A DNA stretch of 57,417 bases, taken from IMG/VR virus record IMGVR_UViG_3300028454_000679; one strand, given 5' to 3'. This DNA is from a virus. Taxonomy: Duplodnaviria; Heunggongvirae; Uroviricota; Caudoviricetes. Below, in pieces: positions 1 to 57,417 of the stretch; position 1 is the first letter of the stretch; each line of letters begins with the position of its first letter. A program made the translations under genes and the position numbers. Under the pieces are notes generated by a model. That model made no database searches and was not told where the DNA came from. It saw nothing but the letters and a program-made list of their open reading frames with translations.

Positions 1-134
1 TCGTAACTAACATTCTCTTTTAAATCGCCGTCAGCCGCAGCCTCTGCCTTATCTATTCGAACCTGCTCCAATTGCAATTGTTTAGCTTCCAGCTCTCGCT
101 CTAATGCTCTCTTTTTACCGATAGTTCCTCTCAT
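1..134 (-). CDS. greA: GreA/GreB-like transcription elongation factor, N-terminal part (runs off the left edge; absent from the ORF track)
   Basis: ATG at 134 with GGAGG RBS at 140-144. Translates to MRGTIGKKRALERELEAKQLQLEQVRIDKAEAAADGDLKENVSY, matching the GreA pattern T.EG...LE.EL...A...GDL.EN..Y including both acidic tip residues. Confidence 0.8.
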   Translation of the reverse strand, partial: MRGTIGKKRALERELEAKQLQLEQVRIDKAEAAADGDLKENVSY

Positions 135-145
135 ACTGTCCTCCA

Positions 146-838
146 CTATTTTCCTAAATTAAAAACTAGCCCACCTAGAGTAAAGGTAGACTCGTCAACT
201 TTCACAAAATCAAATTTCAGTAACTCATTGACTATTTGTGCATTTAAAACTCTCTGCTTGCACGCTGCAAAGCTACAATCATTCTCTGGCACATCTCTGT
301 GCATTTTTGACTTTTCTAAAAACCTACTATCATTTGTAGCATACAGAAGATTCAACCCTTCCTTGTCCAGAAGATAGACTTCATTGTAGACCCAGTTCAA
401 ATCACTAGGTACAGTCTTGGTTCCCTGCACGCAAACAATAACTCTACCCGCTGTAGAGCTAAATGCTGTAACATCTAACAGTAAGTACCCTTTCTTATGT
501 AACTGTGTCACATTGTAGAAAGATTTCTCACCAAGGGCGAGCACTAAATTGTCAGTAACATAAAACTGAAAACCACCAGCTGTTGCTTTACAGTAAACCT
601 CGGAATACTGACAATCCTCATTGCAGTAATACAACTTTCCATGAATAGGAAACAGATTTGCATTTAGCTGACCATTAGCCCTCAAGCACGGAAAGAATGC
701 ACCCTGATACCTACCCTTTACAAGTAGGCTTTCGAGTGCCTTAGGAGCAACATCCCTAGGCACTCGCATAAATTCCTTACCATCCATAACTGTGATGGAC
801 CCTTCATCAGTTCTCACAACTGTTAGACTCATTCTCAC
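146..838 (-). CDS. hypothetical protein
   Basis: 230 aa ORF tightly packed in the minus-strand run; no motif recognised. Confidence 0.75.
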   Translation of the reverse strand: MRMSLTVVRTDEGSITVMDGKEFMRVPRDVAPKALESLLVKGRYQGAFFPCLRANGQLNANLFPIHGKLYYCNEDCQYSEVYCKATAGGFQFYVTDNLVLALGEKSFYNVTQLHKKGYLLLDVTAFSSTAGRVIVCVQGTKTVPSDLNWVYNEVYLLDKEGLNLLYATNDSRFLEKSKMHRDVPENDCSFAACKQRVLNAQIVNELLKFDFVKVDESTFTLGGLVFNLGK

Positions 839-1340
839 ACACCTTCAATAATTTATGTAACACAAGGTACCTTCCAACATAAACGAATGGGAGTGAACCC
901 AATGCTGAAGACGCTATAACAACTAATGTACTGTCATCCAAAGTAAACCCTTCATAAAAGTAAACACCATATGTTGCGCCAGCCACTGAAAGATTCATTG
1001 CAAACAGTACGATGAGTAATGGAAACAGAAATGGTTCTGACGGTAATTGTAGAATTGTAAACAGAACAAGAATACCTACAAACACACAATAAGTCACAAA
1101 CAGAAATTTCCTAGGAATTCTATCCCTCTCTGTAATTGTTAGCATACCATCTTCAAAATCATCACCCAATTGTAAGTACAAGTATGAATTGTACACTGGC
1201 ACAAATGCAAACTTTGAATCAATACCAAAGTAACTTAAGCAACTCTTCAGTTCCATGCAAAATGCGAGGTACTGTATAAGTATTAACAGCAAAGCTATAA
1301 ATGCTATAAAGATTGTGACTAGGTCTATACTCTGATTCAT
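807..1340 (-). CDS. multi-pass membrane protein (DUF5684-like)
   Basis: About 4 hydrophobic segments; FAFVPVYNSYLYLQLG resembles the W.WIP..N.Y motif of this family. GGAG RBS before MNQSID. Confidence 0.65.
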   Translation of the reverse strand: MNQSIDLVTIFIAFIALLLILIQYLAFCMELKSCLSYFGIDSKFAFVPVYNSYLYLQLGDDFEDGMLTITERDRIPRKFLFVTYCVFVGILVLFTILQLPSEPFLFPLLIVLFAMNLSVAGATYGVYFYEGFTLDDSTLVVIASSALGSLPFVYVGRYLVLHKLLKVCENESNSCEN

Positions 1341-2209
1341 TTTAACCACACTCCTACTTGGTAGTTTTCATCGATTGTAGAGCCCTTTATAGAAATCTCT
1401 ACATGATTGTAATCCATCTCAAGTTTGTCATAAACATTGAAATAGCTTAGGGTGCCAGAATCTACAAAAGAAGCCCACACAACCTTACCCATAGTTGATA
1501 CGGTAACCTGCAGTCTCTCTGCGGTTGTGTTACGTAAAATCCACAGAGGATTCTGTACTGTAAAAGTGCCTGAAGGAACATTCAGCGATGTTCCATTGAG
1601 AACTCTAACAGTCTCTAATGCTAAAGACTTCTCTAATTCTGTTGTGTCAATATTAGTTGGTTTAGGTCTTCTCTTTTTATTCTTAGAGCTCTCCCTTGCT
1701 TCATTAGCCTCATCTGAAAATGATTCTCCTGCGACCGCAATACCCTCTGCCTGCTCTGCCACATCAGTGTTAGCACCACTTCCCCAGACCTTCTGCAGAG
1801 CCTTATGAAAAAAGGTTTCTACAATAGGCTGCTTTTCCTCTTGTACAACAACTGTATGTGCGGACTGCTTGGTAAATAAACCGAAGACAGAGAAGATAAT
1901 AAGACCGGCACCCACACCAACAAGCACAGGAGCTATTGGTAAGTACTTAGGTGTCTTTGCAGTGTTAGAAGCACTACACAACCCAACATACCCAACATCT
2001 GTCTTAACACATCCTGCGACAGGTAAACTGCTATGTGGGAGCAGTTTATAAAACTTCCCATTGAGTTCTAATGCAGCTTCATTGTCTTCTGCAAAGCGAG
2101 TACCTTCTACAAAGTAAACACACTGCGGACCAGGTTCCTCTACACACACTTTCTTTCCACCAAACCTTAGGGTGGTTTTAGACTCTGTCCTTGAATACAG
2201 AACTTGCAT
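1337..2209 (-). CDS. bitopic membrane protein, hypothetical
   Basis: Central TM (IAPVLVGVGAGLIIFSVFGLF). Start at 2209 chosen from the GGGAGGGG RBS; the ORF track start is 2251. Confidence 0.7.
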   Translation of the reverse strand: MQVLYSRTESKTTLRFGGKKVCVEEPGPQCVYFVEGTRFAEDNEAALELNGKFYKLLPHSSLPVAGCVKTDVGYVGLCSASNTAKTPKYLPIAPVLVGVGAGLIIFSVFGLFTKQSAHTVVVQEEKQPIVETFFHKALQKVWGSGANTDVAEQAEGIAVAGESFSDEANEARESSKNKKRRPKPTNIDTTELEKSLALETVRVLNGTSLNVPSGTFTVQNPLWILRNTTAERLQVTVSTMGKVVWASFVDSGTLSYFNVYDKLEMDYNHVEISIKGSTIDENYQVGVWLK

Positions 2210-2693
2210 GAACGCTAGCCCCCTCCCTTGAACTTCTGGAAGTTTGTACAAATTGGAAAGCTGCCTCTAAAATAGGGATACTACCAGAATACATTTCATA
2301 AAACTCATCAGGGTCTTTACCATAGTGCTCTAGCAAAGAAGAACAACTAGAGAATACATTGCCTTCAAAAGTAAACTCATCCAACTTCTCAAAGAAAGCC
2401 TTATTTTTCTCTTGAGCAACAATAAAGAATCCCCACTTGAGAAATTCCTTCTGATACTTAAAGAGGTTTTGTGAGTTGTCAGGTATACTCAGAGCCACAT
2501 CAAACATCCTATTATACTTACTATCCTTAGCATCTCTCAGTTGGGGTTCCCAACCCTTGCCAAATACAAAGACAAGTAAAGAATCTGAATTATAATCCCT
2601 GACTGCAACTGAACTATTGTAACTACCAAACAACTGACACGCCCATTTAGCGAAAATCATCAAGTCCTGTAAGTCTCTGTCGTAAACATTCAT
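2178..2693 (-). CDS. hypothetical protein carrying the C-terminal VHASSVF motif
   Basis: GGAGGT RBS before MNVYDRD; ends ...ASVHASSVFKDRV. Confidence 0.7.
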   Translation of the reverse strand: MNVYDRDLQDLMIFAKWACQLFGSYNSSVAVRDYNSDSLLVFVFGKGWEPQLRDAKDSKYNRMFDVALSIPDNSQNLFKYQKEFLKWGFFIVAQEKNKAFFEKLDEFTFEGNVFSSCSSLLEHYGKDPDEFYEMYSGSIPILEAAFQFVQTSRSSREGASVHASSVFKDRV

Positions 2694-3094
2694 TCGAACC
2701 TCCGTACAGTTGAAACTGCGCACACACTACCATACAGGTGAAAAATACCTCTGTAATAGGTGATCTCATACTCATTCATAGTTGTACTATGTTTTTTAAC
2801 TGAATCGTAATCAGACATCTTGTAACTTTCTCCATCTTGCAAATTATTATATGTGACAACCCCGTTTTCTTCTGTAACTGACTCTACCGGTTGCACAGAT
2901 AAAAGAACCTCTGTGGAATAATACATAGGCTCCATCTTCACAAAGACAACGAGTGCAAGTGCTACAATGCAGTCAACAGCAAAGCCAAACCAGCACAAAG
3001 TCGTTAATACTGACTTGCAAAAGATTAAAGACACAAGAAATACAATCAATACAAGAGTCAGTACAACACTTACAGCCACATTAAAAGAAATCAT
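2690..3094 (-). CDS. small membrane protein
   Basis: Two N-terminal TM helices; ATGA overlaps with both neighbours. Confidence 0.7.
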   Translation of the reverse strand: MISFNVAVSVVLTLVLIVFLVSLIFCKSVLTTLCWFGFAVDCIVALALVVFVKMEPMYYSTEVLLSVQPVESVTEENGVVTYNNLQDGESYKMSDYDSVKKHSTTMNEYEITYYRGIFHLYGSVCAVSTVRRFE

Positions 3095-3852
3095 TGAAAT
3101 GTTCCTGACTTCAAAATATTTGTGAACTTAGGACTAAAAGAAATAATAGCCGGGTATTTAAACCAATCATTGTTATGTACAGTATCAAGAACCTCAAACT
3201 GATTGGATGTGTCTTTGCGGCACAACTCCTTCACGCCATAATCTGACAACACTATAGTTGCTAAGCCTGAACGAGCACGTTTAGTGATAAGTTCGTTTAT
3301 TACAGGGTAACAATACTCATGTTGCGGTAGCTTTGTGACGGTCATAAAGCAAACCTCTGCCATAAGATAGCTATCATAATCAATCTGATTAAATAGTTTG
3401 TAAGTAGGTCTATCAGCACCTAGGACAAACAAACGTTTTACATCGTTAGTATCTAAAACCGGTGCGACTGTAAAACCAGCGTCTAATGCATGCTGAATGC
3501 ACGAATACATAAAAGTAGTCTTTGAGAATCCAACTGGTGCAGAAATAATGACAGACTTCTGTGGTATCTGTTTGCTAGAGAACACTCTGTGAACTTTCTC
3601 CAACTGTGAGCAATACCTCTCAAACATTTGATTATCCACAAGCTCTGGCTTAAACTGTTTTAATTTCTCAGCAGACCAAGCGATGCCTCGATACTGAGAA
3701 GGCACACCATACACACTAATTTTCTCTACAAAATCTTCTGTGGTTTCTCTCTGCTCAAAATTAAATGAGCCCCTGAGGTCAATACCACACTCGGGGCATA
3801 CTCTATCTCTGAAACCTTCACCACCACAGGTAAAACAATGCTTACTTTTCAT
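3091..3852 (-). CDS. DnaC/IstB-like ATPase with N-terminal Zn finger (putative helicase loader, degenerate)
   Basis: CFTC...CPEC Zn motif; VIISAPVGFSKT degenerate Walker A; INELITKR...TIVLS resembles the DnaC/IstB C-terminal motif. Confidence 0.55.
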   Translation of the reverse strand: MKSKHCFTCGGEGFRDRVCPECGIDLRGSFNFEQRETTEDFVEKISVYGVPSQYRGIAWSAEKLKQFKPELVDNQMFERYCSQLEKVHRVFSSKQIPQKSVIISAPVGFSKTTFMYSCIQHALDAGFTVAPVLDTNDVKRLFVLGADRPTYKLFNQIDYDSYLMAEVCFMTVTKLPQHEYCYPVINELITKRARSGLATIVLSDYGVKELCRKDTSNQFEVLDTVHNNDWFKYPAIISFSPKFTNILKSGTFQ

Positions 3853-4273
3853 GTTTGTAATTCTTAACCTCCGCTGGCTTATTTGCCTTGTTGCTGGATT
3901 TTCTTTTAAAGATTCTTTTAAAGATACTTGACTTTTCTTTTGTGGCTATTGGTATCTCAATAGCCTGATAAGCGCCAGTGGCAGCTGTCCATGATGGAAG
4001 CGACTCTTCACACCCATAAACCTGTGGGTCTGGAATAACTTTTTGTAAAGCAGCAACCATAGCCACATGCTCTGCTGACTTATTCATAGTGTCAGCTAAA
4101 TTCGTCCAGAAAATACTGTTATCTGTTGCTATACAAGCTGGCGGGTCTGTCATAAGATAAACATCAACATTCTTTCCTGTTTCTTGCTTTTTCTCCTGCA
4201 TACGTTTCCAGACATCCTCTGGATTATCAAATTCCTCATAGTCAAGCAATTCGCCATAAATCCTATATTTCAT
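3842..4273 (-). CDS. hypothetical protein
   Basis: 143 aa ORF with a basic tail containing KEKSSIF. Confidence 0.7.
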   Translation of the reverse strand: MKYRIYGELLDYEEFDNPEDVWKRMQEKKQETGKNVDVYLMTDPPACIATDNSIFWTNLADTMNKSAEHVAMVAALQKVIPDPQVYGCEESLPSWTAATGAYQAIEIPIATKEKSSIFKRIFKRKSSNKANKPAEVKNYKHEK

Positions 4274-4796
4274 TATATTCTTTCAATACCTTTCCTAAAC
4301 GCTTTGTTACTTCACCAACATTCAAGCTTACCTCTCTATCATAACAAAGAAGCTTGATAGCTCTAGGCATTTGAGAGAAGTGATATATGCACTCACAATC
4401 AGACTTCACCTCGGTTGAATCAGGTACAACGATAAGAGGCACTAATGGTAAAAAGACACCGTACTCCTTATAGTAGGCAACTTGCAATGCTCTTTCATGC
4501 ATCATGTTCTGATCATAGACATTGATAACAGTCATATTATGTTTATTCGCTGCTATACCTGTCCAGACTCTTGCATCTAAGTTACCTTTAATTGCATTCT
4601 TCCAATTCTTACACTCTATAACAAAGACACATCTATCAGTTACAGCGAGAACATCTATCTGTGTCTTGCATTTTAACCACGGACTATACAGAGCTTTGTT
4701 ATGAATAAAGCGCGTGTTACCTAATTGCGTTCGAATTTGTTGACAAACTGCTAACTCAAACTGCGTTCCAGATGCATCTAATGCTTCTCTGTTCAT
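4263..4796 (-). CDS. NERD domain PD-(D/E)xK nuclease
   Basis: G..FE...TQIDVLAVTDRCVFVIECKNWK...Q...H is the NERD signature. Confidence 0.85.
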   Translation of the reverse strand: MNREALDASGTQFELAVCQQIRTQLGNTRFIHNKALYSPWLKCKTQIDVLAVTDRCVFVIECKNWKNAIKGNLDARVWTGIAANKHNMTVINVYDQNMMHERALQVAYYKEYGVFLPLVPLIVVPDSTEVKSDCECIYHFSQMPRAIKLLCYDREVSLNVGEVTKRLGKVLKEYNEI

Positions 4797-4811
4797 ACTG
4801 CCTCCAACCTA

Positions 4812-4837
4812 GAAGAGGGAGACACGTCTCCCTCTTC
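4812..4837 (-). terminator. perfect hairpin after the Ig/Cys-repeat gene (terminator or RNA-stabilising stem)
   Basis: GAAGAGGGAGA-CACG-TCTCCCTCTTC, 11-12 bp stem; no clear U-tract. Confidence 0.45.
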
Positions 4838-4844
4838 CAAAATT

Positions 4845-6152
4845 TTAATATTTATACCATCTACTTAAGTGGTACGAAATGCTGTTCAATGGTATTACTT
4901 GATCCCACTTAACTATCAAATTGGAACCTACCGCACTGACACCTGCAACATACACATTAGTACCAGAGATTGCTTGCACAAAGTAGCAATCGCCATTTGA
5001 TACAAATACAATATCACCAGCCTTTAAATTAGTTGAACCCTCAACCCTGTAAGCTGGGTCGATACCGAACATTGCATCTGAACAAGTGTAAGCAAATGCA
5101 ACTGCTCCGACACCTGTCTTAGCAAAGTTTCTACCTTCCCCACCTTTCCAAGTGTAAGCACTTGTTGCAGAGAATGAAGAGCCCTCTTTCAGACCATTCT
5201 GATTACGTATACCTGTGGTAGATGAAGCTACAGACTCTTCAGGAACATACCATTTGTAGTTACCATCATAAGTATCCTTGCAGACACTACATGTGTAAGT
5301 TGTGTAACCACGTGAGGTCAAAGTAGCAGGTGTTTCCTTAGTTGTATACTTGTGGCCATTAACTTTGGCTGTCTCAGTCTTAGTCTTACCACATTCATCA
5401 CAAGTAAAGGTAGTAATCTGCGGATGCGTACAATCACCCTCTTGGGTAACCTCACCTTTATCCCAAGAATGAGCCTTTTCATCTATTGGGATAATCTCTT
5501 CCTTAGGCTCTTTACAGACAAGACAAGTGAATGTTCTGATTCCTTCTGTTGTACATGTAGCCTTGGTTGTAATCTTACCAGAATCCCATGTATGCACATC
5601 TGTCTTCTTGATAACACCCTTTACACGTTTTTTACACTCTTTGCACTCATACCAACCTTTGCCTTCATCCTTACATGTTGGTGCTTTGATAATTTCCTTC
5701 AGTTTATACTCATGGTCAGTCATTTCCAAGGCTCTGACTTTCTTACGTCCACATACCTTGCAAGTGTAAACCTCTTGTCCCATACTATGACATGTAGGTT
5801 TTATGATAATCTTAGCAGCGTAAACATGAACACACTTTCTAACCGTTACTGTGCATTTTAGTTTCTTTACTTTCTTTCCTGTATCAACTTTGGCCGTGAT
5901 AATAGCTACACCTCTCTTCAAGGCTCTAACTTTACCTGTCTTTTTGGAAACTTCAGCAATCGCTGGCTTATTACTGGTGTAGCTAACCTTTGCCTTAGAA
6001 GACACACCAGACACTTTTAACTTAAAAGTCTGCCCAATATACAGACTCTTTTTTGTTAATGCTGTAGAAGCTACAGCTGGCATAGGTAAAGTTGAAGCCA
6101 CTACTAGTATACAGCACATAAAAATAATACTAATTCTCCGTTTTACACTCAT
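4845..6152 (-). CDS. secreted surface protein: Ig-like (Big_2) domain + Cys/His repeats + degenerate CHAP/NlpC-like C-terminal domain
   Basis: AGGAG RBS before MSVKRR and a signal peptide; LYIGQTFKLKV..YTSNKPAIAEV..GKVRALKRG.AIITA = Big_2; five H-x-PTC-xxx-G-xxx-YTC-xx-C repeats. Confidence 0.8.
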   Translation of the reverse strand: MSVKRRISIIFMCCILVVASTLPMPAVASTALTKKSLYIGQTFKLKVSGVSSKAKVSYTSNKPAIAEVSKKTGKVRALKRGVAIITAKVDTGKKVKKLKCTVTVRKCVHVYAAKIIIKPTCHSMGQEVYTCKVCGRKKVRALEMTDHEYKLKEIIKAPTCKDEGKGWYECKECKKRVKGVIKKTDVHTWDSGKITTKATCTTEGIRTFTCLVCKEPKEEIIPIDEKAHSWDKGEVTQEGDCTHPQITTFTCDECGKTKTETAKVNGHKYTTKETPATLTSRGYTTYTCSVCKDTYDGNYKWYVPEESVASSTTGIRNQNGLKEGSSFSATSAYTWKGGEGRNFAKTGVGAVAFAYTCSDAMFGIDPAYRVEGSTNLKAGDIVFVSNGDCYFVQAISGTNVYVAGVSAVGSNLIVKWDQVIPLNSISYHLSRWYKY

Positions 6153-6730
6153 TCTAATTCTCCTTTTATTGGCTCTGTAAAAGAACCTGTCTGCGTTACT
6201 AAACAAATCTTTCCTGGAGTGCGCATAGCACCCTCTGCAATAAACTCGCACATACGATTAACACCAACAACATTTGGAATATCCATAGCAGTCCCTGTAT
6301 ACCCCGCAGTAGCTACATACCTAACTACATCCATTGGAGTTACAAGAGTTACAAAGACACCGTTACCATCAACTAGAATAGCGTGACCTCTTTGCTTAAC
6401 CACATTTACAACAGAACTCAGTGGCATTGCGAGATTAACAAGAGCTGCCTTAGTCAACTGTTGTGCATAGTGGGATTCAATAGATGCCAAAATCTCATCC
6501 AAGCAATCCAGCATGCCTTGGGATACCCTAATAAAGTCTGCATAATCCGGTTCATGCTGAATATAATTTCTTACATTTCGGCACATCCTAAGCTTGGTTT
6601 GAAGAGAAGTTCCATCAAGAAAATCCTCCAAAAACTTAACGGGTGAACCATCGTTGTAAGCAGGCAATTGTTTAACTGCCTGCTCCACCCTTTTGAACTT
6701 GTCAATAAACAACTGATACTCTAATTCCAT
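6149..6730 (-). CDS. HEPN-CBS domain protein
   Basis: FIDKFKRVE...RNVRNYIQH (R-x4-H HEPN motif), followed by CBS-like AILVDGNGVFVTLVTPMDV and VTQTG..EPIKG. Confidence 0.65.
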   Translation of the reverse strand: MELEYQLFIDKFKRVEQAVKQLPAYNDGSPVKFLEDFLDGTSLQTKLRMCRNVRNYIQHEPDYADFIRVSQGMLDCLDEILASIESHYAQQLTKAALVNLAMPLSSVVNVVKQRGHAILVDGNGVFVTLVTPMDVVRYVATAGYTGTAMDIPNVVGVNRMCEFIAEGAMRTPGKICLVTQTGSFTEPIKGELE

Positions 6731-6731
6731 A

Positions 6732-7982
6732 CTAATTCCTCGTAACTATATTACTATACTGTGATTTTACATTTACGTCGGACTCTGCTAAATTGGCTCC
6801 ATAAATTCTAACGTAAGCTATGGCATTTCCACTACCATCACCTCTAATACCGAAATGCTTCATGAACTTATTACCATCGCCGAAAATCTCAACAGAGTGG
6901 CAGGAAGCTGCATGCACAAAGTACTTGTACTGAGGCATACGTAAATTACTCATCTTGTATCGTACACCGTCCTGTGCTGTGGAAACTGAAGTAGCAGTCC
7001 AACCATCGTGCAATCCTCTGGCATTGCTATGACCTCTTCCAATTGCATCGCATACAACACAATGTATAATGGTGCCGTCGGTCAAGTAAAGGTCACACAG
7101 AACGCCCTCATGTGTCATGGTGTGATAATTGTAGGAATGGAATCCTAAATCCTCTACAAAGTCTGGGAGGTAACCAGCACCCAAAGCTATACCATAGAGT
7201 TTAGTACCGAAAGCTTCATAGACTGGTAATCCAGTCTCAGCATCAATGCCCTTGGGTGCAAGACTGTAACGGAGTTTCTTATTCTCTGTAAGAATCTTAC
7301 AACCTAAATGAGAGTCTGCGTAAGTACCATAGCTACATTTGTAAGAGCTATCATACCTGTATGCAGGCTTGATACTCTCAACACCAATAGCTATTCCACC
7401 TACATCAGAAACTTTTAGCTTGTACGGGACAGCGACATCATAGTAAACGAGGTCATCACCATCCTTATCAGTGTACGTAGACTCCGCCCCACTGTCGCAG
7501 TATGGGTAATCCATAGCTTGTCCATCGTTAGCAATAGAACTACTGATAGTTGACTCCTCTGTTCCTAAAGTTTGCAACTCATTCTCTATATCCTGCAACT
7601 TCTCCTGAAATGAATCCAAATTATCCTTATACTGCTTTAAGCTGACTTTCTTACGATGCTCCTTGTACTTCTTTAAAGCCTTTAGTTGCTCAGCATGTAG
7701 TTCCTTTAAAGCTTTCTTCCTAGCTTCACGCTCTTCTCTAGCTTGCTGTTTCTGTAAACGTTTCTCTTCAGCTTCCTGCTTTATATTAAACAGTTTCTGC
7801 TTTGCAATAGCCTGGTCATACTCGTAAGTAGCTGCTTCCTGTTTCAACCTGTCAATATTACTCTGTACACTTGAGTTCCCCTTTGAAGCTAAAACACTTG
7901 TAGGGGAACTCAGAGTAAGACTTAAGACTAGGACACTACTTAAAAACAGCTGACTTTTTGAGCAATGTGGTAACCTTAACAT
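6732..7982 (-). CDS. secreted coiled-coil protein whose C-terminal domain is paralogous to that of the neighbouring hydrolase
   Basis: Signal peptide, long K/E/Q coiled coil, then YYDVAVPYK...YGIALG...GVLCDLYLTDGTIIHC..DAIG..HSN shared with 8257..11457. Confidence 0.8.
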   Translation of the reverse strand: MLRLPHCSKSQLFLSSVLVLSLTLSSPTSVLASKGNSSVQSNIDRLKQEAATYEYDQAIAKQKLFNIKQEAEEKRLQKQQAREEREARKKALKELHAEQLKALKKYKEHRKKVSLKQYKDNLDSFQEKLQDIENELQTLGTEESTISSSIANDGQAMDYPYCDSGAESTYTDKDGDDLVYYDVAVPYKLKVSDVGGIAIGVESIKPAYRYDSSYKCSYGTYADSHLGCKILTENKKLRYSLAPKGIDAETGLPVYEAFGTKLYGIALGAGYLPDFVEDLGFHSYNYHTMTHEGVLCDLYLTDGTIIHCVVCDAIGRGHSNARGLHDGWTATSVSTAQDGVRYKMSNLRMPQYKYFVHAASCHSVEIFGDGNKFMKHFGIRGDGSGNAIAYVRIYGANLAESDVNVKSQYSNIVTRN

Positions 7983-8238
7983 TCTCTCCTGTACCTCCAA
8001 TACTAAACCGGTCTATACTTTTGCCATTGAAAATATCGACAATAGCCTGACCATAACCCTTAACTCTCTTACCATCTTTAGGGAATCCTTTGACTTTTGT
8101 GAGTGCTTCAATAGTCTTAGGTTGTGTCTTTAACAGTGCTTCAATCTCCTCATCCCTAAAGACAGTGAATGGTAGTGTATGTTTACTACCTGTCATTTCA
8201 GACCGTAGCTGCTTAAGCAACTCTCTCTGATTTTGCAT
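7936..8238 (-). CDS. stand-alone HRDC domain protein
   Basis: LKQLRSEM...PFTVFRDEEIEALLKTQPKTIEALTKVKGF...KGYGQAIVDI is a typical HRDC; ends LKKSAVFK. Confidence 0.85.
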   Translation of the reverse strand: MQNQRELLKQLRSEMTGSKHTLPFTVFRDEEIEALLKTQPKTIEALTKVKGFPKDGKRVKGYGQAIVDIFNGKSIDRFSIGGTGENVKVTTLLKKSAVFK

Positions 8239-8256
8239 ACTTAATTCCTCCTTGAC

Positions 8257-11200
8257 TTATTGTACTTTAGTTGTAATATTTTTAAATTTATCTTTGGCTT
8301 TTACCTTGCCCTGGTCGTGTGCAAGATTAGCTTTGTACATGCGGATAAAAGCGACACAGTTACCAGTACCATTCTCTTTAATCCCATACTGATGCTCAAA
8401 GGCTGACGGATTACCAAAGAACTCAATAACATGGCATGCAGCTGCATGGAACATATATTGATAAGCTGGAAATTTCATTGCTGTTGTATGATACCTTGTA
8501 TGGTCCTGTGCAGATGCTTTTGATGCTGCAGTCCAACCATCAAACTGACCAACCTGATTACTATGTGCATACCCTATTGCATCACCAGTAGTGCAATGTA
8601 TAATAGAACCATCCGTCATAATAAGATCGCACAGAACTCCTGTTGATGAAATACTACCAAAGCCATGAAAGCCCAGTCTAACCATATTACGTGGATAGCA
8701 CCATTTTCCAAGAGCTATAGCGTACTGCTTAGTACCACAGGCTGCAAATACACCTATACCACCTTCTGTTGATTTAGGTGCACTAAACTTGATAACATCA
8801 GTGTTGATAGACGCCTTCTCCTGAGTAAACTTACAGCCAACTCTATTTGCACAATAAGGTGGCTTAAATTTTCTACCACCTTTAAATCCATATGCTGTAT
8901 AGGTATATGTTGCAGTGTTTGTTTCGACATCATCAGCAACTCCACCAATATCCTCACACGTTACCTTGTAGGGTACTGCCACATCATAGTAAGGAACATC
9001 TTTACCACTACTTGCATAGACGTAGGAAGACTCTATACCACAATCACCGTAGATATCACTTCTAGGCAATCCATCGTTTCCACTAAAGTTAGTTGTACTC
9101 TGCTGAATAGCACTTGCACTATCAGACTGACTTAGAGCCTCATTTAAAGACTGACCATTACTTGCAATTGCGGCATGCTCATAAGGTGTTGCCTTTGTTC
9201 TAATCTCTTTCAGAATCTTACCTGCGTTTGCTAATGAGTACTGGCTAGAACCCTTCTCAGAGACAACATCATTTGAAGAACAGAAAGAGTGTAAATCTAA
9301 GACTTTATAGGATACCGCACTAGATTTTATGGTAGTGTTGAAGTGCTCGATATTCTGATTATTCACTGTTCTACACTCTGAATCCACAGGTGGAAGTGTG
9401 CAGACATAAACTGAGCCGTAAGCACCGAACTTATTGGACAGGGAGGCTATATTAGGAGCTCTACCGGTGTCATCTGTACCTGTTAGAACAACTAAAGTGG
9501 TTCCTTTCTGTAAAGCTCGCTTAATAGTGTGCTTATTCTTCTTCAAGTAATTGTAACCTGTATGGTCTTGAGCTAAGAAAAAGCATCCCTCATAGTACTT
9601 ACCATCAACATGGCGTTTGCCTCGTGTCTTTTTAGCTTTAAGATTATTGGACTTGTAGGCACTTACAACTAATTGATTTCCTGCTATAAGCGTTGTATCA
9701 TGCAATGGGTTTGTATTTGCTGCTGGCGCAACACTACCAGCATTAGGGACAGCTTGTGTTACTGTACTTGTGCTGGAAGATGAAGAACTACTTGGTATAC
9801 CAGTGCCTGGTGGTAAAATTTGCCATGGTCGCATATCATTTGGATAATCTACCTCTTTAACTGATCCCTCTGGTTTATTACCGCCTTTTTTGAAAGAACC
9901 ATAGTTGTCATCACAACCATGCATCTGAGCTGCATAAATTCTCGTCTTACTCTTATTTGCCCAACCCAAAAACATAAGAACATGACCCTTTCCATGTGTA
10001 GCTAAAACATCCCCTGCTACTAAATCTTTTTTGTTTATCCATTTACCTTCGCCTGGGTAAAGCCCGGTTCCCGAAGGAACAGTAATACCAATTGAGGTAT
10101 AAGCAGCATAAATTGAGCCGGAACAATCTGTACCAACATCCTTCCCTGCATCAATCTTTCTCTTGATTACATTCCAATTAGTATCTCGGTCAAGTGAACG
10201 CATATGACCATTATCGCCTACTCCCTGGGTGTACCAACTGTTCCAAACAATCCAGAACATACGGTCAATAACCTTCTGTCTTTCAGGAGATAATGTTGAT
10301 TCATCTATACAGCACTTATCTGGTGTAAAGCCTCCATGAGAACCATCCAAGTACTTCCAACCACTAACTAGTGATGCTGTTGCATTAGCTGAATTGTTAG
10401 AAGCAATAGAGGAGCCTGCTAACTTTTCTGCAACTTTAGTAGCTTTCTTGTAGGCGGCAAGAGCAGCTTTACACCTGTTATGAAAAGATCCCTCTGACCT
10501 ATAATGCCAGAAAAGATCCTTACGCTTCTCCTTTTCAGTATTTCCATGATATGCAGAGGCTGCTGAAGAATAGTGACCTCTAGCCTCTATGTATATTGCA
10601 GCTGCTGCAGCTCTCTCCTTATTAACATAAAATGCTAAACTTGCCATCTTGATATCATCACACTTCAGGAATTCCGTGATAGTCTTTGGCACAGAAACAT
10701 TCTTGTCCGGAAAAGTTATAGCAGCTTTAGACGCATCACCGCTACGCACAAATTCGTAGCCACTCTTGAAATTAACACTAAGATGAGTATCCTTATATTC
10801 AAGCCAGTTTATATACCCATTACTTGGGTGACTTATGAAATACTTAGTTTGACAGGCAGCTTCAGCGCAACACCCATTAATCTTGTGATGATTGGCGTGA
10901 CTTGCACTACTACAGTAAGAGCGGTAACCACTTATCGCACCACCAACAAATTGGTATATGCCCACACCAGCACCGCTGTAACTGTCAATATTACCCTCAT
11001 ACGCAGCACTACCTATCATAGCTGCAGTAGCCTCTGCAGTACACCCACAATCAATAGCAGAGTTCCATTGAGCTGTAAAGAACTTTTTTCCATGGTCACC
11101 TGCAAATGAAAGTACATAATCCTCCGGAAGTTTACCGTAACCAACTGAGTAATTACTACTCTGTCCTGCCGTTTGAGCTGTACCATTCATACCGGAAGTG

Positions 11201-11457
11201 AAAACAGTTTGAATACCATTAAAAATTCCAGACGCAGAGAAAAGGTCTAAATCACTAGCAGCCACCTTTTTACCACCTGCAAGTCGCTCCTGCATAAGTA
11301 AAAGGTACTCGCTACTAAAACATGAAAGCCCAATAACACAAAGAATAGTCGCTACAACTGTTACAAGAACAAGTTTCGCAAAAATAGACTTATCTTTCGG
11401 TGGACTTTCTGTCATGTCAAATACATGTGACTCTGTAACTCCTTTAAATTTATACAT
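8257..11457 (-). CDS. membrane-anchored multidomain peptidoglycan hydrolase (phage-tail-lysozyme-like + NlpC/P60 + degenerate SGNH + C-terminal DPBB/3D-like), VirB1-like
   Basis: N-terminal TM; ATAAMIGSAAYEG..GVGIYQF (Phage_lysozyme2-like); DCSGSIYAAY...LVAGDVL..GHVLMFLG (NlpC/P60 Cys/His); Ser-rich linkers. Confidence 0.8.
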   Translation of the reverse strand: MYKFKGVTESHVFDMTESPPKDKSIFAKLVLVTVVATILCVIGLSCFSSEYLLLMQERLAGGKKVAASDLDLFSASGIFNGIQTVFTSGMNGTAQTAGQSSNYSVGYGKLPEDYVLSFAGDHGKKFFTAQWNSAIDCGCTAEATAAMIGSAAYEGNIDSYSGAGVGIYQFVGGAISGYRSYCSSASHANHHKINGCCAEAACQTKYFISHPSNGYINWLEYKDTHLSVNFKSGYEFVRSGDASKAAITFPDKNVSVPKTITEFLKCDDIKMASLAFYVNKERAAAAAIYIEARGHYSSAASAYHGNTEKEKRKDLFWHYRSEGSFHNRCKAALAAYKKATKVAEKLAGSSIASNNSANATASLVSGWKYLDGSHGGFTPDKCCIDESTLSPERQKVIDRMFWIVWNSWYTQGVGDNGHMRSLDRDTNWNVIKRKIDAGKDVGTDCSGSIYAAYTSIGITVPSGTGLYPGEGKWINKKDLVAGDVLATHGKGHVLMFLGWANKSKTRIYAAQMHGCDDNYGSFKKGGNKPEGSVKEVDYPNDMRPWQILPPGTGIPSSSSSSSTSTVTQAVPNAGSVAPAANTNPLHDTTLIAGNQLVVSAYKSNNLKAKKTRGKRHVDGKYYEGCFFLAQDHTGYNYLKKNKHTIKRALQKGTTLVVLTGTDDTGRAPNIASLSNKFGAYGSVYVCTLPPVDSECRTVNNQNIEHFNTTIKSSAVSYKVLDLHSFCSSNDVVSEKGSSQYSLANAGKILKEIRTKATPYEHAAIASNGQSLNEALSQSDSASAIQQSTTNFSGNDGLPRSDIYGDCGIESSYVYASSGKDVPYYDVAVPYKVTCEDIGGVADDVETNTATYTYTAYGFKGGRKFKPPYCANRVGCKFTQEKASINTDVIKFSAPKSTEGGIGVFAACGTKQYAIALGKWCYPRNMVRLGFHGFGSISSTGVLCDLIMTDGSIIHCTTGDAIGYAHSNQVGQFDGWTAASKASAQDHTRYHTTAMKFPAYQYMFHAAACHVIEFFGNPSAFEHQYGIKENGTGNCVAFIRMYKANLAHDQGKVKAKDKFKNITTKVQ

Positions 11458-11481
11458 ACACTAAATTTATCCTTTAACTAC

Positions 11482-11507
11482 AAAAGGCAGTGGGAAACCC
11501 ACTGCCT
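11482..11507 (-). terminator. Rho-independent terminator ending the kinase cassette
   Basis: On the minus strand AGGCAGTGGG-TTT-CCCACTGCCT followed by TTT. Confidence 0.8.
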
Positions 11508-11544
11508 AATTCTTTTATCATATTCTATTTTATAAATTGTATCA

Positions 11545-12387
11545 TTAAGTAAAGACACTGCTCTTACTTACTGTTGGTTGTGCCAGTAAAGTACTCACCC
11601 TGGGAAAGTGAATCAAGACTATTGCTCGTATTCTTGAAGCAATAGTATCTCCATACACCGCTCTAATACGCTCAATTGCTGGAGAAATATCAGGCGTTTT
11701 CAGTTCTACACCAGTACCATAAAGTGTATGGCATGCTTCTACCTGTTTCTCAAAAGATGTAGCAAATGGTCTTGCTTTCACGCCGTTTAACTCCTTGCGG
11801 ACATTACCGTCTTCCGAATATTTGGTTCGTAGATTTGACAGAAATCCCATTCCACAATCAAAGATAGGTGCAGGACGAAACTTGCCTTGTTTCTTATTGT
11901 ATAATAGAGCAATATTATTAAAGTGTCTATCCTCATTCAGAGTAAGGTAATCCACATCAAGTAATTTTGACAAGTACACACCAAAATCCTTAATGCCAGT
12001 ATTCTGTTCAACAACACTAACAAACGATTGAATCTTATCAGTAGTTGCCAACTGTTGCCATGCATTCAAACTTATTTGGTTATAGTAATCCCTGTCAACA
12101 CTTTTCAACAGCCGTGCAATAGTGATAACAAACTCATCAGGTGCTTTAAAGTCTTTGGAAACACAACCGGTTACCATCTTCCCATTCTGCTCCATTGTGA
12201 CCAAATCATACTTAACAAATTCTGATTCATTTAAATCTGTATATTGCATGACATAAGACGCCAAATACTCTGCGGCACCTTCGTATCCTAAGAAGCCAGC
12301 CTTGTACCAGTAACCATCACATTCATACTTTGCCTGATTACCAAGGGCACTGGGAGCTATTCCACCAGAATTGCTAACACTAAACAT
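11545..12387 (-). CDS. HipA-family Ser/Thr kinase (HipT-like, lacking the N-subdomain)
   Basis: GNQAK, WYK, EYLAS, NEDRHFNNIA, APIFDCG motifs; GGAGG RBS; ends VSKSSVFT. Confidence 0.85.
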   Translation of the reverse strand: MFSVSNSGGIAPSALGNQAKYECDGYWYKAGFLGYEGAAEYLASYVMQYTDLNESEFVKYDLVTMEQNGKMVTGCVSKDFKAPDEFVITIARLLKSVDRDYYNQISLNAWQQLATTDKIQSFVSVVEQNTGIKDFGVYLSKLLDVDYLTLNEDRHFNNIALLYNKKQGKFRPAPIFDCGMGFLSNLRTKYSEDGNVRKELNGVKARPFATSFEKQVEACHTLYGTGVELKTPDISPAIERIRAVYGDTIASRIRAIVLIHFPRVSTLLAQPTVSKSSVFT

Positions 12388-12389
12388 AC

Positions 12390-12698
12390 TTATTCCTCCA
12401 ACTCTAAGGTGCATTCATCATCATACATACGTCCTTTAGTTTTCAACACAATAAGTAACGGGTCATAATGGTCTATGCCAAGCTGGTCTAAATACCATTG
12501 AAGATTATCACGACTTCTAGGGAAGCATCTGCTCTCAAGAAGATCTTCGAAGTCATGATACGTTGGGTTCAGAGTATTTCCAAATGCTCGCAGAATTGGA
12601 ATATCAGTGTGATTTATAATTGATACTGTCTTTTTCTTATTATCAACAAAAATCTCTGTCATAACTTTTCCTGCATCCTTAAATAACCATTTCTCCAT
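12390..12698 (-). CDS. HipA N-terminal-domain-like (HipS-like) protein
   Basis: FEDLLESRCFPRSRDNL...LGIDHYDPL...TKGRMYDD; coupled directly upstream of the kinase. Confidence 0.7.
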   Translation of the reverse strand: MEKWLFKDAGKVMTEIFVDNKKKTVSIINHTDIPILRAFGNTLNPTYHDFEDLLESRCFPRSRDNLQWYLDQLGIDHYDPLLIVLKTKGRMYDDECTLELEE

Positions 12699-12748
12699 AA
12701 TACTCTCCTTAATGCTGTCGTTCAACAGAAACAAACAGATAGAACATC

Positions 12749-13909
12749 CTACGCAAATACAGTTGACTTTTCCACACTTGAATCACTTTTAAAATCCACA
12801 GTGTATGTTTTATCCTGCATCAATTCCTGTAAGTTTCTCTCAGTTATCTGTCTTATAAATTCCATCCTCTCTTCAGGTAAATTATACACCGAATGTATTG
12901 GAAGGTAAATTGTTCTCGGTATTCTACTCCTAATACTATCTGTTAGGAATGCTTGCCCTATCTTTGCAAAATCCCCACCTAACTTATGCCCAAAATGACC
13001 GTCACTAGTATACTTACTAAAATCCTCTAAGTCATCCTGCATTGCATAAGTGAGCATAGAGATATTAAAGTCGAATAATGGTGCAAAATCAACTATCTCA
13101 TAGCTGTCGCTGTCTACGAGAAATCCAAAGTTGCCTAAATGTCTATCTTGATTAAAGACAATGGAATCTAAAACAATCATTTCCTGAAATTTTTCTAGCA
13201 CACCATACTCAGCACACAACTGTGGTAAGTTCTCCCAACTATACAAAATATTCCTATCAGTATAGCGATGCATCGGAACATAAGCCAAATCTTTCGACGT
13301 AAACATTTTGCATTTAGTACAAATATGTCCATGCTTATTTACAAGATCATACCTTACAACATCCTGCTTAGTAAACTGCCTGGCAATAAAGCTGGAAATA
13401 TACTCAGAGTAGGGTTCAAGTCCAACATTGGCAGCCCCAGATTGACCTGTCTTGTAAAGGAAAATCCCATCAGATTCTCTTTTCCAAAATTTTGGAAAGG
13501 AGCCCTCTGCAGTAAATTCAGGACTTGTTGTGGCTGAAAGCTGTAATCCATGCAACCCACCTTCGAAAGCAGTTTTCTCCACTATATCAGAAAACTCATT
13601 ATCATATAGGTTTATACAGTCCCAGGATAACTCGGATTCAGCTTTCTTCACCCACAGTGTGTCATTAAGCGACAGTGCATGAGTTACCTCAATAAATCCC
13701 TCAATGGTGTCAATGCCCCATTCCTTAGTCCAGTTAGTCAAATGCTCCTTATGTTTTGCATAATTACGACTTGCTAACCATGTATTTAGATCAAAGGATG
13801 GAATTCTTATATCATTTAGCATTTTATCGCACACAGCAATAGTACTAACAATACCCTTTTCCATATGAAAAGATAATAATGGTACGTTCTTATTCATTAA
13901 ATAATACAT
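12749..13909 (-). CDS. HipA-family kinase with fused N-terminal domain
   Basis: YLMNKN N-domain; EGSFPKFW..LYK, EPYSEY, NQDRHLGNFG, APLFDFN; ends VEKSTVFA. Confidence 0.88.
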   Translation of the reverse strand: MYYLMNKNVPLLSFHMEKGIVSTIAVCDKMLNDIRIPSFDLNTWLASRNYAKHKEHLTNWTKEWGIDTIEGFIEVTHALSLNDTLWVKKAESELSWDCINLYDNEFSDIVEKTAFEGGLHGLQLSATTSPEFTAEGSFPKFWKRESDGIFLYKTGQSGAANVGLEPYSEYISSFIARQFTKQDVVRYDLVNKHGHICTKCKMFTSKDLAYVPMHRYTDRNILYSWENLPQLCAEYGVLEKFQEMIVLDSIVFNQDRHLGNFGFLVDSDSYEIVDFAPLFDFNISMLTYAMQDDLEDFSKYTSDGHFGHKLGGDFAKIGQAFLTDSIRSRIPRTIYLPIHSVYNLPEERMEFIRQITERNLQELMQDKTYTVDFKSDSSVEKSTVFA

Positions 13910-13952
13910 TCCGTAGTGACCCCCCTAACACACAAAATAAACTTCAAACGCT

Positions 13953-14936
13953 TTAATTGCTCTTAGACACAAAAATGTTAGAAGTGTGTACAGGATTACT
14001 GGTTGCTAATAATGTAAAATCTTCATTTATAACTTCTTGACGCCTTTGCAACACCTGGTAAGCTCTATCCAGAATAAGTTCCTTTCTGTAGTGCAACATT
14101 TGCTTATAAAACGTTTTTCTTAAATCTGAAATCAAAGGTGTATTGTCAATAATAGAATTTACTTTACTCTCATCGATACGTGGATACAACTCTAAAAATG
14201 CTCTTGTACAATTAGCATCCATACCTGAAGATAACATCTCAAAGTACCCATACTTATTCAACTGCTTAAAATTATTATCCTTATTCAGTGCAGATTTTGG
14301 GAAGTCATTAACTCGCTTTAGCACCTCTTCCTTATTACTAAGGATATCTGTAAATTTTGTTTCAGACAATCCTGGGTAGAGACTACTGCCACAATCATAA
14401 ATCGGAGATGTGGTGAGCTCGCCTGTTAGGAGATTTCTAATAAATCCTAAATTACCACTATGTCTGTCAAAATTCCCAATATATGCATCTAGGACAAAAT
14501 TATAAAAGTAGTGCATAATGGCTTCAGATGCAATGGAAGACAGGTCACTTTGATTGATTGTTCCATACAATTGATCATATGAAGGAATTCTCCCCAGTTC
14601 CTGTTTACGATATACTGTCCTCATGAACCAATTGAGTTCTTGTAGTTTATGATTTGGCTCGACAAAATCTAAGCAAGCTACGGCGATTTCACCATCTACA
14701 ACAGCTAACTTTGTCTTATGCACACTCAGACCCATACTTTCAGCTATATGGCTACTGACGTATTCTGAAATAGCTGAATTGCTGGTAGATGCAGCCAGTG
14801 AATTTTCTTCAACCTTGGTATCTGCAAACTTTATCATGTAGTAGTCATCACCAAGAATATAAGACTCTTTGGAATCTGACCCTCCGTAATCCCGGTAAGC
14901 TCTCTTAGCATTATCTATATCAAATAAAGTGTCCAT
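13953..14936 (-). CDS. HipA/CtkA-like kinase
   Basis: YGGSDSK..YMIKF, SEYVSS, GNFDRHSGNLG, SPIYDCGSSL; GGAGGTG RBS before MDTLF; ends VHTSNIFVSKSN. Confidence 0.88.
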   Translation of the reverse strand: MDTLFDIDNAKRAYRDYGGSDSKESYILGDDYYMIKFADTKVEENSLAASTSNSAISEYVSSHIAESMGLSVHKTKLAVVDGEIAVACLDFVEPNHKLQELNWFMRTVYRKQELGRIPSYDQLYGTINQSDLSSIASEAIMHYFYNFVLDAYIGNFDRHSGNLGFIRNLLTGELTTSPIYDCGSSLYPGLSETKFTDILSNKEEVLKRVNDFPKSALNKDNNFKQLNKYGYFEMLSSGMDANCTRAFLELYPRIDESKVNSIIDNTPLISDLRKTFYKQMLHYRKELILDRAYQVLQRRQEVINEDFTLLATSNPVHTSNIFVSKSN

Positions 14937-15033
14937 AAATGCACCTCCACACCAATTATACACTACAGTGTGAATCCATTACAACATAATCTTGTGTAAA
15001 GACTGGAAACTCCAACCCTTGCATAAAACTATG

Positions 15034-15059
15034 TGGCTAGCTGGCAACCCAGCTAGCCA
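15034..15059 (-). terminator. hairpin terminator upstream of the kinase cassette
   Basis: TGGCTAGCTGG-CAAC-CCAGCTAGCCA, 11 bp stem just downstream of the 15089 ORF; weak U-tract. Confidence 0.6.
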
Positions 15060-15088
15060 TTTAGTGTACTTACAAGTACGCGTGGCAC

Positions 15089-15556
15089 CTAATGAGTGAA
15101 ACTATGATTAAACTGACCAGAGACTTTTACACACCCACGAGTCTCCCTAGCTACTCTAATACGTTGTACAACCTCCACAGGGTTCATATTTAAAATCTCT
15201 TCTCTACTGCGACCATCAAAAACTACACGTAAGAAAGCATTTGAGTAAGTACTATTTAATTCCAAACCAAGAATACCAACCATAGCTTTCCAGGCATCAA
15301 GGATTCCATCCTCATAAGAATGTTTTACGGAAGACTGCTTACATGCAGACTTCTTCCCAGCTTCTACGGCTCTCTTGACACCTGCATCAAATCCTGTTCT
15401 GTAAGATAATTCTGTAAGATTGTCCTGCTCTGCCTGTGCTACTGAGTAGCCTCTTAAATACCCTGCACGGTAAATATTCTGAATACCTTCCGTGATATCA
15501 GGCATACAATCTTCTAAAGTGCTCTTCATTTCTTGCTCAAACTGTTCTGTTCTCAA
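15089..15556 (-). CDS. hypothetical protein (phage-type Y..G...G repeats)
   Basis: YRAGYLRG, YRTGFDAG, YEDGILD; TTG start. Confidence 0.7.
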   Translation of the reverse strand: MRTEQFEQEMKSTLEDCMPDITEGIQNIYRAGYLRGYSVAQAEQDNLTELSYRTGFDAGVKRAVEAGKKSACKQSSVKHSYEDGILDAWKAMVGILGLELNSTYSNAFLRVVFDGRSREEILNMNPVEVVQRIRVARETRGCVKVSGQFNHSFTH

Positions 15557-15560
15557 TTTC

Positions 15561-16415
15561 CTAATCTCCTGTTCTTAAATTAAAAATTCTTCTTGTATTC
15601 TCCTCCGTTACACGCAAAACCTCTTCCGTAGAAATACCCTTCACTTCAGCAATCCGTTCTGCAACCATTGGTAAAATAAGACTCGTATTCCTAGCCTTTT
15701 CCCACTGTTTACCAGTAACACTTTTAGGCTTCTGTGGTTTCACATATGGACTGTCAGTTTCCAGTAAAATAAACTGCAATGGAGTTTCCTTAACAACACA
15801 TTCTAACTGCTGACTATGCCCAGTTTGTAAAAGTGAACCACCTATACCAATCGACAGTCCAAACTCTTCTGTACACACCTTAGCTGCATGGAGAGAACCA
15901 CTAAAGCAATGCCATACACCACCATGCAACTTAGAGCTGTTAGATTGTAGAACACGCAAGGCATCTTCCTCAGCTTCTCGCAGGTGTAAAATAAGTGGAA
16001 GCCTGCGTTGGTCTGCTAAATCAATAAAATACTGAAAACACTCTAACTGCATACTCTTGCTCTCGGGACACCGATAGTAGTCCAGACCCACTTCGCCAAT
16101 TGCTACTACGCTGGTAGCCTCCAGAAGTCGTTCAAGCTGTTTGGCGCCATCTTTAAGCTCCTCACAGAACCTAGGATGTAATCCAATAGCAGGATAAACA
16201 AAGCCATTGCTAATTTTACTCAAAGTCAATAAATCAATATTAGAACGTAGGTCGCTTGCTGGCTCTATACAGCAAGTACATCCGGCACTGCGCATAGCTT
16301 CCATAACACTGAAAACACTGCCTTGGGTGATGGTAAAATCGTTTTGGTTGCAACTCACAAAAGGAAACTCGCCTTTAAATCTTGCACACGATAAATGTAC
16401 ATGAGAATCTATCAT
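15561..16415 (-). CDS. tatD: TatD family hydrolase/DNase
   Basis: IDSHVH, IGLHP, VAIGEVGLDYY, LILHLR, VWHCFSG, LLETDSPY. Confidence 0.93.
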   Translation of the reverse strand: MIDSHVHLSCARFKGEFPFVSCNQNDFTITQGSVFSVMEAMRSAGCTCCIEPASDLRSNIDLLTLSKISNGFVYPAIGLHPRFCEELKDGAKQLERLLEATSVVAIGEVGLDYYRCPESKSMQLECFQYFIDLADQRRLPLILHLREAEEDALRVLQSNSSKLHGGVWHCFSGSLHAAKVCTEEFGLSIGIGGSLLQTGHSQQLECVVKETPLQFILLETDSPYVKPQKPKSVTGKQWEKARNTSLILPMVAERIAEVKGISTEEVLRVTEENTRRIFNLRTGD

Positions 16416-16573
16416 AATTCCTCCTCATTGAAAATACTTTTGTCTTTACTCTGCGCTTTTAAATAATCCTCAAGTCTATCGAGTCTTTTCTTCAGCATAT
16501 GTGTGTAACCGCACAATGCAATAGCACAGACTTCTAAAGTGAGTAAAGAACCAATAAAGAATTCTGCTGTCAT
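16412..16573 (-). CDS. 53 aa small membrane protein (below the ORF track cut-off)
   Basis: AGGAGG RBS; MTAEFFIGSLLTLEVCAIALCGYTHMLKKRLDRLEDYLKAQSKDKSIFNEEEL; stop overlaps the tatD start (ATGA). Confidence 0.7.
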   Translation of the reverse strand: MTAEFFIGSLLTLEVCAIALCGYTHMLKKRLDRLEDYLKAQSKDKSIFNEEEL

Positions 16574-16587
16574 ACAAAACCTCCTAC

Positions 16588-16902
16588 TTAATCTATACCT
16601 TCTGAAACAACATCACTTGTCTTCCATGCCCCAGGAGAACCCGAACACAACAAACACACGCTACCCCTGTACCAAGGGCACTGCATACAATTGCTACTAT
16701 CACAGTACTGCTTAATAGTGATTATTGCCTCATCAACTTTTGTAAAGTCCATTAAATCCTCCTTTTGTGAACTAAAGACCTCAAAATTCTCTAGTCCTCT
16801 TTTAGTAACTGTATCAAAATCCTGAACCTTCCTGTACTTGTTCAATTCTTTGCTCTTTTCCATTGTAATACTTAAGAAACCTTTCTTGCTTTTTCTGCAC
16901 AC
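16588..16902 (-). CDS. small Cys-rich hypothetical protein (phage-type)
   Basis: YC...C..CPW....C.LC motif; the true start may be downstream (16863). Confidence 0.6.
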   Translation of the reverse strand: MCRKSKKGFLSITMEKSKELNKYRKVQDFDTVTKRGLENFEVFSSQKEDLMDFTKVDEAIITIKQYCDSSNCMQCPWYRGSVCLLCSGSPGAWKTSDVVSEGID

Positions 16903-17132
16903 TCAGCTAAAGTTCTAACACATCCAGAGTTTAGTGTTGACTCACACGCCTCCTTCTTATAATTACACTTTAGAACCTCTATACTCACGGCACACTCTTT
17001 TTTATCCTTTGTGTCAGTTACACCATCTACTGTTTGTTGTAAAAGACTAAGATACTCCGCAAATTCTCCATTGTTTGAAAAATGGAACAAATAATTATTC
17101 CCTTCATCTTGTTTTGGTAACATTACAAACAT
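16872..17132 (-). CDS. hypothetical protein
   Basis: AGGAG RBS; 86 aa. Confidence 0.6.
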   Translation of the reverse strand: MFVMLPKQDEGNNYLFHFSNNGEFAEYLSLLQQTVDGVTDTKDKKECAVSIEVLKCNYKKEACESTLNSGCVRTLAECAEKARKVS

Positions 17133-17194
17133 TTAAAATTTCTCCTAAAATTTATAGTAATTCAGGAACTAAGTTAATCCCTATCCCTCTAAAT

Positions 17195-17326
17195 TCACAT
17201 CCACACTTCTAATGTGGAAATTGGACAACCTATCTGTAATGCCAATGAATGCTTTGCTTCTTCCACACTATTAGCTTTCACATAATAGGTCTCATTCGTT
17301 ACTGTGCAGAACAGCTTAAAGTCCAT
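17195..17326 (-). CDS. 43 aa small protein (below the ORF track cut-off)
   Basis: GAGGTG RBS; MDFKLFCTVTNETYYVKANSVEEAKHSLALQIGCPISTLEVWM, with a phage-like V.A.S.EEA motif. Confidence 0.6.
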   Translation of the reverse strand: MDFKLFCTVTNETYYVKANSVEEAKHSLALQIGCPISTLEVWM

Positions 17327-17436
17327 ATCACACCTCTTTCATAGTTTTTCTAATTCTTTAAACTGAGCCATGCACTTTAATACTTTATATCAGAGTCAAA
17401 TTAAATGACTTCACTTTCTTACTAAACTGTGAATAC

Positions 17437-17473
17437 AAAATGAGATGACCTTGAACTCACAAAGCCATCCCAC
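17437..17473 (-). terminator. Rho-independent terminator after nrdG
   Basis: Minus strand TGGGATGGCTTTG-TGAGTT-CAAGGTCATCTCA-TTTT; the stem relies on G-U pairs, so it is strand-specific. Confidence 0.7.
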
Positions 17474-17476
17474 CCG

Positions 17477-17989
17477 TCATTCACACATACGTTTCTCCGC
17501 TTTATCACAAAAACATGAACAGTCCGTAAAAACACCATTCACCTTTCTCATGACCTTTTGATTTGTAGAGCCTGCCCATTCATACTGAACACTTGCTAGA
17601 GACTCTATAAACTTTCCGGTTACAAAAACATCGACATACTTTGCAATAGGCAAAGATTCAACATCCTCAAAAGAATACCCAGTGTAACACCAAATACTCT
17701 TATTTGGTAGTAACTCCTTTACCCTCGTAGCAATCCTAAACGTTTCCTCACGATTGTGTAAAGCAAGAGGGTCTCCGCCTGAAAGAGTAAGTCCAGAGCA
17801 GTAAGGCTGCTTCAGACACTCTAAAAGTTCCTTGAAGACACTATCCGTGAATAGGCTACCAGCTGTAAAAGAGTGAGTACTTGGATTGTGACACCCTTTA
17901 CAGTTATGCTCACATCCTGCAACCCATAAAATAGTCCGAAGACCATCCCCGTTGAGCATTGAATTCTCTTCAATACCAACATAATTCAT
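17477..17989 (-). CDS. nrdG: anaerobic ribonucleotide reductase activating radical SAM protein
   Basis: NGDGLRTILWVAGCEHNCKGCHNP (CxxxCxxC), GLTLSGGDPL, IWCYTGY, GSTNQ. Confidence 0.92.
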   Translation of the reverse strand: MNYVGIEENSMLNGDGLRTILWVAGCEHNCKGCHNPSTHSFTAGSLFTDSVFKELLECLKQPYCSGLTLSGGDPLALHNREETFRIATRVKELLPNKSIWCYTGYSFEDVESLPIAKYVDVFVTGKFIESLASVQYEWAGSTNQKVMRKVNGVFTDCSCFCDKAEKRMCE

Positions 17990-18080
17990 AATAACACCTC
18001 ACATTTCTAATTTATTATAGAATTGAGGTGAACCAACTTTGGTATCCATACAAATTTAAAATACATAATAAATTAGCTAA

Positions 18081-18368
18081 CTAGCTGTCTCGAATAGCCA
18101 ACTTATAATAACTCTTAAGATTTTCCGTTGGTGATAGTAGAGCTTCTATTGACATTTCCTCTAGACAATATTCATCTAGCTGTTCAGCTGTTAACTCTGC
18201 AATGGTCTGTAAATCATAGTCCTGCAATCTGCAGAGAGAGTAATTACATACAAGCTCACCACATCTGTATACTCTAAAATACACCAAACCATGGACAAGG
18301 CATGCCATTCCGACTGCATTTCCACGTACAACAGTGCTTAAGATTTTGCTGCAACCATTCTGTAACAT
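18081..18368 (-). CDS. hypothetical protein
   Basis: 95 aa, immediately downstream of the VirB4-like gene. Confidence 0.55.
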   Translation of the reverse strand: MLQNGCSKILSTVVRGNAVGMACLVHGLVYFRVYRCGELVCNYSLCRLQDYDLQTIAELTAEQLDEYCLEEMSIEALLSPTENLKSYYKLAIRDS

Positions 18369-18369
18369 T

Positions 18370-20349
18370 CTACTCTTCCTTTCCTGTGAAGTCTAAAGAC
18401 GTTCTTGTCTCAAACTGTTCTGCCATTTCCTTGGGGACAACAGCTTTGATAATTGCTTTGTTTATATCCTTTCCAGTATCATACTGAATCGCAAAACAAT
18501 TCTGGTACTCCCCGTCATCATGGCTGATAAGATTCATATAATCTGTAATCATACCGCAGTCAAAATTTTCTGAAAGTGCTTTTATATCATCGTCTACAAC
18601 ATGCCCAACAATCTTAGTTGTAATATTTGATTTTATCGGACCAAAATCCTCTGAAGTACTAAAAGCAGATACAGCGTTCAAGAGCAGAAACACAGTCAAG
18701 TTATTAGAACGAGAACCTGTAACATTTTGCGAGATAGCATTTACAAGATTTCCAAATGCTGCTGACCTTTGTAACTCTTCATAAAATGCTGCTGTGTGCA
18801 AACCATGTCTGCGACGCACTGTATGCTTCTTTCCATCTAGGAACTGCACCATAAACACTCTTAACGAATCAAGCGTATTCAGAACTTCACCTTGGTTCTT
18901 GTTGAAATCGTAAACCACTCCAGGGCTCTCCAGAATATCTGCAACTGTCAATTCATTCTTGAAAGCGCTTGCGTAACGTCCCTCTGGCATAAAGTAAGCT
19001 GATGTTCTAACACGTATAAGCTTACACAACTTCTTCTGCTCCTCAGTGTAAGATCTAGTAGACTCCAGGGTAGTAATAACATCGAGCACATCACGGTAAG
19101 TGAGACTAGCCGTTCTCTTAAAAGACTTAGGATTGTCTCTATAAACCTTATGTGATGAGAATACCTTTGAAACTGCTGTATCAAGAATGGCACGCAAATC
19201 AGAAACAGAGCCCTCATTAGATGCTAAGTTGGTTGCAATCTCGAATAGATTACACGTACCTGTAACAGCGGTGTCATAATAGAACCCTGCTTCATCATCA
19301 GGCACAGCTATATCATCAAGCCGCAGTGTATTAACAAATCGTGCATTATCACCAGACATATTAATTACAACCGTCTTTACATAAGGACTAAGCTTACACC
19401 ATTCTCCTCCCTTTATATCTATAGCAGACCAATGTATGCCAATAGCTGCTAGATTCACTGCGGTCATAAAAGCCATAAAAGTCTTTCCAAAACCAGATTG
19501 AGCTATCAGCATAACTACCTGTGCAGAGCCTGAAGAGAAAAAGTCAATAAAGAAAGGCATCTTCGATTGCCAATCAAGTCCAAGTAAGAGTGGACCTGAG
19601 CCAACGATACCTTTAGTTTTGTAAGGTAAAATAGATGCCAAGTTATCTGAGGAGAAGAAAACATTACTAAACTTCCTCGATAAGTTAGACTGGTCAACAG
19701 CAGGCGTCATACCAGAGAGATACTCAAAGATACTGCCACCTAGTTTCTGCACAGACAGACCTGCTTTACCACACACATTTGACAATTCCTTAAAGTATGC
19801 ATCTATAATTCGTTTATCCTTTGCAGTAGCCTGTACAAAAAGATGCCCCGCCATAAAAGGATTTCCAGACATAACAGACTTGTAAACGTAGGTGTAACTA
19901 TCGTAAAGGTACTTCCTTGCCTCCAACTCTGACTTGGTTATTGAAATAGTACCCTGCGATGTGTAAGAACGATATCCTGTAAGCTGTTCGTCTGTAGACA
20001 ATGAATCAAAAGCCTGCTTATAGGCACTGTAATTCTCACTAACAGAGTTCAAGATACCCTTAAACTCATCAGATTGTACGTTAATATTCAAAGGCTTCAG
20101 GTAATAGTGTACAATCGTGTCAACATCCGGAAATGCTTGAAACATTTTATCCCGAATAAGTTGGGTGAGATTCAAGTCAAAATCGCCTGGAAAGTCACTA
20201 ACAGTGAACACACACGAGATACCTTTTGAGGTTATATACCTATCGTAAAGATACTTCAGACCAACAAGACTTACGTTTGTATTCAAGACAAGTCGTCCAT
20301 TACTAATCTTGTTGGCTATATACTCAGCATAAATATCAAACTTAGACAT
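18370..20349 (-). CDS. VirB4/ConE-like conjugation ATPase
   Basis: LLGLD...PFFIDFF, MLIAQSGFGKT (Walker A), AIDIKGGE, AAFYEELQ (Walker B-like), IKSNITTKIVG; HerA/FtsK-type layout. Confidence 0.75.
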   Translation of the reverse strand: MSKFDIYAEYIANKISNGRLVLNTNVSLVGLKYLYDRYITSKGISCVFTVSDFPGDFDLNLTQLIRDKMFQAFPDVDTIVHYYLKPLNINVQSDEFKGILNSVSENYSAYKQAFDSLSTDEQLTGYRSYTSQGTISITKSELEARKYLYDSYTYVYKSVMSGNPFMAGHLFVQATAKDKRIIDAYFKELSNVCGKAGLSVQKLGGSIFEYLSGMTPAVDQSNLSRKFSNVFFSSDNLASILPYKTKGIVGSGPLLLGLDWQSKMPFFIDFFSSGSAQVVMLIAQSGFGKTFMAFMTAVNLAAIGIHWSAIDIKGGEWCKLSPYVKTVVINMSGDNARFVNTLRLDDIAVPDDEAGFYYDTAVTGTCNLFEIATNLASNEGSVSDLRAILDTAVSKVFSSHKVYRDNPKSFKRTASLTYRDVLDVITTLESTRSYTEEQKKLCKLIRVRTSAYFMPEGRYASAFKNELTVADILESPGVVYDFNKNQGEVLNTLDSLRVFMVQFLDGKKHTVRRRHGLHTAAFYEELQRSAAFGNLVNAISQNVTGSRSNNLTVFLLLNAVSAFSTSEDFGPIKSNITTKIVGHVVDDDIKALSENFDCGMITDYMNLISHDDGEYQNCFAIQYDTGKDINKAIIKAVVPKEMAEQFETRTSLDFTGKEE

Positions 20350-21590
20350 TAAATACCTCCGAACACTAATTCAGCTTGTCGTAGAATACCTGTAACAGTG
20401 TCACTTGCAGACAGTCGCATAAACTGTGACTGTGCACTCTCTTCCTTATTAGAGAATTCCCATGTTTTCACACCTTCTGGAGCACCATCTGCAAATGCCT
20501 TATCCAAAACTACAACATCATTAGGTAGCTTAAATCGTACTGCTGCAGAGTAGTCCCGACAGATGCCTAAATGCAAAGGAGCTGATGGCATAACAAGATC
20601 ATCGCTACCCTTACAGTCAAGTACAATAAGGTAGTCAACATTCTCTACATTATTTAAAAGTATATCAAACAACTTATTATAATCACCTGACTTAACAACA
20701 TACTGATTATTCAATACGTCTAGCGTGTTATACTTCGGTCCAAGCTGTTTGTAGTACTTCGGCATATTCATATAACGTAAATTATCAATCGAGTCAAACA
20801 GAGCCACAACCTTTACAATCTTCTGATACTGTAAAGTTAAGGTCTGGACAAGCGTTTGGATAAGTTGATACTCTCCGTAGATTTCTTGATACTCTTTAAA
20901 GTAAATGATCTTCGGGGGATTCTGATAGTTGTCAGCAAAAATCTTATTAGCTACCTCATTTGCAAAAAGGTTACTATACTTCTCAATAATCCTTGACTGT
21001 TCCAAAACATCATCGCAGAAAAGCACATACTGCTTAGCTATCTCTGACATACGCTCATCAAAAGCATTTTTAGCCTCTACTGTCTTTTGCAACTCTTTAA
21101 CAACAGTTGCATAGTCATTCTCTAAAATACCTTCCTGTGCTGCGAAGTCTTTAGCACATTTAGCTAACTCCACAGCTACGCTATCATTTGTCTCGGATTT
21201 TAAAACTTCATCTGCAAGCTGCACAAGTCTCGGACTACAATCCTCATTTCTGGTACTCTCATTGTAAATAGCTGATTGGAGAAGTTTAACACTTAAATCA
21301 GCGTAAGAGCATTGATAATGACGTACAAAATCGTAGATAATATTAAAAGAGGAATCTTGATACAAATGAATTACCTCAATACCCGAAGTCTTGCAAAAGA
21401 ACCGCAACTTATTGTAATTACTGTACTTTATATAAGCATCTAAAACAAATACGGTAGATGCCTTATGCTTTTCTATATTTATTTCATCAATATCCTGCAC
21501 AATCTCTACACCAGACAACAGTAGGATATTAACATCAAAACGAACAGTCTTCCTTGAATCCCTGTCATAAACTAAAATGCATTTATTCAT
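20349..21590 (-). CDS. hypothetical protein with central coiled coil (transfer locus)
   Basis: 413 aa; translationally coupled between the MinD-like and VirB4-like genes. Confidence 0.75.
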   Translation of the reverse strand: MNKCILVYDRDSRKTVRFDVNILLLSGVEIVQDIDEINIEKHKASTVFVLDAYIKYSNYNKLRFFCKTSGIEVIHLYQDSSFNIIYDFVRHYQCSYADLSVKLLQSAIYNESTRNEDCSPRLVQLADEVLKSETNDSVAVELAKCAKDFAAQEGILENDYATVVKELQKTVEAKNAFDERMSEIAKQYVLFCDDVLEQSRIIEKYSNLFANEVANKIFADNYQNPPKIIYFKEYQEIYGEYQLIQTLVQTLTLQYQKIVKVVALFDSIDNLRYMNMPKYYKQLGPKYNTLDVLNNQYVVKSGDYNKLFDILLNNVENVDYLIVLDCKGSDDLVMPSAPLHLGICRDYSAAVRFKLPNDVVVLDKAFADGAPEGVKTWEFSNKEESAQSQFMRLSASDTVTGILRQAELVFGGI

Positions 21591-22827
21591 TCGTAATACC
21601 TAATACCTTTCTGTAAAAGTCTGAACTCAATACTAAGTTATCAAAATGCTTACTGCCTATAATTTTCGCTGAGCCTAACTTCTCCTTCAGTGTGCTAACT
21701 GGTACAGCATTAAATTGTGCAGCATCGTCAGCGAGGGCGACAATCGTTGTGTTGCTGTAAAGAGAAGCACACTTCTCAACCTCAGTCAGATAGAGATGGG
21801 TTAAGTAAAGAGTCTTGTCATAACAAAGATACTTTTGCGTTTCTTCATAGAAGTCAGTTTCACATAAAATAAGTAAGTAGTCGTATTTCTTACTAGCAGT
21901 AAGCACCTTGTTCACAAGAAGTAACGCGTCATCCGCACCGATAGAAAGTATACTAATACCAGTCGGGTCCTCATCTGGCTCTTTACCCAAATCCTTTACA
22001 TCAATAACATTGTAGCTAGCAGATACAGTGCTAATAATACTGTAAACATCAGCATTCTTTGTCATATCTGCTAATAGTACAGACTTGTTAGCTGCATACA
22101 TAGAAAGAGTTAAAACAGATGACCACACACTCTTTCCTGACATACCTGCACCTGTGACACAGATACACGTCGCCTTACTATGGTCGGACAATGCAGGGGC
22201 ATCCATATTGGTGTATGCTCGTGTTACTGCTGCAGCCTCAATATTCTCCTCATTGTAAAATGGTTGGAGTCCCTCTAAATGATTGCGATGCTCCTCAAGA
22301 TGCCCTAAATCATAAGGAAGAATTACCTTGTCTGGATCCTCTAAGTAATCATAGGCAGTTGTAGCAGTCACACCACGCTCCACCTTGTAGACATGCATAA
22401 TGACATTATCCACATTCTGCTCAGATGACCTGTTCAGCAGTACATTGTAAATGGAGTCAAAAGTCAACTCCTTACCAACATTCTTTGTGTAACTGTTTAT
22501 TCCGGACTGCTTCGACATGATAGTATTGAAATACTGAAGCATCATAGGGTCTACACCCTCTGAGTAAACAAACACTACTTCGGAGACTTGAAAAAAGGCA
22601 TTGTTGCTTAGAATACTATGCAATGACTGCATATCTGAGCGTACAAGTTGAATATCATCAGGGCAGACATAAAGTAACTTGTCCACTTTGATAATCTGAT
22701 TCTCTGTCTGCTTAAGAGCCTCTGTCATATTCTCATACTTATAAGGCACATCAAAAGCACCTTTAGAATTTAAGAAAGAGGCAATATTACTTAAGTCCTT
22801 ATTAGATACTAGAAATAATTTAATCAT
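21583..22827 (-). CDS. receiver-like + MinD/ParA-type ATPase (CpaE/TadZ-like)
   Basis: N-terminal alpha/beta receiver-like pattern; ICVTGAGMSGKS, KSVLLADM, YDYLLI. Confidence 0.6.
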   Translation of the reverse strand: MIKLFLVSNKDLSNIASFLNSKGAFDVPYKYENMTEALKQTENQIIKVDKLLYVCPDDIQLVRSDMQSLHSILSNNAFFQVSEVVFVYSEGVDPMMLQYFNTIMSKQSGINSYTKNVGKELTFDSIYNVLLNRSSEQNVDNVIMHVYKVERGVTATTAYDYLEDPDKVILPYDLGHLEEHRNHLEGLQPFYNEENIEAAAVTRAYTNMDAPALSDHSKATCICVTGAGMSGKSVWSSVLTLSMYAANKSVLLADMTKNADVYSIISTVSASYNVIDVKDLGKEPDEDPTGISILSIGADDALLLVNKVLTASKKYDYLLILCETDFYEETQKYLCYDKTLYLTHLYLTEVEKCASLYSNTTIVALADDAAQFNAVPVSTLKEKLGSAKIIGSKHFDNLVLSSDFYRKVLGITNE

Positions 22828-23810
22828 AATTCACCGCCTGTTTTAATTCCATGAAGTTCTTTTAAGTATGGTTCAAGTCTATTGTAAGTTTGTCTCTCAC
22901 CTTTAAGAATAACTGGGGAGCATACCTTTACATACTTGTCCAAATTCTCAGCTATTCTTGATGACTGTAATAAATTATGGTCAATAACTGGGACATGGTA
23001 AAATCGTTTGTAAAATTCCAGAATACCAATCTCAGATAAGTTCAGAACCTTGCATGACCGAACAGCGCATTTAGAGCGATTCATCTCATCCAGTATCTGT
23101 GGCAAGATTCTTTGCATATCATAAAGGTCTGCCATAGTGGATGCTGTTAAGGTAAAATAGACTTGATTAACATTACATGACTGTTCTGTTTCCTCTAGTA
23201 CAGCCTGAGCAATAGAAACAGCTGCACCACGTAAAGCTGGGGAATCTATAGTATTCAAAACATTCAAATAGTTTTGATAGTTTTCATTAGCACTAAAATT
23301 CTCTGGGAGTATAGAGCACTGAAGGGTATAGTTAAAATCGCAGCACTTACGAACTAAAGACTTGAAAACGGCTCGTGTGTTTCTAGCACGCATTTCATCA
23401 TTCGCACCAAAAGATACTTCCAAAATAACAAAAGGTTTTCCATCTAATTTCTCATAGATATTATATGTTTCCTTCCCGTAAGTGAAAGGATGCGCGATAT
23501 CACTACGCACATTAAGAAAACGTGCAAAGGACTCGTTGGCACGATCGTCATACTCAGCAAGCTTTGCATCCTCATCGAAGATAACAAAGCGGAAAACAAA
23601 AATACCAACAAGTATGCCTACAGCACCAAATGCAACGATGGCCCAAATAAAAGGCAGATGTAGTACAGCATGACAAACGTAAAAGGAGATACCCAAGAGA
23701 GCTATAGCTCCCAGGATAAGTCCTGTACGCAAAAACTCTCTTTTCGTCTCACTTGACATAACACCTCGGTTATTTACAATATACTCATACACAATAGTTG
23801 ATGGGAACAT
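22824..23810 (-). CDS. membrane protein with 2 TM and a cytoplasmic domain (VirB3/PrgI-like position)
   Basis: Two N-terminal TMs; GAGGGG RBS before MFPST; upstream of the VirB4-like gene. Confidence 0.65.
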   Translation of the reverse strand: MFPSTIVYEYIVNNRGVMSSETKREFLRTGLILGAIALLGISFYVCHAVLHLPFIWAIVAFGAVGILVGIFVFRFVIFDEDAKLAEYDDRANESFARFLNVRSDIAHPFTYGKETYNIYEKLDGKPFVILEVSFGANDEMRARNTRAVFKSLVRKCCDFNYTLQCSILPENFSANENYQNYLNVLNTIDSPALRGAAVSIAQAVLEETEQSCNVNQVYFTLTASTMADLYDMQRILPQILDEMNRSKCAVRSCKVLNLSEIGILEFYKRFYHVPVIDHNLLQSSRIAENLDKYVKVCSPVILKGERQTYNRLEPYLKELHGIKTGGEL

Positions 23811-23829
23811 ATTACCCCTCCAATTCATT

Positions 23830-24483
23830 CTAATCCTTAAATTCTGACTCCTGTGATTCATTTAAGATATTCGCAACCTGCTCAGCATACTTTACAAATC
23901 TCTTGTAAATAACTTGCCACTGTTTCTCAGACAGACACTCATACCCTTGCGTGAATGCAACTCTAGCCATAGCAGACATAAATTTAGCATCAGGTTTATT
24001 AAAACCTCTATTGTTATGATGCTTTGTTTCATAAGACTTCTTTTCATCTTCAGTCTGGTAGTTAAAAAGCAACTGAGTCCATTCAATAAGTTTTTTGCGT
24101 GCTTCTTCAGGTTTAAATGACCCATCAACACGACTTAACACATACTCTTTTGTATAATAAATGAGACCATCTGCTGTACGTAACTTGGTACGGTCTGTAC
24201 GCTTCAGAGATTTCAATTGGTCTACATTCCATTCCGGCAAAATATACAAAGCTTTCTGTCTATCAGCATGCTTCTCAACTACATTGTAAAGTTTGGGGAA
24301 ACGTCTGACGCGTACATTTTGCATAGGGACAAGTTTCATTTGCCGTACTTTCTTTGCATCCGTTGCACACAGATGAAGTACAGCCTTACTTTTCTTACTT
24401 TTCTTGTCAATTAAACATATGGTGTATCTATTAGCATGATCTGTAATCTCACAACCACAACAATCACAAAAGAATCTTCTCAT
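23830..24483 (-). CDS. hypothetical protein: N-terminal Zn-finger-like + phage-type N..GF...DA...LS.KQ...KY..Q domain
   Basis: CDCCG...HLC; QTEDE...NNRGFNKPDA...LSEKQ...KYAEQ; GAGGT RBS. Confidence 0.7.
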   Translation of the reverse strand: MRRFFCDCCGCEITDHANRYTICLIDKKSKKSKAVLHLCATDAKKVRQMKLVPMQNVRVRRFPKLYNVVEKHADRQKALYILPEWNVDQLKSLKRTDRTKLRTADGLIYYTKEYVLSRVDGSFKPEEARKKLIEWTQLLFNYQTEDEKKSYETKHHNNRGFNKPDAKFMSAMARVAFTQGYECLSEKQWQVIYKRFVKYAEQVANILNESQESEFKD

Positions 24484-24498
24484 AGTAATACCTCAATC

Positions 24499-24530
24499 AA
24501 AAAGACCCCCAGCACTGAACTGGGGGTCTT
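24499..24530 (-). terminator. Rho-independent terminator after the giant-protein operon
   Basis: Minus strand AAGACCCCCAG-loop-CTGGGGGTCTT followed by TTT. Confidence 0.85.
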
Positions 24531-24534
24531 ACTT

Positions 24535-27500
24535 TTAATTATACTTATTGCTGTCTTTGTAAATATCCTCAAGACTCGAGTCTGACTTGTAAGCGGTGTA
24601 TGCTTGTAAATCATCTGCAACATCTGGAGTCGATACAACCTGCTCAAACTCACCTTTAACATGTTGAGTACGATTCTTGCTAAGTCTGAATCCCTTGAGA
24701 GTGATTCTAGAATTGCCGAATCGTCCTAAGTCCTTCAAGACCGCACGAGCTACTGCCAAATAGATCGCTAGCAGTGCTAAAGACACTAAAGCAAGTACAA
24801 CAGCTTTTATAGTTATAGTTCCTTTAGTAGACATGGTGAACAACACAGCTACTGTTACAAAAGAACCAAGCACACAGATAACTGCTGCTTTTAAGAATCC
24901 GACAAATGTCTCATTTAAAGGCTTATGGGTCATCATGCGGATAAGAACAATAATTACAAATAGATAGTAACCTACAAGGAGCACCACCCTATTAACAACG
25001 CTAAGCAAAAAGATAACAACCATAGCTATATCAGCTAAAACAAGAGTGAACACTCCCTTATTACCAAGATACTCAACAAGGTTATACTCACATGCCTTAA
25101 ACTCTGAATAGTCACTTACAAAGATATTTGTGATAACATCACCTAAACGGTATTCACTATTATTGTAAGCAACTGGGTAAACGTAATTACCCGCCTGTGA
25201 CAGATACTGTGAAAACAGCTGAGTTGCCTTTAAGGCAGTCAACTTAATAATAGTGTCGTCAGAATAGCTGTCCATAACGGTATCAAGCTTGTAGACAAAG
25301 TCCCTAGTATGCATATTCACATAAAATATAAGCTTAGCTAGCTCTTTAGCATCATAGGTGTACTCACGATTGCCTGTCTTGTCAAGGGTGCTCTTGTAAA
25401 TTCCCTTACGTTCCATACTCTGGAACCACACTGTATCTTGGTAGTTAGAACCTTTCTCTAAGACTGTTTCAGTGAGTAATGGGGTTAATCCTAGCCAATC
25501 TTCGTTTGTTCCAAAAGTCTTAGTCAGCTTCTTAGCCAGATTCTTCTGGACTGCCAAGTAGGCATCTTTATCATCCTCAGTCATACCTATAGTATCCAAT
25601 GGTAACTCAGCCTTGTACTTACCCTTTGTGAACACATCAGAGTTAACATAGTCGTACATTAGATACTGGGTACGTGTCTGGGATGTCTTGTACATTGTAG
25701 TTGCTCTTGGAATACTGTAAATCTTTGCGAAAGTATTTAACTTCTTTGTCATACACTCCATAATAGGAACAAATGGGGTGTAGTAATCCAAGTTGTCATC
25801 AACCTCACGGTAAATTACAAGGGATGTTGTTATTGACTTCTTTGATGCCCTGATAGTGATATTGCTAAACAGAGTGCTTAAGTCATACTTCAAGCAGTCA
25901 CCCTCGAGGTAGAAACCAGATTCCTTATCCAGCGGGTATACATTACCTCCAGAAGCGTCAGTAATCTCAACACCGTAACCTTCGTAAGTATCACGCAATT
26001 TCATAATAGGATATCTGTAAACAGTAAGTGAGCCTAAGGAACCGAATTCCATTGATTCACCTATCTGTGTTTCTGCTTCTGTACCAATCATACTTGATGT
26101 AAACGAGTTAGCAACATCATTAGACAGTAGATTGTAGTAAAACTGACCATAAACTGGTAGTCCCACAAGTAGTAGCAGTGACGCTACAAAGGTAGACAAA
26201 AGCATAAACAGAGATGACCTTAGCTTCTCCTGATACCTTAGTATGCAGATTGCACAGATTCCCATAACAAACAGCATAACAATCATCCAATACTGCAAGA
26301 AGTAGTCAGCAACTGTTCCTGTAATAGGGTCTTCGTAAAATGAGTTGATACCCAATACAGACTTTGTACCGCTAAGAGCCTCAAAGATAAAGTTGCTTGC
26401 CTTTTTAGCAGTGGACAACATTCGGTCTGCTGTGTTATTGATAAAGTTGTCATAAGAAACAGACAGACTGTTAAGCAGCGATTGCACAGAAGACGTTCCC
26501 TCAAAGCCGCTTATACCAACATAATGGATAATGTAATTATTATTCAGTCTTCCTAAATCCTTGTAGTTATTCTCTTCCTTAGCAAGGTAACGGTAAAGCC
26601 CACTAGCAATAAGCTTTGCAATAGTGTAGTCAGTGTCCTCCATACTATCATACGGGAAAACAACCGTCTTCTTGTATGCCAAGGAATTAGAGGCAGAGAT
26701 AATTGTATCGCAAAACAGTTCTGAGCCTTCTTCGCTCCAATTATCACTTCCCTGTAAAACATGCCGTTCTGCTTGAAGAATATTAAAACTATCCTTCTCA
26801 TTGTACTCGAACGTGTTATACATAGGAGAAACATCAAGCTCTGAGTTAGTGTCCAAAGTTTGATTACTTAAAATCTTCATAGCCAAAACAGACTCTGGAG
26901 CTTTGCCTTGGTTAAAATTCTGTATAGCATCTGAAGTGGTGTCCACACTATCTGAGTGCAACATAAAAATATACTTACCTACTGAGTTGCGTCCGGAAAC
27001 TCTAAAGTCATTGGTACCTCCGAGCACATTAGGGTAAGTGTTCATAAATGCAGAAGTGAATGGATAGTAAGTATTCTGTGCATAGTACAGTGGATTCGCT
27101 GCAGCTGGCAGAATAACTAAATCATCCTTGTCCACAATATCACCAAACATATTCATATAAAGATATTCTGTATTGGGGTTGTCCACCTCAGAGAGATCTT
27201 TTAAAGTATGAAGTATGTTTGTCATAACAGCTAAAGTGGTGTTATCAACCTTACGATTGTAAGAAGTGCCTGACATAAAGATAGGCTCGTTCATTCGCTT
27301 CTCAGCTGTGATAACATTAGTGACCTGTAAAGTCTCCTTGGGATCTATAGAATCCTCATCGTCTAGAATAGGGTCTGGATTTGTTGACGTTGTTGCATCT
27401 GTTGTAGTATCAGTCGAGCCTTCCTCATTCGTGGCACTCCCAACAGTAGGTGCTTCATTAGAACTACTAGAGTCTGTGTCCCCTGTTAGAGAAAGATCTC

Positions 27501-28773
27501 TGTTCTCATCAGTGTAAACCCAATCACCTATGTCACCTGAGTAAAGTAGGTCGCCCTGCACATTAACCATACAGAAATCAGTTCCCTCTTCAATACGCTC
27601 AATAAACTCATTGATACTGATAAGGGTGGCAGGTCCCATTGGATTACCTTCAGCATTCAGTTCTCTTGCGTAAAGAGGTTTCTTGTAATTCTTAGTCTTA
27701 TTGTAAAATGTCAGTACAGAGTTGCCAACTTCAGCGTTGTCAGCTAAAGAACCTAACGCCTGCGAGAATATGGTGTCACCAGTGTGTGAATGAAATGGGA
27801 CGTAAACTGCAGACGATGCGAAACACGCTAAGTAGAGTAAAGTAAGCTCAGGGTCTGGGGGTGTTGCAACCTTTCCAGTATCCACATCCTCTTTCACATT
27901 GGCGATATTCTCCAAGTAGGTCTTACCTCTGTCAAAGGTAAGGTTATTAGTTACACCTATCTCCATTTCATTAGCTTGACCCAATGAATACCACAAACTG
28001 TACTTTTCTCTAAATGTCTTGATTTCCTTAACCCACTTATCAATAACGCTTACATCAATGGATTTTGTGTTACCTTCAGTAGCTTTGATAAGGTCGGCAC
28101 AATCCTTTAAATCATCTAATTCATCCTCTAAATAGTTGTTTATCTTCCAGAGTTCTCCAGCGATATCCTTGTACTCAGAGAATTTCGGACTCTTATCATA
28201 ATCCTTCTCCGGTAAACGCTTGTAGTACTTCTCCATAGCGTTGAATACTTTCTCTTGGAACTTATCAATCGTCTTGTCTATATCATCCCAAAACTCTTTA
28301 TCATCAGGCTCTGCGGCAATCTTCCACTGTTTTGTATTCTCAGTACTTTCAGTTGATTCTAAAGGTACCTTAATAGACTTGTACTTAATAGCGTAAGTAG
28401 AGTCACTACTCTCATCATCGACCTGGTTCAGCTTGTCTAAAAGGTCTAAAAAGGTCACAGCGTTTACCCTATGCACAGTTGATGCTGTGTAAGGTTTCTT
28501 AGTCGTGCTGTAAAATCCATTAGCAACAAGCTCACTGTCAAGTCTAACCCACAAGCTGTACTCAAAAAGCTGTCTGACTAAATAAAGCTGTGCTTGTATA
28601 CCAGTTTCATCCTCGTGGTCCCTGAATCGCTCCTCCGCTTCCCGTAAATGATTGGAAATTGTTAATTCTTCTGATTCATTCACGAAAGCCTCTACAGGGA
28701 CAACCGGTACAGTAACAATTAAAAGTGCTGAGCACAAAATTGTACTCAGCACTCTCTTTAAACAATTCTTCAT
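24535..28773 (-). CDS. 1412 aa secreted/polytopic membrane protein (putative VirB6-like mating-channel component)
   Basis: Signal peptide, large extracellular domain, 2 central TMs, a second soluble domain and several C-terminal TMs. Confidence 0.7.
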   Translation of the reverse strand: MKNCLKRVLSTILCSALLIVTVPVVPVEAFVNESEELTISNHLREAEERFRDHEDETGIQAQLYLVRQLFEYSLWVRLDSELVANGFYSTTKKPYTASTVHRVNAVTFLDLLDKLNQVDDESSDSTYAIKYKSIKVPLESTESTENTKQWKIAAEPDDKEFWDDIDKTIDKFQEKVFNAMEKYYKRLPEKDYDKSPKFSEYKDIAGELWKINNYLEDELDDLKDCADLIKATEGNTKSIDVSVIDKWVKEIKTFREKYSLWYSLGQANEMEIGVTNNLTFDRGKTYLENIANVKEDVDTGKVATPPDPELTLLYLACFASSAVYVPFHSHTGDTIFSQALGSLADNAEVGNSVLTFYNKTKNYKKPLYARELNAEGNPMGPATLISINEFIERIEEGTDFCMVNVQGDLLYSGDIGDWVYTDENRDLSLTGDTDSSSSNEAPTVGSATNEEGSTDTTTDATTSTNPDPILDDEDSIDPKETLQVTNVITAEKRMNEPIFMSGTSYNRKVDNTTLAVMTNILHTLKDLSEVDNPNTEYLYMNMFGDIVDKDDLVILPAAANPLYYAQNTYYPFTSAFMNTYPNVLGGTNDFRVSGRNSVGKYIFMLHSDSVDTTSDAIQNFNQGKAPESVLAMKILSNQTLDTNSELDVSPMYNTFEYNEKDSFNILQAERHVLQGSDNWSEEGSELFCDTIISASNSLAYKKTVVFPYDSMEDTDYTIAKLIASGLYRYLAKEENNYKDLGRLNNNYIIHYVGISGFEGTSSVQSLLNSLSVSYDNFINNTADRMLSTAKKASNFIFEALSGTKSVLGINSFYEDPITGTVADYFLQYWMIVMLFVMGICAICILRYQEKLRSSLFMLLSTFVASLLLLVGLPVYGQFYYNLLSNDVANSFTSSMIGTEAETQIGESMEFGSLGSLTVYRYPIMKLRDTYEGYGVEITDASGGNVYPLDKESGFYLEGDCLKYDLSTLFSNITIRASKKSITTSLVIYREVDDNLDYYTPFVPIMECMTKKLNTFAKIYSIPRATTMYKTSQTRTQYLMYDYVNSDVFTKGKYKAELPLDTIGMTEDDKDAYLAVQKNLAKKLTKTFGTNEDWLGLTPLLTETVLEKGSNYQDTVWFQSMERKGIYKSTLDKTGNREYTYDAKELAKLIFYVNMHTRDFVYKLDTVMDSYSDDTIIKLTALKATQLFSQYLSQAGNYVYPVAYNNSEYRLGDVITNIFVSDYSEFKACEYNLVEYLGNKGVFTLVLADIAMVVIFLLSVVNRVVLLVGYYLFVIIVLIRMMTHKPLNETFVGFLKAAVICVLGSFVTVAVLFTMSTKGTITIKAVVLALVSLALLAIYLAVARAVLKDLGRFGNSRITLKGFRLSKNRTQHVKGEFEQVVSTPDVADDLQAYTAYKSDSSLEDIYKDSNKYN

Positions 28774-28782
28774 AGTTTACCA

Positions 28783-30294
28783 CTACTCTCTTGTCGTCCA
28801 TGGACGTGGGCTAGTCATACGCATATACTGGCTGTAGTCAGCCTTATTCATCTTAGATACATAGACATAGACATACTTGTTAATTCCAGCACCACTCTGC
28901 GTACCAGAAATAGCACCGTTGATAAGTTTACTTACACTAAACTTAATGCATCCACCAGCTGTACCCTCTATACGCTTATGTCCACCATCATCAAGACCGC
29001 CATATTGATCTGGATTGGAACTCTTGAATACTTCGACCTTATACGTACTAGCAATATCATCAGCATCAGCATTCGAGTCTGTCTTTCCTTTATCACCTGA
29101 TTCGACACTGGTAATTATGTCCTTGATACTATTTTTAACCTTACTGCCATAATTAGAGTCAATGTAAGCACCTAATGCAGACTTTGTAGCAGCATTACGG
29201 TTTCTTGGGTCTAGAGTGGAAATACAGTTTGCATAAACCTGACGCATAGCTGTCTGCGTTAAGTCACCTAACTTAGAACCATCAGCGTTATAATTAAACT
29301 TGTAGTTAGTTCCGCTGTTGAGGAAGTCATCAACTATTGCTGCAAGGTCGGTATCAATAACAGTCTCTATAGCCTGCCCCATACCGGATACGACAACACC
29401 GTAAGCACGTAAAAGTGCTCCATTGTAACCAATACTTGCGAAGAAGATAACTAAAACAATCTGTAAACTTCTATGAGCAAAATACTGTGACATAGTTGGG
29501 CGGTTAGTATCGAGCTTGTAGTAAGTTGCACCTTCTGCAGAGTAATCAGACAACTCCTTCACATTGATAACCTGCTTGAAAATAAATGACACAACAGTAT
29601 TTAGTCCTGAAGACGCTGCACTGATTGCTCTATTATTCCCAAATGAGGGTAATTGTGGTGCTTGAATAGAATCTACCTTATTCCAGAACACAGGTGCAGA
29701 AAGGTAAAGCATAGTAATCATAATTTGGAATACAGTAAAGCAGAGAATTGCAAGGCAAACGTATGAGATAAGGTATCCCATAAATTTACCTACAATACTT
29801 GCAGAACTCAATGCCTTTGCAGAACCTTGGAATCCAGCTGTTTCAAAGATATGAGTTAATTGATCGCCTTCACCAAAACTGGTCTCTGTTGCAACAACTC
29901 GTGTACCAGAGTCAGCATCGCCAGCTCCTACGCTGTTAGAAACAAACTCATGATTCTTATTAACTGTACCAAAGTCAAACTCACAATCACTAGCGTTCGC
30001 AGAGCCACCCTTAGTACACTTTGCTACTGCTGTACCAGCCTTCTTCACCTTAGTTAGCTTCGCTACATGTGTACAATCTAATGAAGAGACTGTACTACCA
30101 AAATAATACTTACCCTTCTGAAATACTGTAGCAGTAGCACCAGAACCATTATCCTCGGTAGGCGTAGTATTCTCAGTATTCTCGGTAGGCGTAGTATTCG
30201 CGGCTTTTACTGTTACTGCAAATGGGATAAACAGTTGTAATGCGAGAAGTAATACAAACACTCTAGCGTACATTTTAAACTTTTTATGTTTCAT
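28783..30294 (-). CDS. membrane protein with signal peptide (transfer locus)
   Basis: Signal peptide, NTTPTE duplication, 2-3 central TMs. Confidence 0.75.
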   Translation of the reverse strand: MKHKKFKMYARVFVLLLALQLFIPFAVTVKAANTTPTENTENTTPTEDNGSGATATVFQKGKYYFGSTVSSLDCTHVAKLTKVKKAGTAVAKCTKGGSANASDCEFDFGTVNKNHEFVSNSVGAGDADSGTRVVATETSFGEGDQLTHIFETAGFQGSAKALSSASIVGKFMGYLISYVCLAILCFTVFQIMITMLYLSAPVFWNKVDSIQAPQLPSFGNNRAISAASSGLNTVVSFIFKQVINVKELSDYSAEGATYYKLDTNRPTMSQYFAHRSLQIVLVIFFASIGYNGALLRAYGVVVSGMGQAIETVIDTDLAAIVDDFLNSGTNYKFNYNADGSKLGDLTQTAMRQVYANCISTLDPRNRNAATKSALGAYIDSNYGSKVKNSIKDIITSVESGDKGKTDSNADADDIASTYKVEVFKSSNPDQYGGLDDGGHKRIEGTAGGCIKFSVSKLINGAISGTQSGAGINKYVYVYVSKMNKADYSQYMRMTSPRPWTTRE

Positions 30295-30302
30295 TAGTCC
30301 TC

Positions 30303-33300
30303 CTATAATGCATAAATGATAATGGCATCGAAGAATGCGAAAATAAGAGTTACAGCTAGTGCTCTGTTGTAGCTAATATCCCTCTTCAAATCCAAGATAC
30401 CAAAAGTTGAAAGTTTCAATAAATCTATCTTACCCGTTTCCTCATGATAGAAAAGCTTAAAGAATTTCTTTACATCACGAATACGAGTAATCCAGACTAC
30501 AAATACAAGATACATCGAGTAGTAAACAATCGTGTATTTCAGGTACCAGAACCATGAATGCATTTTTGTATCGGTGTAAAGGTCCTGGAAAATAAGCTTC
30601 GCTGTGTCTACATTGTCAGCAAAGTTAAACTTATTTGGGAGCAGGGTCAACTTAATATTGTCATCGTTCCTAAAGTCAAGATCCATATTGTAGATACTCA
30701 GAGCATTACCGCCCATGATATAATCATTGTGCAGTAAAAGTGCCCACTCCTTATTATCTGTGGTCAAAGGGCGTGCGTACAGACAATTCTTCTCGTTAGT
30801 AGACTTGAACTTGAATTTTATAGAAAAGTATTTAGCTCTTGGCTTATCCTTACTACTCTTTGTGTAAGTCTTCTCCTCTTTAGTACTGCCTGCTTTCACC
30901 CTAACATCCTGTACAGTATTCTGTCCAGCGTTAACAAGCAAAGTTCCATTAACGCTGTTCTCTAATGGAACCTCATTGAGAGCAGAAATGGCTACAGTGT
31001 CAGGATCCACATAGTTATACAATGGGTAAACAAGACCTTCAGCTGTAATATACATACCACCAAAAAGCTTGGTTAATACAGTCTTTACCTTGCCAGCCTT
31101 TAGCTTACTAACAAGTGATTTACCTGCCCTATCCTTGATTGGGTATGAAACCCACTCCCCATGGTTGTTTATAAACTTAAGGTCTCCTATGGTCAGTCGA
31201 TACCCTGTTTTGAAGGCACTTACATCAGAGACAGCCTCTTGTTTATAAAGCATGGAGTCAATAACACGCTGAATAACTGAGTAGGTATAAACAGACTGCT
31301 TACAGCGGTCTGCACCCTTAAATGGTCCAGTGATAACATGAGTATAGTTACCTTCTGGTGTTGAGCAAGCACACTCATAGTCGTCCCCGTTATCCACCGT
31401 CTTATTAGGCTTCATCTGAAGGTAATCCTTGAGAACGTAAATACGTGGGATAAGTGTAACTGTCACAGGCTCCTTGCCCTCATCCTCGTCACCAATAATC
31501 TCATTGATAACATCAGTATTCGCTGTAACATCCTCCAACTTGTCAACACGTCCATTTGAAAAATCGCCTTCAAAGACACGTCCACCACAGTAGAAATACT
31601 TCTTACCGTTGAATGCAGACTTAAAATGCACAAGTGTTCGGAACTGTTTAGTTTCCGTAACGTAGCCTGTGATAATCTCGTTAGGGTCAGCGGTGTTTAT
31701 GCAAACTGAATCATACCGAGAAACAGTAACATCGTTAACCTTCTTTTGGTCAGTATGTCCATCTAAACCATCACAAAGAAGAATCTTCTTTAAAGAATCC
31801 ATAGCAGGTTCTTTATAGTTAGCTATCATACCCTTAGTTCCACTCTTGGTGCCGTAAACACCTGCTTCTATAACAGCCTTACCCATTGACTTATTACAAC
31901 CGTCACCGACATACTTGGTTGGGACAATAGCACCTCGAAGTGTCACTGATTCACCCCTGTCGTTAACATGGGAAACATCCATACGTGTCAATGTACTTTG
32001 GTAAACTTTGTTGTAAGCAGTACCCACGTCCAGATGAGGCACAAGTGCTCTGTACACCGCCCGCAACTTAGTACCTTTGTATGTTTTACCATCCTTGACA
32101 AGGGGCTCATTCTTGTATGGCTCTGTTATACCTGTTGGTAAAGAGCTGAAAGCAAACTTCTGATACTTACCCTCATGGCTCTCTACTTTATCAGCATCCT
32201 TCTGCTCCTTAGACATACTGTGTCTGCATGTAATACCAGTAACAGCAACTGTGTATGGTGATTCACTGGCTGTTAACCAATCCACATCGAAAGTTGACTC
32301 AGTTCTCGTCTTTACAAGTAAAGAAATCTTGTTACCAGTTTTCTTCTGTGGTTCTATAATAGGCTTATTTAAAAGACTATAGTTATCACAGTAGAATGTA
32401 CAATCCTGTGTCCACCTATAAAGCTTACCAGTAGACGACATAATAATCCTTGGTTTGCCATACTTGTAAAATGCTTTACCTTCAGTAGCATCCCAAGTCT
32501 TATCACTGTAGTAGAGGAAGCCATCAGAGCTGTCCCCACCATTGTCATTATACCTTGATGCATAGTAAACATGGAACTGGTACGTACCCTCAACATACTC
32601 ACTAGCATCAGTAGAGTCCAGGCCAGCATCCTTTACTTCCTTCTCAAAGTCCAAACCGTGGAACAATGTCTCCCACCAGTTATCTATATCATCTACGCCA
32701 AGAACAAGATCCTTTGTTGCAAGATTTAGAAGCTTATCACAAATACTTCGACGACCCTCTGAGGTTTTAGCCTTCTCTCCATAATGAAGATTCCATTTGT
32801 ATGCTAGACTATGATCACCTTGACCAACCTGATATCGCTTTACAGTCTTTCTGATTGCAGGTTCAGTATCACTGCCACCGTACGTAATCTCTACGTCATC
32901 CTTCCAATCAGATGGTTCTTTCCACCCTGGAACATCAAAAATACTCTCAGTTTGATGATCAGGCATAAGAACAGTCAAGTGTGGTACAACATAACCCGAC
33001 GGCACATAAACAACATCCTTAGTTTCAAATAAGAAGTTTAGTAAAGCGTTAGTTGTCTTGAAATTATAGTTCCACCAAAGGTATGCTAAGGTTCCCTCCT
33101 TGGGTGGGGTGAACAGTAAATCCTGATACTCCTGATAAGTACTAGGCCATGCTGTAGAACCCTTAGCATTTTTAGTACCCATGTCCATATAAAAATCTGT
33201 GCTCTCTGAGAAGTTAGGGAATGAGTAAACAAGGTCGAGAACAAGCTTAACGTCAATAGGCTTCGAATCTTTCTGCTCTAGACCCGAACCATCGTCCCCT

Positions 33301-35870
33301 TTTGGAGAGTAGTCAACTGTTATAGTCTTCACAACAGTGTTGATACCATTCACAATACTGTCAATATCGTAAAAAACTTTCTTAGTACTTGTAACCTTCT
33401 TAGTTACCCCTAGCTCATCAGATTTCTTAATACAATCAGGATTTCGTTGAATACAGAAAGCCTTGTTATTGTAAATACCTGATTCCAATTCAAAAGAGAC
33501 TGGTAATTCAACATCCTTACTCCCTCTCAAATTAACAATAGCCTTTTGTATACTATCAGCACCATTTATACCCAAATCCTTCAATGCTGCTGAGCCAGAT
33601 AGCAAGTGTAAAATAACATCGAGATTATAGTAAACCTCGTCATTATTCGAGTACACAATAACATCCGATTGAGTAAATACAGTGTTACCAACAAGTGCGT
33701 AGTTGTATGATGGGTCGTCAACAAACAAAGCCTGTACACCAGTCTTCTTGTTAACGAGAACCTTATCCCTAATAACCGCAATATCTTTCAGATTACGCAA
33801 AGCCTTTTGTGAGATAACAGTATTCAGAACACCGCCTGCACCAGACTTACCCTTAACAGTTGAGAATCCGGTAACGACTGCCTTACTATCACCAAAGAAT
33901 CCAAATCGTGAAGTAACATAATCCAAAGCAGAAGTCGCAGCTACGGCCTTTACCTCGAATTTGAGTTTCAATAATTTGTATTCCTTTCCATTAACCTTTG
34001 CATCTTCTTTCTTACACTTGATTTTGGTTATATTGGAGTTCTCAGATTTAGATGATGAGCCTGTTACAGCTTTTGTAAATTCATCCTTAAGCTTGCCATC
34101 CTCAAGAGCTGCATCAAAGTCATTAAACTTCTGTGTGTCAAAAACGTAAATCCTATTGTCAGCAGCTTTAAACGTATAATAGTTCTTAGTCCGCTTCAGA
34201 CTACCCGAAGAAGTCTTGTACTGATAGTCAATCCATTTGATAACATAGTAAGTCTTTAAACTGTCGTTAGACTTCTTTTTAGCTGCATGTGCTCTCAGAG
34301 TAAACTTATCGAAGAACAGCGGTAAAGCGCCCCTACGGTTGATAGATGCAGTACTAGAGCCATCATCATCACCATCAGAGCTATCATCAGGTTCTTCCTC
34401 ATCAAACTCTAAATCATTTGCAGTCTTTTTAGACTGGGTAACCTTTATAGCAGTCAGAGGCTCTACCTCAGTATTAAAAATCTGTGTAGCAGTCTCGCTG
34501 TAACCCTTATTCTGAAACTCCTTTTCAGTATCGGTCAAAGTGACCTCAGAGAAGTTGAATCTGGCTTTCTCATTTGCAATACGATAAATCAATTCATACA
34601 TCTGTCCATTTGTTAAGTATCCTTCAAGACAGAATTCAGACCTTGTGCTATCGTACGGGATAATTCCCTTTGCAACAGCATAGTAAACAACTCTCTTAAA
34701 TTTCTCCGGAACACGATAGAATCTTGTAAGACCATACTTAAAGGCTACAATGGAAGACTCTGTATCAGACATAGCCTTATCAGTTTGTGACAAATAATTG
34801 TAAATATAACTTAGTGCTTCGTAAACGGTTAACTGATTCGGCAGGTCACTATGCTCTCCAGAATCTTTGTTTATATCAGAGTAATTTCTAAAATACGTAG
34901 GCTCCTCTGGTTTGATACCCTCAGAGAGGTTTCTGCCCGTAAAAGAGTGTCCTAAGGTGCTTGTATATGTAGAAACATTCTTGCTCTTGCTCCACTTTGC
35001 ATCAACATCATCACTCTTCTTACCATCACTCTTCTTGTCATCACTCTTCTTACCATTATACTCTTCCACGAAGAGTGCACCATCACCACTAGAAGGGAAA
35101 TCATCTTTCGAGATTATACCAGCGTCAATCATTTCTGATAGGTAAAGTTCCCAGACATTAGAAGTAACGTAGCCAACGTAGTCACCAACAAACTCTGCAT
35201 CAATACCAGTACCCCAGTAATCAGTTCCATCATCAGCTTGTGTGCTCCAAGAGGTTTGTGGGGTTTGTAAAGTGTATCTACCTGGAGTACCATTAGCTGG
35301 ATGCCCCATAACACCTTTTGTGTAAAGAACATTGGATTGAATTGGTCCATTCTTTGCCTTATATAACAAAGAAAGGAATACGGTTCTGTTAGCAAGCTTC
35401 ATATCACCCAAGTACCCAGCATCAGCTAAAGACACGGAGAGCTTAGGACTTCCGGTATGTACTGTTACATTTACAGGTCGCTCCAAAACATTGTGTTTAA
35501 TAAGCCATGACTTGTATGTTGTACTATCCTCGTAAACTTCCTCGTAGCACCCTTTGGGCTCTGTAAGACTAAACAGATTGCGTGTATAGCTGGTTGGCTT
35601 TACAACAGAACTTTCATCCTTATCCAAATTCCTAAACCCTTTTGCATTAGTCTTAACAATATCATAGACCTTATCATACTCGTCAGGGGACAACTTGTAA
35701 TCACACAGGGCATCCCAGTTATTCACAAGCTGAAACTGCCGAGTCTTATAAATAGTTCTGGCTTGTACCTCATGCGGACTAAAACCTATTGCTGTTAGTA
35801 CAATCAATAAGCAATACACTAAATAGTGATAGGCTTTACGGTGTATAGAGCTGGTAAATCCTTCATACAT
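30303..35870 (-). CDS. 1855 aa cell-surface protein (SLH-like and Cu-amine-oxidase-N-like segments, C-terminal TM anchor)
   Basis: Signal peptide; YYAVAKGII...GYLTNGQMYELIYR and LTVYEALSYIY resemble SLH repeats; YALVGNTV..IVYSNNDEVYYNLD resembles Cu_amine_oxidN; two C-terminal TMs. Confidence 0.75.
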   Translation of the reverse strand: MYEGFTSSIHRKAYHYLVYCLLIVLTAIGFSPHEVQARTIYKTRQFQLVNNWDALCDYKLSPDEYDKVYDIVKTNAKGFRNLDKDESSVVKPTSYTRNLFSLTEPKGCYEEVYEDSTTYKSWLIKHNVLERPVNVTVHTGSPKLSVSLADAGYLGDMKLANRTVFLSLLYKAKNGPIQSNVLYTKGVMGHPANGTPGRYTLQTPQTSWSTQADDGTDYWGTGIDAEFVGDYVGYVTSNVWELYLSEMIDAGIISKDDFPSSGDGALFVEEYNGKKSDDKKSDGKKSDDVDAKWSKSKNVSTYTSTLGHSFTGRNLSEGIKPEEPTYFRNYSDINKDSGEHSDLPNQLTVYEALSYIYNYLSQTDKAMSDTESSIVAFKYGLTRFYRVPEKFKRVVYYAVAKGIIPYDSTRSEFCLEGYLTNGQMYELIYRIANEKARFNFSEVTLTDTEKEFQNKGYSETATQIFNTEVEPLTAIKVTQSKKTANDLEFDEEEPDDSSDGDDDGSSTASINRRGALPLFFDKFTLRAHAAKKKSNDSLKTYYVIKWIDYQYKTSSGSLKRTKNYYTFKAADNRIYVFDTQKFNDFDAALEDGKLKDEFTKAVTGSSSKSENSNITKIKCKKEDAKVNGKEYKLLKLKFEVKAVAATSALDYVTSRFGFFGDSKAVVTGFSTVKGKSGAGGVLNTVISQKALRNLKDIAVIRDKVLVNKKTGVQALFVDDPSYNYALVGNTVFTQSDVIVYSNNDEVYYNLDVILHLLSGSAALKDLGINGADSIQKAIVNLRGSKDVELPVSFELESGIYNNKAFCIQRNPDCIKKSDELGVTKKVTSTKKVFYDIDSIVNGINTVVKTITVDYSPKGDDGSGLEQKDSKPIDVKLVLDLVYSFPNFSESTDFYMDMGTKNAKGSTAWPSTYQEYQDLLFTPPKEGTLAYLWWNYNFKTTNALLNFLFETKDVVYVPSGYVVPHLTVLMPDHQTESIFDVPGWKEPSDWKDDVEITYGGSDTEPAIRKTVKRYQVGQGDHSLAYKWNLHYGEKAKTSEGRRSICDKLLNLATKDLVLGVDDIDNWWETLFHGLDFEKEVKDAGLDSTDASEYVEGTYQFHVYYASRYNDNGGDSSDGFLYYSDKTWDATEGKAFYKYGKPRIIMSSTGKLYRWTQDCTFYCDNYSLLNKPIIEPQKKTGNKISLLVKTRTESTFDVDWLTASESPYTVAVTGITCRHSMSKEQKDADKVESHEGKYQKFAFSSLPTGITEPYKNEPLVKDGKTYKGTKLRAVYRALVPHLDVGTAYNKVYQSTLTRMDVSHVNDRGESVTLRGAIVPTKYVGDGCNKSMGKAVIEAGVYGTKSGTKGMIANYKEPAMDSLKKILLCDGLDGHTDQKKVNDVTVSRYDSVCINTADPNEIITGYVTETKQFRTLVHFKSAFNGKKYFYCGGRVFEGDFSNGRVDKLEDVTANTDVINEIIGDEDEGKEPVTVTLIPRIYVLKDYLQMKPNKTVDNGDDYECACSTPEGNYTHVITGPFKGADRCKQSVYTYSVIQRVIDSMLYKQEAVSDVSAFKTGYRLTIGDLKFINNHGEWVSYPIKDRAGKSLVSKLKAGKVKTVLTKLFGGMYITAEGLVYPLYNYVDPDTVAISALNEVPLENSVNGTLLVNAGQNTVQDVRVKAGSTKEEKTYTKSSKDKPRAKYFSIKFKFKSTNEKNCLYARPLTTDNKEWALLLHNDYIMGGNALSIYNMDLDFRNDDNIKLTLLPNKFNFADNVDTAKLIFQDLYTDTKMHSWFWYLKYTIVYYSMYLVFVVWITRIRDVKKFFKLFYHEETGKIDLLKLSTFGILDLKRDISYNRALAVTLIFAFFDAIIIYAL

Positions 35871-36250
35871 CTTCGTAAGTCATCATCCTCCTTTACTCTC
35901 TCAACAACATAAGTCGGAAATGAATTTGTGCTGATAAGACGCTCCATACTAGGAATGTACTCTGCTGAGATAGCAAAGGTAATCTCAACACACCTATCAT
36001 TAAATTTCTTCAAAGTCACATTATTGAGAATCTCTTGTTGTACGCTTGCATTAACTAAGTCCCTGACAAGCATATCCTTTGTTGCCTCTTCCTTGCGCTT
36101 AGTCTCTTCATACTCAATAATTCTTTGCCTGTAAGAATCACTGGCATGTATTCTACTCACAATAGCAGTATAGAGTTTATCGAAAGGCTTAAGCTTATTG
36201 AGGTCAACAGGATAGTCGACATTAATCTCTTTTCTTATTAAAGCTTTCAT
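35819..36250 (-). CDS. hypothetical protein
   Basis: 143 aa; ATGA-coupled to dnaX. Confidence 0.7.
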   Translation of the reverse strand: MKALIRKEINVDYPVDLNKLKPFDKLYTAIVSRIHASDSYRQRIIEYEETKRKEEATKDMLVRDLVNASVQQEILNNVTLKKFNDRCVEITFAISAEYIPSMERLISTNSFPTYVVERVKEDDDLRRCMKDLPALYTVKPITI

Positions 36251-37332
36251 ACATTAAACACAGCGCTCTTCTTAACCGCGCCATACCTTTCTAAAATAAA
36301 ATGTAATTTGACTAACTTAAACTTGAGTGACTCCTCTGAAATATCCAGAGGTATAGAATCTACAAATTGAAGTAAATCTAATATAGGGACGTCAGACAAA
36401 AGGTCCTTCAAAGTGTCAACATGCTGCTTCAAAAGAACCTCAGACTTCAAGCCAGCCTCTACAAATGTGTACTCAATAAGTAAATCCTTGAATGCGTTAA
36501 TAAAACTGTAAGTATCACTTTTGCTCAAGACATTGTCTATTACAAATCTATAAGAACTTATATCCTGTAAACATGCTGAACTTAGTAAATCTATAATATC
36601 GTACACTTCACATGGATTAACATAGGTCTGAACTTCATCATCTGACATACCTGCATTCTTAAAGAATCTCAAACTTTTCTCCATATCTCTAGGAATTCCA
36701 GCAGACCTTTGGATAATACTATTCATAGTAATACTGTTGTAATGAATACCATATCGTTGTGCGATAGCAATAGCACACTTATACATATCCATAGCATTCA
36801 GTCGTTTAAAGTCGAAGATAATTGCTCTGCTTCTTAACTCCTCTAGAATATCCCTCTTACGCGTAGTGCACATAATGATAAAGACACCCTCTGGTAGACG
36901 GTCGATACGCTCAAGCATAGAAGTAAAAGCATTGTTCACATTCTTTAAAGTATGTGCTTCTTCAAGAATAAAGACATGAGTGTTAGACTTCTTTGTTTCA
37001 AACACAAGCTTAAGCATATTGTTAACATCCTCGTATGTCTTTATCTCAGCACAGTTCAGCACAGATACTGTCTGTGAGTGACCCTGAGTAGGTAATAGTA
37101 AATGATTGTTACTACATGATGAGCAATTACACTGTGTAACATCACCTCTAAAAACAACATCGTTATTCTCACAGGTAAGTGCTATAGCTGCTGCATGAGC
37201 CGCTGAAGTTTTACCAACTCCCATCACTCCTGCAAAAATTGAAAATTTCGGGAACCCACCGTTCCTTATTGCCTTTAAAATGACCTCAATGGTCATAGAA
37301 TTGCCAAAAATCTCAGAAAAACTCTCAATCAT
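36247..37332 (-). CDS. dnaX: DNA polymerase III gamma/tau-like clamp loader ATPase
   Basis: AGVMGVGKTS, ALTC...CNCSSC Zn module, ILEEAH, LRSRA (SRC motif), G.PRD; ends VKKSAVFNV. Confidence 0.88.
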   Translation of the reverse strand: MIESFSEIFGNSMTIEVILKAIRNGGFPKFSIFAGVMGVGKTSAAHAAAIALTCENNDVVFRGDVTQCNCSSCSNNHLLLPTQGHSQTVSVLNCAEIKTYEDVNNMLKLVFETKKSNTHVFILEEAHTLKNVNNAFTSMLERIDRLPEGVFIIMCTTRKRDILEELRSRAIIFDFKRLNAMDMYKCAIAIAQRYGIHYNSITMNSIIQRSAGIPRDMEKSLRFFKNAGMSDDEVQTYVNPCEVYDIIDLLSSACLQDISSYRFVIDNVLSKSDTYSFINAFKDLLIEYTFVEAGLKSEVLLKQHVDTLKDLLSDVPILDLLQFVDSIPLDISEESLKFKLVKLHFILERYGAVKKSAVFNV

Positions 37333-37363
37333 GTGGTAACCTCCAAAATTCTACTATAACCCC

Positions 37364-37396
37364 AAAAAGGGAGAGGTCTAAAAATTAACCTCTCCC
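37364..37396 (-). terminator. Rho-independent terminator
   Basis: Minus strand GGGAGAGGT-loop-ACCTCTCCC-TTTTT. Confidence 0.8.
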
Positions 37397-37413
37397 AAAG
37401 GGGCAAAAACAAC

Positions 37414-39066
37414 TTAAATATTGCTGTTCATACGTTTGATTTCATTAGCAAAGGTGCTCATGATATCATGACCACCAACATGTCCATTGGTAGTGATGTT
37501 CGGTGAAAGCATTGCACGAAGAGCTTCCATCGGGTTAGCAACCTTCTTCGGTCCTTTTGCTCCACCGTTTCCACCACGGGAAGTAAGACCTTTGATACGT
37601 GCTACGAATACATCCTCAGACAATCTAGTAGCCTTAACGAAGTTTCCGTAAACAGAAAGTGGTCCGTCCGGAGCCTCGATGTCGGCTGTTTCGTATACGA
37701 AACGAGTTGTCTGCTTCTCCTCGTTAACTTTCTTGGTGATAATTGGGAACTCAGTTGCGATAACTTCATTCTTCTCTTTATCATCAAACTTAACGTACTG
37801 CATAGGAGCACCATCACACCAGTCAGCAGTGTACTTACCATCCTGAACAGTGATGTTATGCATTGAAGCATTCTTAATCTGATCAAGCTGCGGAGCCTTT
37901 GCAAGCTTAGAAGTCATAATAGACTCAATGGCAGTAGAAATATACTGACCAGCCTGAGCTGCCGGAACAGTTCTGTAACGTTTAACCGGGAACATGTTAG
38001 TTCTAGTAACCTTACGATTATCCTTGTTCGGACGGCTTACATTCAAACGGTAGCGAATAACAGGTCTCTGTGTATCCTCATCCAGCTTTCTGGTTTCAGC
38101 AACAGTTACGATACCGGCATTTTCGCCCATAATATCCTTGGACTCTTTAATTTCTCCACCATAGTTCCAGAGAAGGTTAGCAAATCCCTGCTCTAAGCCA
38201 AAGAACTGAACTTCCAGAGTATCACTCTTGGACTCATCAATCTGCGGAACATTGCCGCTGCCTACATAGCTCAAAGAAATATTGGTCTTTGCTGGTGTAC
38301 CAATAACCAAAGCTTTGATCTTACCTGGAGCTTTCTCAACAAACGCAAAAGATTTTTCCTTTTCACAGAATTTAGCAGGAATAGCCTTGTTAGCATTTCT
38401 TGCCTCAACAACCTTTGCTTCATTCTGGTATTCCGGCAGAACGACACGCTGACCGTTAACTTCCTTTACCTTAGAAGCCAAAGACATTTTAACAACCGGC
38501 TCTGATTCAGTGATGTATCCAAACAACACACCCTTTTCTCTGTTGTTCTCCTGAGCGATAGGATTGCTTACCTGCTCAACGTTTCCAATTGCACTGGAAA
38601 TCTGATTATCCATAGCTGCTTTCACTGCTTTGTTAGCTTCCATTTTGGCTTTACGAGCTTCTTTCTCTGACTCAGAAAGTACCTTGCTCTGTTTTAACTG
38701 CGCTAATTTTGCGTTGATATCTGGCATTCTATTGCCCTCCTTCAAAATTTTTTTCTTTTTTACCATATTCAGTTGTCTGTTTACAATTTGCATAACACAA
38801 AACTCACTTGTCCGAAGTTTATGTATGCAGAGAGTGTCATCCTTACACGAGTAAACTGTTCTCGGATTCTCCACACTCTCATTAGAAGCTATTGCAATCC
38901 AGTCACTTCCTTGTTGTACTAGAATGCCTTCAAGATTATCAATTCCTTCAAAACTACTAACTTCAGTCGCATTCGGCAAAGAGTCTATTTCACTCAAATT
39001 CGTTGCTAAACATCCGAACTCCTGAAGGTTCTTCAAGGTGTATTTCATCTTTCTTGCTCCATTCAT
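37414..39066 (-). CDS. hypothetical, probably abundant protein (strong internal start at 38727, MPDINAKL)
   Basis: Open from 39066; AAGGAGG RBS before the ATG at 38727; own terminator; visibly biased codons (CGT, AAC, TTC, CCG). Confidence 0.8.
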   Translation of the reverse strand: MNGARKMKYTLKNLQEFGCLATNLSEIDSLPNATEVSSFEGIDNLEGILVQQGSDWIAIASNESVENPRTVYSCKDDTLCIHKLRTSEFCVMQIVNRQLNMVKKKKILKEGNRMPDINAKLAQLKQSKVLSESEKEARKAKMEANKAVKAAMDNQISSAIGNVEQVSNPIAQENNREKGVLFGYITESEPVVKMSLASKVKEVNGQRVVLPEYQNEAKVVEARNANKAIPAKFCEKEKSFAFVEKAPGKIKALVIGTPAKTNISLSYVGSGNVPQIDESKSDTLEVQFFGLEQGFANLLWNYGGEIKESKDIMGENAGIVTVAETRKLDEDTQRPVIRYRLNVSRPNKDNRKVTRTNMFPVKRYRTVPAAQAGQYISTAIESIMTSKLAKAPQLDQIKNASMHNITVQDGKYTADWCDGAPMQYVKFDDKEKNEVIATEFPIITKKVNEEKQTTRFVYETADIEAPDGPLSVYGNFVKATRLSEDVFVARIKGLTSRGGNGGAKGPKKVANPMEALRAMLSPNITTNGHVGGHDIMSTFANEIKRMNSNI

Positions 39067-39114
39067 GATTTTATACTACACACGTACAGAAAAGTGCGTA
39101 TCTATTTTCAAGCA

Positions 39115-39735
39115 CTAAGATACTATTTCAAGCATTTCTGCCTTTTCGAGGGACCTAATAATATCGACAACATCATCCAAGTTGGGTGTTATTTCTAAAG
39201 TAACAAGCCCTGGTTTAGTTGTATAGGTACATGACTCGACTTCATTGTGATTACTTGAAAACGCAACAAAATTCTGTGGTGCATTAAACTGTTTAATAAA
39301 GGTTTCTGTAAGCATTCGATTCTGGTCAGTGTTTCTTACACCAGAATCGAGCACAACAAGAACATACAAATCTGTTGGACGTACTAAGTGGCAGATAGGC
39401 TGCTTAACAGCTTCCTTATATTCATCAAGCATAATAGAACTTAAGGAAATACTGTCATCTCCAGACAACCTAAAAAGTGCAGCTAGCCTATCATCAACGT
39501 ATGTTTCCTGTAGAGCTACATCCAAGTCCAAGCCAACCAAGGAGACAGACTGTAAATTACTTATAACATCAGACATACTCTCCACTACAGAGTTAGACGC
39601 ACTTACGGGATCTATAGGGTCTGTGGATAGCACTGCTACTGCCTGTAAAGACTGAGCACTCATAGCCATCCCTCTAATAAAGTTGGCAATAATATTCTCA
39701 CGATTATGCTCAACTTTTAACTGGTACTTACTCAT
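39115..39735 (-). CDS. divergent RNA polymerase alpha subunit N-terminal-domain-like protein (no CTD)
   Basis: Colinear blocks match RpoA: NIIANFIRGMAMS~TLGNSLRRILLS; SVVESMSDVISNLQSVSL~GVVEDV..IILNLK.L.L; QPICHL~LHIATL; LDSGVRNTDQN~QRGRGY.PAD.N; FVAFSSNHNEVESCTY~IPIDSIYTPV..V.Y; LVTLEI~KLTLEV. Confidence 0.6.
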   Translation of the reverse strand: MSKYQLKVEHNRENIIANFIRGMAMSAQSLQAVAVLSTDPIDPVSASNSVVESMSDVISNLQSVSLVGLDLDVALQETYVDDRLAALFRLSGDDSISLSSIMLDEYKEAVKQPICHLVRPTDLYVLVVLDSGVRNTDQNRMLTETFIKQFNAPQNFVAFSSNHNEVESCTYTTKPGLVTLEITPNLDDVVDIIRSLEKAEMLEIVS

Positions 39736-40241
39736 TTGACGCTACCTCCAAAGTTTAACTTTTCCATTTCTAGAATAATATTGTATATCGTTGTATAGCA
39801 AGTGATCTTGTTTTGTAAATCATCACGATTCGTTACATATTTTGAAACAGCAACCATACTATCTGATTGATAGTTTCTAGTTTCAAGAACACTCGTATTT
39901 AACGGTATCTCTTTGTTCTTATAAAACAAACGAAGTTTTACATCATACAAGTTATTAGCCAAGAACCCAATCATATCTTGATAAAATTCATACATTACTC
40001 TTCGCAGAATAGGTGAATCCTCAAAATGTGTCTTAACGAGAATATAGTAATTATCAGGATTACGATTAAAAATAGTATGGAAAGTTGGAGCAATAAGCTG
40101 GCTCTGTACATAATCCTCGAAATGTATCTCAAACACTCCAGAAACAGACCAATCCTCTAATAGATTTTTAGACTGCCTTAAAGTTTTATCCAAGGAGGAG
40201 ATGAGTACAATATGTGAGATATAATTAGGCTCTACTCTCAT
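39732..40241 (-). CDS. hypothetical protein
   Basis: 169 aa; ATGA-coupled to the alpha-like gene. Confidence 0.75.
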   Translation of the reverse strand: MRVEPNYISHIVLISSLDKTLRQSKNLLEDWSVSGVFEIHFEDYVQSQLIAPTFHTIFNRNPDNYYILVKTHFEDSPILRRVMYEFYQDMIGFLANNLYDVKLRLFYKNKEIPLNTSVLETRNYQSDSMVAVSKYVTNRDDLQNKITCYTTIYNIILEMEKLNFGGSVK

Positions 40242-40244
40242 ACA

Positions 40245-41258
40245 TTAAAACTCCCTTCCAAATAAATTTATATCCTGTACAGTGTAAGCATCAGGATTAA
40301 TATTTCTATCAACTGCATAGGTACCCGAAGCAACACTTAAACCTGCCTGCTTAATAGCCTCCTTTTGTGCATCCGTCAACATCTTTGGTACAAGGTTTAG
40401 TACCCTAAGAGTCTTTTTATCATTTATCATAGACAAATAGGTCGCAAAGGCATCAAGATCCACATCATAAGTAGGTGTAAACAGACTGATACTTTCTGGT
40501 TTCTTTGCAGGTACAACCAGCTCCTTATTTCTCAATACATCCTCTACAGGTAGGGACTCATCCCAAGCAAGCAAAGTTTCAACAAGCAAATCAGATTCCA
40601 TAGCTGTTGATTCATAATTGTAGATACCATTCTGCATTAAAACATCACAGAAATCCCTGTACACTTTGTAAGGTTGTTTTACGCTTATAGCGGGTATCTT
40701 ATCGGAAGAACACCCACAAATAATCTTGTAGAGAGATATTGTATTGTAGAGTATATCCTTCCCCGGGACGACACCAGTTCTAAAGTTATTGTAGTTAACA
40801 AACTTACCCTGCGAACTGCATGGACACAACTCGCCATTAGGCCAGATGCTGTGTGCTATATCAGCATCATTAGTAATAATGCTGTAAAATGTGAAATCAT
40901 CATGAAATTCCTGAACATACCAGTCAATAACATCATCCGCCTCAAACCCATTATGCTTCGCACACAGTATCCCACACCCTGGTAGGTAATTGTATGCAAA
41001 CTCTAACTGTGCATAAACTGCTGGTGCTTTTGGTCTACCAGACTTGTACTCTGAATTTCCACTGCACTTCTTGGAGTGACTATCAAAGACTAATACAAAT
41101 GGTTGTTTACAGTTAATAGCCTCTGCAACATACCGGTTAAGGTAAATAAGACCACCAACAGGCATATTATAGTAAGTTAAGTCGCGATAGTACGGTGAAT
41201 TCATTCCAGTGTGTACAAGGGCAGATACGTCAATTAACCTCATTTTAAATCCAAGCAT
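40245..41258 (-). CDS. 5'-3' exonuclease / flap endonuclease (PolI N-domain-like)
   Basis: LIDVS, LVFD, YKSGR, GFEADDVI, ITNDAD, CG.SSDKIP. Confidence 0.88.
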   Translation of the reverse strand: MLGFKMRLIDVSALVHTGMNSPYYRDLTYYNMPVGGLIYLNRYVAEAINCKQPFVLVFDSHSKKCSGNSEYKSGRPKAPAVYAQLEFAYNYLPGCGILCAKHNGFEADDVIDWYVQEFHDDFTFYSIITNDADIAHSIWPNGELCPCSSQGKFVNYNNFRTGVVPGKDILYNTISLYKIICGCSSDKIPAISVKQPYKVYRDFCDVLMQNGIYNYESTAMESDLLVETLLAWDESLPVEDVLRNKELVVPAKKPESISLFTPTYDVDLDAFATYLSMINDKKTLRVLNLVPKMLTDAQKEAIKQAGLSVASGTYAVDRNINPDAYTVQDINLFGREF

Positions 41259-42256
41259 TAAAGATCCTCCCCTATTGGTGCAAGGCTATCTAAGTAAGCC
41301 TCTAATCTTTCTGAGATGTAATCAGCAATACTTACTGTTAAGGCAGATTCTTCAAAGCACTTTTTGTAAAATTCAGCTGACTTATCGCATAGTCCGTAAC
41401 AGCCCAATGCAAACAATTCATCACAAGCTAAATCAAAGTCCGTAACGATATGTTTGATTGCTTCCCTAGCACTTACAGTAGGGCAGTCGACAACACTTTC
41501 AGACCTTCCACCATAGTGGCAGAGGGACTTAAACTCATCGACAGTACTCTGTAATTCTTTTCTTCCTACATTCGCAACATCCTTTACACGCTCTAGCACC
41601 TGCCGCTCAAAGGCTGTATTACTATGAACATTATAAACTTGTGCTGAATCAACAGAGTTCTGCAAAAGGACAACAAGGCTCTGTAAATCCTTGAACTTCT
41701 CTCTGACCCTGATAAGAATGGCACCTGTTGACTCTGAAATCTCCAAAGTCTCTCCACTGCCCAAAGCTACCTTAGATGGCAAAGAATAGGTGATACCATA
41801 AGACTCACAGACAGTTGAGTTGTCAGCTACAGTAGGCTCCATATTCTGAAGAACATACCGCTTTACAGCATTAAACCCACTACCAACTTGCAAGCCCTCG
41901 CTTTTGGCAAATTGAGCAACCTTCTCGACAACATAGTTCACATCAGCAAATCTGCAATAATTCTGATAGTCCGAAGTCAGGACAGATGCAAGCACGCCAC
42001 CCACAAGTTCCTTTACTTCATCATACTGTAAATCTGCAATAAGACGCTTGTCTGCGAACTTACGTTTAAAAGAGCTATTGTAAGTCCAAAGTGAGCCAGT
42101 GTCCAGTAAATTGTAAGCCTCGTCAATAAGATTCTTTGCAACACGAACACTCTCGTCTGTATTGGACTTCAACACATCAGATGCTACTGCTACTAAATCA
42201 ACATCCTGCAATACCATATACAATAACGTAATACCTTTGTATGAACCAAATTGCAT
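41258..42256 (-). CDS. hypothetical protein
   Basis: GGAGGT RBS before MQFGSY; mostly helical; no motif recognised. Confidence 0.75.
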   Translation of the reverse strand: MQFGSYKGITLLYMVLQDVDLVAVASDVLKSNTDESVRVAKNLIDEAYNLLDTGSLWTYNSSFKRKFADKRLIADLQYDEVKELVGGVLASVLTSDYQNYCRFADVNYVVEKVAQFAKSEGLQVGSGFNAVKRYVLQNMEPTVADNSTVCESYGITYSLPSKVALGSGETLEISESTGAILIRVREKFKDLQSLVVLLQNSVDSAQVYNVHSNTAFERQVLERVKDVANVGRKELQSTVDEFKSLCHYGGRSESVVDCPTVSAREAIKHIVTDFDLACDELFALGCYGLCDKSAEFYKKCFEESALTVSIADYISERLEAYLDSLAPIGEDL

Positions 42257-42257
42257 T

Positions 42258-43463
42258 TTATAATACCTCCATTTGGACAATAATTGCGGTTTTAGTCTTT
42301 GTAAACTTCTCAGCATACTTAGTAAATGTTACTGAAGGATTAGCGAATCCGCCATCAAGTTCCTTATCGTAAGACACGCTAGCACCTAAATCCTGCAACT
42401 CAACAATGCATTGCTGTCTAATAGATGCTTTACTCAGTTCACAGTAAACAGTCAGAGTACCATTCTCCCAAAGCAAATGAATATTCTTTGGATTAAAGCT
42501 ATAGAGCTTATTCAACCCATCAACAACATTAGCTGATATCTCAGTAGGCGACTCTGCTTCCTGTTGCTGCTGCAGCTGCTGTGAGTATTGCGAATAGGTT
42601 GCATACAGACTATCTAGCTGTGCACTGGTAGAAGTCAGCTGTCCATTGAAGTAATAATACGACCCAAAAGCTGCACCCAGCACAAGAAGACACACTGGGA
42701 TAAGGAAAGGAACCTTAGATGGTTTGGATGCATAAGCTTTCTTACTCTTTACAGAACCTTTCTTTGTTGGCTTCTTCTGCTTTTTCGATTTCTTCACAGG
42801 CTTCTCAGGCTCTTGGAAACTAGACTCAGCTGCCTCTTCCACTTCAGGAGGTTCTACTTCCTCTGTGATTACATTCTCTATGTTAATATAGTTCACATTC
42901 TCACTTTCATCTGTAAATGAAAGCAAGTAGAAGTGCTGTGCTTGAGTTGAATTTACAGCCGTAACACCACCATACTCTTGTAATGACAGGTCTGAAATAT
43001 CAGTGATTCCATGTCGATTCATAATAGTGATAATGTCATAGGAGTCTGCTTTAACAGGGTACAACTCAGATGGTGCCTGTGTACACACAATAGCGTACAT
43101 TGTCCCACATACCTTATACAGAATAACTGTGTCGTGCATTTCATTCAAAATTGACAAAGCATCAATAAAATTGTACTCCTTCACATGAAGCTGTTTAACA
43201 AGTGACTCGATACTCCTGACAACGTCAGGGTCACAGTTAGCATGCACAAGACCATAAGAGTTAACAACAGACACTCTACTTGTCACTGGCTCAGTCTTGA
43301 TAATAATAGACAGCTTGCTGATATCCAACTCAGCCAGTGTTGCATAAATATTATCAAAGAGCTTCATATCCCTTTGAATATCTTTGTACAAAACTAAAGC
43401 ACCTTTGACTGTAATAGCCAAGGTGCAATACGAAAAGTCAAAAATGAGATAAGCCTTTATCAT
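42258..43463 (-). CDS. putative PilM/PilN (GspL)-like fusion
   Basis: Cytoplasmic N-domain starting YLIFDF, charged linker, one TM, coiled coil and small periplasmic-type domain; downstream of the PilB-like ATPase. Confidence 0.45.
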   Translation of the reverse strand: MIKAYLIFDFSYCTLAITVKGALVLYKDIQRDMKLFDNIYATLAELDISKLSIIIKTEPVTSRVSVVNSYGLVHANCDPDVVRSIESLVKQLHVKEYNFIDALSILNEMHDTVILYKVCGTMYAIVCTQAPSELYPVKADSYDIITIMNRHGITDISDLSLQEYGGVTAVNSTQAQHFYLLSFTDESENVNYINIENVITEEVEPPEVEEAAESSFQEPEKPVKKSKKQKKPTKKGSVKSKKAYASKPSKVPFLIPVCLLVLGAAFGSYYYFNGQLTSTSAQLDSLYATYSQYSQQLQQQQEAESPTEISANVVDGLNKLYSFNPKNIHLLWENGTLTVYCELSKASIRQQCIVELQDLGASVSYDKELDGGFANPSVTFTKYAEKFTKTKTAIIVQMEVL

Positions 43464-43888
43464 AACTTAATGGTCACCTCCATACTCTTATCTGTCTGTG
43501 TGGTGGAGACAACCCCCTTAATTTTCATAACCTCAATAATAGCAGCCTTGTTGATAACCTTACATCTCACATGTACTTCCTGTCCCTGTGTTATGCTCCC
43601 TAATGCTGAGGCATCCTCAATAACATTATCTTTGCTGCCTACAAAAATCTTTGAAATTTCTATACCTGCAACAGCTGTCATTTCTAAATAGGTGTCATAG
43701 TAAGATGTCTTGTCCTCTGTTGCAGCTATCTGATTCTTACACATGTCAATACTCTGCTCTAGTGAGGCTAAGGACTTCTTTGCAATATTAGTCTGATTCA
43801 TAGAATCAATAGACTTATACCCAAAGAAACCTGAAGCACCAAGTGCTGCTACACAGAGCACTCCCGCAAAAACATTTATAGCTTTCAT
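43460..43888 (-). CDS. putative PilO-like bitopic protein
   Basis: N-terminal TM, coiled coil and short beta domain; in the PilB operon. Confidence 0.4.
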   Translation of the reverse strand: MKAINVFAGVLCVAALGASGFFGYKSIDSMNQTNIAKKSLASLEQSIDMCKNQIAATEDKTSYYDTYLEMTAVAGIEISKIFVGSKDNVIEDASALGSITQGQEVHVRCKVINKAAIIEVMKIKGVVSTTQTDKSMEVTIKL

Positions 43889-43896
43889 ACACCCTC

Positions 43897-44145
43897 CTAG
43901 ATAAATGTAATATCCTGATCACTATCGAGTTCTACCCCAATAAGATCATTAGGTTGAATTTGCGATGCATCCTTTATTCCTTGCCTTACACTAGCAACAA
44001 GATTACTTACATCTTCCAAATAATCTGCTGAAGCCTGATTAGCACACTTAACTGGTGAGCTAAGTGCTTTCTTTACAAGGAACGATGTTAATTTATCATT
44101 TGGCACAGTGTACATCAGATTTACATTTAATAAATAATTTAACAT
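43897..44145 (-). CDS. hypothetical protein
   Basis: AAGGAG RBS; 82 aa. Confidence 0.7.
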   Translation of the reverse strand: MLNYLLNVNLMYTVPNDKLTSFLVKKALSSPVKCANQASADYLEDVSNLVASVRQGIKDASQIQPNDLIGVELDSDQDITFI

Positions 44146-44155
44146 AGTCTGCTCC

Positions 44156-45724
44156 TTATTCCAAATAATTCAAAGTATCTAATGGTAGCTCACCTATAGA
44201 AACATCCTGAACAATATAATCCTCCAAGGACTGATGTGCATCACTCACAGCCTTATGAAGAACATACTCCATCTCGTAGGGCTCATTACACTTTAGCAAC
44301 GCTGACTGTAAATCAGAAGTAAATATAAGGTGCTCAGCGTAAGGCTGTAACTTCCCATTGGCTAATCCAGTGCCATTACACTTCTCACACCCCTGCGCTA
44401 CAGAAACATACTCCTTGTTATACTTTTGTAAAATACTTGAGTACTTCTTTGGTAGTGTATCAACTGCTGTACGTGTTCTACAATGTGGGCATGTCTTTAC
44501 ACACATCTTCTGATTAACTACACCGTTTATTTGACTAATGACGTCCTTATAGCTATCGCCGTAATACTCCTTCAACTTGTATGGTACATGCCACAGTCGG
44601 TTAACATGCATAGTTGTAATAACATGAGCGGAACTGTTAATAAGGTCAAGCACCGCGAAGGCAACAGACTTGTCAGGAATCTCGTTTAGGAAGGCAACAT
44701 TGATATCCTGCTTCTTTGCAAGCCTTACAGCATTGGCTAAAACACTCTCATCGCCCAAGTAGTCAATTTGCGTAAATGGCATAAGAACTTCAATAGGTGA
44801 TTCGTAACTCACAATCTTAATACCTGTATGCACCATCTGGTTAGCCATAGCAAAAGCCGTAGTATTCTTACCGGTACGAATGGCACCTGTGATAAGAGTT
44901 AACCCTGCCTTGCTATGTGATAGTTCTTTTAAATCGTTCTCAATAGCAGCAGTAAAGCCAAGCTGCTCTATATTCAAGCTAACAGTGGCTTTAGTCTGTA
45001 AACGGCAAACATACTGATACCCATCCAATACACGATTAGCAGAGATACGAAGTTCCACACTACCATCACCTAAAATATCAGTAGCATTAGCAACGACACC
45101 AGAGGGGTCTAAAAGGTCTATACTACTGATAGAAGTATCATGCTCAATAAGACTACTTATAATAGAAGAATTAAGCCCCTCATCAATCTTAAACAGATTA
45201 CACGGAACTAAGTCCAAACCTATTCGAAAGTTTACAGTGTAAACTGGTTGCTTATTAACATGTAATACATCAAAGTGAACATCCGTAGCATGCTGTGCAA
45301 GTGCTTCATAGATTATCCGCTGAAAAACCAATGTAGAATTAAGAATCCCGACAGTGCCCCGATGCATATTGTAGTCGTAAGGTGTTACACACTTGAACTG
45401 AATATCCTTACCATGCAGACGTGTCAACTCCAATTCAATTTCTACCTCATTGATAGCTTGCAAATAATTGTAATAGACGAACACATCAGTTTCAGTTACT
45501 ACAAAGAAGGCATCCCCGAACTCTTGGGCATCTACTGGCATTGTCACAAAAGTGCTATCCTTGTACATTTTTCTAAAATACTGCAGCATAGTCTTGTGGG
45601 ACACATACTTATACTGCTCCAGTGCAGAAAGTACATCTGTATCCTCAGTTATACCAGCTATGTTTAACAAGTTAATAACACTCTGTGAAATGCCCAATTC
45701 ATTAAAATTAAGCATCAGCACCAC
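44156..45724 (-). CDS. PilB/GspE-family traffic ATPase
   Basis: ATDVHF, ELRIS..V.DG...VCRL, LITGAIRTGKNTT, SYESPIE, QDINVAFLNEIPD, AHVITTMH, CPHC...CEKC tetracysteine motif. Confidence 0.88.
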   Translation of the reverse strand: MVLMLNFNELGISQSVINLLNIAGITEDTDVLSALEQYKYVSHKTMLQYFRKMYKDSTFVTMPVDAQEFGDAFFVVTETDVFVYYNYLQAINEVEIELELTRLHGKDIQFKCVTPYDYNMHRGTVGILNSTLVFQRIIYEALAQHATDVHFDVLHVNKQPVYTVNFRIGLDLVPCNLFKIDEGLNSSIISSLIEHDTSISSIDLLDPSGVVANATDILGDGSVELRISANRVLDGYQYVCRLQTKATVSLNIEQLGFTAAIENDLKELSHSKAGLTLITGAIRTGKNTTAFAMANQMVHTGIKIVSYESPIEVLMPFTQIDYLGDESVLANAVRLAKKQDINVAFLNEIPDKSVAFAVLDLINSSAHVITTMHVNRLWHVPYKLKEYYGDSYKDVISQINGVVNQKMCVKTCPHCRTRTAVDTLPKKYSSILQKYNKEYVSVAQGCEKCNGTGLANGKLQPYAEHLIFTSDLQSALLKCNEPYEMEYVLHKAVSDAHQSLEDYIVQDVSIGELPLDTLNYLE

Positions 45725-46397
45725 CTTCTATTAAATACTTAGCATACAAAGTCTCGAATAGAGATGGTGATTTAGCATAAATATCAGAAAGATCTTCCAC
45801 CTCTGCGTTGTACTTTGAAGCAATCATTCCTTTTCTCAATCGCTCTAGTGTACTTTTGCCAGTTACTTTTTCATAAAGCAAAGCGCTCTGGTATGAATTA
45901 GTATTTACGACTGGCTTCAGCACCTTTAAAGCATCTGCACTTAGTAGCTGATGTAGACTCTGTCGTGGCAGTCTTGAAGCTGTAACATCATTTACCTCCT
46001 TCAATTTATAAATCTGCTTTTGAACAAGAATACTCTGTACACACTTGTTTACAACATCGTCTGTTAACAACTCAAATGGCAGTAATGTAACATTAGGCAC
46101 TTTAGCTAACGCAGCTTCAATAGACTTATTTTCTAAAGAATTAAATGCCACAGTCACCGGAACATTATAAATGGATTGGAGTGTCTTCAACACTGGAAGA
46201 CACTCCTTCAACGTAGCTTTATCTATGACAGGGTCAACTATAATACACCCAAGTAAATTGAGCTTATTTATACATGGCAGATTCTTTAGTGCGCTTACAC
46301 CTGAGCCGAAAAGGCACAATTCAAGAGAGTACTCAGGCAGCTGTTCCATAAAAGCATCTAAGTACCCCGCACTAATAACAATCAATTTTCTAGTCAT
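45708..46397 (-). CDS. hypothetical protein with a receiver-like N-terminus
   Basis: KLIVIS...FGSGVSALKNL...CIIVD pattern resembles a pseudo-receiver. Confidence 0.65.
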   Translation of the reverse strand: MTRKLIVISAGYLDAFMEQLPEYSLELCLFGSGVSALKNLPCINKLNLLGCIIVDPVIDKATLKECLPVLKTLQSIYNVPVTVAFNSLENKSIEAALAKVPNVTLLPFELLTDDVVNKCVQSILVQKQIYKLKEVNDVTASRLPRQSLHQLLSADALKVLKPVVNTNSYQSALLYEKVTGKSTLERLRKGMIASKYNAEVEDLSDIYAKSPSLFETLYAKYLIEGGADA

Positions 46398-47938
46398 AGT
46401 ACATTTACCTCAATAGCGATTTTATTATACTCACGTAAGTAAGGTGTAACTGTAATAGTAGAGCCGAACGGTATTCTGTAATCCTTAAAAGTGACATAAG
46501 AAACAAAACCCAGAGTATCATGGAATTCATAACGATAGCCGTATTTGGTATAAGCCTCCTTAAAGTCGCCCACCAACTTGCAACGTAAACGGATAAACCC
46601 TGTTGCATTATGAGCAAACTCATTGTAGGTTGCAATGGCTCTCATATCTCTAGCATCAAAATGATCAGTATCAACGATTACATCACTGTAGACTTCTGTT
46701 GCATAACTTAACTCTGCGGAAATCTGTACAAGACTATCAATAAACTGTGCAAGGCTACCAATACCCAACTCGAATCCATGTGCGGAAGGATGTCCCCCTG
46801 CAGTACAGTAGTTGGATGTAATGCTAAGAGCATCAATATTAGTGTAACACCGGACACTACCTTTGTAAGCATTGTGAGCACGACAGATAACAATACACGT
46901 CCTCTTGTATCGCTCTGCAAGCTTGTTGGCAATAAGACCAGTATAGTTATATAATTTCTTCTCCTGAATAACATCCTCACTTGCGTAATCAGTAAGATTA
47001 CAGAAAACAAGGGATTCATACTCAGCCACAGAAACCACATCCGTGATAAGTTCAATAAAAGGTTTGGACTCCTCGTAAGTTGTCTTTATCTCCTTAAACA
47101 TAGCATGTGGGTCTGAAACATCTCGCTCAAGAAACAGTGCGTTTATAGCCCAAAAAGATTCTGCTCTAAAACAAGCATTAAGTTTAGGAGCAATATTAAA
47201 CTGCACGGTTCTTGCTGTAAGGTTACCACCCTCTTTTAAAAAGACAGAAATACATGGTGGGTATTCAATGCACGAAATCTGACTAACCTGTTTCCAGATA
47301 AATCGATTGAGTTTAGAGTTCATATGCATACAGTCAGCATAAAGGCTAACGATAGCATAACAGTAAATGTCGGAAAGCTGACTTACATGCAGACCAGCTA
47401 TCTCTGCAAGCTTTGATGCAACACAGAGGCACAAGCCACCTGCACTAAGGCATTCGTAGTCCTCGCAGGTAGCTTTCTCCAAAGTCGTGTTTAACAAGTA
47501 AACATTCTCAGGTAAGTCGGAAGTACGTAAGCTGATAGCATGATGGTCAATAACAAACACACTGCCACACGCATGAGCAATACGAGTGAGATTTACAAGG
47601 TCCTCAACTGAAGACCCAGTATCAGTCACAATAACAACATCATACTTACGCTGAATACACTCTAAAGCAAACAACTTATCCAACTTATGTGTACGGGATT
47701 GATACTTATAGCTAGAGACAATTCCATCACAAAGCCTATGAGTAATATCAGTCATAATACAGTTGCACATAAGACCATCCACATCATAGTCACCATAAAT
47801 ACCGATGGTTTCTGCATTAAGTAAATCAGCGTACAATCTTACAGAAAAGTTCTCAAGATTCAACGTGTACGGAATGCTGTCTAACTCAAATAGCGTAAGG
47901 TCTTCCTTTTTGCAATACTTTAAAATGTCACTATACAT
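46394..47938 (-). CDS. recJ: RecJ-like DHH ssDNA exonuclease
   Basis: IYGDYDVDG, IVTDTG, VIDHH, LSAGG, IAPKLNA, GSVR, AGGH..A.G. Confidence 0.9.
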   Translation of the reverse strand: MYSDILKYCKKEDLTLFELDSIPYTLNLENFSVRLYADLLNAETIGIYGDYDVDGLMCNCIMTDITHRLCDGIVSSYKYQSRTHKLDKLFALECIQRKYDVVIVTDTGSSVEDLVNLTRIAHACGSVFVIDHHAISLRTSDLPENVYLLNTTLEKATCEDYECLSAGGLCLCVASKLAEIAGLHVSQLSDIYCYAIVSLYADCMHMNSKLNRFIWKQVSQISCIEYPPCISVFLKEGGNLTARTVQFNIAPKLNACFRAESFWAINALFLERDVSDPHAMFKEIKTTYEESKPFIELITDVVSVAEYESLVFCNLTDYASEDVIQEKKLYNYTGLIANKLAERYKRTCIVICRAHNAYKGSVRCYTNIDALSITSNYCTAGGHPSAHGFELGIGSLAQFIDSLVQISAELSYATEVYSDVIVDTDHFDARDMRAIATYNEFAHNATGFIRLRCKLVGDFKEAYTKYGYRYEFHDTLGFVSYVTFKDYRIPFGSTITVTPYLREYNKIAIEVNVL

Positions 47939-47940
47939 AG

Positions 47941-50211
47941 TTACCCCTTCTTAATTCTGTTAAATACTGAGTCCAAATAGGACTGTTTTACAAATGTAAC
48001 ATTAGACATTTCACTCTCTTCCAAGGTTCCTTCCTGCTCTGCTTCCTCTTCTGGAGCTACCACAACCTCTTCAGGGATTGCTTCAAGTTTTGTTACATTT
48101 AAATTGATATGTGTAGACTCCTGCTCATCAGGGAAATCCAAGTAATCTGAGAAAATATTGGAAGCTTCCAAACTTTGCTTAGGCTCTTCTGCAAGTATAT
48201 CACGTACAAAAATACTCGGAACTTTCTCTGAGTAGTAAATTCGCAGAGTGTTCTTTGACCGAGTTAGAGCAACATACCACAGGCGTACCTCAGCCTCCTT
48301 CAGTTGTTTCTTAGTTTCATCGTCATAGGCTGATGCATCAATACTGTCAAAGTTTGGGAATACACCATCATCCATGTCCATAATGATGACATGATTATAC
48401 TCAAGACCTTTCAATGAATGCATGGTGGATAATGCAAGACCAATATGAGAGTCATTATTCACAGTAATAGTATTCTGCTTTTTTGAAATCTCCTTGTAGA
48501 ACTCAGTGTATTTCATTGTGGTCTTAAAGAAGTCCGAAATTCTAGCCTCCATATAAGCATCCACACCAGTAGGATTCTGGCGTATCTTGTAATCCCAGTA
48601 GTACTTCTTCAGTAGAGGCATAACCTGAGTAAAGATAGCACCTACAGAAAGTGTCTGAAAATTCTTAGATAGCTTTGTAAGTAAATCCATAATCTCAGAG
48701 AAACCAGAAATACCTCTTAAATTGCCATAGTCATACTCTGCAAAGTGTTTTGTATGTGAAAGGTTCGAGAAGCTATGAGTTGATGGATTAAATCCAAAGA
48801 CATCATAGACCTGCTTACGTTTCACCGGCAACACCTTGTAAAGATTGATAGCCAACTCTGGCTCATAAGGTGACTCCAGAATGTTATAAATGTCAATAAG
48901 ATGACCAAACAATTCATACTGAAATGCACTGAATCCTGAGTTAATATGAAAATCTATATCATTCAACATGAGTTCCCAGGAAACTGCATAAGAGATATAA
49001 TTATTTCTATAACAGATTGTGCAGCTCTCTCTAGGGTCTAAGGTTTTGAGATAGTTAATCATATTACCTATCTCACCCTGTAAAGACTTATATGGAACAA
49101 GTTCAATCTCACCATCAGGCTTACACCCTTTTATATCCTTAACAAAACGATAATCATTCTTAGAGACTGCTTTCACTGCTAAATCCAGAACGTTCTGTGG
49201 GCACCGTCTATTGGTACCAACAGAGTAAATATGAGCATCTTTAAAGTTCTCTTTGAAATTAAATAAGTCCTTGATATTAGCACCTCTGAAAGTGTAAATA
49301 TTCTGGTCATCATCGCCAATAGCTACAAAAGGCGTTCCGTTAGAAAGAAGAACTTTGAGGATGTTCCACATAATAGGAGTAAAGTCCTGTACCTCATCTG
49401 CGATAACATACTCAAAGCTTGCCTGTATGCGCTCAAGAACATCTTTGTCCTCACTGATAAGCTTGTAAAACTTAATAAGCATGTCACAGAAATCATACCG
49501 TCTTTGAACACGTTTAGAATTGTCATAAGTTCTGAAGATAGCCTTCACAACATCGAGTGGATACTCCACATCAAGAAGTTTCGGATTACCTGCTAGCTGG
49601 TCTGGCTCTAAAAGTGACTCTTTCATATAGGTATACAGCGAGCAGAGGTCTGAAGCCTTACTCTCCTGAACACCCTTTCCAAGCCCCTGCATAGTAGCAG
49701 ACTCCGCAGTTGCCATCATCATCTGAGAGGCTGATGCTTCTAAAATATGGTAATTCACCATATTCAGCTTGTAAGTATATTCTTTACGCCATGCATCACA
49801 AAAAGAGTGTAGGGTGCATGTGTAAAGTGTTTCACTAAGGTTAAGACCGGAAACAGCAGCATTTATCTTTCTTACCATTTGAGAGTGCTTGTGTTTCAAG
49901 TCATCAACATTGTGTCTGTTGTAAACAAGACACAGAATACTGGTTCCTTGAATCTTACCTTTTCCAGAACGTGCTGGTCTGTAAATCTTCTGCTGTATAG
50001 CTTTAATCTGAGCCCAGGTGGTTTTACCTCCACCAGCTGTTGCGATAACTAACTCGCTAGGTGGTTCACACGCTGATGCTAATTTAATATCATCCTCCAT
50101 GTCAAAGCCTAAGATTCTATAAAGATTCTTAACACAAGCAACTCTCTGCTCATATGATGGAATATTATCATAATATTCTTGACACGGTACTTTTTCGATA
50201 TCAAAATTCAT
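47941..50211 (-). CDS. UvrD/PcrA/Rep superfamily 1 helicase with acidic C-terminal tail
   Basis: ATAGGGKTT, ADEVQD, IGDDDQNIYTFRGA, STMHSLKGLEY, EVRLWYVALTRSK. Confidence 0.93.
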   Translation of the reverse strand: MNFDIEKVPCQEYYDNIPSYEQRVACVKNLYRILGFDMEDDIKLASACEPPSELVIATAGGGKTTWAQIKAIQQKIYRPARSGKGKIQGTSILCLVYNRHNVDDLKHKHSQMVRKINAAVSGLNLSETLYTCTLHSFCDAWRKEYTYKLNMVNYHILEASASQMMMATAESATMQGLGKGVQESKASDLCSLYTYMKESLLEPDQLAGNPKLLDVEYPLDVVKAIFRTYDNSKRVQRRYDFCDMLIKFYKLISEDKDVLERIQASFEYVIADEVQDFTPIMWNILKVLLSNGTPFVAIGDDDQNIYTFRGANIKDLFNFKENFKDAHIYSVGTNRRCPQNVLDLAVKAVSKNDYRFVKDIKGCKPDGEIELVPYKSLQGEIGNMINYLKTLDPRESCTICYRNNYISYAVSWELMLNDIDFHINSGFSAFQYELFGHLIDIYNILESPYEPELAINLYKVLPVKRKQVYDVFGFNPSTHSFSNLSHTKHFAEYDYGNLRGISGFSEIMDLLTKLSKNFQTLSVGAIFTQVMPLLKKYYWDYKIRQNPTGVDAYMEARISDFFKTTMKYTEFYKEISKKQNTITVNNDSHIGLALSTMHSLKGLEYNHVIIMDMDDGVFPNFDSIDASAYDDETKKQLKEAEVRLWYVALTRSKNTLRIYYSEKVPSIFVRDILAEEPKQSLEASNIFSDYLDFPDEQESTHINLNVTKLEAIPEEVVVAPEEEAEQEGTLEESEMSNVTFVKQSYLDSVFNRIKKG

Positions 50212-50216
50212 AATAC

Positions 50217-51302
50217 TTATCCTTTCATTAAACTGATAATGTCGACACTATTTGGAGTGATAAGGGGATGGCATCCACCAAAGTAAGACATAAATCCAAG
50301 ACGGAATGCTTCCTTAACATCGACCTTGTCTGCTACATCATTGTCGCTGTAAAATACCTCTCTCTGCCTCATAGCACCTACACTATAGAAATTAGAAATC
50401 TCATAAATGTTCTCACCATCCGGCAATTCTGAAAACAGAAATGCATTTACAAGATCACTGCTAAAATGGCGACACTTATCATTGGGAGTTGGAGCCATAA
50501 AGATATAGGAGTTCAACCAACCAAAGGCATCCTTGTAATTTGTTACTGCTCTATGTGATGCTGCCTCATGTATCAATGGTATGGCATCAATTTCATAATG
50601 TATATCAACCTCACTGATAACAAAAGCTACTTCTCTAGTACCCTCCATCCAGAACAAGGTATTTCTGATAGTTGGGTAAATTGATTCATTCGCAAGAAGC
50701 TCTCTGGTAATCAGATAAAACTTATTGGTCATCTGCCCATATACTTCTTTCTGAGTCTTTAAGTCTCCTGCACACAAAAAATCCTCAGTATGCATATAAG
50801 GAATATCCTTTAGAGTGTAGACTTCCTGAATAGGCTTCCCTATATCATCTAAGTAAAACTTGAATCCTGAGATTCTCTGTTTACTTGTGTACCCACTATC
50901 CAAACAAACTTTCACAAGATGACTCATAGGTGCAGAGCGTACCTCATACATAACTGGATTCAGTGACTTTAGTAAATCCAACTGTAAATCAGCAGGAAGC
51001 TTATTGCAAAATTCTTTATACTTTGAAGCAACCCAAGTTATTCTATCAAGCTCTATGTCAATCAATGGTTGTTCAACAGTACTATTCAGCCTGCCAAGTA
51101 AGTACTGACGCAACGTATACAACAATGCAATATCAGACTTGGCGGTGTAAAGAATAGGCTTGCCTCCTTCAGATACTGGTAAAGAGTCAAAGTCATGTAA
51201 ACACTGTTTTACAGCATGTACTGCATTAAACTCTCTATTCATTTCCGGGAAATCCTTAATAGCAAAAAGTTGCTCAAATTGTGCTCTAAGTTCATCATTC
51301 AT
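50217..51302 (-). CDS. hypothetical protein
   Basis: 361 aa within the replication/repair operon. Confidence 0.8.
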   Translation of the reverse strand: MNDELRAQFEQLFAIKDFPEMNREFNAVHAVKQCLHDFDSLPVSEGGKPILYTAKSDIALLYTLRQYLLGRLNSTVEQPLIDIELDRITWVASKYKEFCNKLPADLQLDLLKSLNPVMYEVRSAPMSHLVKVCLDSGYTSKQRISGFKFYLDDIGKPIQEVYTLKDIPYMHTEDFLCAGDLKTQKEVYGQMTNKFYLITRELLANESIYPTIRNTLFWMEGTREVAFVISEVDIHYEIDAIPLIHEAASHRAVTNYKDAFGWLNSYIFMAPTPNDKCRHFSSDLVNAFLFSELPDGENIYEISNFYSVGAMRQREVFYSDNDVADKVDVKEAFRLGFMSYFGGCHPLITPNSVDIISLMKG

Positions 51303-51954
51303 GGTCTATAGTTTCCTCCAATTGTGTAAGACCTTCTTTATTAACTAAGTGAAACTCCCTGCGTGGGAGATGCTGATAAAGTGCGCTATTCTGTGCGACA
51401 AGTACAATCTGTAAACCGTCAGCAACAGACTTCGCAAGCATATCACCAATCATAGGAAGTCTTTCTTCACTACCAACACCAAAGGCTTCATCAATAAAAA
51501 CATTTGGTATATTGAGTCCTGTGACAAGTCCTTGAATAGCAGCATATCCAATAATATACTGCATAAGTCTCCCTTGACCTATCGTTGGTGTACTTATAAC
51601 TCCATCAGCATTCACTAACTCAAGACGAACCGTATCGGCTCTGCCTTTCTCAAAATTCAATCTAGCAATATAATTATGCTCTGGAAAATACTCTCTTAGT
51701 CGGAGAGTAATACTTTCATTCATAAAAGCAACACGCTCCTGTTGCATTTTATCGGAAATAGTTTGTGATGCTGTCATAATAAGATTTAATGCATCAACAA
51801 ACTTCTGATAATTCCTTGTTATTCTATCTAATCGTTCCTTCCTGATACGCAACTGTTCAATCTGACGATTGCTCTCCTCAACACTCTGAATCTTATTCTG
51901 TAAAGCACCAAGGTTGCCATGAAGGTAATTTAGATAACTGGTGTAATTTTTCAT
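51295..51954 (-). CDS. SbcC/Rad50 C-terminal half (coiled coil + ABC signature/Walker B)
   Basis: Coiled coil, then IGQGRLMQ (degenerate signature), VFIDEAFG (Walker B/D-loop) and QIVLVAQ (switch); no Walker A. Confidence 0.75.
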   Translation of the reverse strand: MKNYTSYLNYLHGNLGALQNKIQSVEESNRQIEQLRIRKERLDRITRNYQKFVDALNLIMTASQTISDKMQQERVAFMNESITLRLREYFPEHNYIARLNFEKGRADTVRLELVNADGVISTPTIGQGRLMQYIIGYAAIQGLVTGLNIPNVFIDEAFGVGSEERLPMIGDMLAKSVADGLQIVLVAQNSALYQHLPRREFHLVNKEGLTQLEETIDHE

Positions 51955-52937
51955 CTAAACACCACCTTTATATCACCTGGCAAGGTTATACGGATGAAGT
52001 ATGGAAATACTTCAAAGTGAAACTCACCTTGCTTAATAATAGAGAAAACTGTATGGAAGACTACATTGCTTATATCAATCTTCTCTAGTTTTATTTGCTT
52101 ATACATAACATCATTCGTCACTGTAAATGGTAACTTATAGTCAATAGCATTCTCTGAAACACAAACGCATTGTGTTTTAAAATCAAAAGTGAAAGTTGCC
52201 TTGGATGACTTCTGTAAAAAATTGAGAGCATTCGATACATTAACATCACACTCAAAAAGTTTGTCTTCCTGCATCTGATACATCTTTAGATACTCAAGAT
52301 TCGAATACCCATGTGCCTCGTTCAGTAGAGTCACATAATTACCCACGATACTTCCATACAGTGAACTGCTTCCGTTCCTTATCTGAAAGAGCTTAGAAGT
52401 CCCAACAAGTAAGGGAGTGTGTGGTAAAGCGAAAGAGGAAGAACACTCCGTACTCATAAGTACTGCGAATCCCTGCTGTGCCACAACGCTAATAATACCG
52501 CTATCAAAGTTTACTGGCCCTTTCATAACACCTGCCAATTTCGCCATAACTGTAGGTATGTTTAAGGAGTATGCATCACTTGCATTAAGATTGAGCAACT
52601 CATAGTAGCGGTTAGTGAAGGAATCATTAAGGGCTACTTCTGTTGAGCATATAACATTATGGTTAAAGATATTAGAAATTTGTAACTGCCTATCATTGAC
52701 AACAAATTTTAGATATCCTGTTGAGTAAACATTCTTCAAAACATCAAGTGATACATTAAAAGTTATAAACTCACCTGTGCACTCACTAGGCACTATCATA
52801 TCCTGTTTCCAGAAAGTGTTAATTTCAACTACATGGGTAACTCCATTGGTGTAGTAAAAGTCAATTGTGTCCGCTTTACATCTTCTGAGAAAAGAAAGAA
52901 AATCGCCTGTCGATTCTATTTTTAGCAATAGTTCCAT
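51951..52937 (-). CDS. putative sliding clamp (beta/PCNA-like), highly divergent
   Basis: 328 aa with a repeating helix/strand pattern; located among replication genes with dnaX in the same region. Inferred from context only. Confidence 0.4.
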   Translation of the reverse strand: MELLLKIESTGDFLSFLRRCKADTIDFYYTNGVTHVVEINTFWKQDMIVPSECTGEFITFNVSLDVLKNVYSTGYLKFVVNDRQLQISNIFNHNVICSTEVALNDSFTNRYYELLNLNASDAYSLNIPTVMAKLAGVMKGPVNFDSGIISVVAQQGFAVLMSTECSSSFALPHTPLLVGTSKLFQIRNGSSSLYGSIVGNYVTLLNEAHGYSNLEYLKMYQMQEDKLFECDVNVSNALNFLQKSSKATFTFDFKTQCVCVSENAIDYKLPFTVTNDVMYKQIKLEKIDISNVVFHTVFSIIKQGEFHFEVFPYFIRITLPGDIKVVFR

Positions 52938-53246
52938 TTACACATCACTCAACTTTCTCTTTGCATCTTCAAAAATAACCTCTATTGCATTCTGCACTTT
53001 CTCACAGAACACACCGTAAGCTTCTTTGTTAGTCTTTAAAAGATTGAGGTCCGTGTTAAGTATACTGCGAATATCAATACCCAGGCTTTCTGCCAAGGTA
53101 ACTTCCTCTGCTGTAATGCTTGAGAGCTGTTTACGTATTTCTGAAACACTCTCCTCATTCTTTGTCTGTGCCTGCTCATAAAGAGCTTTCTGCACCTGGT
53201 AAGCATTTCTCAATTCATTTATATCTTTTGTTGTAATATTAGACAT
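52938..53246 (-). CDS. small coiled-coil protein
   Basis: GGAGG RBS; helical, 102 aa, between Mre11 and the clamp-like gene. Confidence 0.75.
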   Translation of the reverse strand: MSNITTKDINELRNAYQVQKALYEQAQTKNEESVSEIRKQLSSITAEEVTLAESLGIDIRSILNTDLNLLKTNKEAYGVFCEKVQNAIEVIFEDAKRKLSDV

Positions 53247-54270
53247 TCTTTAATTCCTCCAACAAACTGATCAACTGTGATGCCTCATCATTCAGAATAC
53301 TTTGTAGTATTCTAACTGAGTAAGGGTCTGTTGATAATAATTCTGCAACCGCTGCAGCTGTATCCTTGTAAAAGATATCCTTAGTTTTGATGGCTACCTT
53401 CTGCTTAAGCTTCTCGTAATCCTTATGGTTCTTCTCAACCTCTACCATGTCTGCACTCTCTGCAATACTGGGCAGTGTAAAGTAATGAGGCTCAATTGAC
53501 TCCAACTCGCCATCCCTGACTAACACAATTGGTAACATTCTTTTGGGGTCAGTAGCTAAATCGCTCACACTCGTGCGACCTAAGGAACCTAGGAAACACA
53601 GTGTAGTACCTGCCTCTGTCTCATAAATACCCTGCATGGTGTGCATATGTCCAAAGAAGCAGTACTTGTACCCATTCACAAGTCCATCCTGTACTTGGTT
53701 ATCACTATGCCAAAGCTTACGTCCATTACGCTCTGCATCCTGCACGACTAATTTCGGGTGGTAGTCAAGATGGAACAAGCCTATAGAGGTTGTGTCTTTT
53801 TCAGGGGTCAAGGCAGGAAGTCCATAATGATTGAAATAGAAGGCAACATTACCATCCTGCAGAACATCAGGTGTATGCAAGATATTCTCTTTACCAGTAA
53901 ACACTGTCTTATATTTCAGGTTAGTATTTGCACGGTTTGTCTCCCACCCAGTGGCAAGCGTGTAAAACGGATTACCATGGAAGTATGTTAACTCATGATT
54001 TCCCACGACAGTGTAAACATTGCACTTCTTACTCAGCCTTGTGAACCACATGGCATCATTGATACCTTGCAAGACATTTCTATACCCTCTGTCAAAGACA
54101 TCCCCAAGAAACAGTAGATTCACGCTATCAACACCCCTACCTTTTAGACTGCTGATAGTACTCTCTATTTCATGTAATACAACATTCAACTCATTCCTGT
54201 AATCAATTCTAGCACGAATGTTCCTATCAGCTAGGTGAAGGTCAGTTATCAAGATATAAGCATTTGTCAT
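53239..54270 (-). CDS. SbcD/Mre11-like metallophosphoesterase nuclease
   Basis: ITDLH, LGDVFD, VGNHE, FGHMH, GSL.R motifs. Confidence 0.87.
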   Translation of the reverse strand: MTNAYILITDLHLADRNIRARIDYRNELNVVLHEIESTISSLKGRGVDSVNLLFLGDVFDRGYRNVLQGINDAMWFTRLSKKCNVYTVVGNHELTYFHGNPFYTLATGWETNRANTNLKYKTVFTGKENILHTPDVLQDGNVAFYFNHYGLPALTPEKDTTSIGLFHLDYHPKLVVQDAERNGRKLWHSDNQVQDGLVNGYKYCFFGHMHTMQGIYETEAGTTLCFLGSLGRTSVSDLATDPKRMLPIVLVRDGELESIEPHYFTLPSIAESADMVEVEKNHKDYEKLKQKVAIKTKDIFYKDTAAAVAELLSTDPYSVRILQSILNDEASQLISLLEELKNV

Positions 54271-55267
54271 GCAAAGCCACCACCTTTCCATGTACAGGAC
54301 ATTCTAAAATAGTGCTAAACTCCTCTAGCTGTCTTAGAATACTTTGTGCCTCTTCTTCATGCCTAGTAGCATCTTCAATAACTGGTAAAGTAAGCTTAGC
54401 AAGTAAACTGAAAGATTCCTCAGCCCTTACCAGAGTCACAGTACTTATTGAAGGAAGAGTAAGTTTATTAAGAAGACTAAAGTGCTCATCAGCACTCACT
54501 GGAGTCACAACACTAATTGCGGGAAGAGTAAGTTTGTCAAGAAGACTAAAGGCTTCCTCGTTAGGTGTAAACTCACCAGTAAAGATAAATGAGTCTAGTA
54601 TAGTTGCCAGATTCACTAACTTCTCAGTAAAGTTAGTGGACACCTGAAGGTAACTTTGGGCAGCCCTAAGACCTTCTAAATTCTGAAATTGATTAGCAGA
54701 CAATAGAGAATTCACTTCAACTCTTTTCTCTACAAGATTACTTTCAAACAACCCACACTGGGACGTCTGTGCTGTTAATCGCGACTGTAAATTCTCGATA
54801 ACATCATCATGGAGTAAAAGTTGCATAAGGTCATAATTAGTTCTTTGATTGGATGTGACAAGTGCCATATCTTGGTCACTGTCCAATACATTCGCAATAA
54901 AAGAATCATTAGCAAGTAAGCCTATATGCCTCAACTCCTCGAAAGTGAATCCCTCGCGATTCTCTAAATCACTGTCTGCATTCTGCTGATACACATACAT
55001 AACTGACGTTGGGAACACAGCAACTGAGTAAACCTCATCAGTATCAAGTGTAATAGAAATAAGTGCGTATTCTGCACCCCATCGTATAAGCTCTTTACGC
55101 TCCGCAGGTGTGTAAACCTTACTCGAGGCAAACAATTTAATCATTTTGAATAACACCGATTTGCCAACATTATTGTCCGCTACAATAACATTCAACTTAT
55201 CAGATGCCAAATCATAGGTAACATTGCCTAAAGATTGGCAATTTACTAAGTTAATTTGCTTAATCAT
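54242..55267 (-). CDS. SbcC/Rad50 N-terminal half (Walker A + coiled coil, ending at a Zn-hook-like CPVHG)
   Basis: MIKQINLVNCQS, LNVIVADNNVGKS, LIRWGA, DSDQ (Q-loop), coiled coil, ILECPVHG near the C-terminus. Confidence 0.8.
   Translation of the reverse strand: MIKQINLVNCQSLGNVTYDLASDKLNVIVADNNVGKSVLFKMIKLFASSKVYTPAERKELIRWGAEYALISITLDTDEVYSVAVFPTSVMYVYQQNADSDLENREGFTFEELRHIGLLANDSFIANVLDSDQDMALVTSNQRTNYDLMQLLLHDDVIENLQSRLTAQTSQCGLFESNLVEKRVEVNSLLSANQFQNLEGLRAAQSYLQVSTNFTEKLVNLATILDSFIFTGEFTPNEEAFSLLDKLTLPAISVVTPVSADEHFSLLNKLTLPSISTVTLVRAEESFSLLAKLTLPVIEDATRHEEEAQSILRQLEEFSTILECPVHGKVVALHDKCLYLDN
54378..54560 (-). repeat. 69 bp (23 aa) tandem repeat, about 2.7 copies, in the Rad50 N-half
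   Basis: GG(A/T)A(G/A)AGTAAG(T/C)TT recurs at 54384, 54453 and 54522; protein unit E.FSLL.KLTLP.IS.VT.V.A. Confidence 0.85.
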
Positions 55268-55296
55268 AAATAATACCCCAATTTCAAGAATAACCT

Positions 55297-55337
55297 AAAG
55301 ATGAGGCTACCCCCTAAAACTAGCGGATAGCCCCATC
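55297..55337 (-). terminator. Rho-independent terminator
   Basis: Minus strand GATGGGGCTATCC-loop-GGGTAGCCTCATC-TTT (with G-U pairs). Confidence 0.7.
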
Positions 55338-55342
55338 AAAAT

Positions 55343-57417: not shown

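What the first reader, a model, noticed from the sequence alone, without database searches (positions are those of the whole stretch)
2193..48171. Shared short linear motif [V/L]-x-x-S-x-[V/I]-F appended to many unrelated proteins: a candidate element-specific tagging/docking system
Seen directly within a few residues of the C-terminus: VHASSVF (hypothetical, 2193-2213), LKKSAVF (HRDC, 7942-7962), VSKSSVF (kinase, 11551-11571), VEKSTVF (kinase, 12755-12775), VHTSNIF (kinase, 13971-13991) and VKKSAVF (DnaX, 36256-36276). It also occurs as LEASNIF at the start of the acidic UvrD tail (48151-48171) and as VTESHVF in the N-terminal tail before the TM of the cell-wall hydrolase (11419-11439). Weaker terminal variants: ILKSGTF (DnaC-like), KEKSSIF (3842 ORF), VKVSGQF (15089 ORF), QMGSGVF/FTSANLF (SSB candidate), VQDINLF (5'-3' exonuclease). 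The codons differ (Ser as TCA, AGC, TCT, TCC or AGT), so conservation is at protein level. The carriers belong to unrelated folds and the motif lies outside the folded domains. Inference: one element-encoded receptor recognises it. Options are (a) a translocation signal for the VirB4/PilB transfer machine that delivers kinases and replication proteins to recipients, (b) a non-canonical clamp- or SSB-binding motif analogous to QL[S/D]LF, (c) a Ser phospho-acceptor or docking site for the HipA kinases, or (d) a degron. Caveat: two instances (2193, 7942) are in gene overlaps.
Basis: partly seen in the sequence, partly recalled or inferred. Interest (0 to 1): 0.9.

Follow-up and report, generated by a model that had tools for sequence, protein, structure and literature searches.

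The report
Shared docking tag on element proteins
An uncultivated giant element or phage of at least 234 kb puts the same seven-residue peptide (hydrophobic-x-x-Ser-x-Val/Ile-Phe) on the floppy ends of some 25 unrelated proteins, including its RNA polymerase, DNA polymerase, ligase, helicase, clamp loader, a DnaK chaperone and three kinases. The peptide most likely docks them all on one partner, probably the element's own DNA sliding clamp, but binding has not been shown.

Summary
All eight named instances sit at the stated coordinates, with differing Ser, Val and Phe codons.

I walked the parent 234-kb metagenome contig out to 138 kb (149 ORFs).
- The strict motif [VLI]xxSx[VI]F occurs 28 times against 5.2 expected.
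- Ten of these lie within 6 residues of a C-terminus (P about 4e-10).
- A blind pattern search of all tails returns this motif as its top hit (family-wise 2/300).

New carriers lie outside the window:
- a fused beta/beta' RNA polymerase with three tandem copies in a Pro/Ala-rich tail;
- PolA, in a C-terminal extension;
- a LigA-like ligase;
- a DnaK with a 28-residue N-terminal extension;
- several small proteins that start MK(K)STVF.

119 homologues of kinase 2 lack the tail. AlphaFold places the motif in the only disordered segment at that kinase's C-terminus. An 84%-identical clamp-loader orthologue keeps the motif positions.

The element encodes a very divergent three-domain beta-type sliding clamp (Foldseek E 1e-12). 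This is the only recognised peptide-binding hub fold found, and it is my favoured receptor. Binding is untested.

The motif fails the canonical QL[SD]LF definition.

The scan has noted similar lineage-private tags in other jumbo phages.

The parts
2193..2213 (-). Tag VHASSVF, 4 aa before the stop of a 171/181-aa protein with no family match
7942..7962 (-). Tag LKKSAVF, 1 aa before the stop of a 100-aa HRDC-domain protein. The domain covers residues 6-68 and the tag is at 93-99.
11551..11571 (-). Tag VSKSSVF, 1 aa before the stop of HipA_C-like kinase 1 (289 aa)
12755..12775 (-). Tag VEKSTVF at residues 379-385 of HipA_C-like kinase 2 (386 aa). Residues 379-386 are the only C-terminal stretch with pLDDT under 50. 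119 homologues lack the tag.
13971..13991 (-). Tag VHTSNIF, 5 aa before the stop of HipA_C kinase 3 (336 aa)
36256..36276 (-). Tag VKKSAVF, 2 aa before the stop of the clamp-loader-type AAA+ protein (DNA_pol3_delta2). The 84% orthologue P0002 ends VQKSTVFN.
48151..48171 (-). [quoted passage not shown]
11419..11439 (-). Tag VTESHVF at residues 7-13 of the 1066-aa NlpC/P60 protein
3097..3117 (-). Variant ILKSGTF, 1 aa before the stop of a 253-aa protein. The same S-x-T-F variant ends a 220-aa protein outside the window.
3920..3940 (-). Variant KEKSSIF, 25 aa before the stop of a 143-aa protein, in a basic tail
55373..55405 (-).
40260..40274 (-). Variant DINLF, 4 aa before the stop of the 5'-3' exonuclease
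51951..52937 (-). Proposed receptor: a divergent three-domain beta-type sliding clamp (328 aa). It has no terminal tag.
   Evidence: AF2 pLDDT 77. The Foldseek top 50 are all bacterial beta clamps, E 6e-13 and weaker, probability 1.0. Atlas structural neighbours carry DNA_pol3_beta.
36247..37332 (-). Clamp-loader-type AAA+ gene. It would load the clamp and is itself tagged.

Best explanation
The peptide is a genuine short linear docking motif. Its consensus is hydrophobic-x-[K/A/T/Q]-Ser-[small or Asn]-Val/Ile-Phe, often followed by Ser/Thr/Lys and Asp. It sits in disordered N- or C-terminal tails and linkers of about 25 to 30 of the roughly 150 proteins examined in this element of at least 234 kb.

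All copies are most likely read by one element-encoded receptor. My preferred receptor is the element's own highly divergent beta-type sliding clamp (window 51951-52937), loaded by the tagged clamp-loader-type AAA+ protein.

On this model the Val/Ile-Phe pair plugs into the hydrophobic cleft of the clamp, as the Leu-Phe of bacterial clamp-binding motifs does. The clamp on the element's DNA then acts as a private toolbelt. It would gather the PolA polymerase, ligase, 5'-3' exonuclease, UvrD helicase and HRDC protein. It would also gather the element's fused RNA polymerase, through three tags, which gives avidity and resembles clamp-activated late transcription in T4. Less expectedly, it would recruit a DnaK chaperone and three HipA-like kinases.

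The non-canonical spelling (Ser, no Gln) would keep this network apart from the host clamp.

Shown here: the motif, its enrichment, its position outside folds, its absence from kinase homologues, and the clamp fold.

Inferred, not shown: that one receptor reads it and that this receptor is the clamp.
For: - Enrichment and terminal bias.
- Protein-level conservation with varied codons.
- Position outside folds:
  - Kinase 2 residues 379-386 have pLDDT under 50, while the model averages 88.
  - The DnaK Hsp70 domain starts at residue 29 and the tag is at 6-12.
  - The PolA polymerase domain ends near residue 1000 and the tag is at 1159.
  - The RNA polymerase tail has three tags separated by Pro/Ala/Val-rich linkers.
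- 119 homologues of kinase 2, at 44-54% identity, lack the tag.
- The 84% clamp-loader orthologue keeps V, K, S, V and F while neighbouring tail residues changed.
- The use of N-terminal, C-terminal, internal-loop and tandem positions matches the documented placement of beta-clamp-binding motifs (PMC11139829).
- Annotated carriers are mostly classical clamp clients:
  - PolA; LigA-like ligase (NCBIfam dnlj, E 3.7e-10); 5'-3' exonuclease; UvrD; the clamp-loader-type protein.
  - RNA polymerase, with the T4 precedent (PMC7892883, PMC2988020).
- The element has its own beta-type clamp.
- No other known peptide-reader domain (FHA, BRCT, TPR, PDZ, SH3) appears among the Pfam hits. These are the precomputed hits listed for the called genes, plus my own Pfam runs on most ORFs of the stretch without a gene table.
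Against: - No binding evidence of any kind exists.
- The motif does not fit the canonical clamp-binding consensus Q-aliphatic-x-[L/M]-[F/L]. It has no Gln, it has an invariant Ser, and Val/Ile replaces Leu/Met.
- Kinases, DnaK, a membrane-anchored cell-wall hydrolase and a DUF2201 protein are not known clamp clients.
- Family A polymerases do not generally depend on clamps.
- A distant syntenic relative with a homologous clamp (23% identity) shows no S-x-V-F tags in the 21 kb seen. The tag is therefore not tied to that clamp family as a whole, although a respelled tag is possible.
- The element also encodes an FtsK/EssC-like ATPase. ATPases of that family read C-terminal tails in type VII secretion.
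Confidence: 0.5

Rival explanations
1. The tag is read by a different, still unrecognised hub. This could be a scaffold of a replication/transcription factory or compartment, the 464-aa or 550-aa proteins of unknown fold, or a host protein. The tag would then be a general localisation address and not a clamp hook.
For: - Many carriers have no obvious business on a clamp: three kinases, DnaK, the hydrolase N-tail, DUF2201 and about ten proteins of unknown function.
- Most proteins of the element have no family match at all, so an unknown reader is easy to hide.
- The motif fails the canonical clamp consensus.
Against: - No candidate is identified.
- The one recognisable hub fold in the element is the clamp.
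- The annotated carriers are enriched for clamp clients.
Confidence: 0.2
2. The tag is an export, transfer or packaging signal. A secretion-type ATPase of the element recognises it and delivers the tagged proteins (RNA polymerase, replication starters, chaperone, kinases) into a recipient cell or a particle together with the DNA. Candidate readers are the FtsK/EssC-like 697-aa protein, the GspE/PilB-like ATPase and the VirB11/TadA-like 665-aa protein.
For: - The element encodes an FtsK_SpoIIIE/EssC-like ATPase, a T2SSE ATPase and a VirB11/TadA-like ATPase.
- EccC-type ATPases read the last residues of EsxB as a secretion signal (PMC6954902).
- An element with its own RNA polymerase might need to bring that enzyme along, as phages N4 and phiKZ do (my own knowledge).
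- Most strong copies are C-terminal.
Against: - N-terminal copies right after Met, internal linker copies and three tandem copies on one protein are not how known T4SS or T7SS signals are laid out.
- No relaxase, portal, capsid or terminase appeared among the family hits on record for the 138 kb examined.
- The proposed VirB4 has no Pfam hit and only a TraC match at E 0.003, far below cut-off.
- A clamp loader, ligase and UvrD are odd cargo.
Confidence: 0.12
3. The invariant Ser is a phospho-acceptor, or the motif is a docking site, for the three HipA-like kinases. These would thereby regulate the tagged proteins and each other.
For: - Ser is the most conserved position.
- Three different HipA_C-like kinases sit together, and each carries the tag itself.
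- Phosphorylation next to a PIP box controls PCNA binding of p21 (my own knowledge; topic of PMC12366268, seen but not read).
Against: - Characterised HipA-family kinases recognise folded aminoacyl-tRNA synthetases, not linear tags (my own knowledge).
- The flanking hydrophobic Val/Ile-Phe and the upstream Val look like a pocket-binding anchor.
- 119 homologues of kinase 2 work without such tails.
- This reading does not exclude a clamp reader. It could be an added layer.
Confidence: 0.08
4. The motif is a degron for a host or element protease.
For: Terminal, exposed and hydrophobic-ending tags resemble ClpXP/ClpAP recognition tags in general layout (my own knowledge).
Against: - Tandem and internal copies, and tagging of the core replication and transcription enzymes, are hard to square with targeted destruction.
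- The only proteases among the family hits on record are an S24/S26-type peptidase and the DUF2201 metallopeptidase-like protein.
Confidence: 0.04
5. Chance or compositional artefact of an AT-rich genome.
For: - About five or six of the 28 strict matches lie inside predicted folds or membrane helices and look like chance hits. This equals the expected 5.2.
- A simple exact-residue enumeration alone did not survive Bonferroni correction.
Against: - There is a five-fold excess overall.
- The terminal excess is more than 100-fold over shuffled proteins (7 against 0.08 in the first 105 kb).
- It is the top hit of a blind class-pattern search, family-wise 2/300.
Confidence: 0.02

Closest known systems
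Bacterial beta-clamp-binding motifs (CBM; QL[S/D]LF, more generally Q-aliphatic-x-[L/M]-[F/L] and Q-aliphatic-x-[L/M]-x-[F/L]) on Pol II/III/IV/V, Hda, MutS/MutL, ligase and the delta subunit
   Same: - A 5-7 residue motif ending in aliphatic-Phe.
- Placed in disordered C-termini, N-termini (Hda) or loops of many unrelated DNA enzymes.
- A three-domain beta-type clamp is present.
- A clamp-loader subunit is itself a client. The delta subunit's AMSLF also lacks Gln (PMC11139829).
   Different: - No Gln at position 1.
- An invariant Ser three residues before Phe.
- Val/Ile instead of Leu/Met.
- An extra upstream hydrophobic residue.
- The clamp is only about 10% identical to solved clamps.
- Clients include RNA polymerase, kinases and DnaK.
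- Binding is untested.
Phage T4/RB69 gp45 clamp and its client tails (gp43 polymerase, ligase, gp33 and gp55 of late transcription)
   Same: - A mobile-element-encoded clamp is used as a hub for both replication and transcription proteins through short terminal peptides.
- The transcription machinery is tagged (PMC7892883, PMC2988020, PMC6212786).
   Different: - gp45 is a trimeric two-domain clamp, while here the clamp is a beta-type three-domain protein.
- In T4 the tags are on small RNAP-associated factors, while here three copies sit on the catalytic beta/beta' fusion itself.
- The sequence is different.
PCNA PIP-box / APIM client network of eukaryotes and archaea
   Same: One clamp recruits dozens of clients, including regulators and kinase-linked proteins. 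Multivalency and flanking residues tune the binding.
   Different: Different clamp type and different motif (Qxx[ILM]xx[FY][FY]). There is no evidence of common descent.
Type VII secretion C-terminal signal of EsxB, read by the FtsK/SpoIIIE-family ATPase EccC
   Same: - A short unstructured C-terminal tail is read by a pocket on an FtsK-family ATPase.
- The element has an EssC/FtsK-like ATPase (PMC6954902).
   Different: - T7SS substrates are small helical hairpins that also carry a YxxxD/E motif.
- Their signals are strictly C-terminal.
- Here N-terminal, internal and tandem copies occur on very large enzymes.
Lineage-private docking tags noted by this scan in other jumbo phages (AI notes e1-5525299, e1-5496725, e1-5666260, e1-5496617 and others)
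   Same: - Tags sit on the tails of RNA polymerase (several copies), DNA polymerase, helicases, ligase and small proteins.
   Different: - Those are unchecked AI notes on other genomes with other spellings.
- Here the clamp is of the beta type.
- The clients also include HipA-like kinases, DnaK and a cell-wall hydrolase.

Membership tests
Canonical bacterial beta-clamp-binding motif (CBM) | Sequence fits Q-aliphatic-x-[L/M]-[F/L] or Q-aliphatic-x-[L/M]-x-[F/L] (PMC11139829) | tested here: not met
   None of the 22 or so non-fold instances has Gln at position 1. Position 4 is Val/Ile, and Ser is invariant three residues before Phe. Only the terminal aliphatic-Phe is shared.
Canonical bacterial beta-clamp-binding motif (CBM) | Lies in a disordered terminus or exposed loop of the client | tested here: met
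   - Kinase 2 tail has pLDDT under 50.
- The DnaK N-terminal extension lies before the Hsp70 domain.
- The RNA polymerase tail has low-complexity linkers.
- The PolA tag lies beyond the polymerase domain.
Canonical bacterial beta-clamp-binding motif (CBM) | Shared by several replication and repair enzymes of the same genome | tested here: met
   PolA, LigA-like ligase, UvrD, clamp-loader-type AAA+ protein, HRDC protein and 5'-3' exonuclease (as a variant).
Canonical bacterial beta-clamp-binding motif (CBM) | Binds the hydrophobic cleft between domains II and III of a beta clamp | not testable with these tools
   Needs a binding assay or a reliable complex model. Nothing obtained here bears on it.
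Beta-type sliding clamp (DnaN fold), for the proposed receptor at 51951-52937 | Three repeated beta-alpha-beta clamp domains in one chain of about 330-380 aa | tested here: met
   - AF2 model pLDDT 77, pTM 0.56.
- The Foldseek top 50 are all DnaN clamps, E 6e-13 and weaker, probability 1.0, TM 0.45-0.55.
- Atlas neighbours carry PF00712/02767/02768.
- There is no Pfam or PHROG sequence match.
Beta-type sliding clamp (DnaN fold), for the proposed receptor at 51951-52937 | Forms a head-to-tail dimeric ring around DNA | not tested
   Only a monomer was modelled.
T4SS / T7SS translocation signal | Signal confined to the extreme C-terminus of substrates | tested here: not met
   Copies follow the start Met directly (204-aa and 73-aa proteins), lie at residues 6-13 (DnaK, hydrolase), occur in internal linkers, and occur in triplicate on one protein.
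T4SS / T7SS translocation signal | A complete secretion or conjugation machine in the same element | tested here: inconclusive
   - FtsK/EssC-like, GspE-like and VirB11/TadA-like ATPases and two NlpC/P60 hydrolases are present.
- The VirB4 assignment rests on a TraC hit at E 0.003.
- No relaxase was seen among the family hits on record in 138 kb.
- About 96 kb of the contig was not examined.
HipA-family kinase substrate site | Ser phosphorylated by the kinase | not testable with these tools
   Requires phosphoproteomics or an in vitro kinase assay.

The most novel reading that the evidence does not exclude
The tag is a private address code read by the element's own beta-type clamp. It tethers the replisome to the element's DNA. 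It also tethers the element's RNA polymerase (through three tags, giving replication-coupled transcription as in T4), a DnaK chaperone and three HipA-like kinases. The invariant Ser serves as a phospho-switch: the clamp-docked kinases use it to release or exchange clients. This would be a bacterial-world analogue of PIP-box regulation on PCNA.
Probability: 0.1. Interest if true: 0.85.

Novelty: new variant of a known kind. Interest (0 to 1): 0.62.

Why it matters
If the reading is right, a giant mobile element runs a self-contained protein-interaction network. One seven-residue plug and one divergent clamp would organise replication, repair, transcription, a chaperone and kinases on its own DNA, insulated from the host's clamp network by a different spelling.

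That would have three consequences:
- It would extend clamp 'toolbelt' biology beyond T4 and the host beta clamp.
- It would give about ten proteins of unknown function a first functional handle, since they act wherever the tag is read.
- It would offer an orthogonal peptide-receptor pair for engineering.

The same habit has been noted by this scan in other jumbo phages with other spellings. Terminal-tag analysis may therefore be a general way to find hidden hubs in uncultivated giant elements.

Tried and rejected
1. Complex prediction of the clamp (alignment A1) with residues 66-100 of the HRDC protein returned 'no answer' (score 0.00, controls not run). This is neither support nor evidence against binding.
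2. No whole genome is held for the window, and the parent record is not searchable by handle. I walked the contig with all 12 encoding-contig look-ups. This covered 138 of 234 kb, so about 96 kb remains unseen.
3. megablast of 20 kb against the phage and plasmid collections found no match.
4. Searches for related loci all found nothing:
   - the clamp loader and the GspE-like ATPase in IMG/VR;
   - the RNA polymerase in JGI metagenomes and in GTDB genomes.
   The clamp alignment was too divergent to build search patterns.
5. A homologue search with the RNA polymerase C-terminal 687 aa among longer proteins found only the protein itself. Conservation of the triple tag could therefore not be tested.
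6. The clamp has only 7 homologues in 1.8 billion representative proteins.
   - The 33% relative sits on a 4.6-kb scaffold with no visible carrier tails.
   - The 23% syntenic relative (L017) shows no S-x-V-F tags in 21 kb. Its UvrD has GADAFE at the spot that matches LEASNIF, and KIDMFE further down its tail, which may be a respelled tag.
7. A DNA-level explanation (ribosome-binding site, promoter or terminator overlapping gene ends) is rejected. Codons differ at every conserved residue, and the motif also occurs at N-termini and inside long tails.
8. The 267-aa gene after PolA was checked as a possible second clamp. The Atlas model is poor (pLDDT 0.45) and gives no clamp match, so this is uninformative.
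10. Exact-residue pattern enumeration alone (KS.VF, P 8e-5 among about 10,000 patterns) was not significant after correction. The residue-class version with an empirical family-wise null was significant.

Full report
**Context**

All genes of the window lie on the minus strand. GC is about 39%.

The window is the reverse complement of positions 106193-163609 of a 234,325-bp metagenome contig, ena:ERZ27247021:k141_88331. No whole genome is held, and the phage and plasmid collections hold nothing similar.

I walked the contig with the look-up of encoding contigs. The pieces merged into 138,162 bp without a single conflict, and this stretch holds 149 plus-strand ORFs and 46,129 residues.

The element carries its own:
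- fused beta/beta' RNA polymerase of 2459 aa;
- GreA-like and sigma region 4-like proteins;
- family A DNA polymerase of 1288 aa;
- LigA-like ligase;
- DnaB, primase parts, UvrD, RecJ-type DHH, Mre11/Rad50-like proteins and a 5'-3' exonuclease;
- clamp-loader-type AAA+ protein;
- DnaK;
- penicillin-binding protein;
- two NlpC/P60 hydrolases;
- three secretion-type ATPases.

No capsid, portal, terminase or relaxase family appeared among the family hits on record for the part I saw. Whether it is a jumbo phage or a giant plasmid stays open.

**The observation**

At each conserved residue the codons differ: five Ser codons, four Val codons and both Phe codons. The conservation is therefore in the protein, not in a DNA signal such as a ribosome-binding site.

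In the window, 6 of 12 strict matches to [VLI]xxSx[VI]F end within 5 residues of a stop. Terminal positions make up only about 2-3% of all positions.

**Extension and statistics**

Over the 138 kb:
- There are 28 strict matches against 5.2 expected from composition (Poisson P 2e-12).
- Ten lie within 6 residues of a C-terminus (binomial P 4e-10).

Residue-shuffled proteins in the first 105 kb gave 3.9 matches in total and 0.08 C-terminal ones, against 20 and 7 observed.

This serves as an independent test set.

I also ran a blind search over all four-position residue-class patterns in the last 12 residues of the 149 ORFs.
- It returns h..S.hF as the single best pattern, with 10 tails against 1.38 expected.
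- Only 2 of 300 control sets of random internal 12-mers reached as small a best P.
- A cruder exact-residue enumeration did not survive correction.

About six of the 28 matches lie inside predicted folds or membrane helices. Examples are the kinase catalytic region and a strand of the clamp itself. These are as many as chance predicts. The remaining 22 or so sit in tails or low-complexity linkers.

**New carriers**

- The fused RNA polymerase ends in a Pro/Ala/Val-rich tail with three copies: IDISNIF twice, then IGASNIF 3 residues from the stop. They lie about 50 residues apart.
- PolA has VQKSAIF at residue 1159. This is in an extension beyond the polymerase domain, which ends near residue 1000 when aligned to Klenow fragment.
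- The LigA-like ligase has VQKSSVF at residue 75 and ends in a variant.
- A bona fide Hsp70/DnaK (Pfam E 1e-77) has a 28-residue N-terminal extension with VSKSSVF at residues 6-12.
- Proteins of 204 and 73 aa begin MKKSTVF and MKSTVF.
- Proteins of 192, 247 and 122 aa end in the tag.
- Further linker copies sit in a DUF2201 protein and in proteins of 706, 416, 278 and 564 aa.
- Variants with Thr or Leu before Phe recur at other termini.

**Is the tag an appendage?**

- Kinase 2 has over 1000 homologues, many from Lachnospiraceae and other Clostridia. Of the 119 best, at 44-54% identity, none has the tag; one has an unrelated S-x-I-F.
- With a 63-sequence alignment, AlphaFold models kinase 2 at mean pLDDT 88. 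The only low-confidence C-terminal stretch is residues 379-386, which is exactly the tag.
- An 84%-identical orthologue of the clamp-loader protein from another sample ends VQKSTVFN. It keeps V, K, S, V and F, while the residues around them changed and one was deleted.

**Who reads it?**

The gene at 51951-52937 has no sequence-family match and only 7 homologues in 1.8 billion representative proteins. Its AlphaFold model (pLDDT 77) nevertheless matches bacterial beta clamps throughout the Foldseek top 50 (E 6e-13 and weaker, probability 1.0). The ESM Atlas neighbours agree.

Beta clamps are the textbook bacterial hub for short terminal or loop peptides ending in aliphatic-Phe. Those peptides sit at C-termini, at the N-terminus of Hda and in internal loops. 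[quoted passage not shown] In T4 the clamp also recruits the transcription factors gp33 and gp55 (PMC7892883, PMC2988020).

The annotated carriers here are largely the classical clients plus the RNA polymerase. No other known peptide-reader domain appears among the Pfam hits on record for the called genes or in my own Pfam runs.

This makes the clamp the best candidate, but it is an inference. The motif fails the canonical consensus. Kinases, DnaK and a membrane hydrolase are unexpected clients. A distant syntenic relative with a homologous clamp does not show the same tag in the 21 kb available.

The one complex prediction allowed gave no answer. It counts neither way.

**Rivals**

- An unknown hub or a localisation address is the main rival.
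- A transfer or packaging signal is conceivable. The element has an FtsK/EssC-like ATPase, and EccC reads the C-terminal residues of EsxB (PMC6954902). However, N-terminal, internal and tandem copies do not fit known secretion signals, and the evidence for a T4SS is thin.
- A phospho-acceptor role for the invariant Ser cannot be tested here. It could coexist with docking.
- A degron is unlikely.
- Chance is effectively excluded.

**Relation to earlier notes of this scan**

The scan has recorded similar lineage-private tags in several other jumbo phages. They sit on RNA polymerase tails, DNA polymerases, helicases and ligases, and a hidden clamp is the suspected reader. Those are unchecked AI notes. 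I used them as a lead and not as evidence.

This case differs in three ways: the clamp is of the three-domain beta type, the RNA polymerase is a beta/beta' fusion, and the clients include kinases, a chaperone and a cell-wall hydrolase.

**Verdict**

The interpretation as a shared docking peptide is well supported. The receptor is not established. I put the clamp at about even odds.

This is a new variant of a known kind of system. It is of moderate to high interest and is directly testable with peptides and one purified protein.

Noticed in passing
L015:10001-17380 (outside the window, record 64782-72161): A single 2459-aa protein fuses RNA polymerase beta (Rpb2 domains) and beta' (Rpb1 domains). 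No homologue of its last 687 residues other than the protein itself was found among longer proteins.
   Followed up: partly
window 52665-52685 (-): The clamp itself contains LQISNIF. This is nearly identical to the RNA polymerase tag IDISNIF, but it lies in a confidently predicted beta-strand (residues 84-91). It may be chance or a pseudo-ligand; this is unresolved.
   Followed up: no
L005:18143-19864: The element encodes a full Hsp70/DnaK (Pfam E 1e-77) with a 28-residue N-terminal extension. PHROG 22485 (function unknown) matches it at E 4e-71.
   Followed up: partly
L015:4624-6969: A 781-aa class A penicillin-binding protein (transglycosylase plus transpeptidase) with an acidic Ser/Thr/Glu/Asp tail is encoded by the element. 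A YdjM-family protein lies nearby.
   Followed up: no
window 18370-20349 (-): The ORF that the first-stage notes call VirB4 has no Pfam or PDB sequence match and only a TraC hit at E 0.003, against a cut-off of 567 bits. The T4SS reading of this region is weakly founded.
   Followed up: partly
L002:2785-4878 and L014:17900-19897: An FtsK/SpoIIIE-type ATPase is most similar to the T7SS EccC/EssC ATPase domains (E 2.5e-17). A 665-aa protein has a weak VirB11/TadA-like ATPase region.
   Followed up: partly
L017 (Logan ERR10114100 contig of 156,654 bp): A distant relative has the same gene order as window 45-57 kb: NERD, Toprim, a 464-aa protein, Rad50-N-like, Mre11-like, a small protein, clamp, two unknowns, UvrD, DHH, an unknown and a GspE-like ATPase. 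Its GC is 35%. It is a second member of this element type.
   Followed up: partly
L012:8588-9925: In an unrelated contig found through a 27%-identical clamp-loader homologue, a 445-aa protein ends in QLDLFDV. This is a canonical beta-clamp-binding pentapeptide two residues from the stop. A neighbouring 380-aa protein ends in TSLFN.
   Followed up: no
window 12749-13909 (-): Kinase 2 belongs to a large family with more than 1000 members at E below 1e-5, about 370-420 aa long, found in Lachnospiraceae, Eubacterium and Clostridium. Many members have no Pfam domain on record (the best hit for kinase 2, HipA_C, is below cut-off). The AlphaFold model is confident (pLDDT 88).
   Followed up: partly
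L015:8808-10001: The ligase is only 397 aa and matches just the adenylation/OB part of NAD-dependent LigA. It lacks the zinc finger, HhH and BRCT parts.
   Followed up: no

Follow-up and report, generated by a model that had tools for sequence, protein, structure and literature searches.

Descriptions of cellular RNA polymerases (RNAPs) treat alpha as universal, and the multisubunit enzymes that jumbo phages encode lack it (PMC8287921, PMC7598289), a point on which the original prediction for the locus studied here was correct. Jumbo-phage and YonO-type RNAPs provide a precedent for two-barrel RNAPs on mobile elements, the former without alpha and the latter as a single chain. Giant eukaryotic viruses carry RPB3/RPO35, mobile-element alpha-like subunits of archaeo-eukaryotic type that serve cognate large subunits. 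In Francisella, an alpha-1/alpha-2 heterodimer includes a paralogous, fast-evolved alpha-2 that lacks R45, is encoded on the chromosome beside a cognate alpha-1, and has kept its C-terminal domain (CTD), K86 and K200 (PMC3294249). The Rac acetyltransferase of a phiKMV-like phage triggers cleavage of host alpha and thereby yields a host RNAP without the CTD (PMC7552054); Rac itself is no alpha homolog.

The RpoA matches from phage and plasmid records are of the canonical kind (those listed share at least 41% identity with E. coli alpha), and eight of the ten plasmid RpoA loci that were opened are ribosomal-operon fragments. Many plasmid- or phage-labelled rpoA records appear to be mislabelled chromosome fragments carrying the ribosomal operon. 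RpoA matches also occur in 22 Streptomyces plasmid records, among them NZ_CP109579.1, a 79-kb plasmid whose rpoA (680-1696 of locus L012) lies, like the gene described below, on a plasmid-type replicon and outside the ribosomal operon; unlike that gene, it encodes a full-length protein of 338 aa with canonical motifs and an N-terminal domain (NTD) 46% identical to that of E. coli. The literature that we searched, with incomplete coverage, contained no report of an alpha-NTD homolog on a plasmid or phage.

The window, i.e. the whole stretch of 57,417 nucleotides that was analysed, matches part of a 234,325-bp metagenomic ENA contig (ERZ27247021 k141_88331) at 100% identity. The contig occurs in several samples, and 67,092 bp of it (hereafter 67 kb), from about 97 to 164 kb, were read as contiguous sequence. 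At 39115..39735 on the minus strand the window carries a tail-less alpha-like gene, which is real, conserved and, as far as our literature searches show, undescribed. The gene starts with ATG and encodes 206 aa, predicted to form an RBP11-like dimerisation domain and an insert domain, with no linker or CTD. A ribosome-binding site, GGAGGT (39744..39749, minus strand), lies 8 nt before the ATG, and the homolog loci have similar sites. The start overlaps by 4 nt (ATGA) the stop of an upstream 169-aa gene (39732..40241, minus strand), to which the alpha-like gene is translationally coupled; the 169-aa protein gave a poor fold prediction (pLDDT 46), with helical bundles as its only structural matches. 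The same operon includes a 5'-3' (flap) exonuclease (40245..41258, minus strand; PF02739, E 2.4e-11). On the other side lie a 544-aa gene (37414..39048, minus strand), whose position is kept in the homolog loci, and a DnaX/clamp-loader-like AAA+ ATPase (36247..37332, minus strand; PF13177, E 9.6e-12). The 544-aa ORF resembles two in-frame modules; its residues 103-108 correspond to a ribosome-binding-site-like stretch, K-E-G/D then M, whose conservation in two homologs suggests an internal start. As had been claimed, the ribosomal context is missing: neither rpsM, rpsK, rpsD nor rplQ lies in the flanks inspected, canonical rpoA loci serving as controls.

Searched singly or as an alignment, the 206-aa protein has no match in Pfam, NCBIfam, PHROGs or PDB sequences, the PF01193, PF01000 and NCBIfam RpoA models included, and its resemblance to RpoA was therefore tested by other means. 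The best AF2 model, built on a five-row alignment, has a mean pLDDT of 78.9 and a pTM of 0.72, with a weak stretch at residues 164-175; the remaining four models have pLDDT values of 61-70. The feature that defines RpoA membership, an RBP11-like dimerisation domain with an inserted alpha/beta domain, is present in this model, as the structural check set beforehand in the original prediction had anticipated, and the predicted helices at 13-26 and 187-198 would be the counterparts of dimerisation helices H1 and H3. The top 50 Foldseek matches in the PDB are all alpha-sized chains of RNA polymerase entries (best E 7.0e-7, TM 0.51-0.60, 12-17% identity). An independent VIA search placed bacterial or plastid alphas at ranks 1-5 (Z 10.5-8.8, 172-181 residues aligned, rmsd 4.3-4.8), while unrelated rows covered about 65-70 residues. 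The model is nearer to bacterial alpha (Z 10.5) than to archaeal RpoD (Z 6.6), and RPB3 and RPO35 resemble it weakly in structure (E 0.015 and 0.05). ESM Atlas rows for the AF2 model are RpoA clusters throughout (TM 0.66-0.67); the single-sequence ESM Atlas model is poor (pLDDT 0.34) and returned only unrelated rows, none of them alpha.

Sequence profiles point the same way. The family profile matches a single E. coli alpha weakly (E 0.11), and the five-sequence family profile aligns colinearly with a ten-sequence RpoA profile over E. coli alpha residues 11-229 with a score of 28.05, compared with 14.3 ± 2.5 (maximum 22.6) in 100 column shuffles. Because this signal is independent of the AF2 model, it counts against an artefact of structure prediction. 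Together, the fold matches and the independent profile alignment establish homology to the alpha NTD, and thus the predicted alpha-NTD fold and ancestry of the 206-aa protein; the colinear RpoA blocks originally recognised by eye are borne out. The likeness to the bacterial RpoA NTD (E. coli RpoA 1-235; PDB 4noi, 4mex; PF01193 + PF01000) extends over a full-length two-domain fold, and the protein functions like, or at least descends from, an alpha NTD. It departs from canonical RpoA in its low identity, in escaping the sequence models, in its position on a mobile-type replicon outside the rpsM-rpsK-(rpsD)-rpoA-rplQ operon, in the loss of R45 and other contact residues (see below), and in its missing tail. 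The linker and alpha-CTD (PF03118) are absent, all members ending at 202-206 aa, and an alpha-CTD profile that detects a control RpoA at E 1e-35 found nothing in six frames of the 67 kb and the homolog loci, in agreement with the earlier claim. Alphas without a CTD exist elsewhere, as in an Atlas cluster of 256 aa.

Searching 5.8 billion proteins and 1.84 billion representatives yielded a family of five clusters in total. Its members are 24-68% identical in pairwise comparisons, and every one of them stems from a metagenome or read assembly; the record name of one homolog, XIAO16, suggests what we take to be a pig-gut data set. The same downstream gene adjoins the alpha-like gene in every homolog locus, and the 169-aa gene lies upstream in all three loci of sufficient length. 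For the two unsaturated close pairs, dN/dS is 0.002/0.133 (~0.015) and 0.209/1.483 (~0.14); the family is under purifying selection. Pattern scans of viral, metagenome and genome collections yielded no relatives, plasmid records contained no match to the alpha-like protein or to two neighbours, the family profile gave two matches in 401 genomes, both at chance level, and searches of ~800 Lachnospiraceae-family and class-level genomes returned only partial, generic VirB4 matches.

What is new relative to the first reading is the extent to which the canonical surface has been lost. Only 8 of the 37 positions that are invariant across ten RpoAs from three phyla are occupied by the same invariant residue in the family, namely N41, R44, S50, A55, I61, G106, L133 and G149 (E. 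coli numbering). The known beta, beta' and dimer contacts are replaced, several of them by family-invariant residues. The mapped determinants are R45 for beta binding, K86, V173 and K200 for beta', and F35, which is needed for the dimer (PMC3294249). In helix 1, the motif N18-x-I-R21-G22 (39670..39684, minus strand) corresponds to E. coli N41-A-L-R44-R45; N41 and R44 fix the register, so that the replacement of R45 by G or S in all five members is a firm call. K86 becomes Q or F, V173 becomes F, the K200 hairpin is shortened and aligns to a gap, and F35 becomes R or V; these and the other assignments apart from R45 depend on the weak profile alignment from which the residue map is drawn. D77, Y152, G169, D174 and Y177 become S, V, N, S and H, each replacement being family-invariant. 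A family-invariant G132-V133-x-x-x-D137-x-N139 (39319..39342, minus strand) stands in place of RpoA GRGY (G149-Y152), and an equally invariant N155-x-x-A-F-S-S-x-H163 (39247..39273, minus strand) in place of G169..V173-D174..Y177, the large-subunit contact strand. S53, V133, F159, S160 and H163 are retained even among members that are 24-28% identical. Such a surface, conserved yet unlike that of RpoA, suggests, on these sequence comparisons, a conserved partner other than host beta/beta'. A complex prediction that combined it with residues 640-1130 of beta and 1-230 of alpha from B. subtilis scored 0.01, which weighs neither way.

The gene content of the 67 kb, in which all genes are co-oriented, points to a giant conjugative-type replicon with its own diverged replisome and VirB4/PilB transfer genes. 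It includes a PolA-like polymerase, FtsK, a primase, SbcCD-like proteins, UvrD, DHH, the flap nuclease and DnaX, together with PilB, a VirB4-like ATPase, NlpC/P60, NrdG, TatD and GreA. The PilB/GspE-type ATPase (44156..45715, minus strand) matches PF00437 at E 3.6e-28, and the VirB4-like ATPase (18370..20349, minus strand) was so labelled by inspection of motifs and context. The 3' part of a Toprim primase-like gene occupies 56814..57417 (minus strand), and the PolA-like polymerase and FtsK lie further upstream in the same contig. There, at 4638-6377 and 2285-4378 of locus L006, the core block includes a 579-aa polymerase of the PolA family, which is highly diverged, and a protein with an FtsK domain; tblastn found no plasmid relative of either. 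A 328-aa protein encoded between the split SbcC halves (51951-52937, minus strand) is a sliding-clamp candidate by size and context and has no family match. At 11545-14963 (minus strand) is a HipA-like kinase gene cluster with short C-terminal S-x-V/I-F tails, and the same tail occurs on DnaX and on an HRDC protein. The best match of NrdG is in a Clostridia species (45%), which makes an anaerobic Clostridia host plausible. Among plasmids, the VirB4-like ATPase matches only two 215-kb Bacillus plasmids, at 22% identity, and the one that was searched has no alpha or beta' match. NZ_CP076292.1, a 215-kb plasmid of Bacillus velezensis, has a layout similar to that of the element (giant protein, AAA ATPase, a further gene, VirB4-like, FtsK); it is typed as non-mobilizable and may belong, distantly, to the same class of transfer systems.

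GreA, whose 5' part lies at 1..134 (minus strand) of the window, is diverged and full length at 154 aa, and it keeps the acidic DLKEN tip; it scores 67.6 bits against TIGR01462, where the cut-off is 139. The original prediction had seen in this GreA-like gene the support for a transcription module. The gene is real, but at a distance of ~39 kb from the alpha-like gene it speaks for transcription genes on the element rather than for a module. Within the 67,092 bp read of the 234,325-bp contig we found neither a beta' DxDGD barrel motif nor a beta motif of RNAP, the sole DxDGD being inside a secreted coiled-coil protein; no sigma or RNAP Pfam match was found among the genes scanned in the 67 kb, nor a second alpha in the same sequence. 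TATAA[AT] occurs in 6 of 14 intergenic regions where 2.2 would be expected, a pattern picked post hoc in a small sample, and TTGAC is not enriched in intergenic DNA. The boxes are on the sense strand, e.g. at 4857, 17157, 18020, 39076 and 56796, and some read TATAAATA, resembling T4 late promoters. The TATAA enrichment favours neither an element-encoded nor a host polymerase.

Based on these data, we propose that the alpha-like protein could be the assembly platform of a co-diverged, element-encoded polymerase whose large subunits would lie in the unread 71% of the replicon, a reading to which we give somewhat less than an even chance. The protein would dimerise, and on this dimer a beta/beta' pair of similar divergence, likewise encoded by the element, would assemble. 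Proof-reading in this polymerase would fall to the GreA of the element, and the CTD would have been lost because the element promoters have no need for UP elements or host activators. Several observations count for such an enzyme: the family-conserved replacement of canonical large-subunit contacts, the purifying selection on the family, the bacterial-type alpha fold, and the presence of GreA, PolA-like polymerase, primase and DnaX that are intact yet far below their family cut-offs, as expected of a self-contained machine. Counted against it are the lack of beta, beta' and sigma in the 67 kb, the ordinary -10-like character of the TATAA boxes, the lack of alpha in known mobile-element multisubunit RNAPs (PMC7598289), the distantly related Bacillus plasmid with neither alpha nor beta' matches, and the weak profile alignment beneath the residue map, which is firm in helix 1 and less secure at K86, V173 and K200.

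The original prediction had also allowed for entry into host RNAP, and this branch loses ground, since every known beta, beta' and dimer determinant has been replaced; as far as the sequences can tell, the diverged contacts favour an element-encoded partner. On entry into host RNAP the protein would pair with host alpha in the beta'-side (alpha-II) seat, or replace both copies, so that the host enzyme would carry fewer CTDs, respond less to UP elements and activators, and favour promoters of the element. The loss of R45 is the signature of Francisella alpha-2, R45-less alphas take the alpha-II position (PMC3294249), and removal of the alpha-CTD is a known hijack strategy, with phage Rac producing the same outcome (PMC7552054); the missing beta/beta' in the 67 kb and the -10-like boxes are also consistent with it. 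However, Francisella alpha-2 keeps K86 and K200, whereas the alpha-like family keeps neither and has R or V at F35. Its 12-17% identity to RpoA structures also contrasts with the 41% or more to E. coli seen for the listed plasmid- and phage-labelled RpoAs. Entry into host RNAP is, in our estimation, unlikely.

Equally improbable, in our judgement, is that the alpha-NTD scaffold has no role in RNAP and instead dimerises or binds the 169-aa or 544-aa neighbour in a replication/transfer operon. The translational coupling within an operon of flap nuclease, PilB module, UvrD, DHH and DnaX, the fixed synteny with the two neighbours and the loss of RNAP contact residues would fit such an exaptation. 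Against it, we know of no alpha-NTD, with both subdomains, outside RNAP; the equivalents of N41, R44, S50, A55 and G149 are kept; and the presence of GreA on this element suggests that transcription is under selection. A decoy that binds host alpha without recruiting beta, so as to lower or tune host RNAP assembly or to absorb alpha-targeting factors, has a precedent in that an R45-less alpha dimerises yet cannot form alpha2-beta (PMC3294249). It appears more doubtful still, since a stably maintained replicon would pay a high price for it, F35 on the dimer face has diverged too, and the family-invariant residues of the large-subunit face would be left unexplained. Finally, a chromosomal rpoA from a highly diverged cellular lineage, or a structure-prediction artefact, is very improbable, for despite the many replication genes and the poor single-sequence Atlas model, the genes scanned included no recognisable ribosomal-protein, tRNA-synthetase or comparable housekeeping gene, every gene runs in the same direction as the transfer genes, and the sequence-profile signal is independent of the structural model.

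Taking the element-encoded polymerase as the preferred reading, we suggest, with slightly less confidence than we attach to the platform itself, that a class of gut megaplasmids may encode a complete, deeply diverged cell-type RNAP (alpha2-beta-beta', in which alpha lacks the CTD) together with a GreA and a replisome of their own, and would thus transcribe themselves independently of their hosts. More generally, finding on a conjugative-type replicon an alpha homolog that escapes sequence searches leaves three readings. Either the plasmid transcribes itself with a diverged branch of cell-type RNAP, or host RNAP is reprogrammed in a new way through subunit swapping, or the alpha-NTD fold has here its first use outside RNAP. 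A complete element RNAP, if true, would be the first bacterial mobile-element RNAP to retain the alpha assembly platform. The naturally rewired interface of the alpha-like protein would also show which alpha contacts are necessary for assembly.
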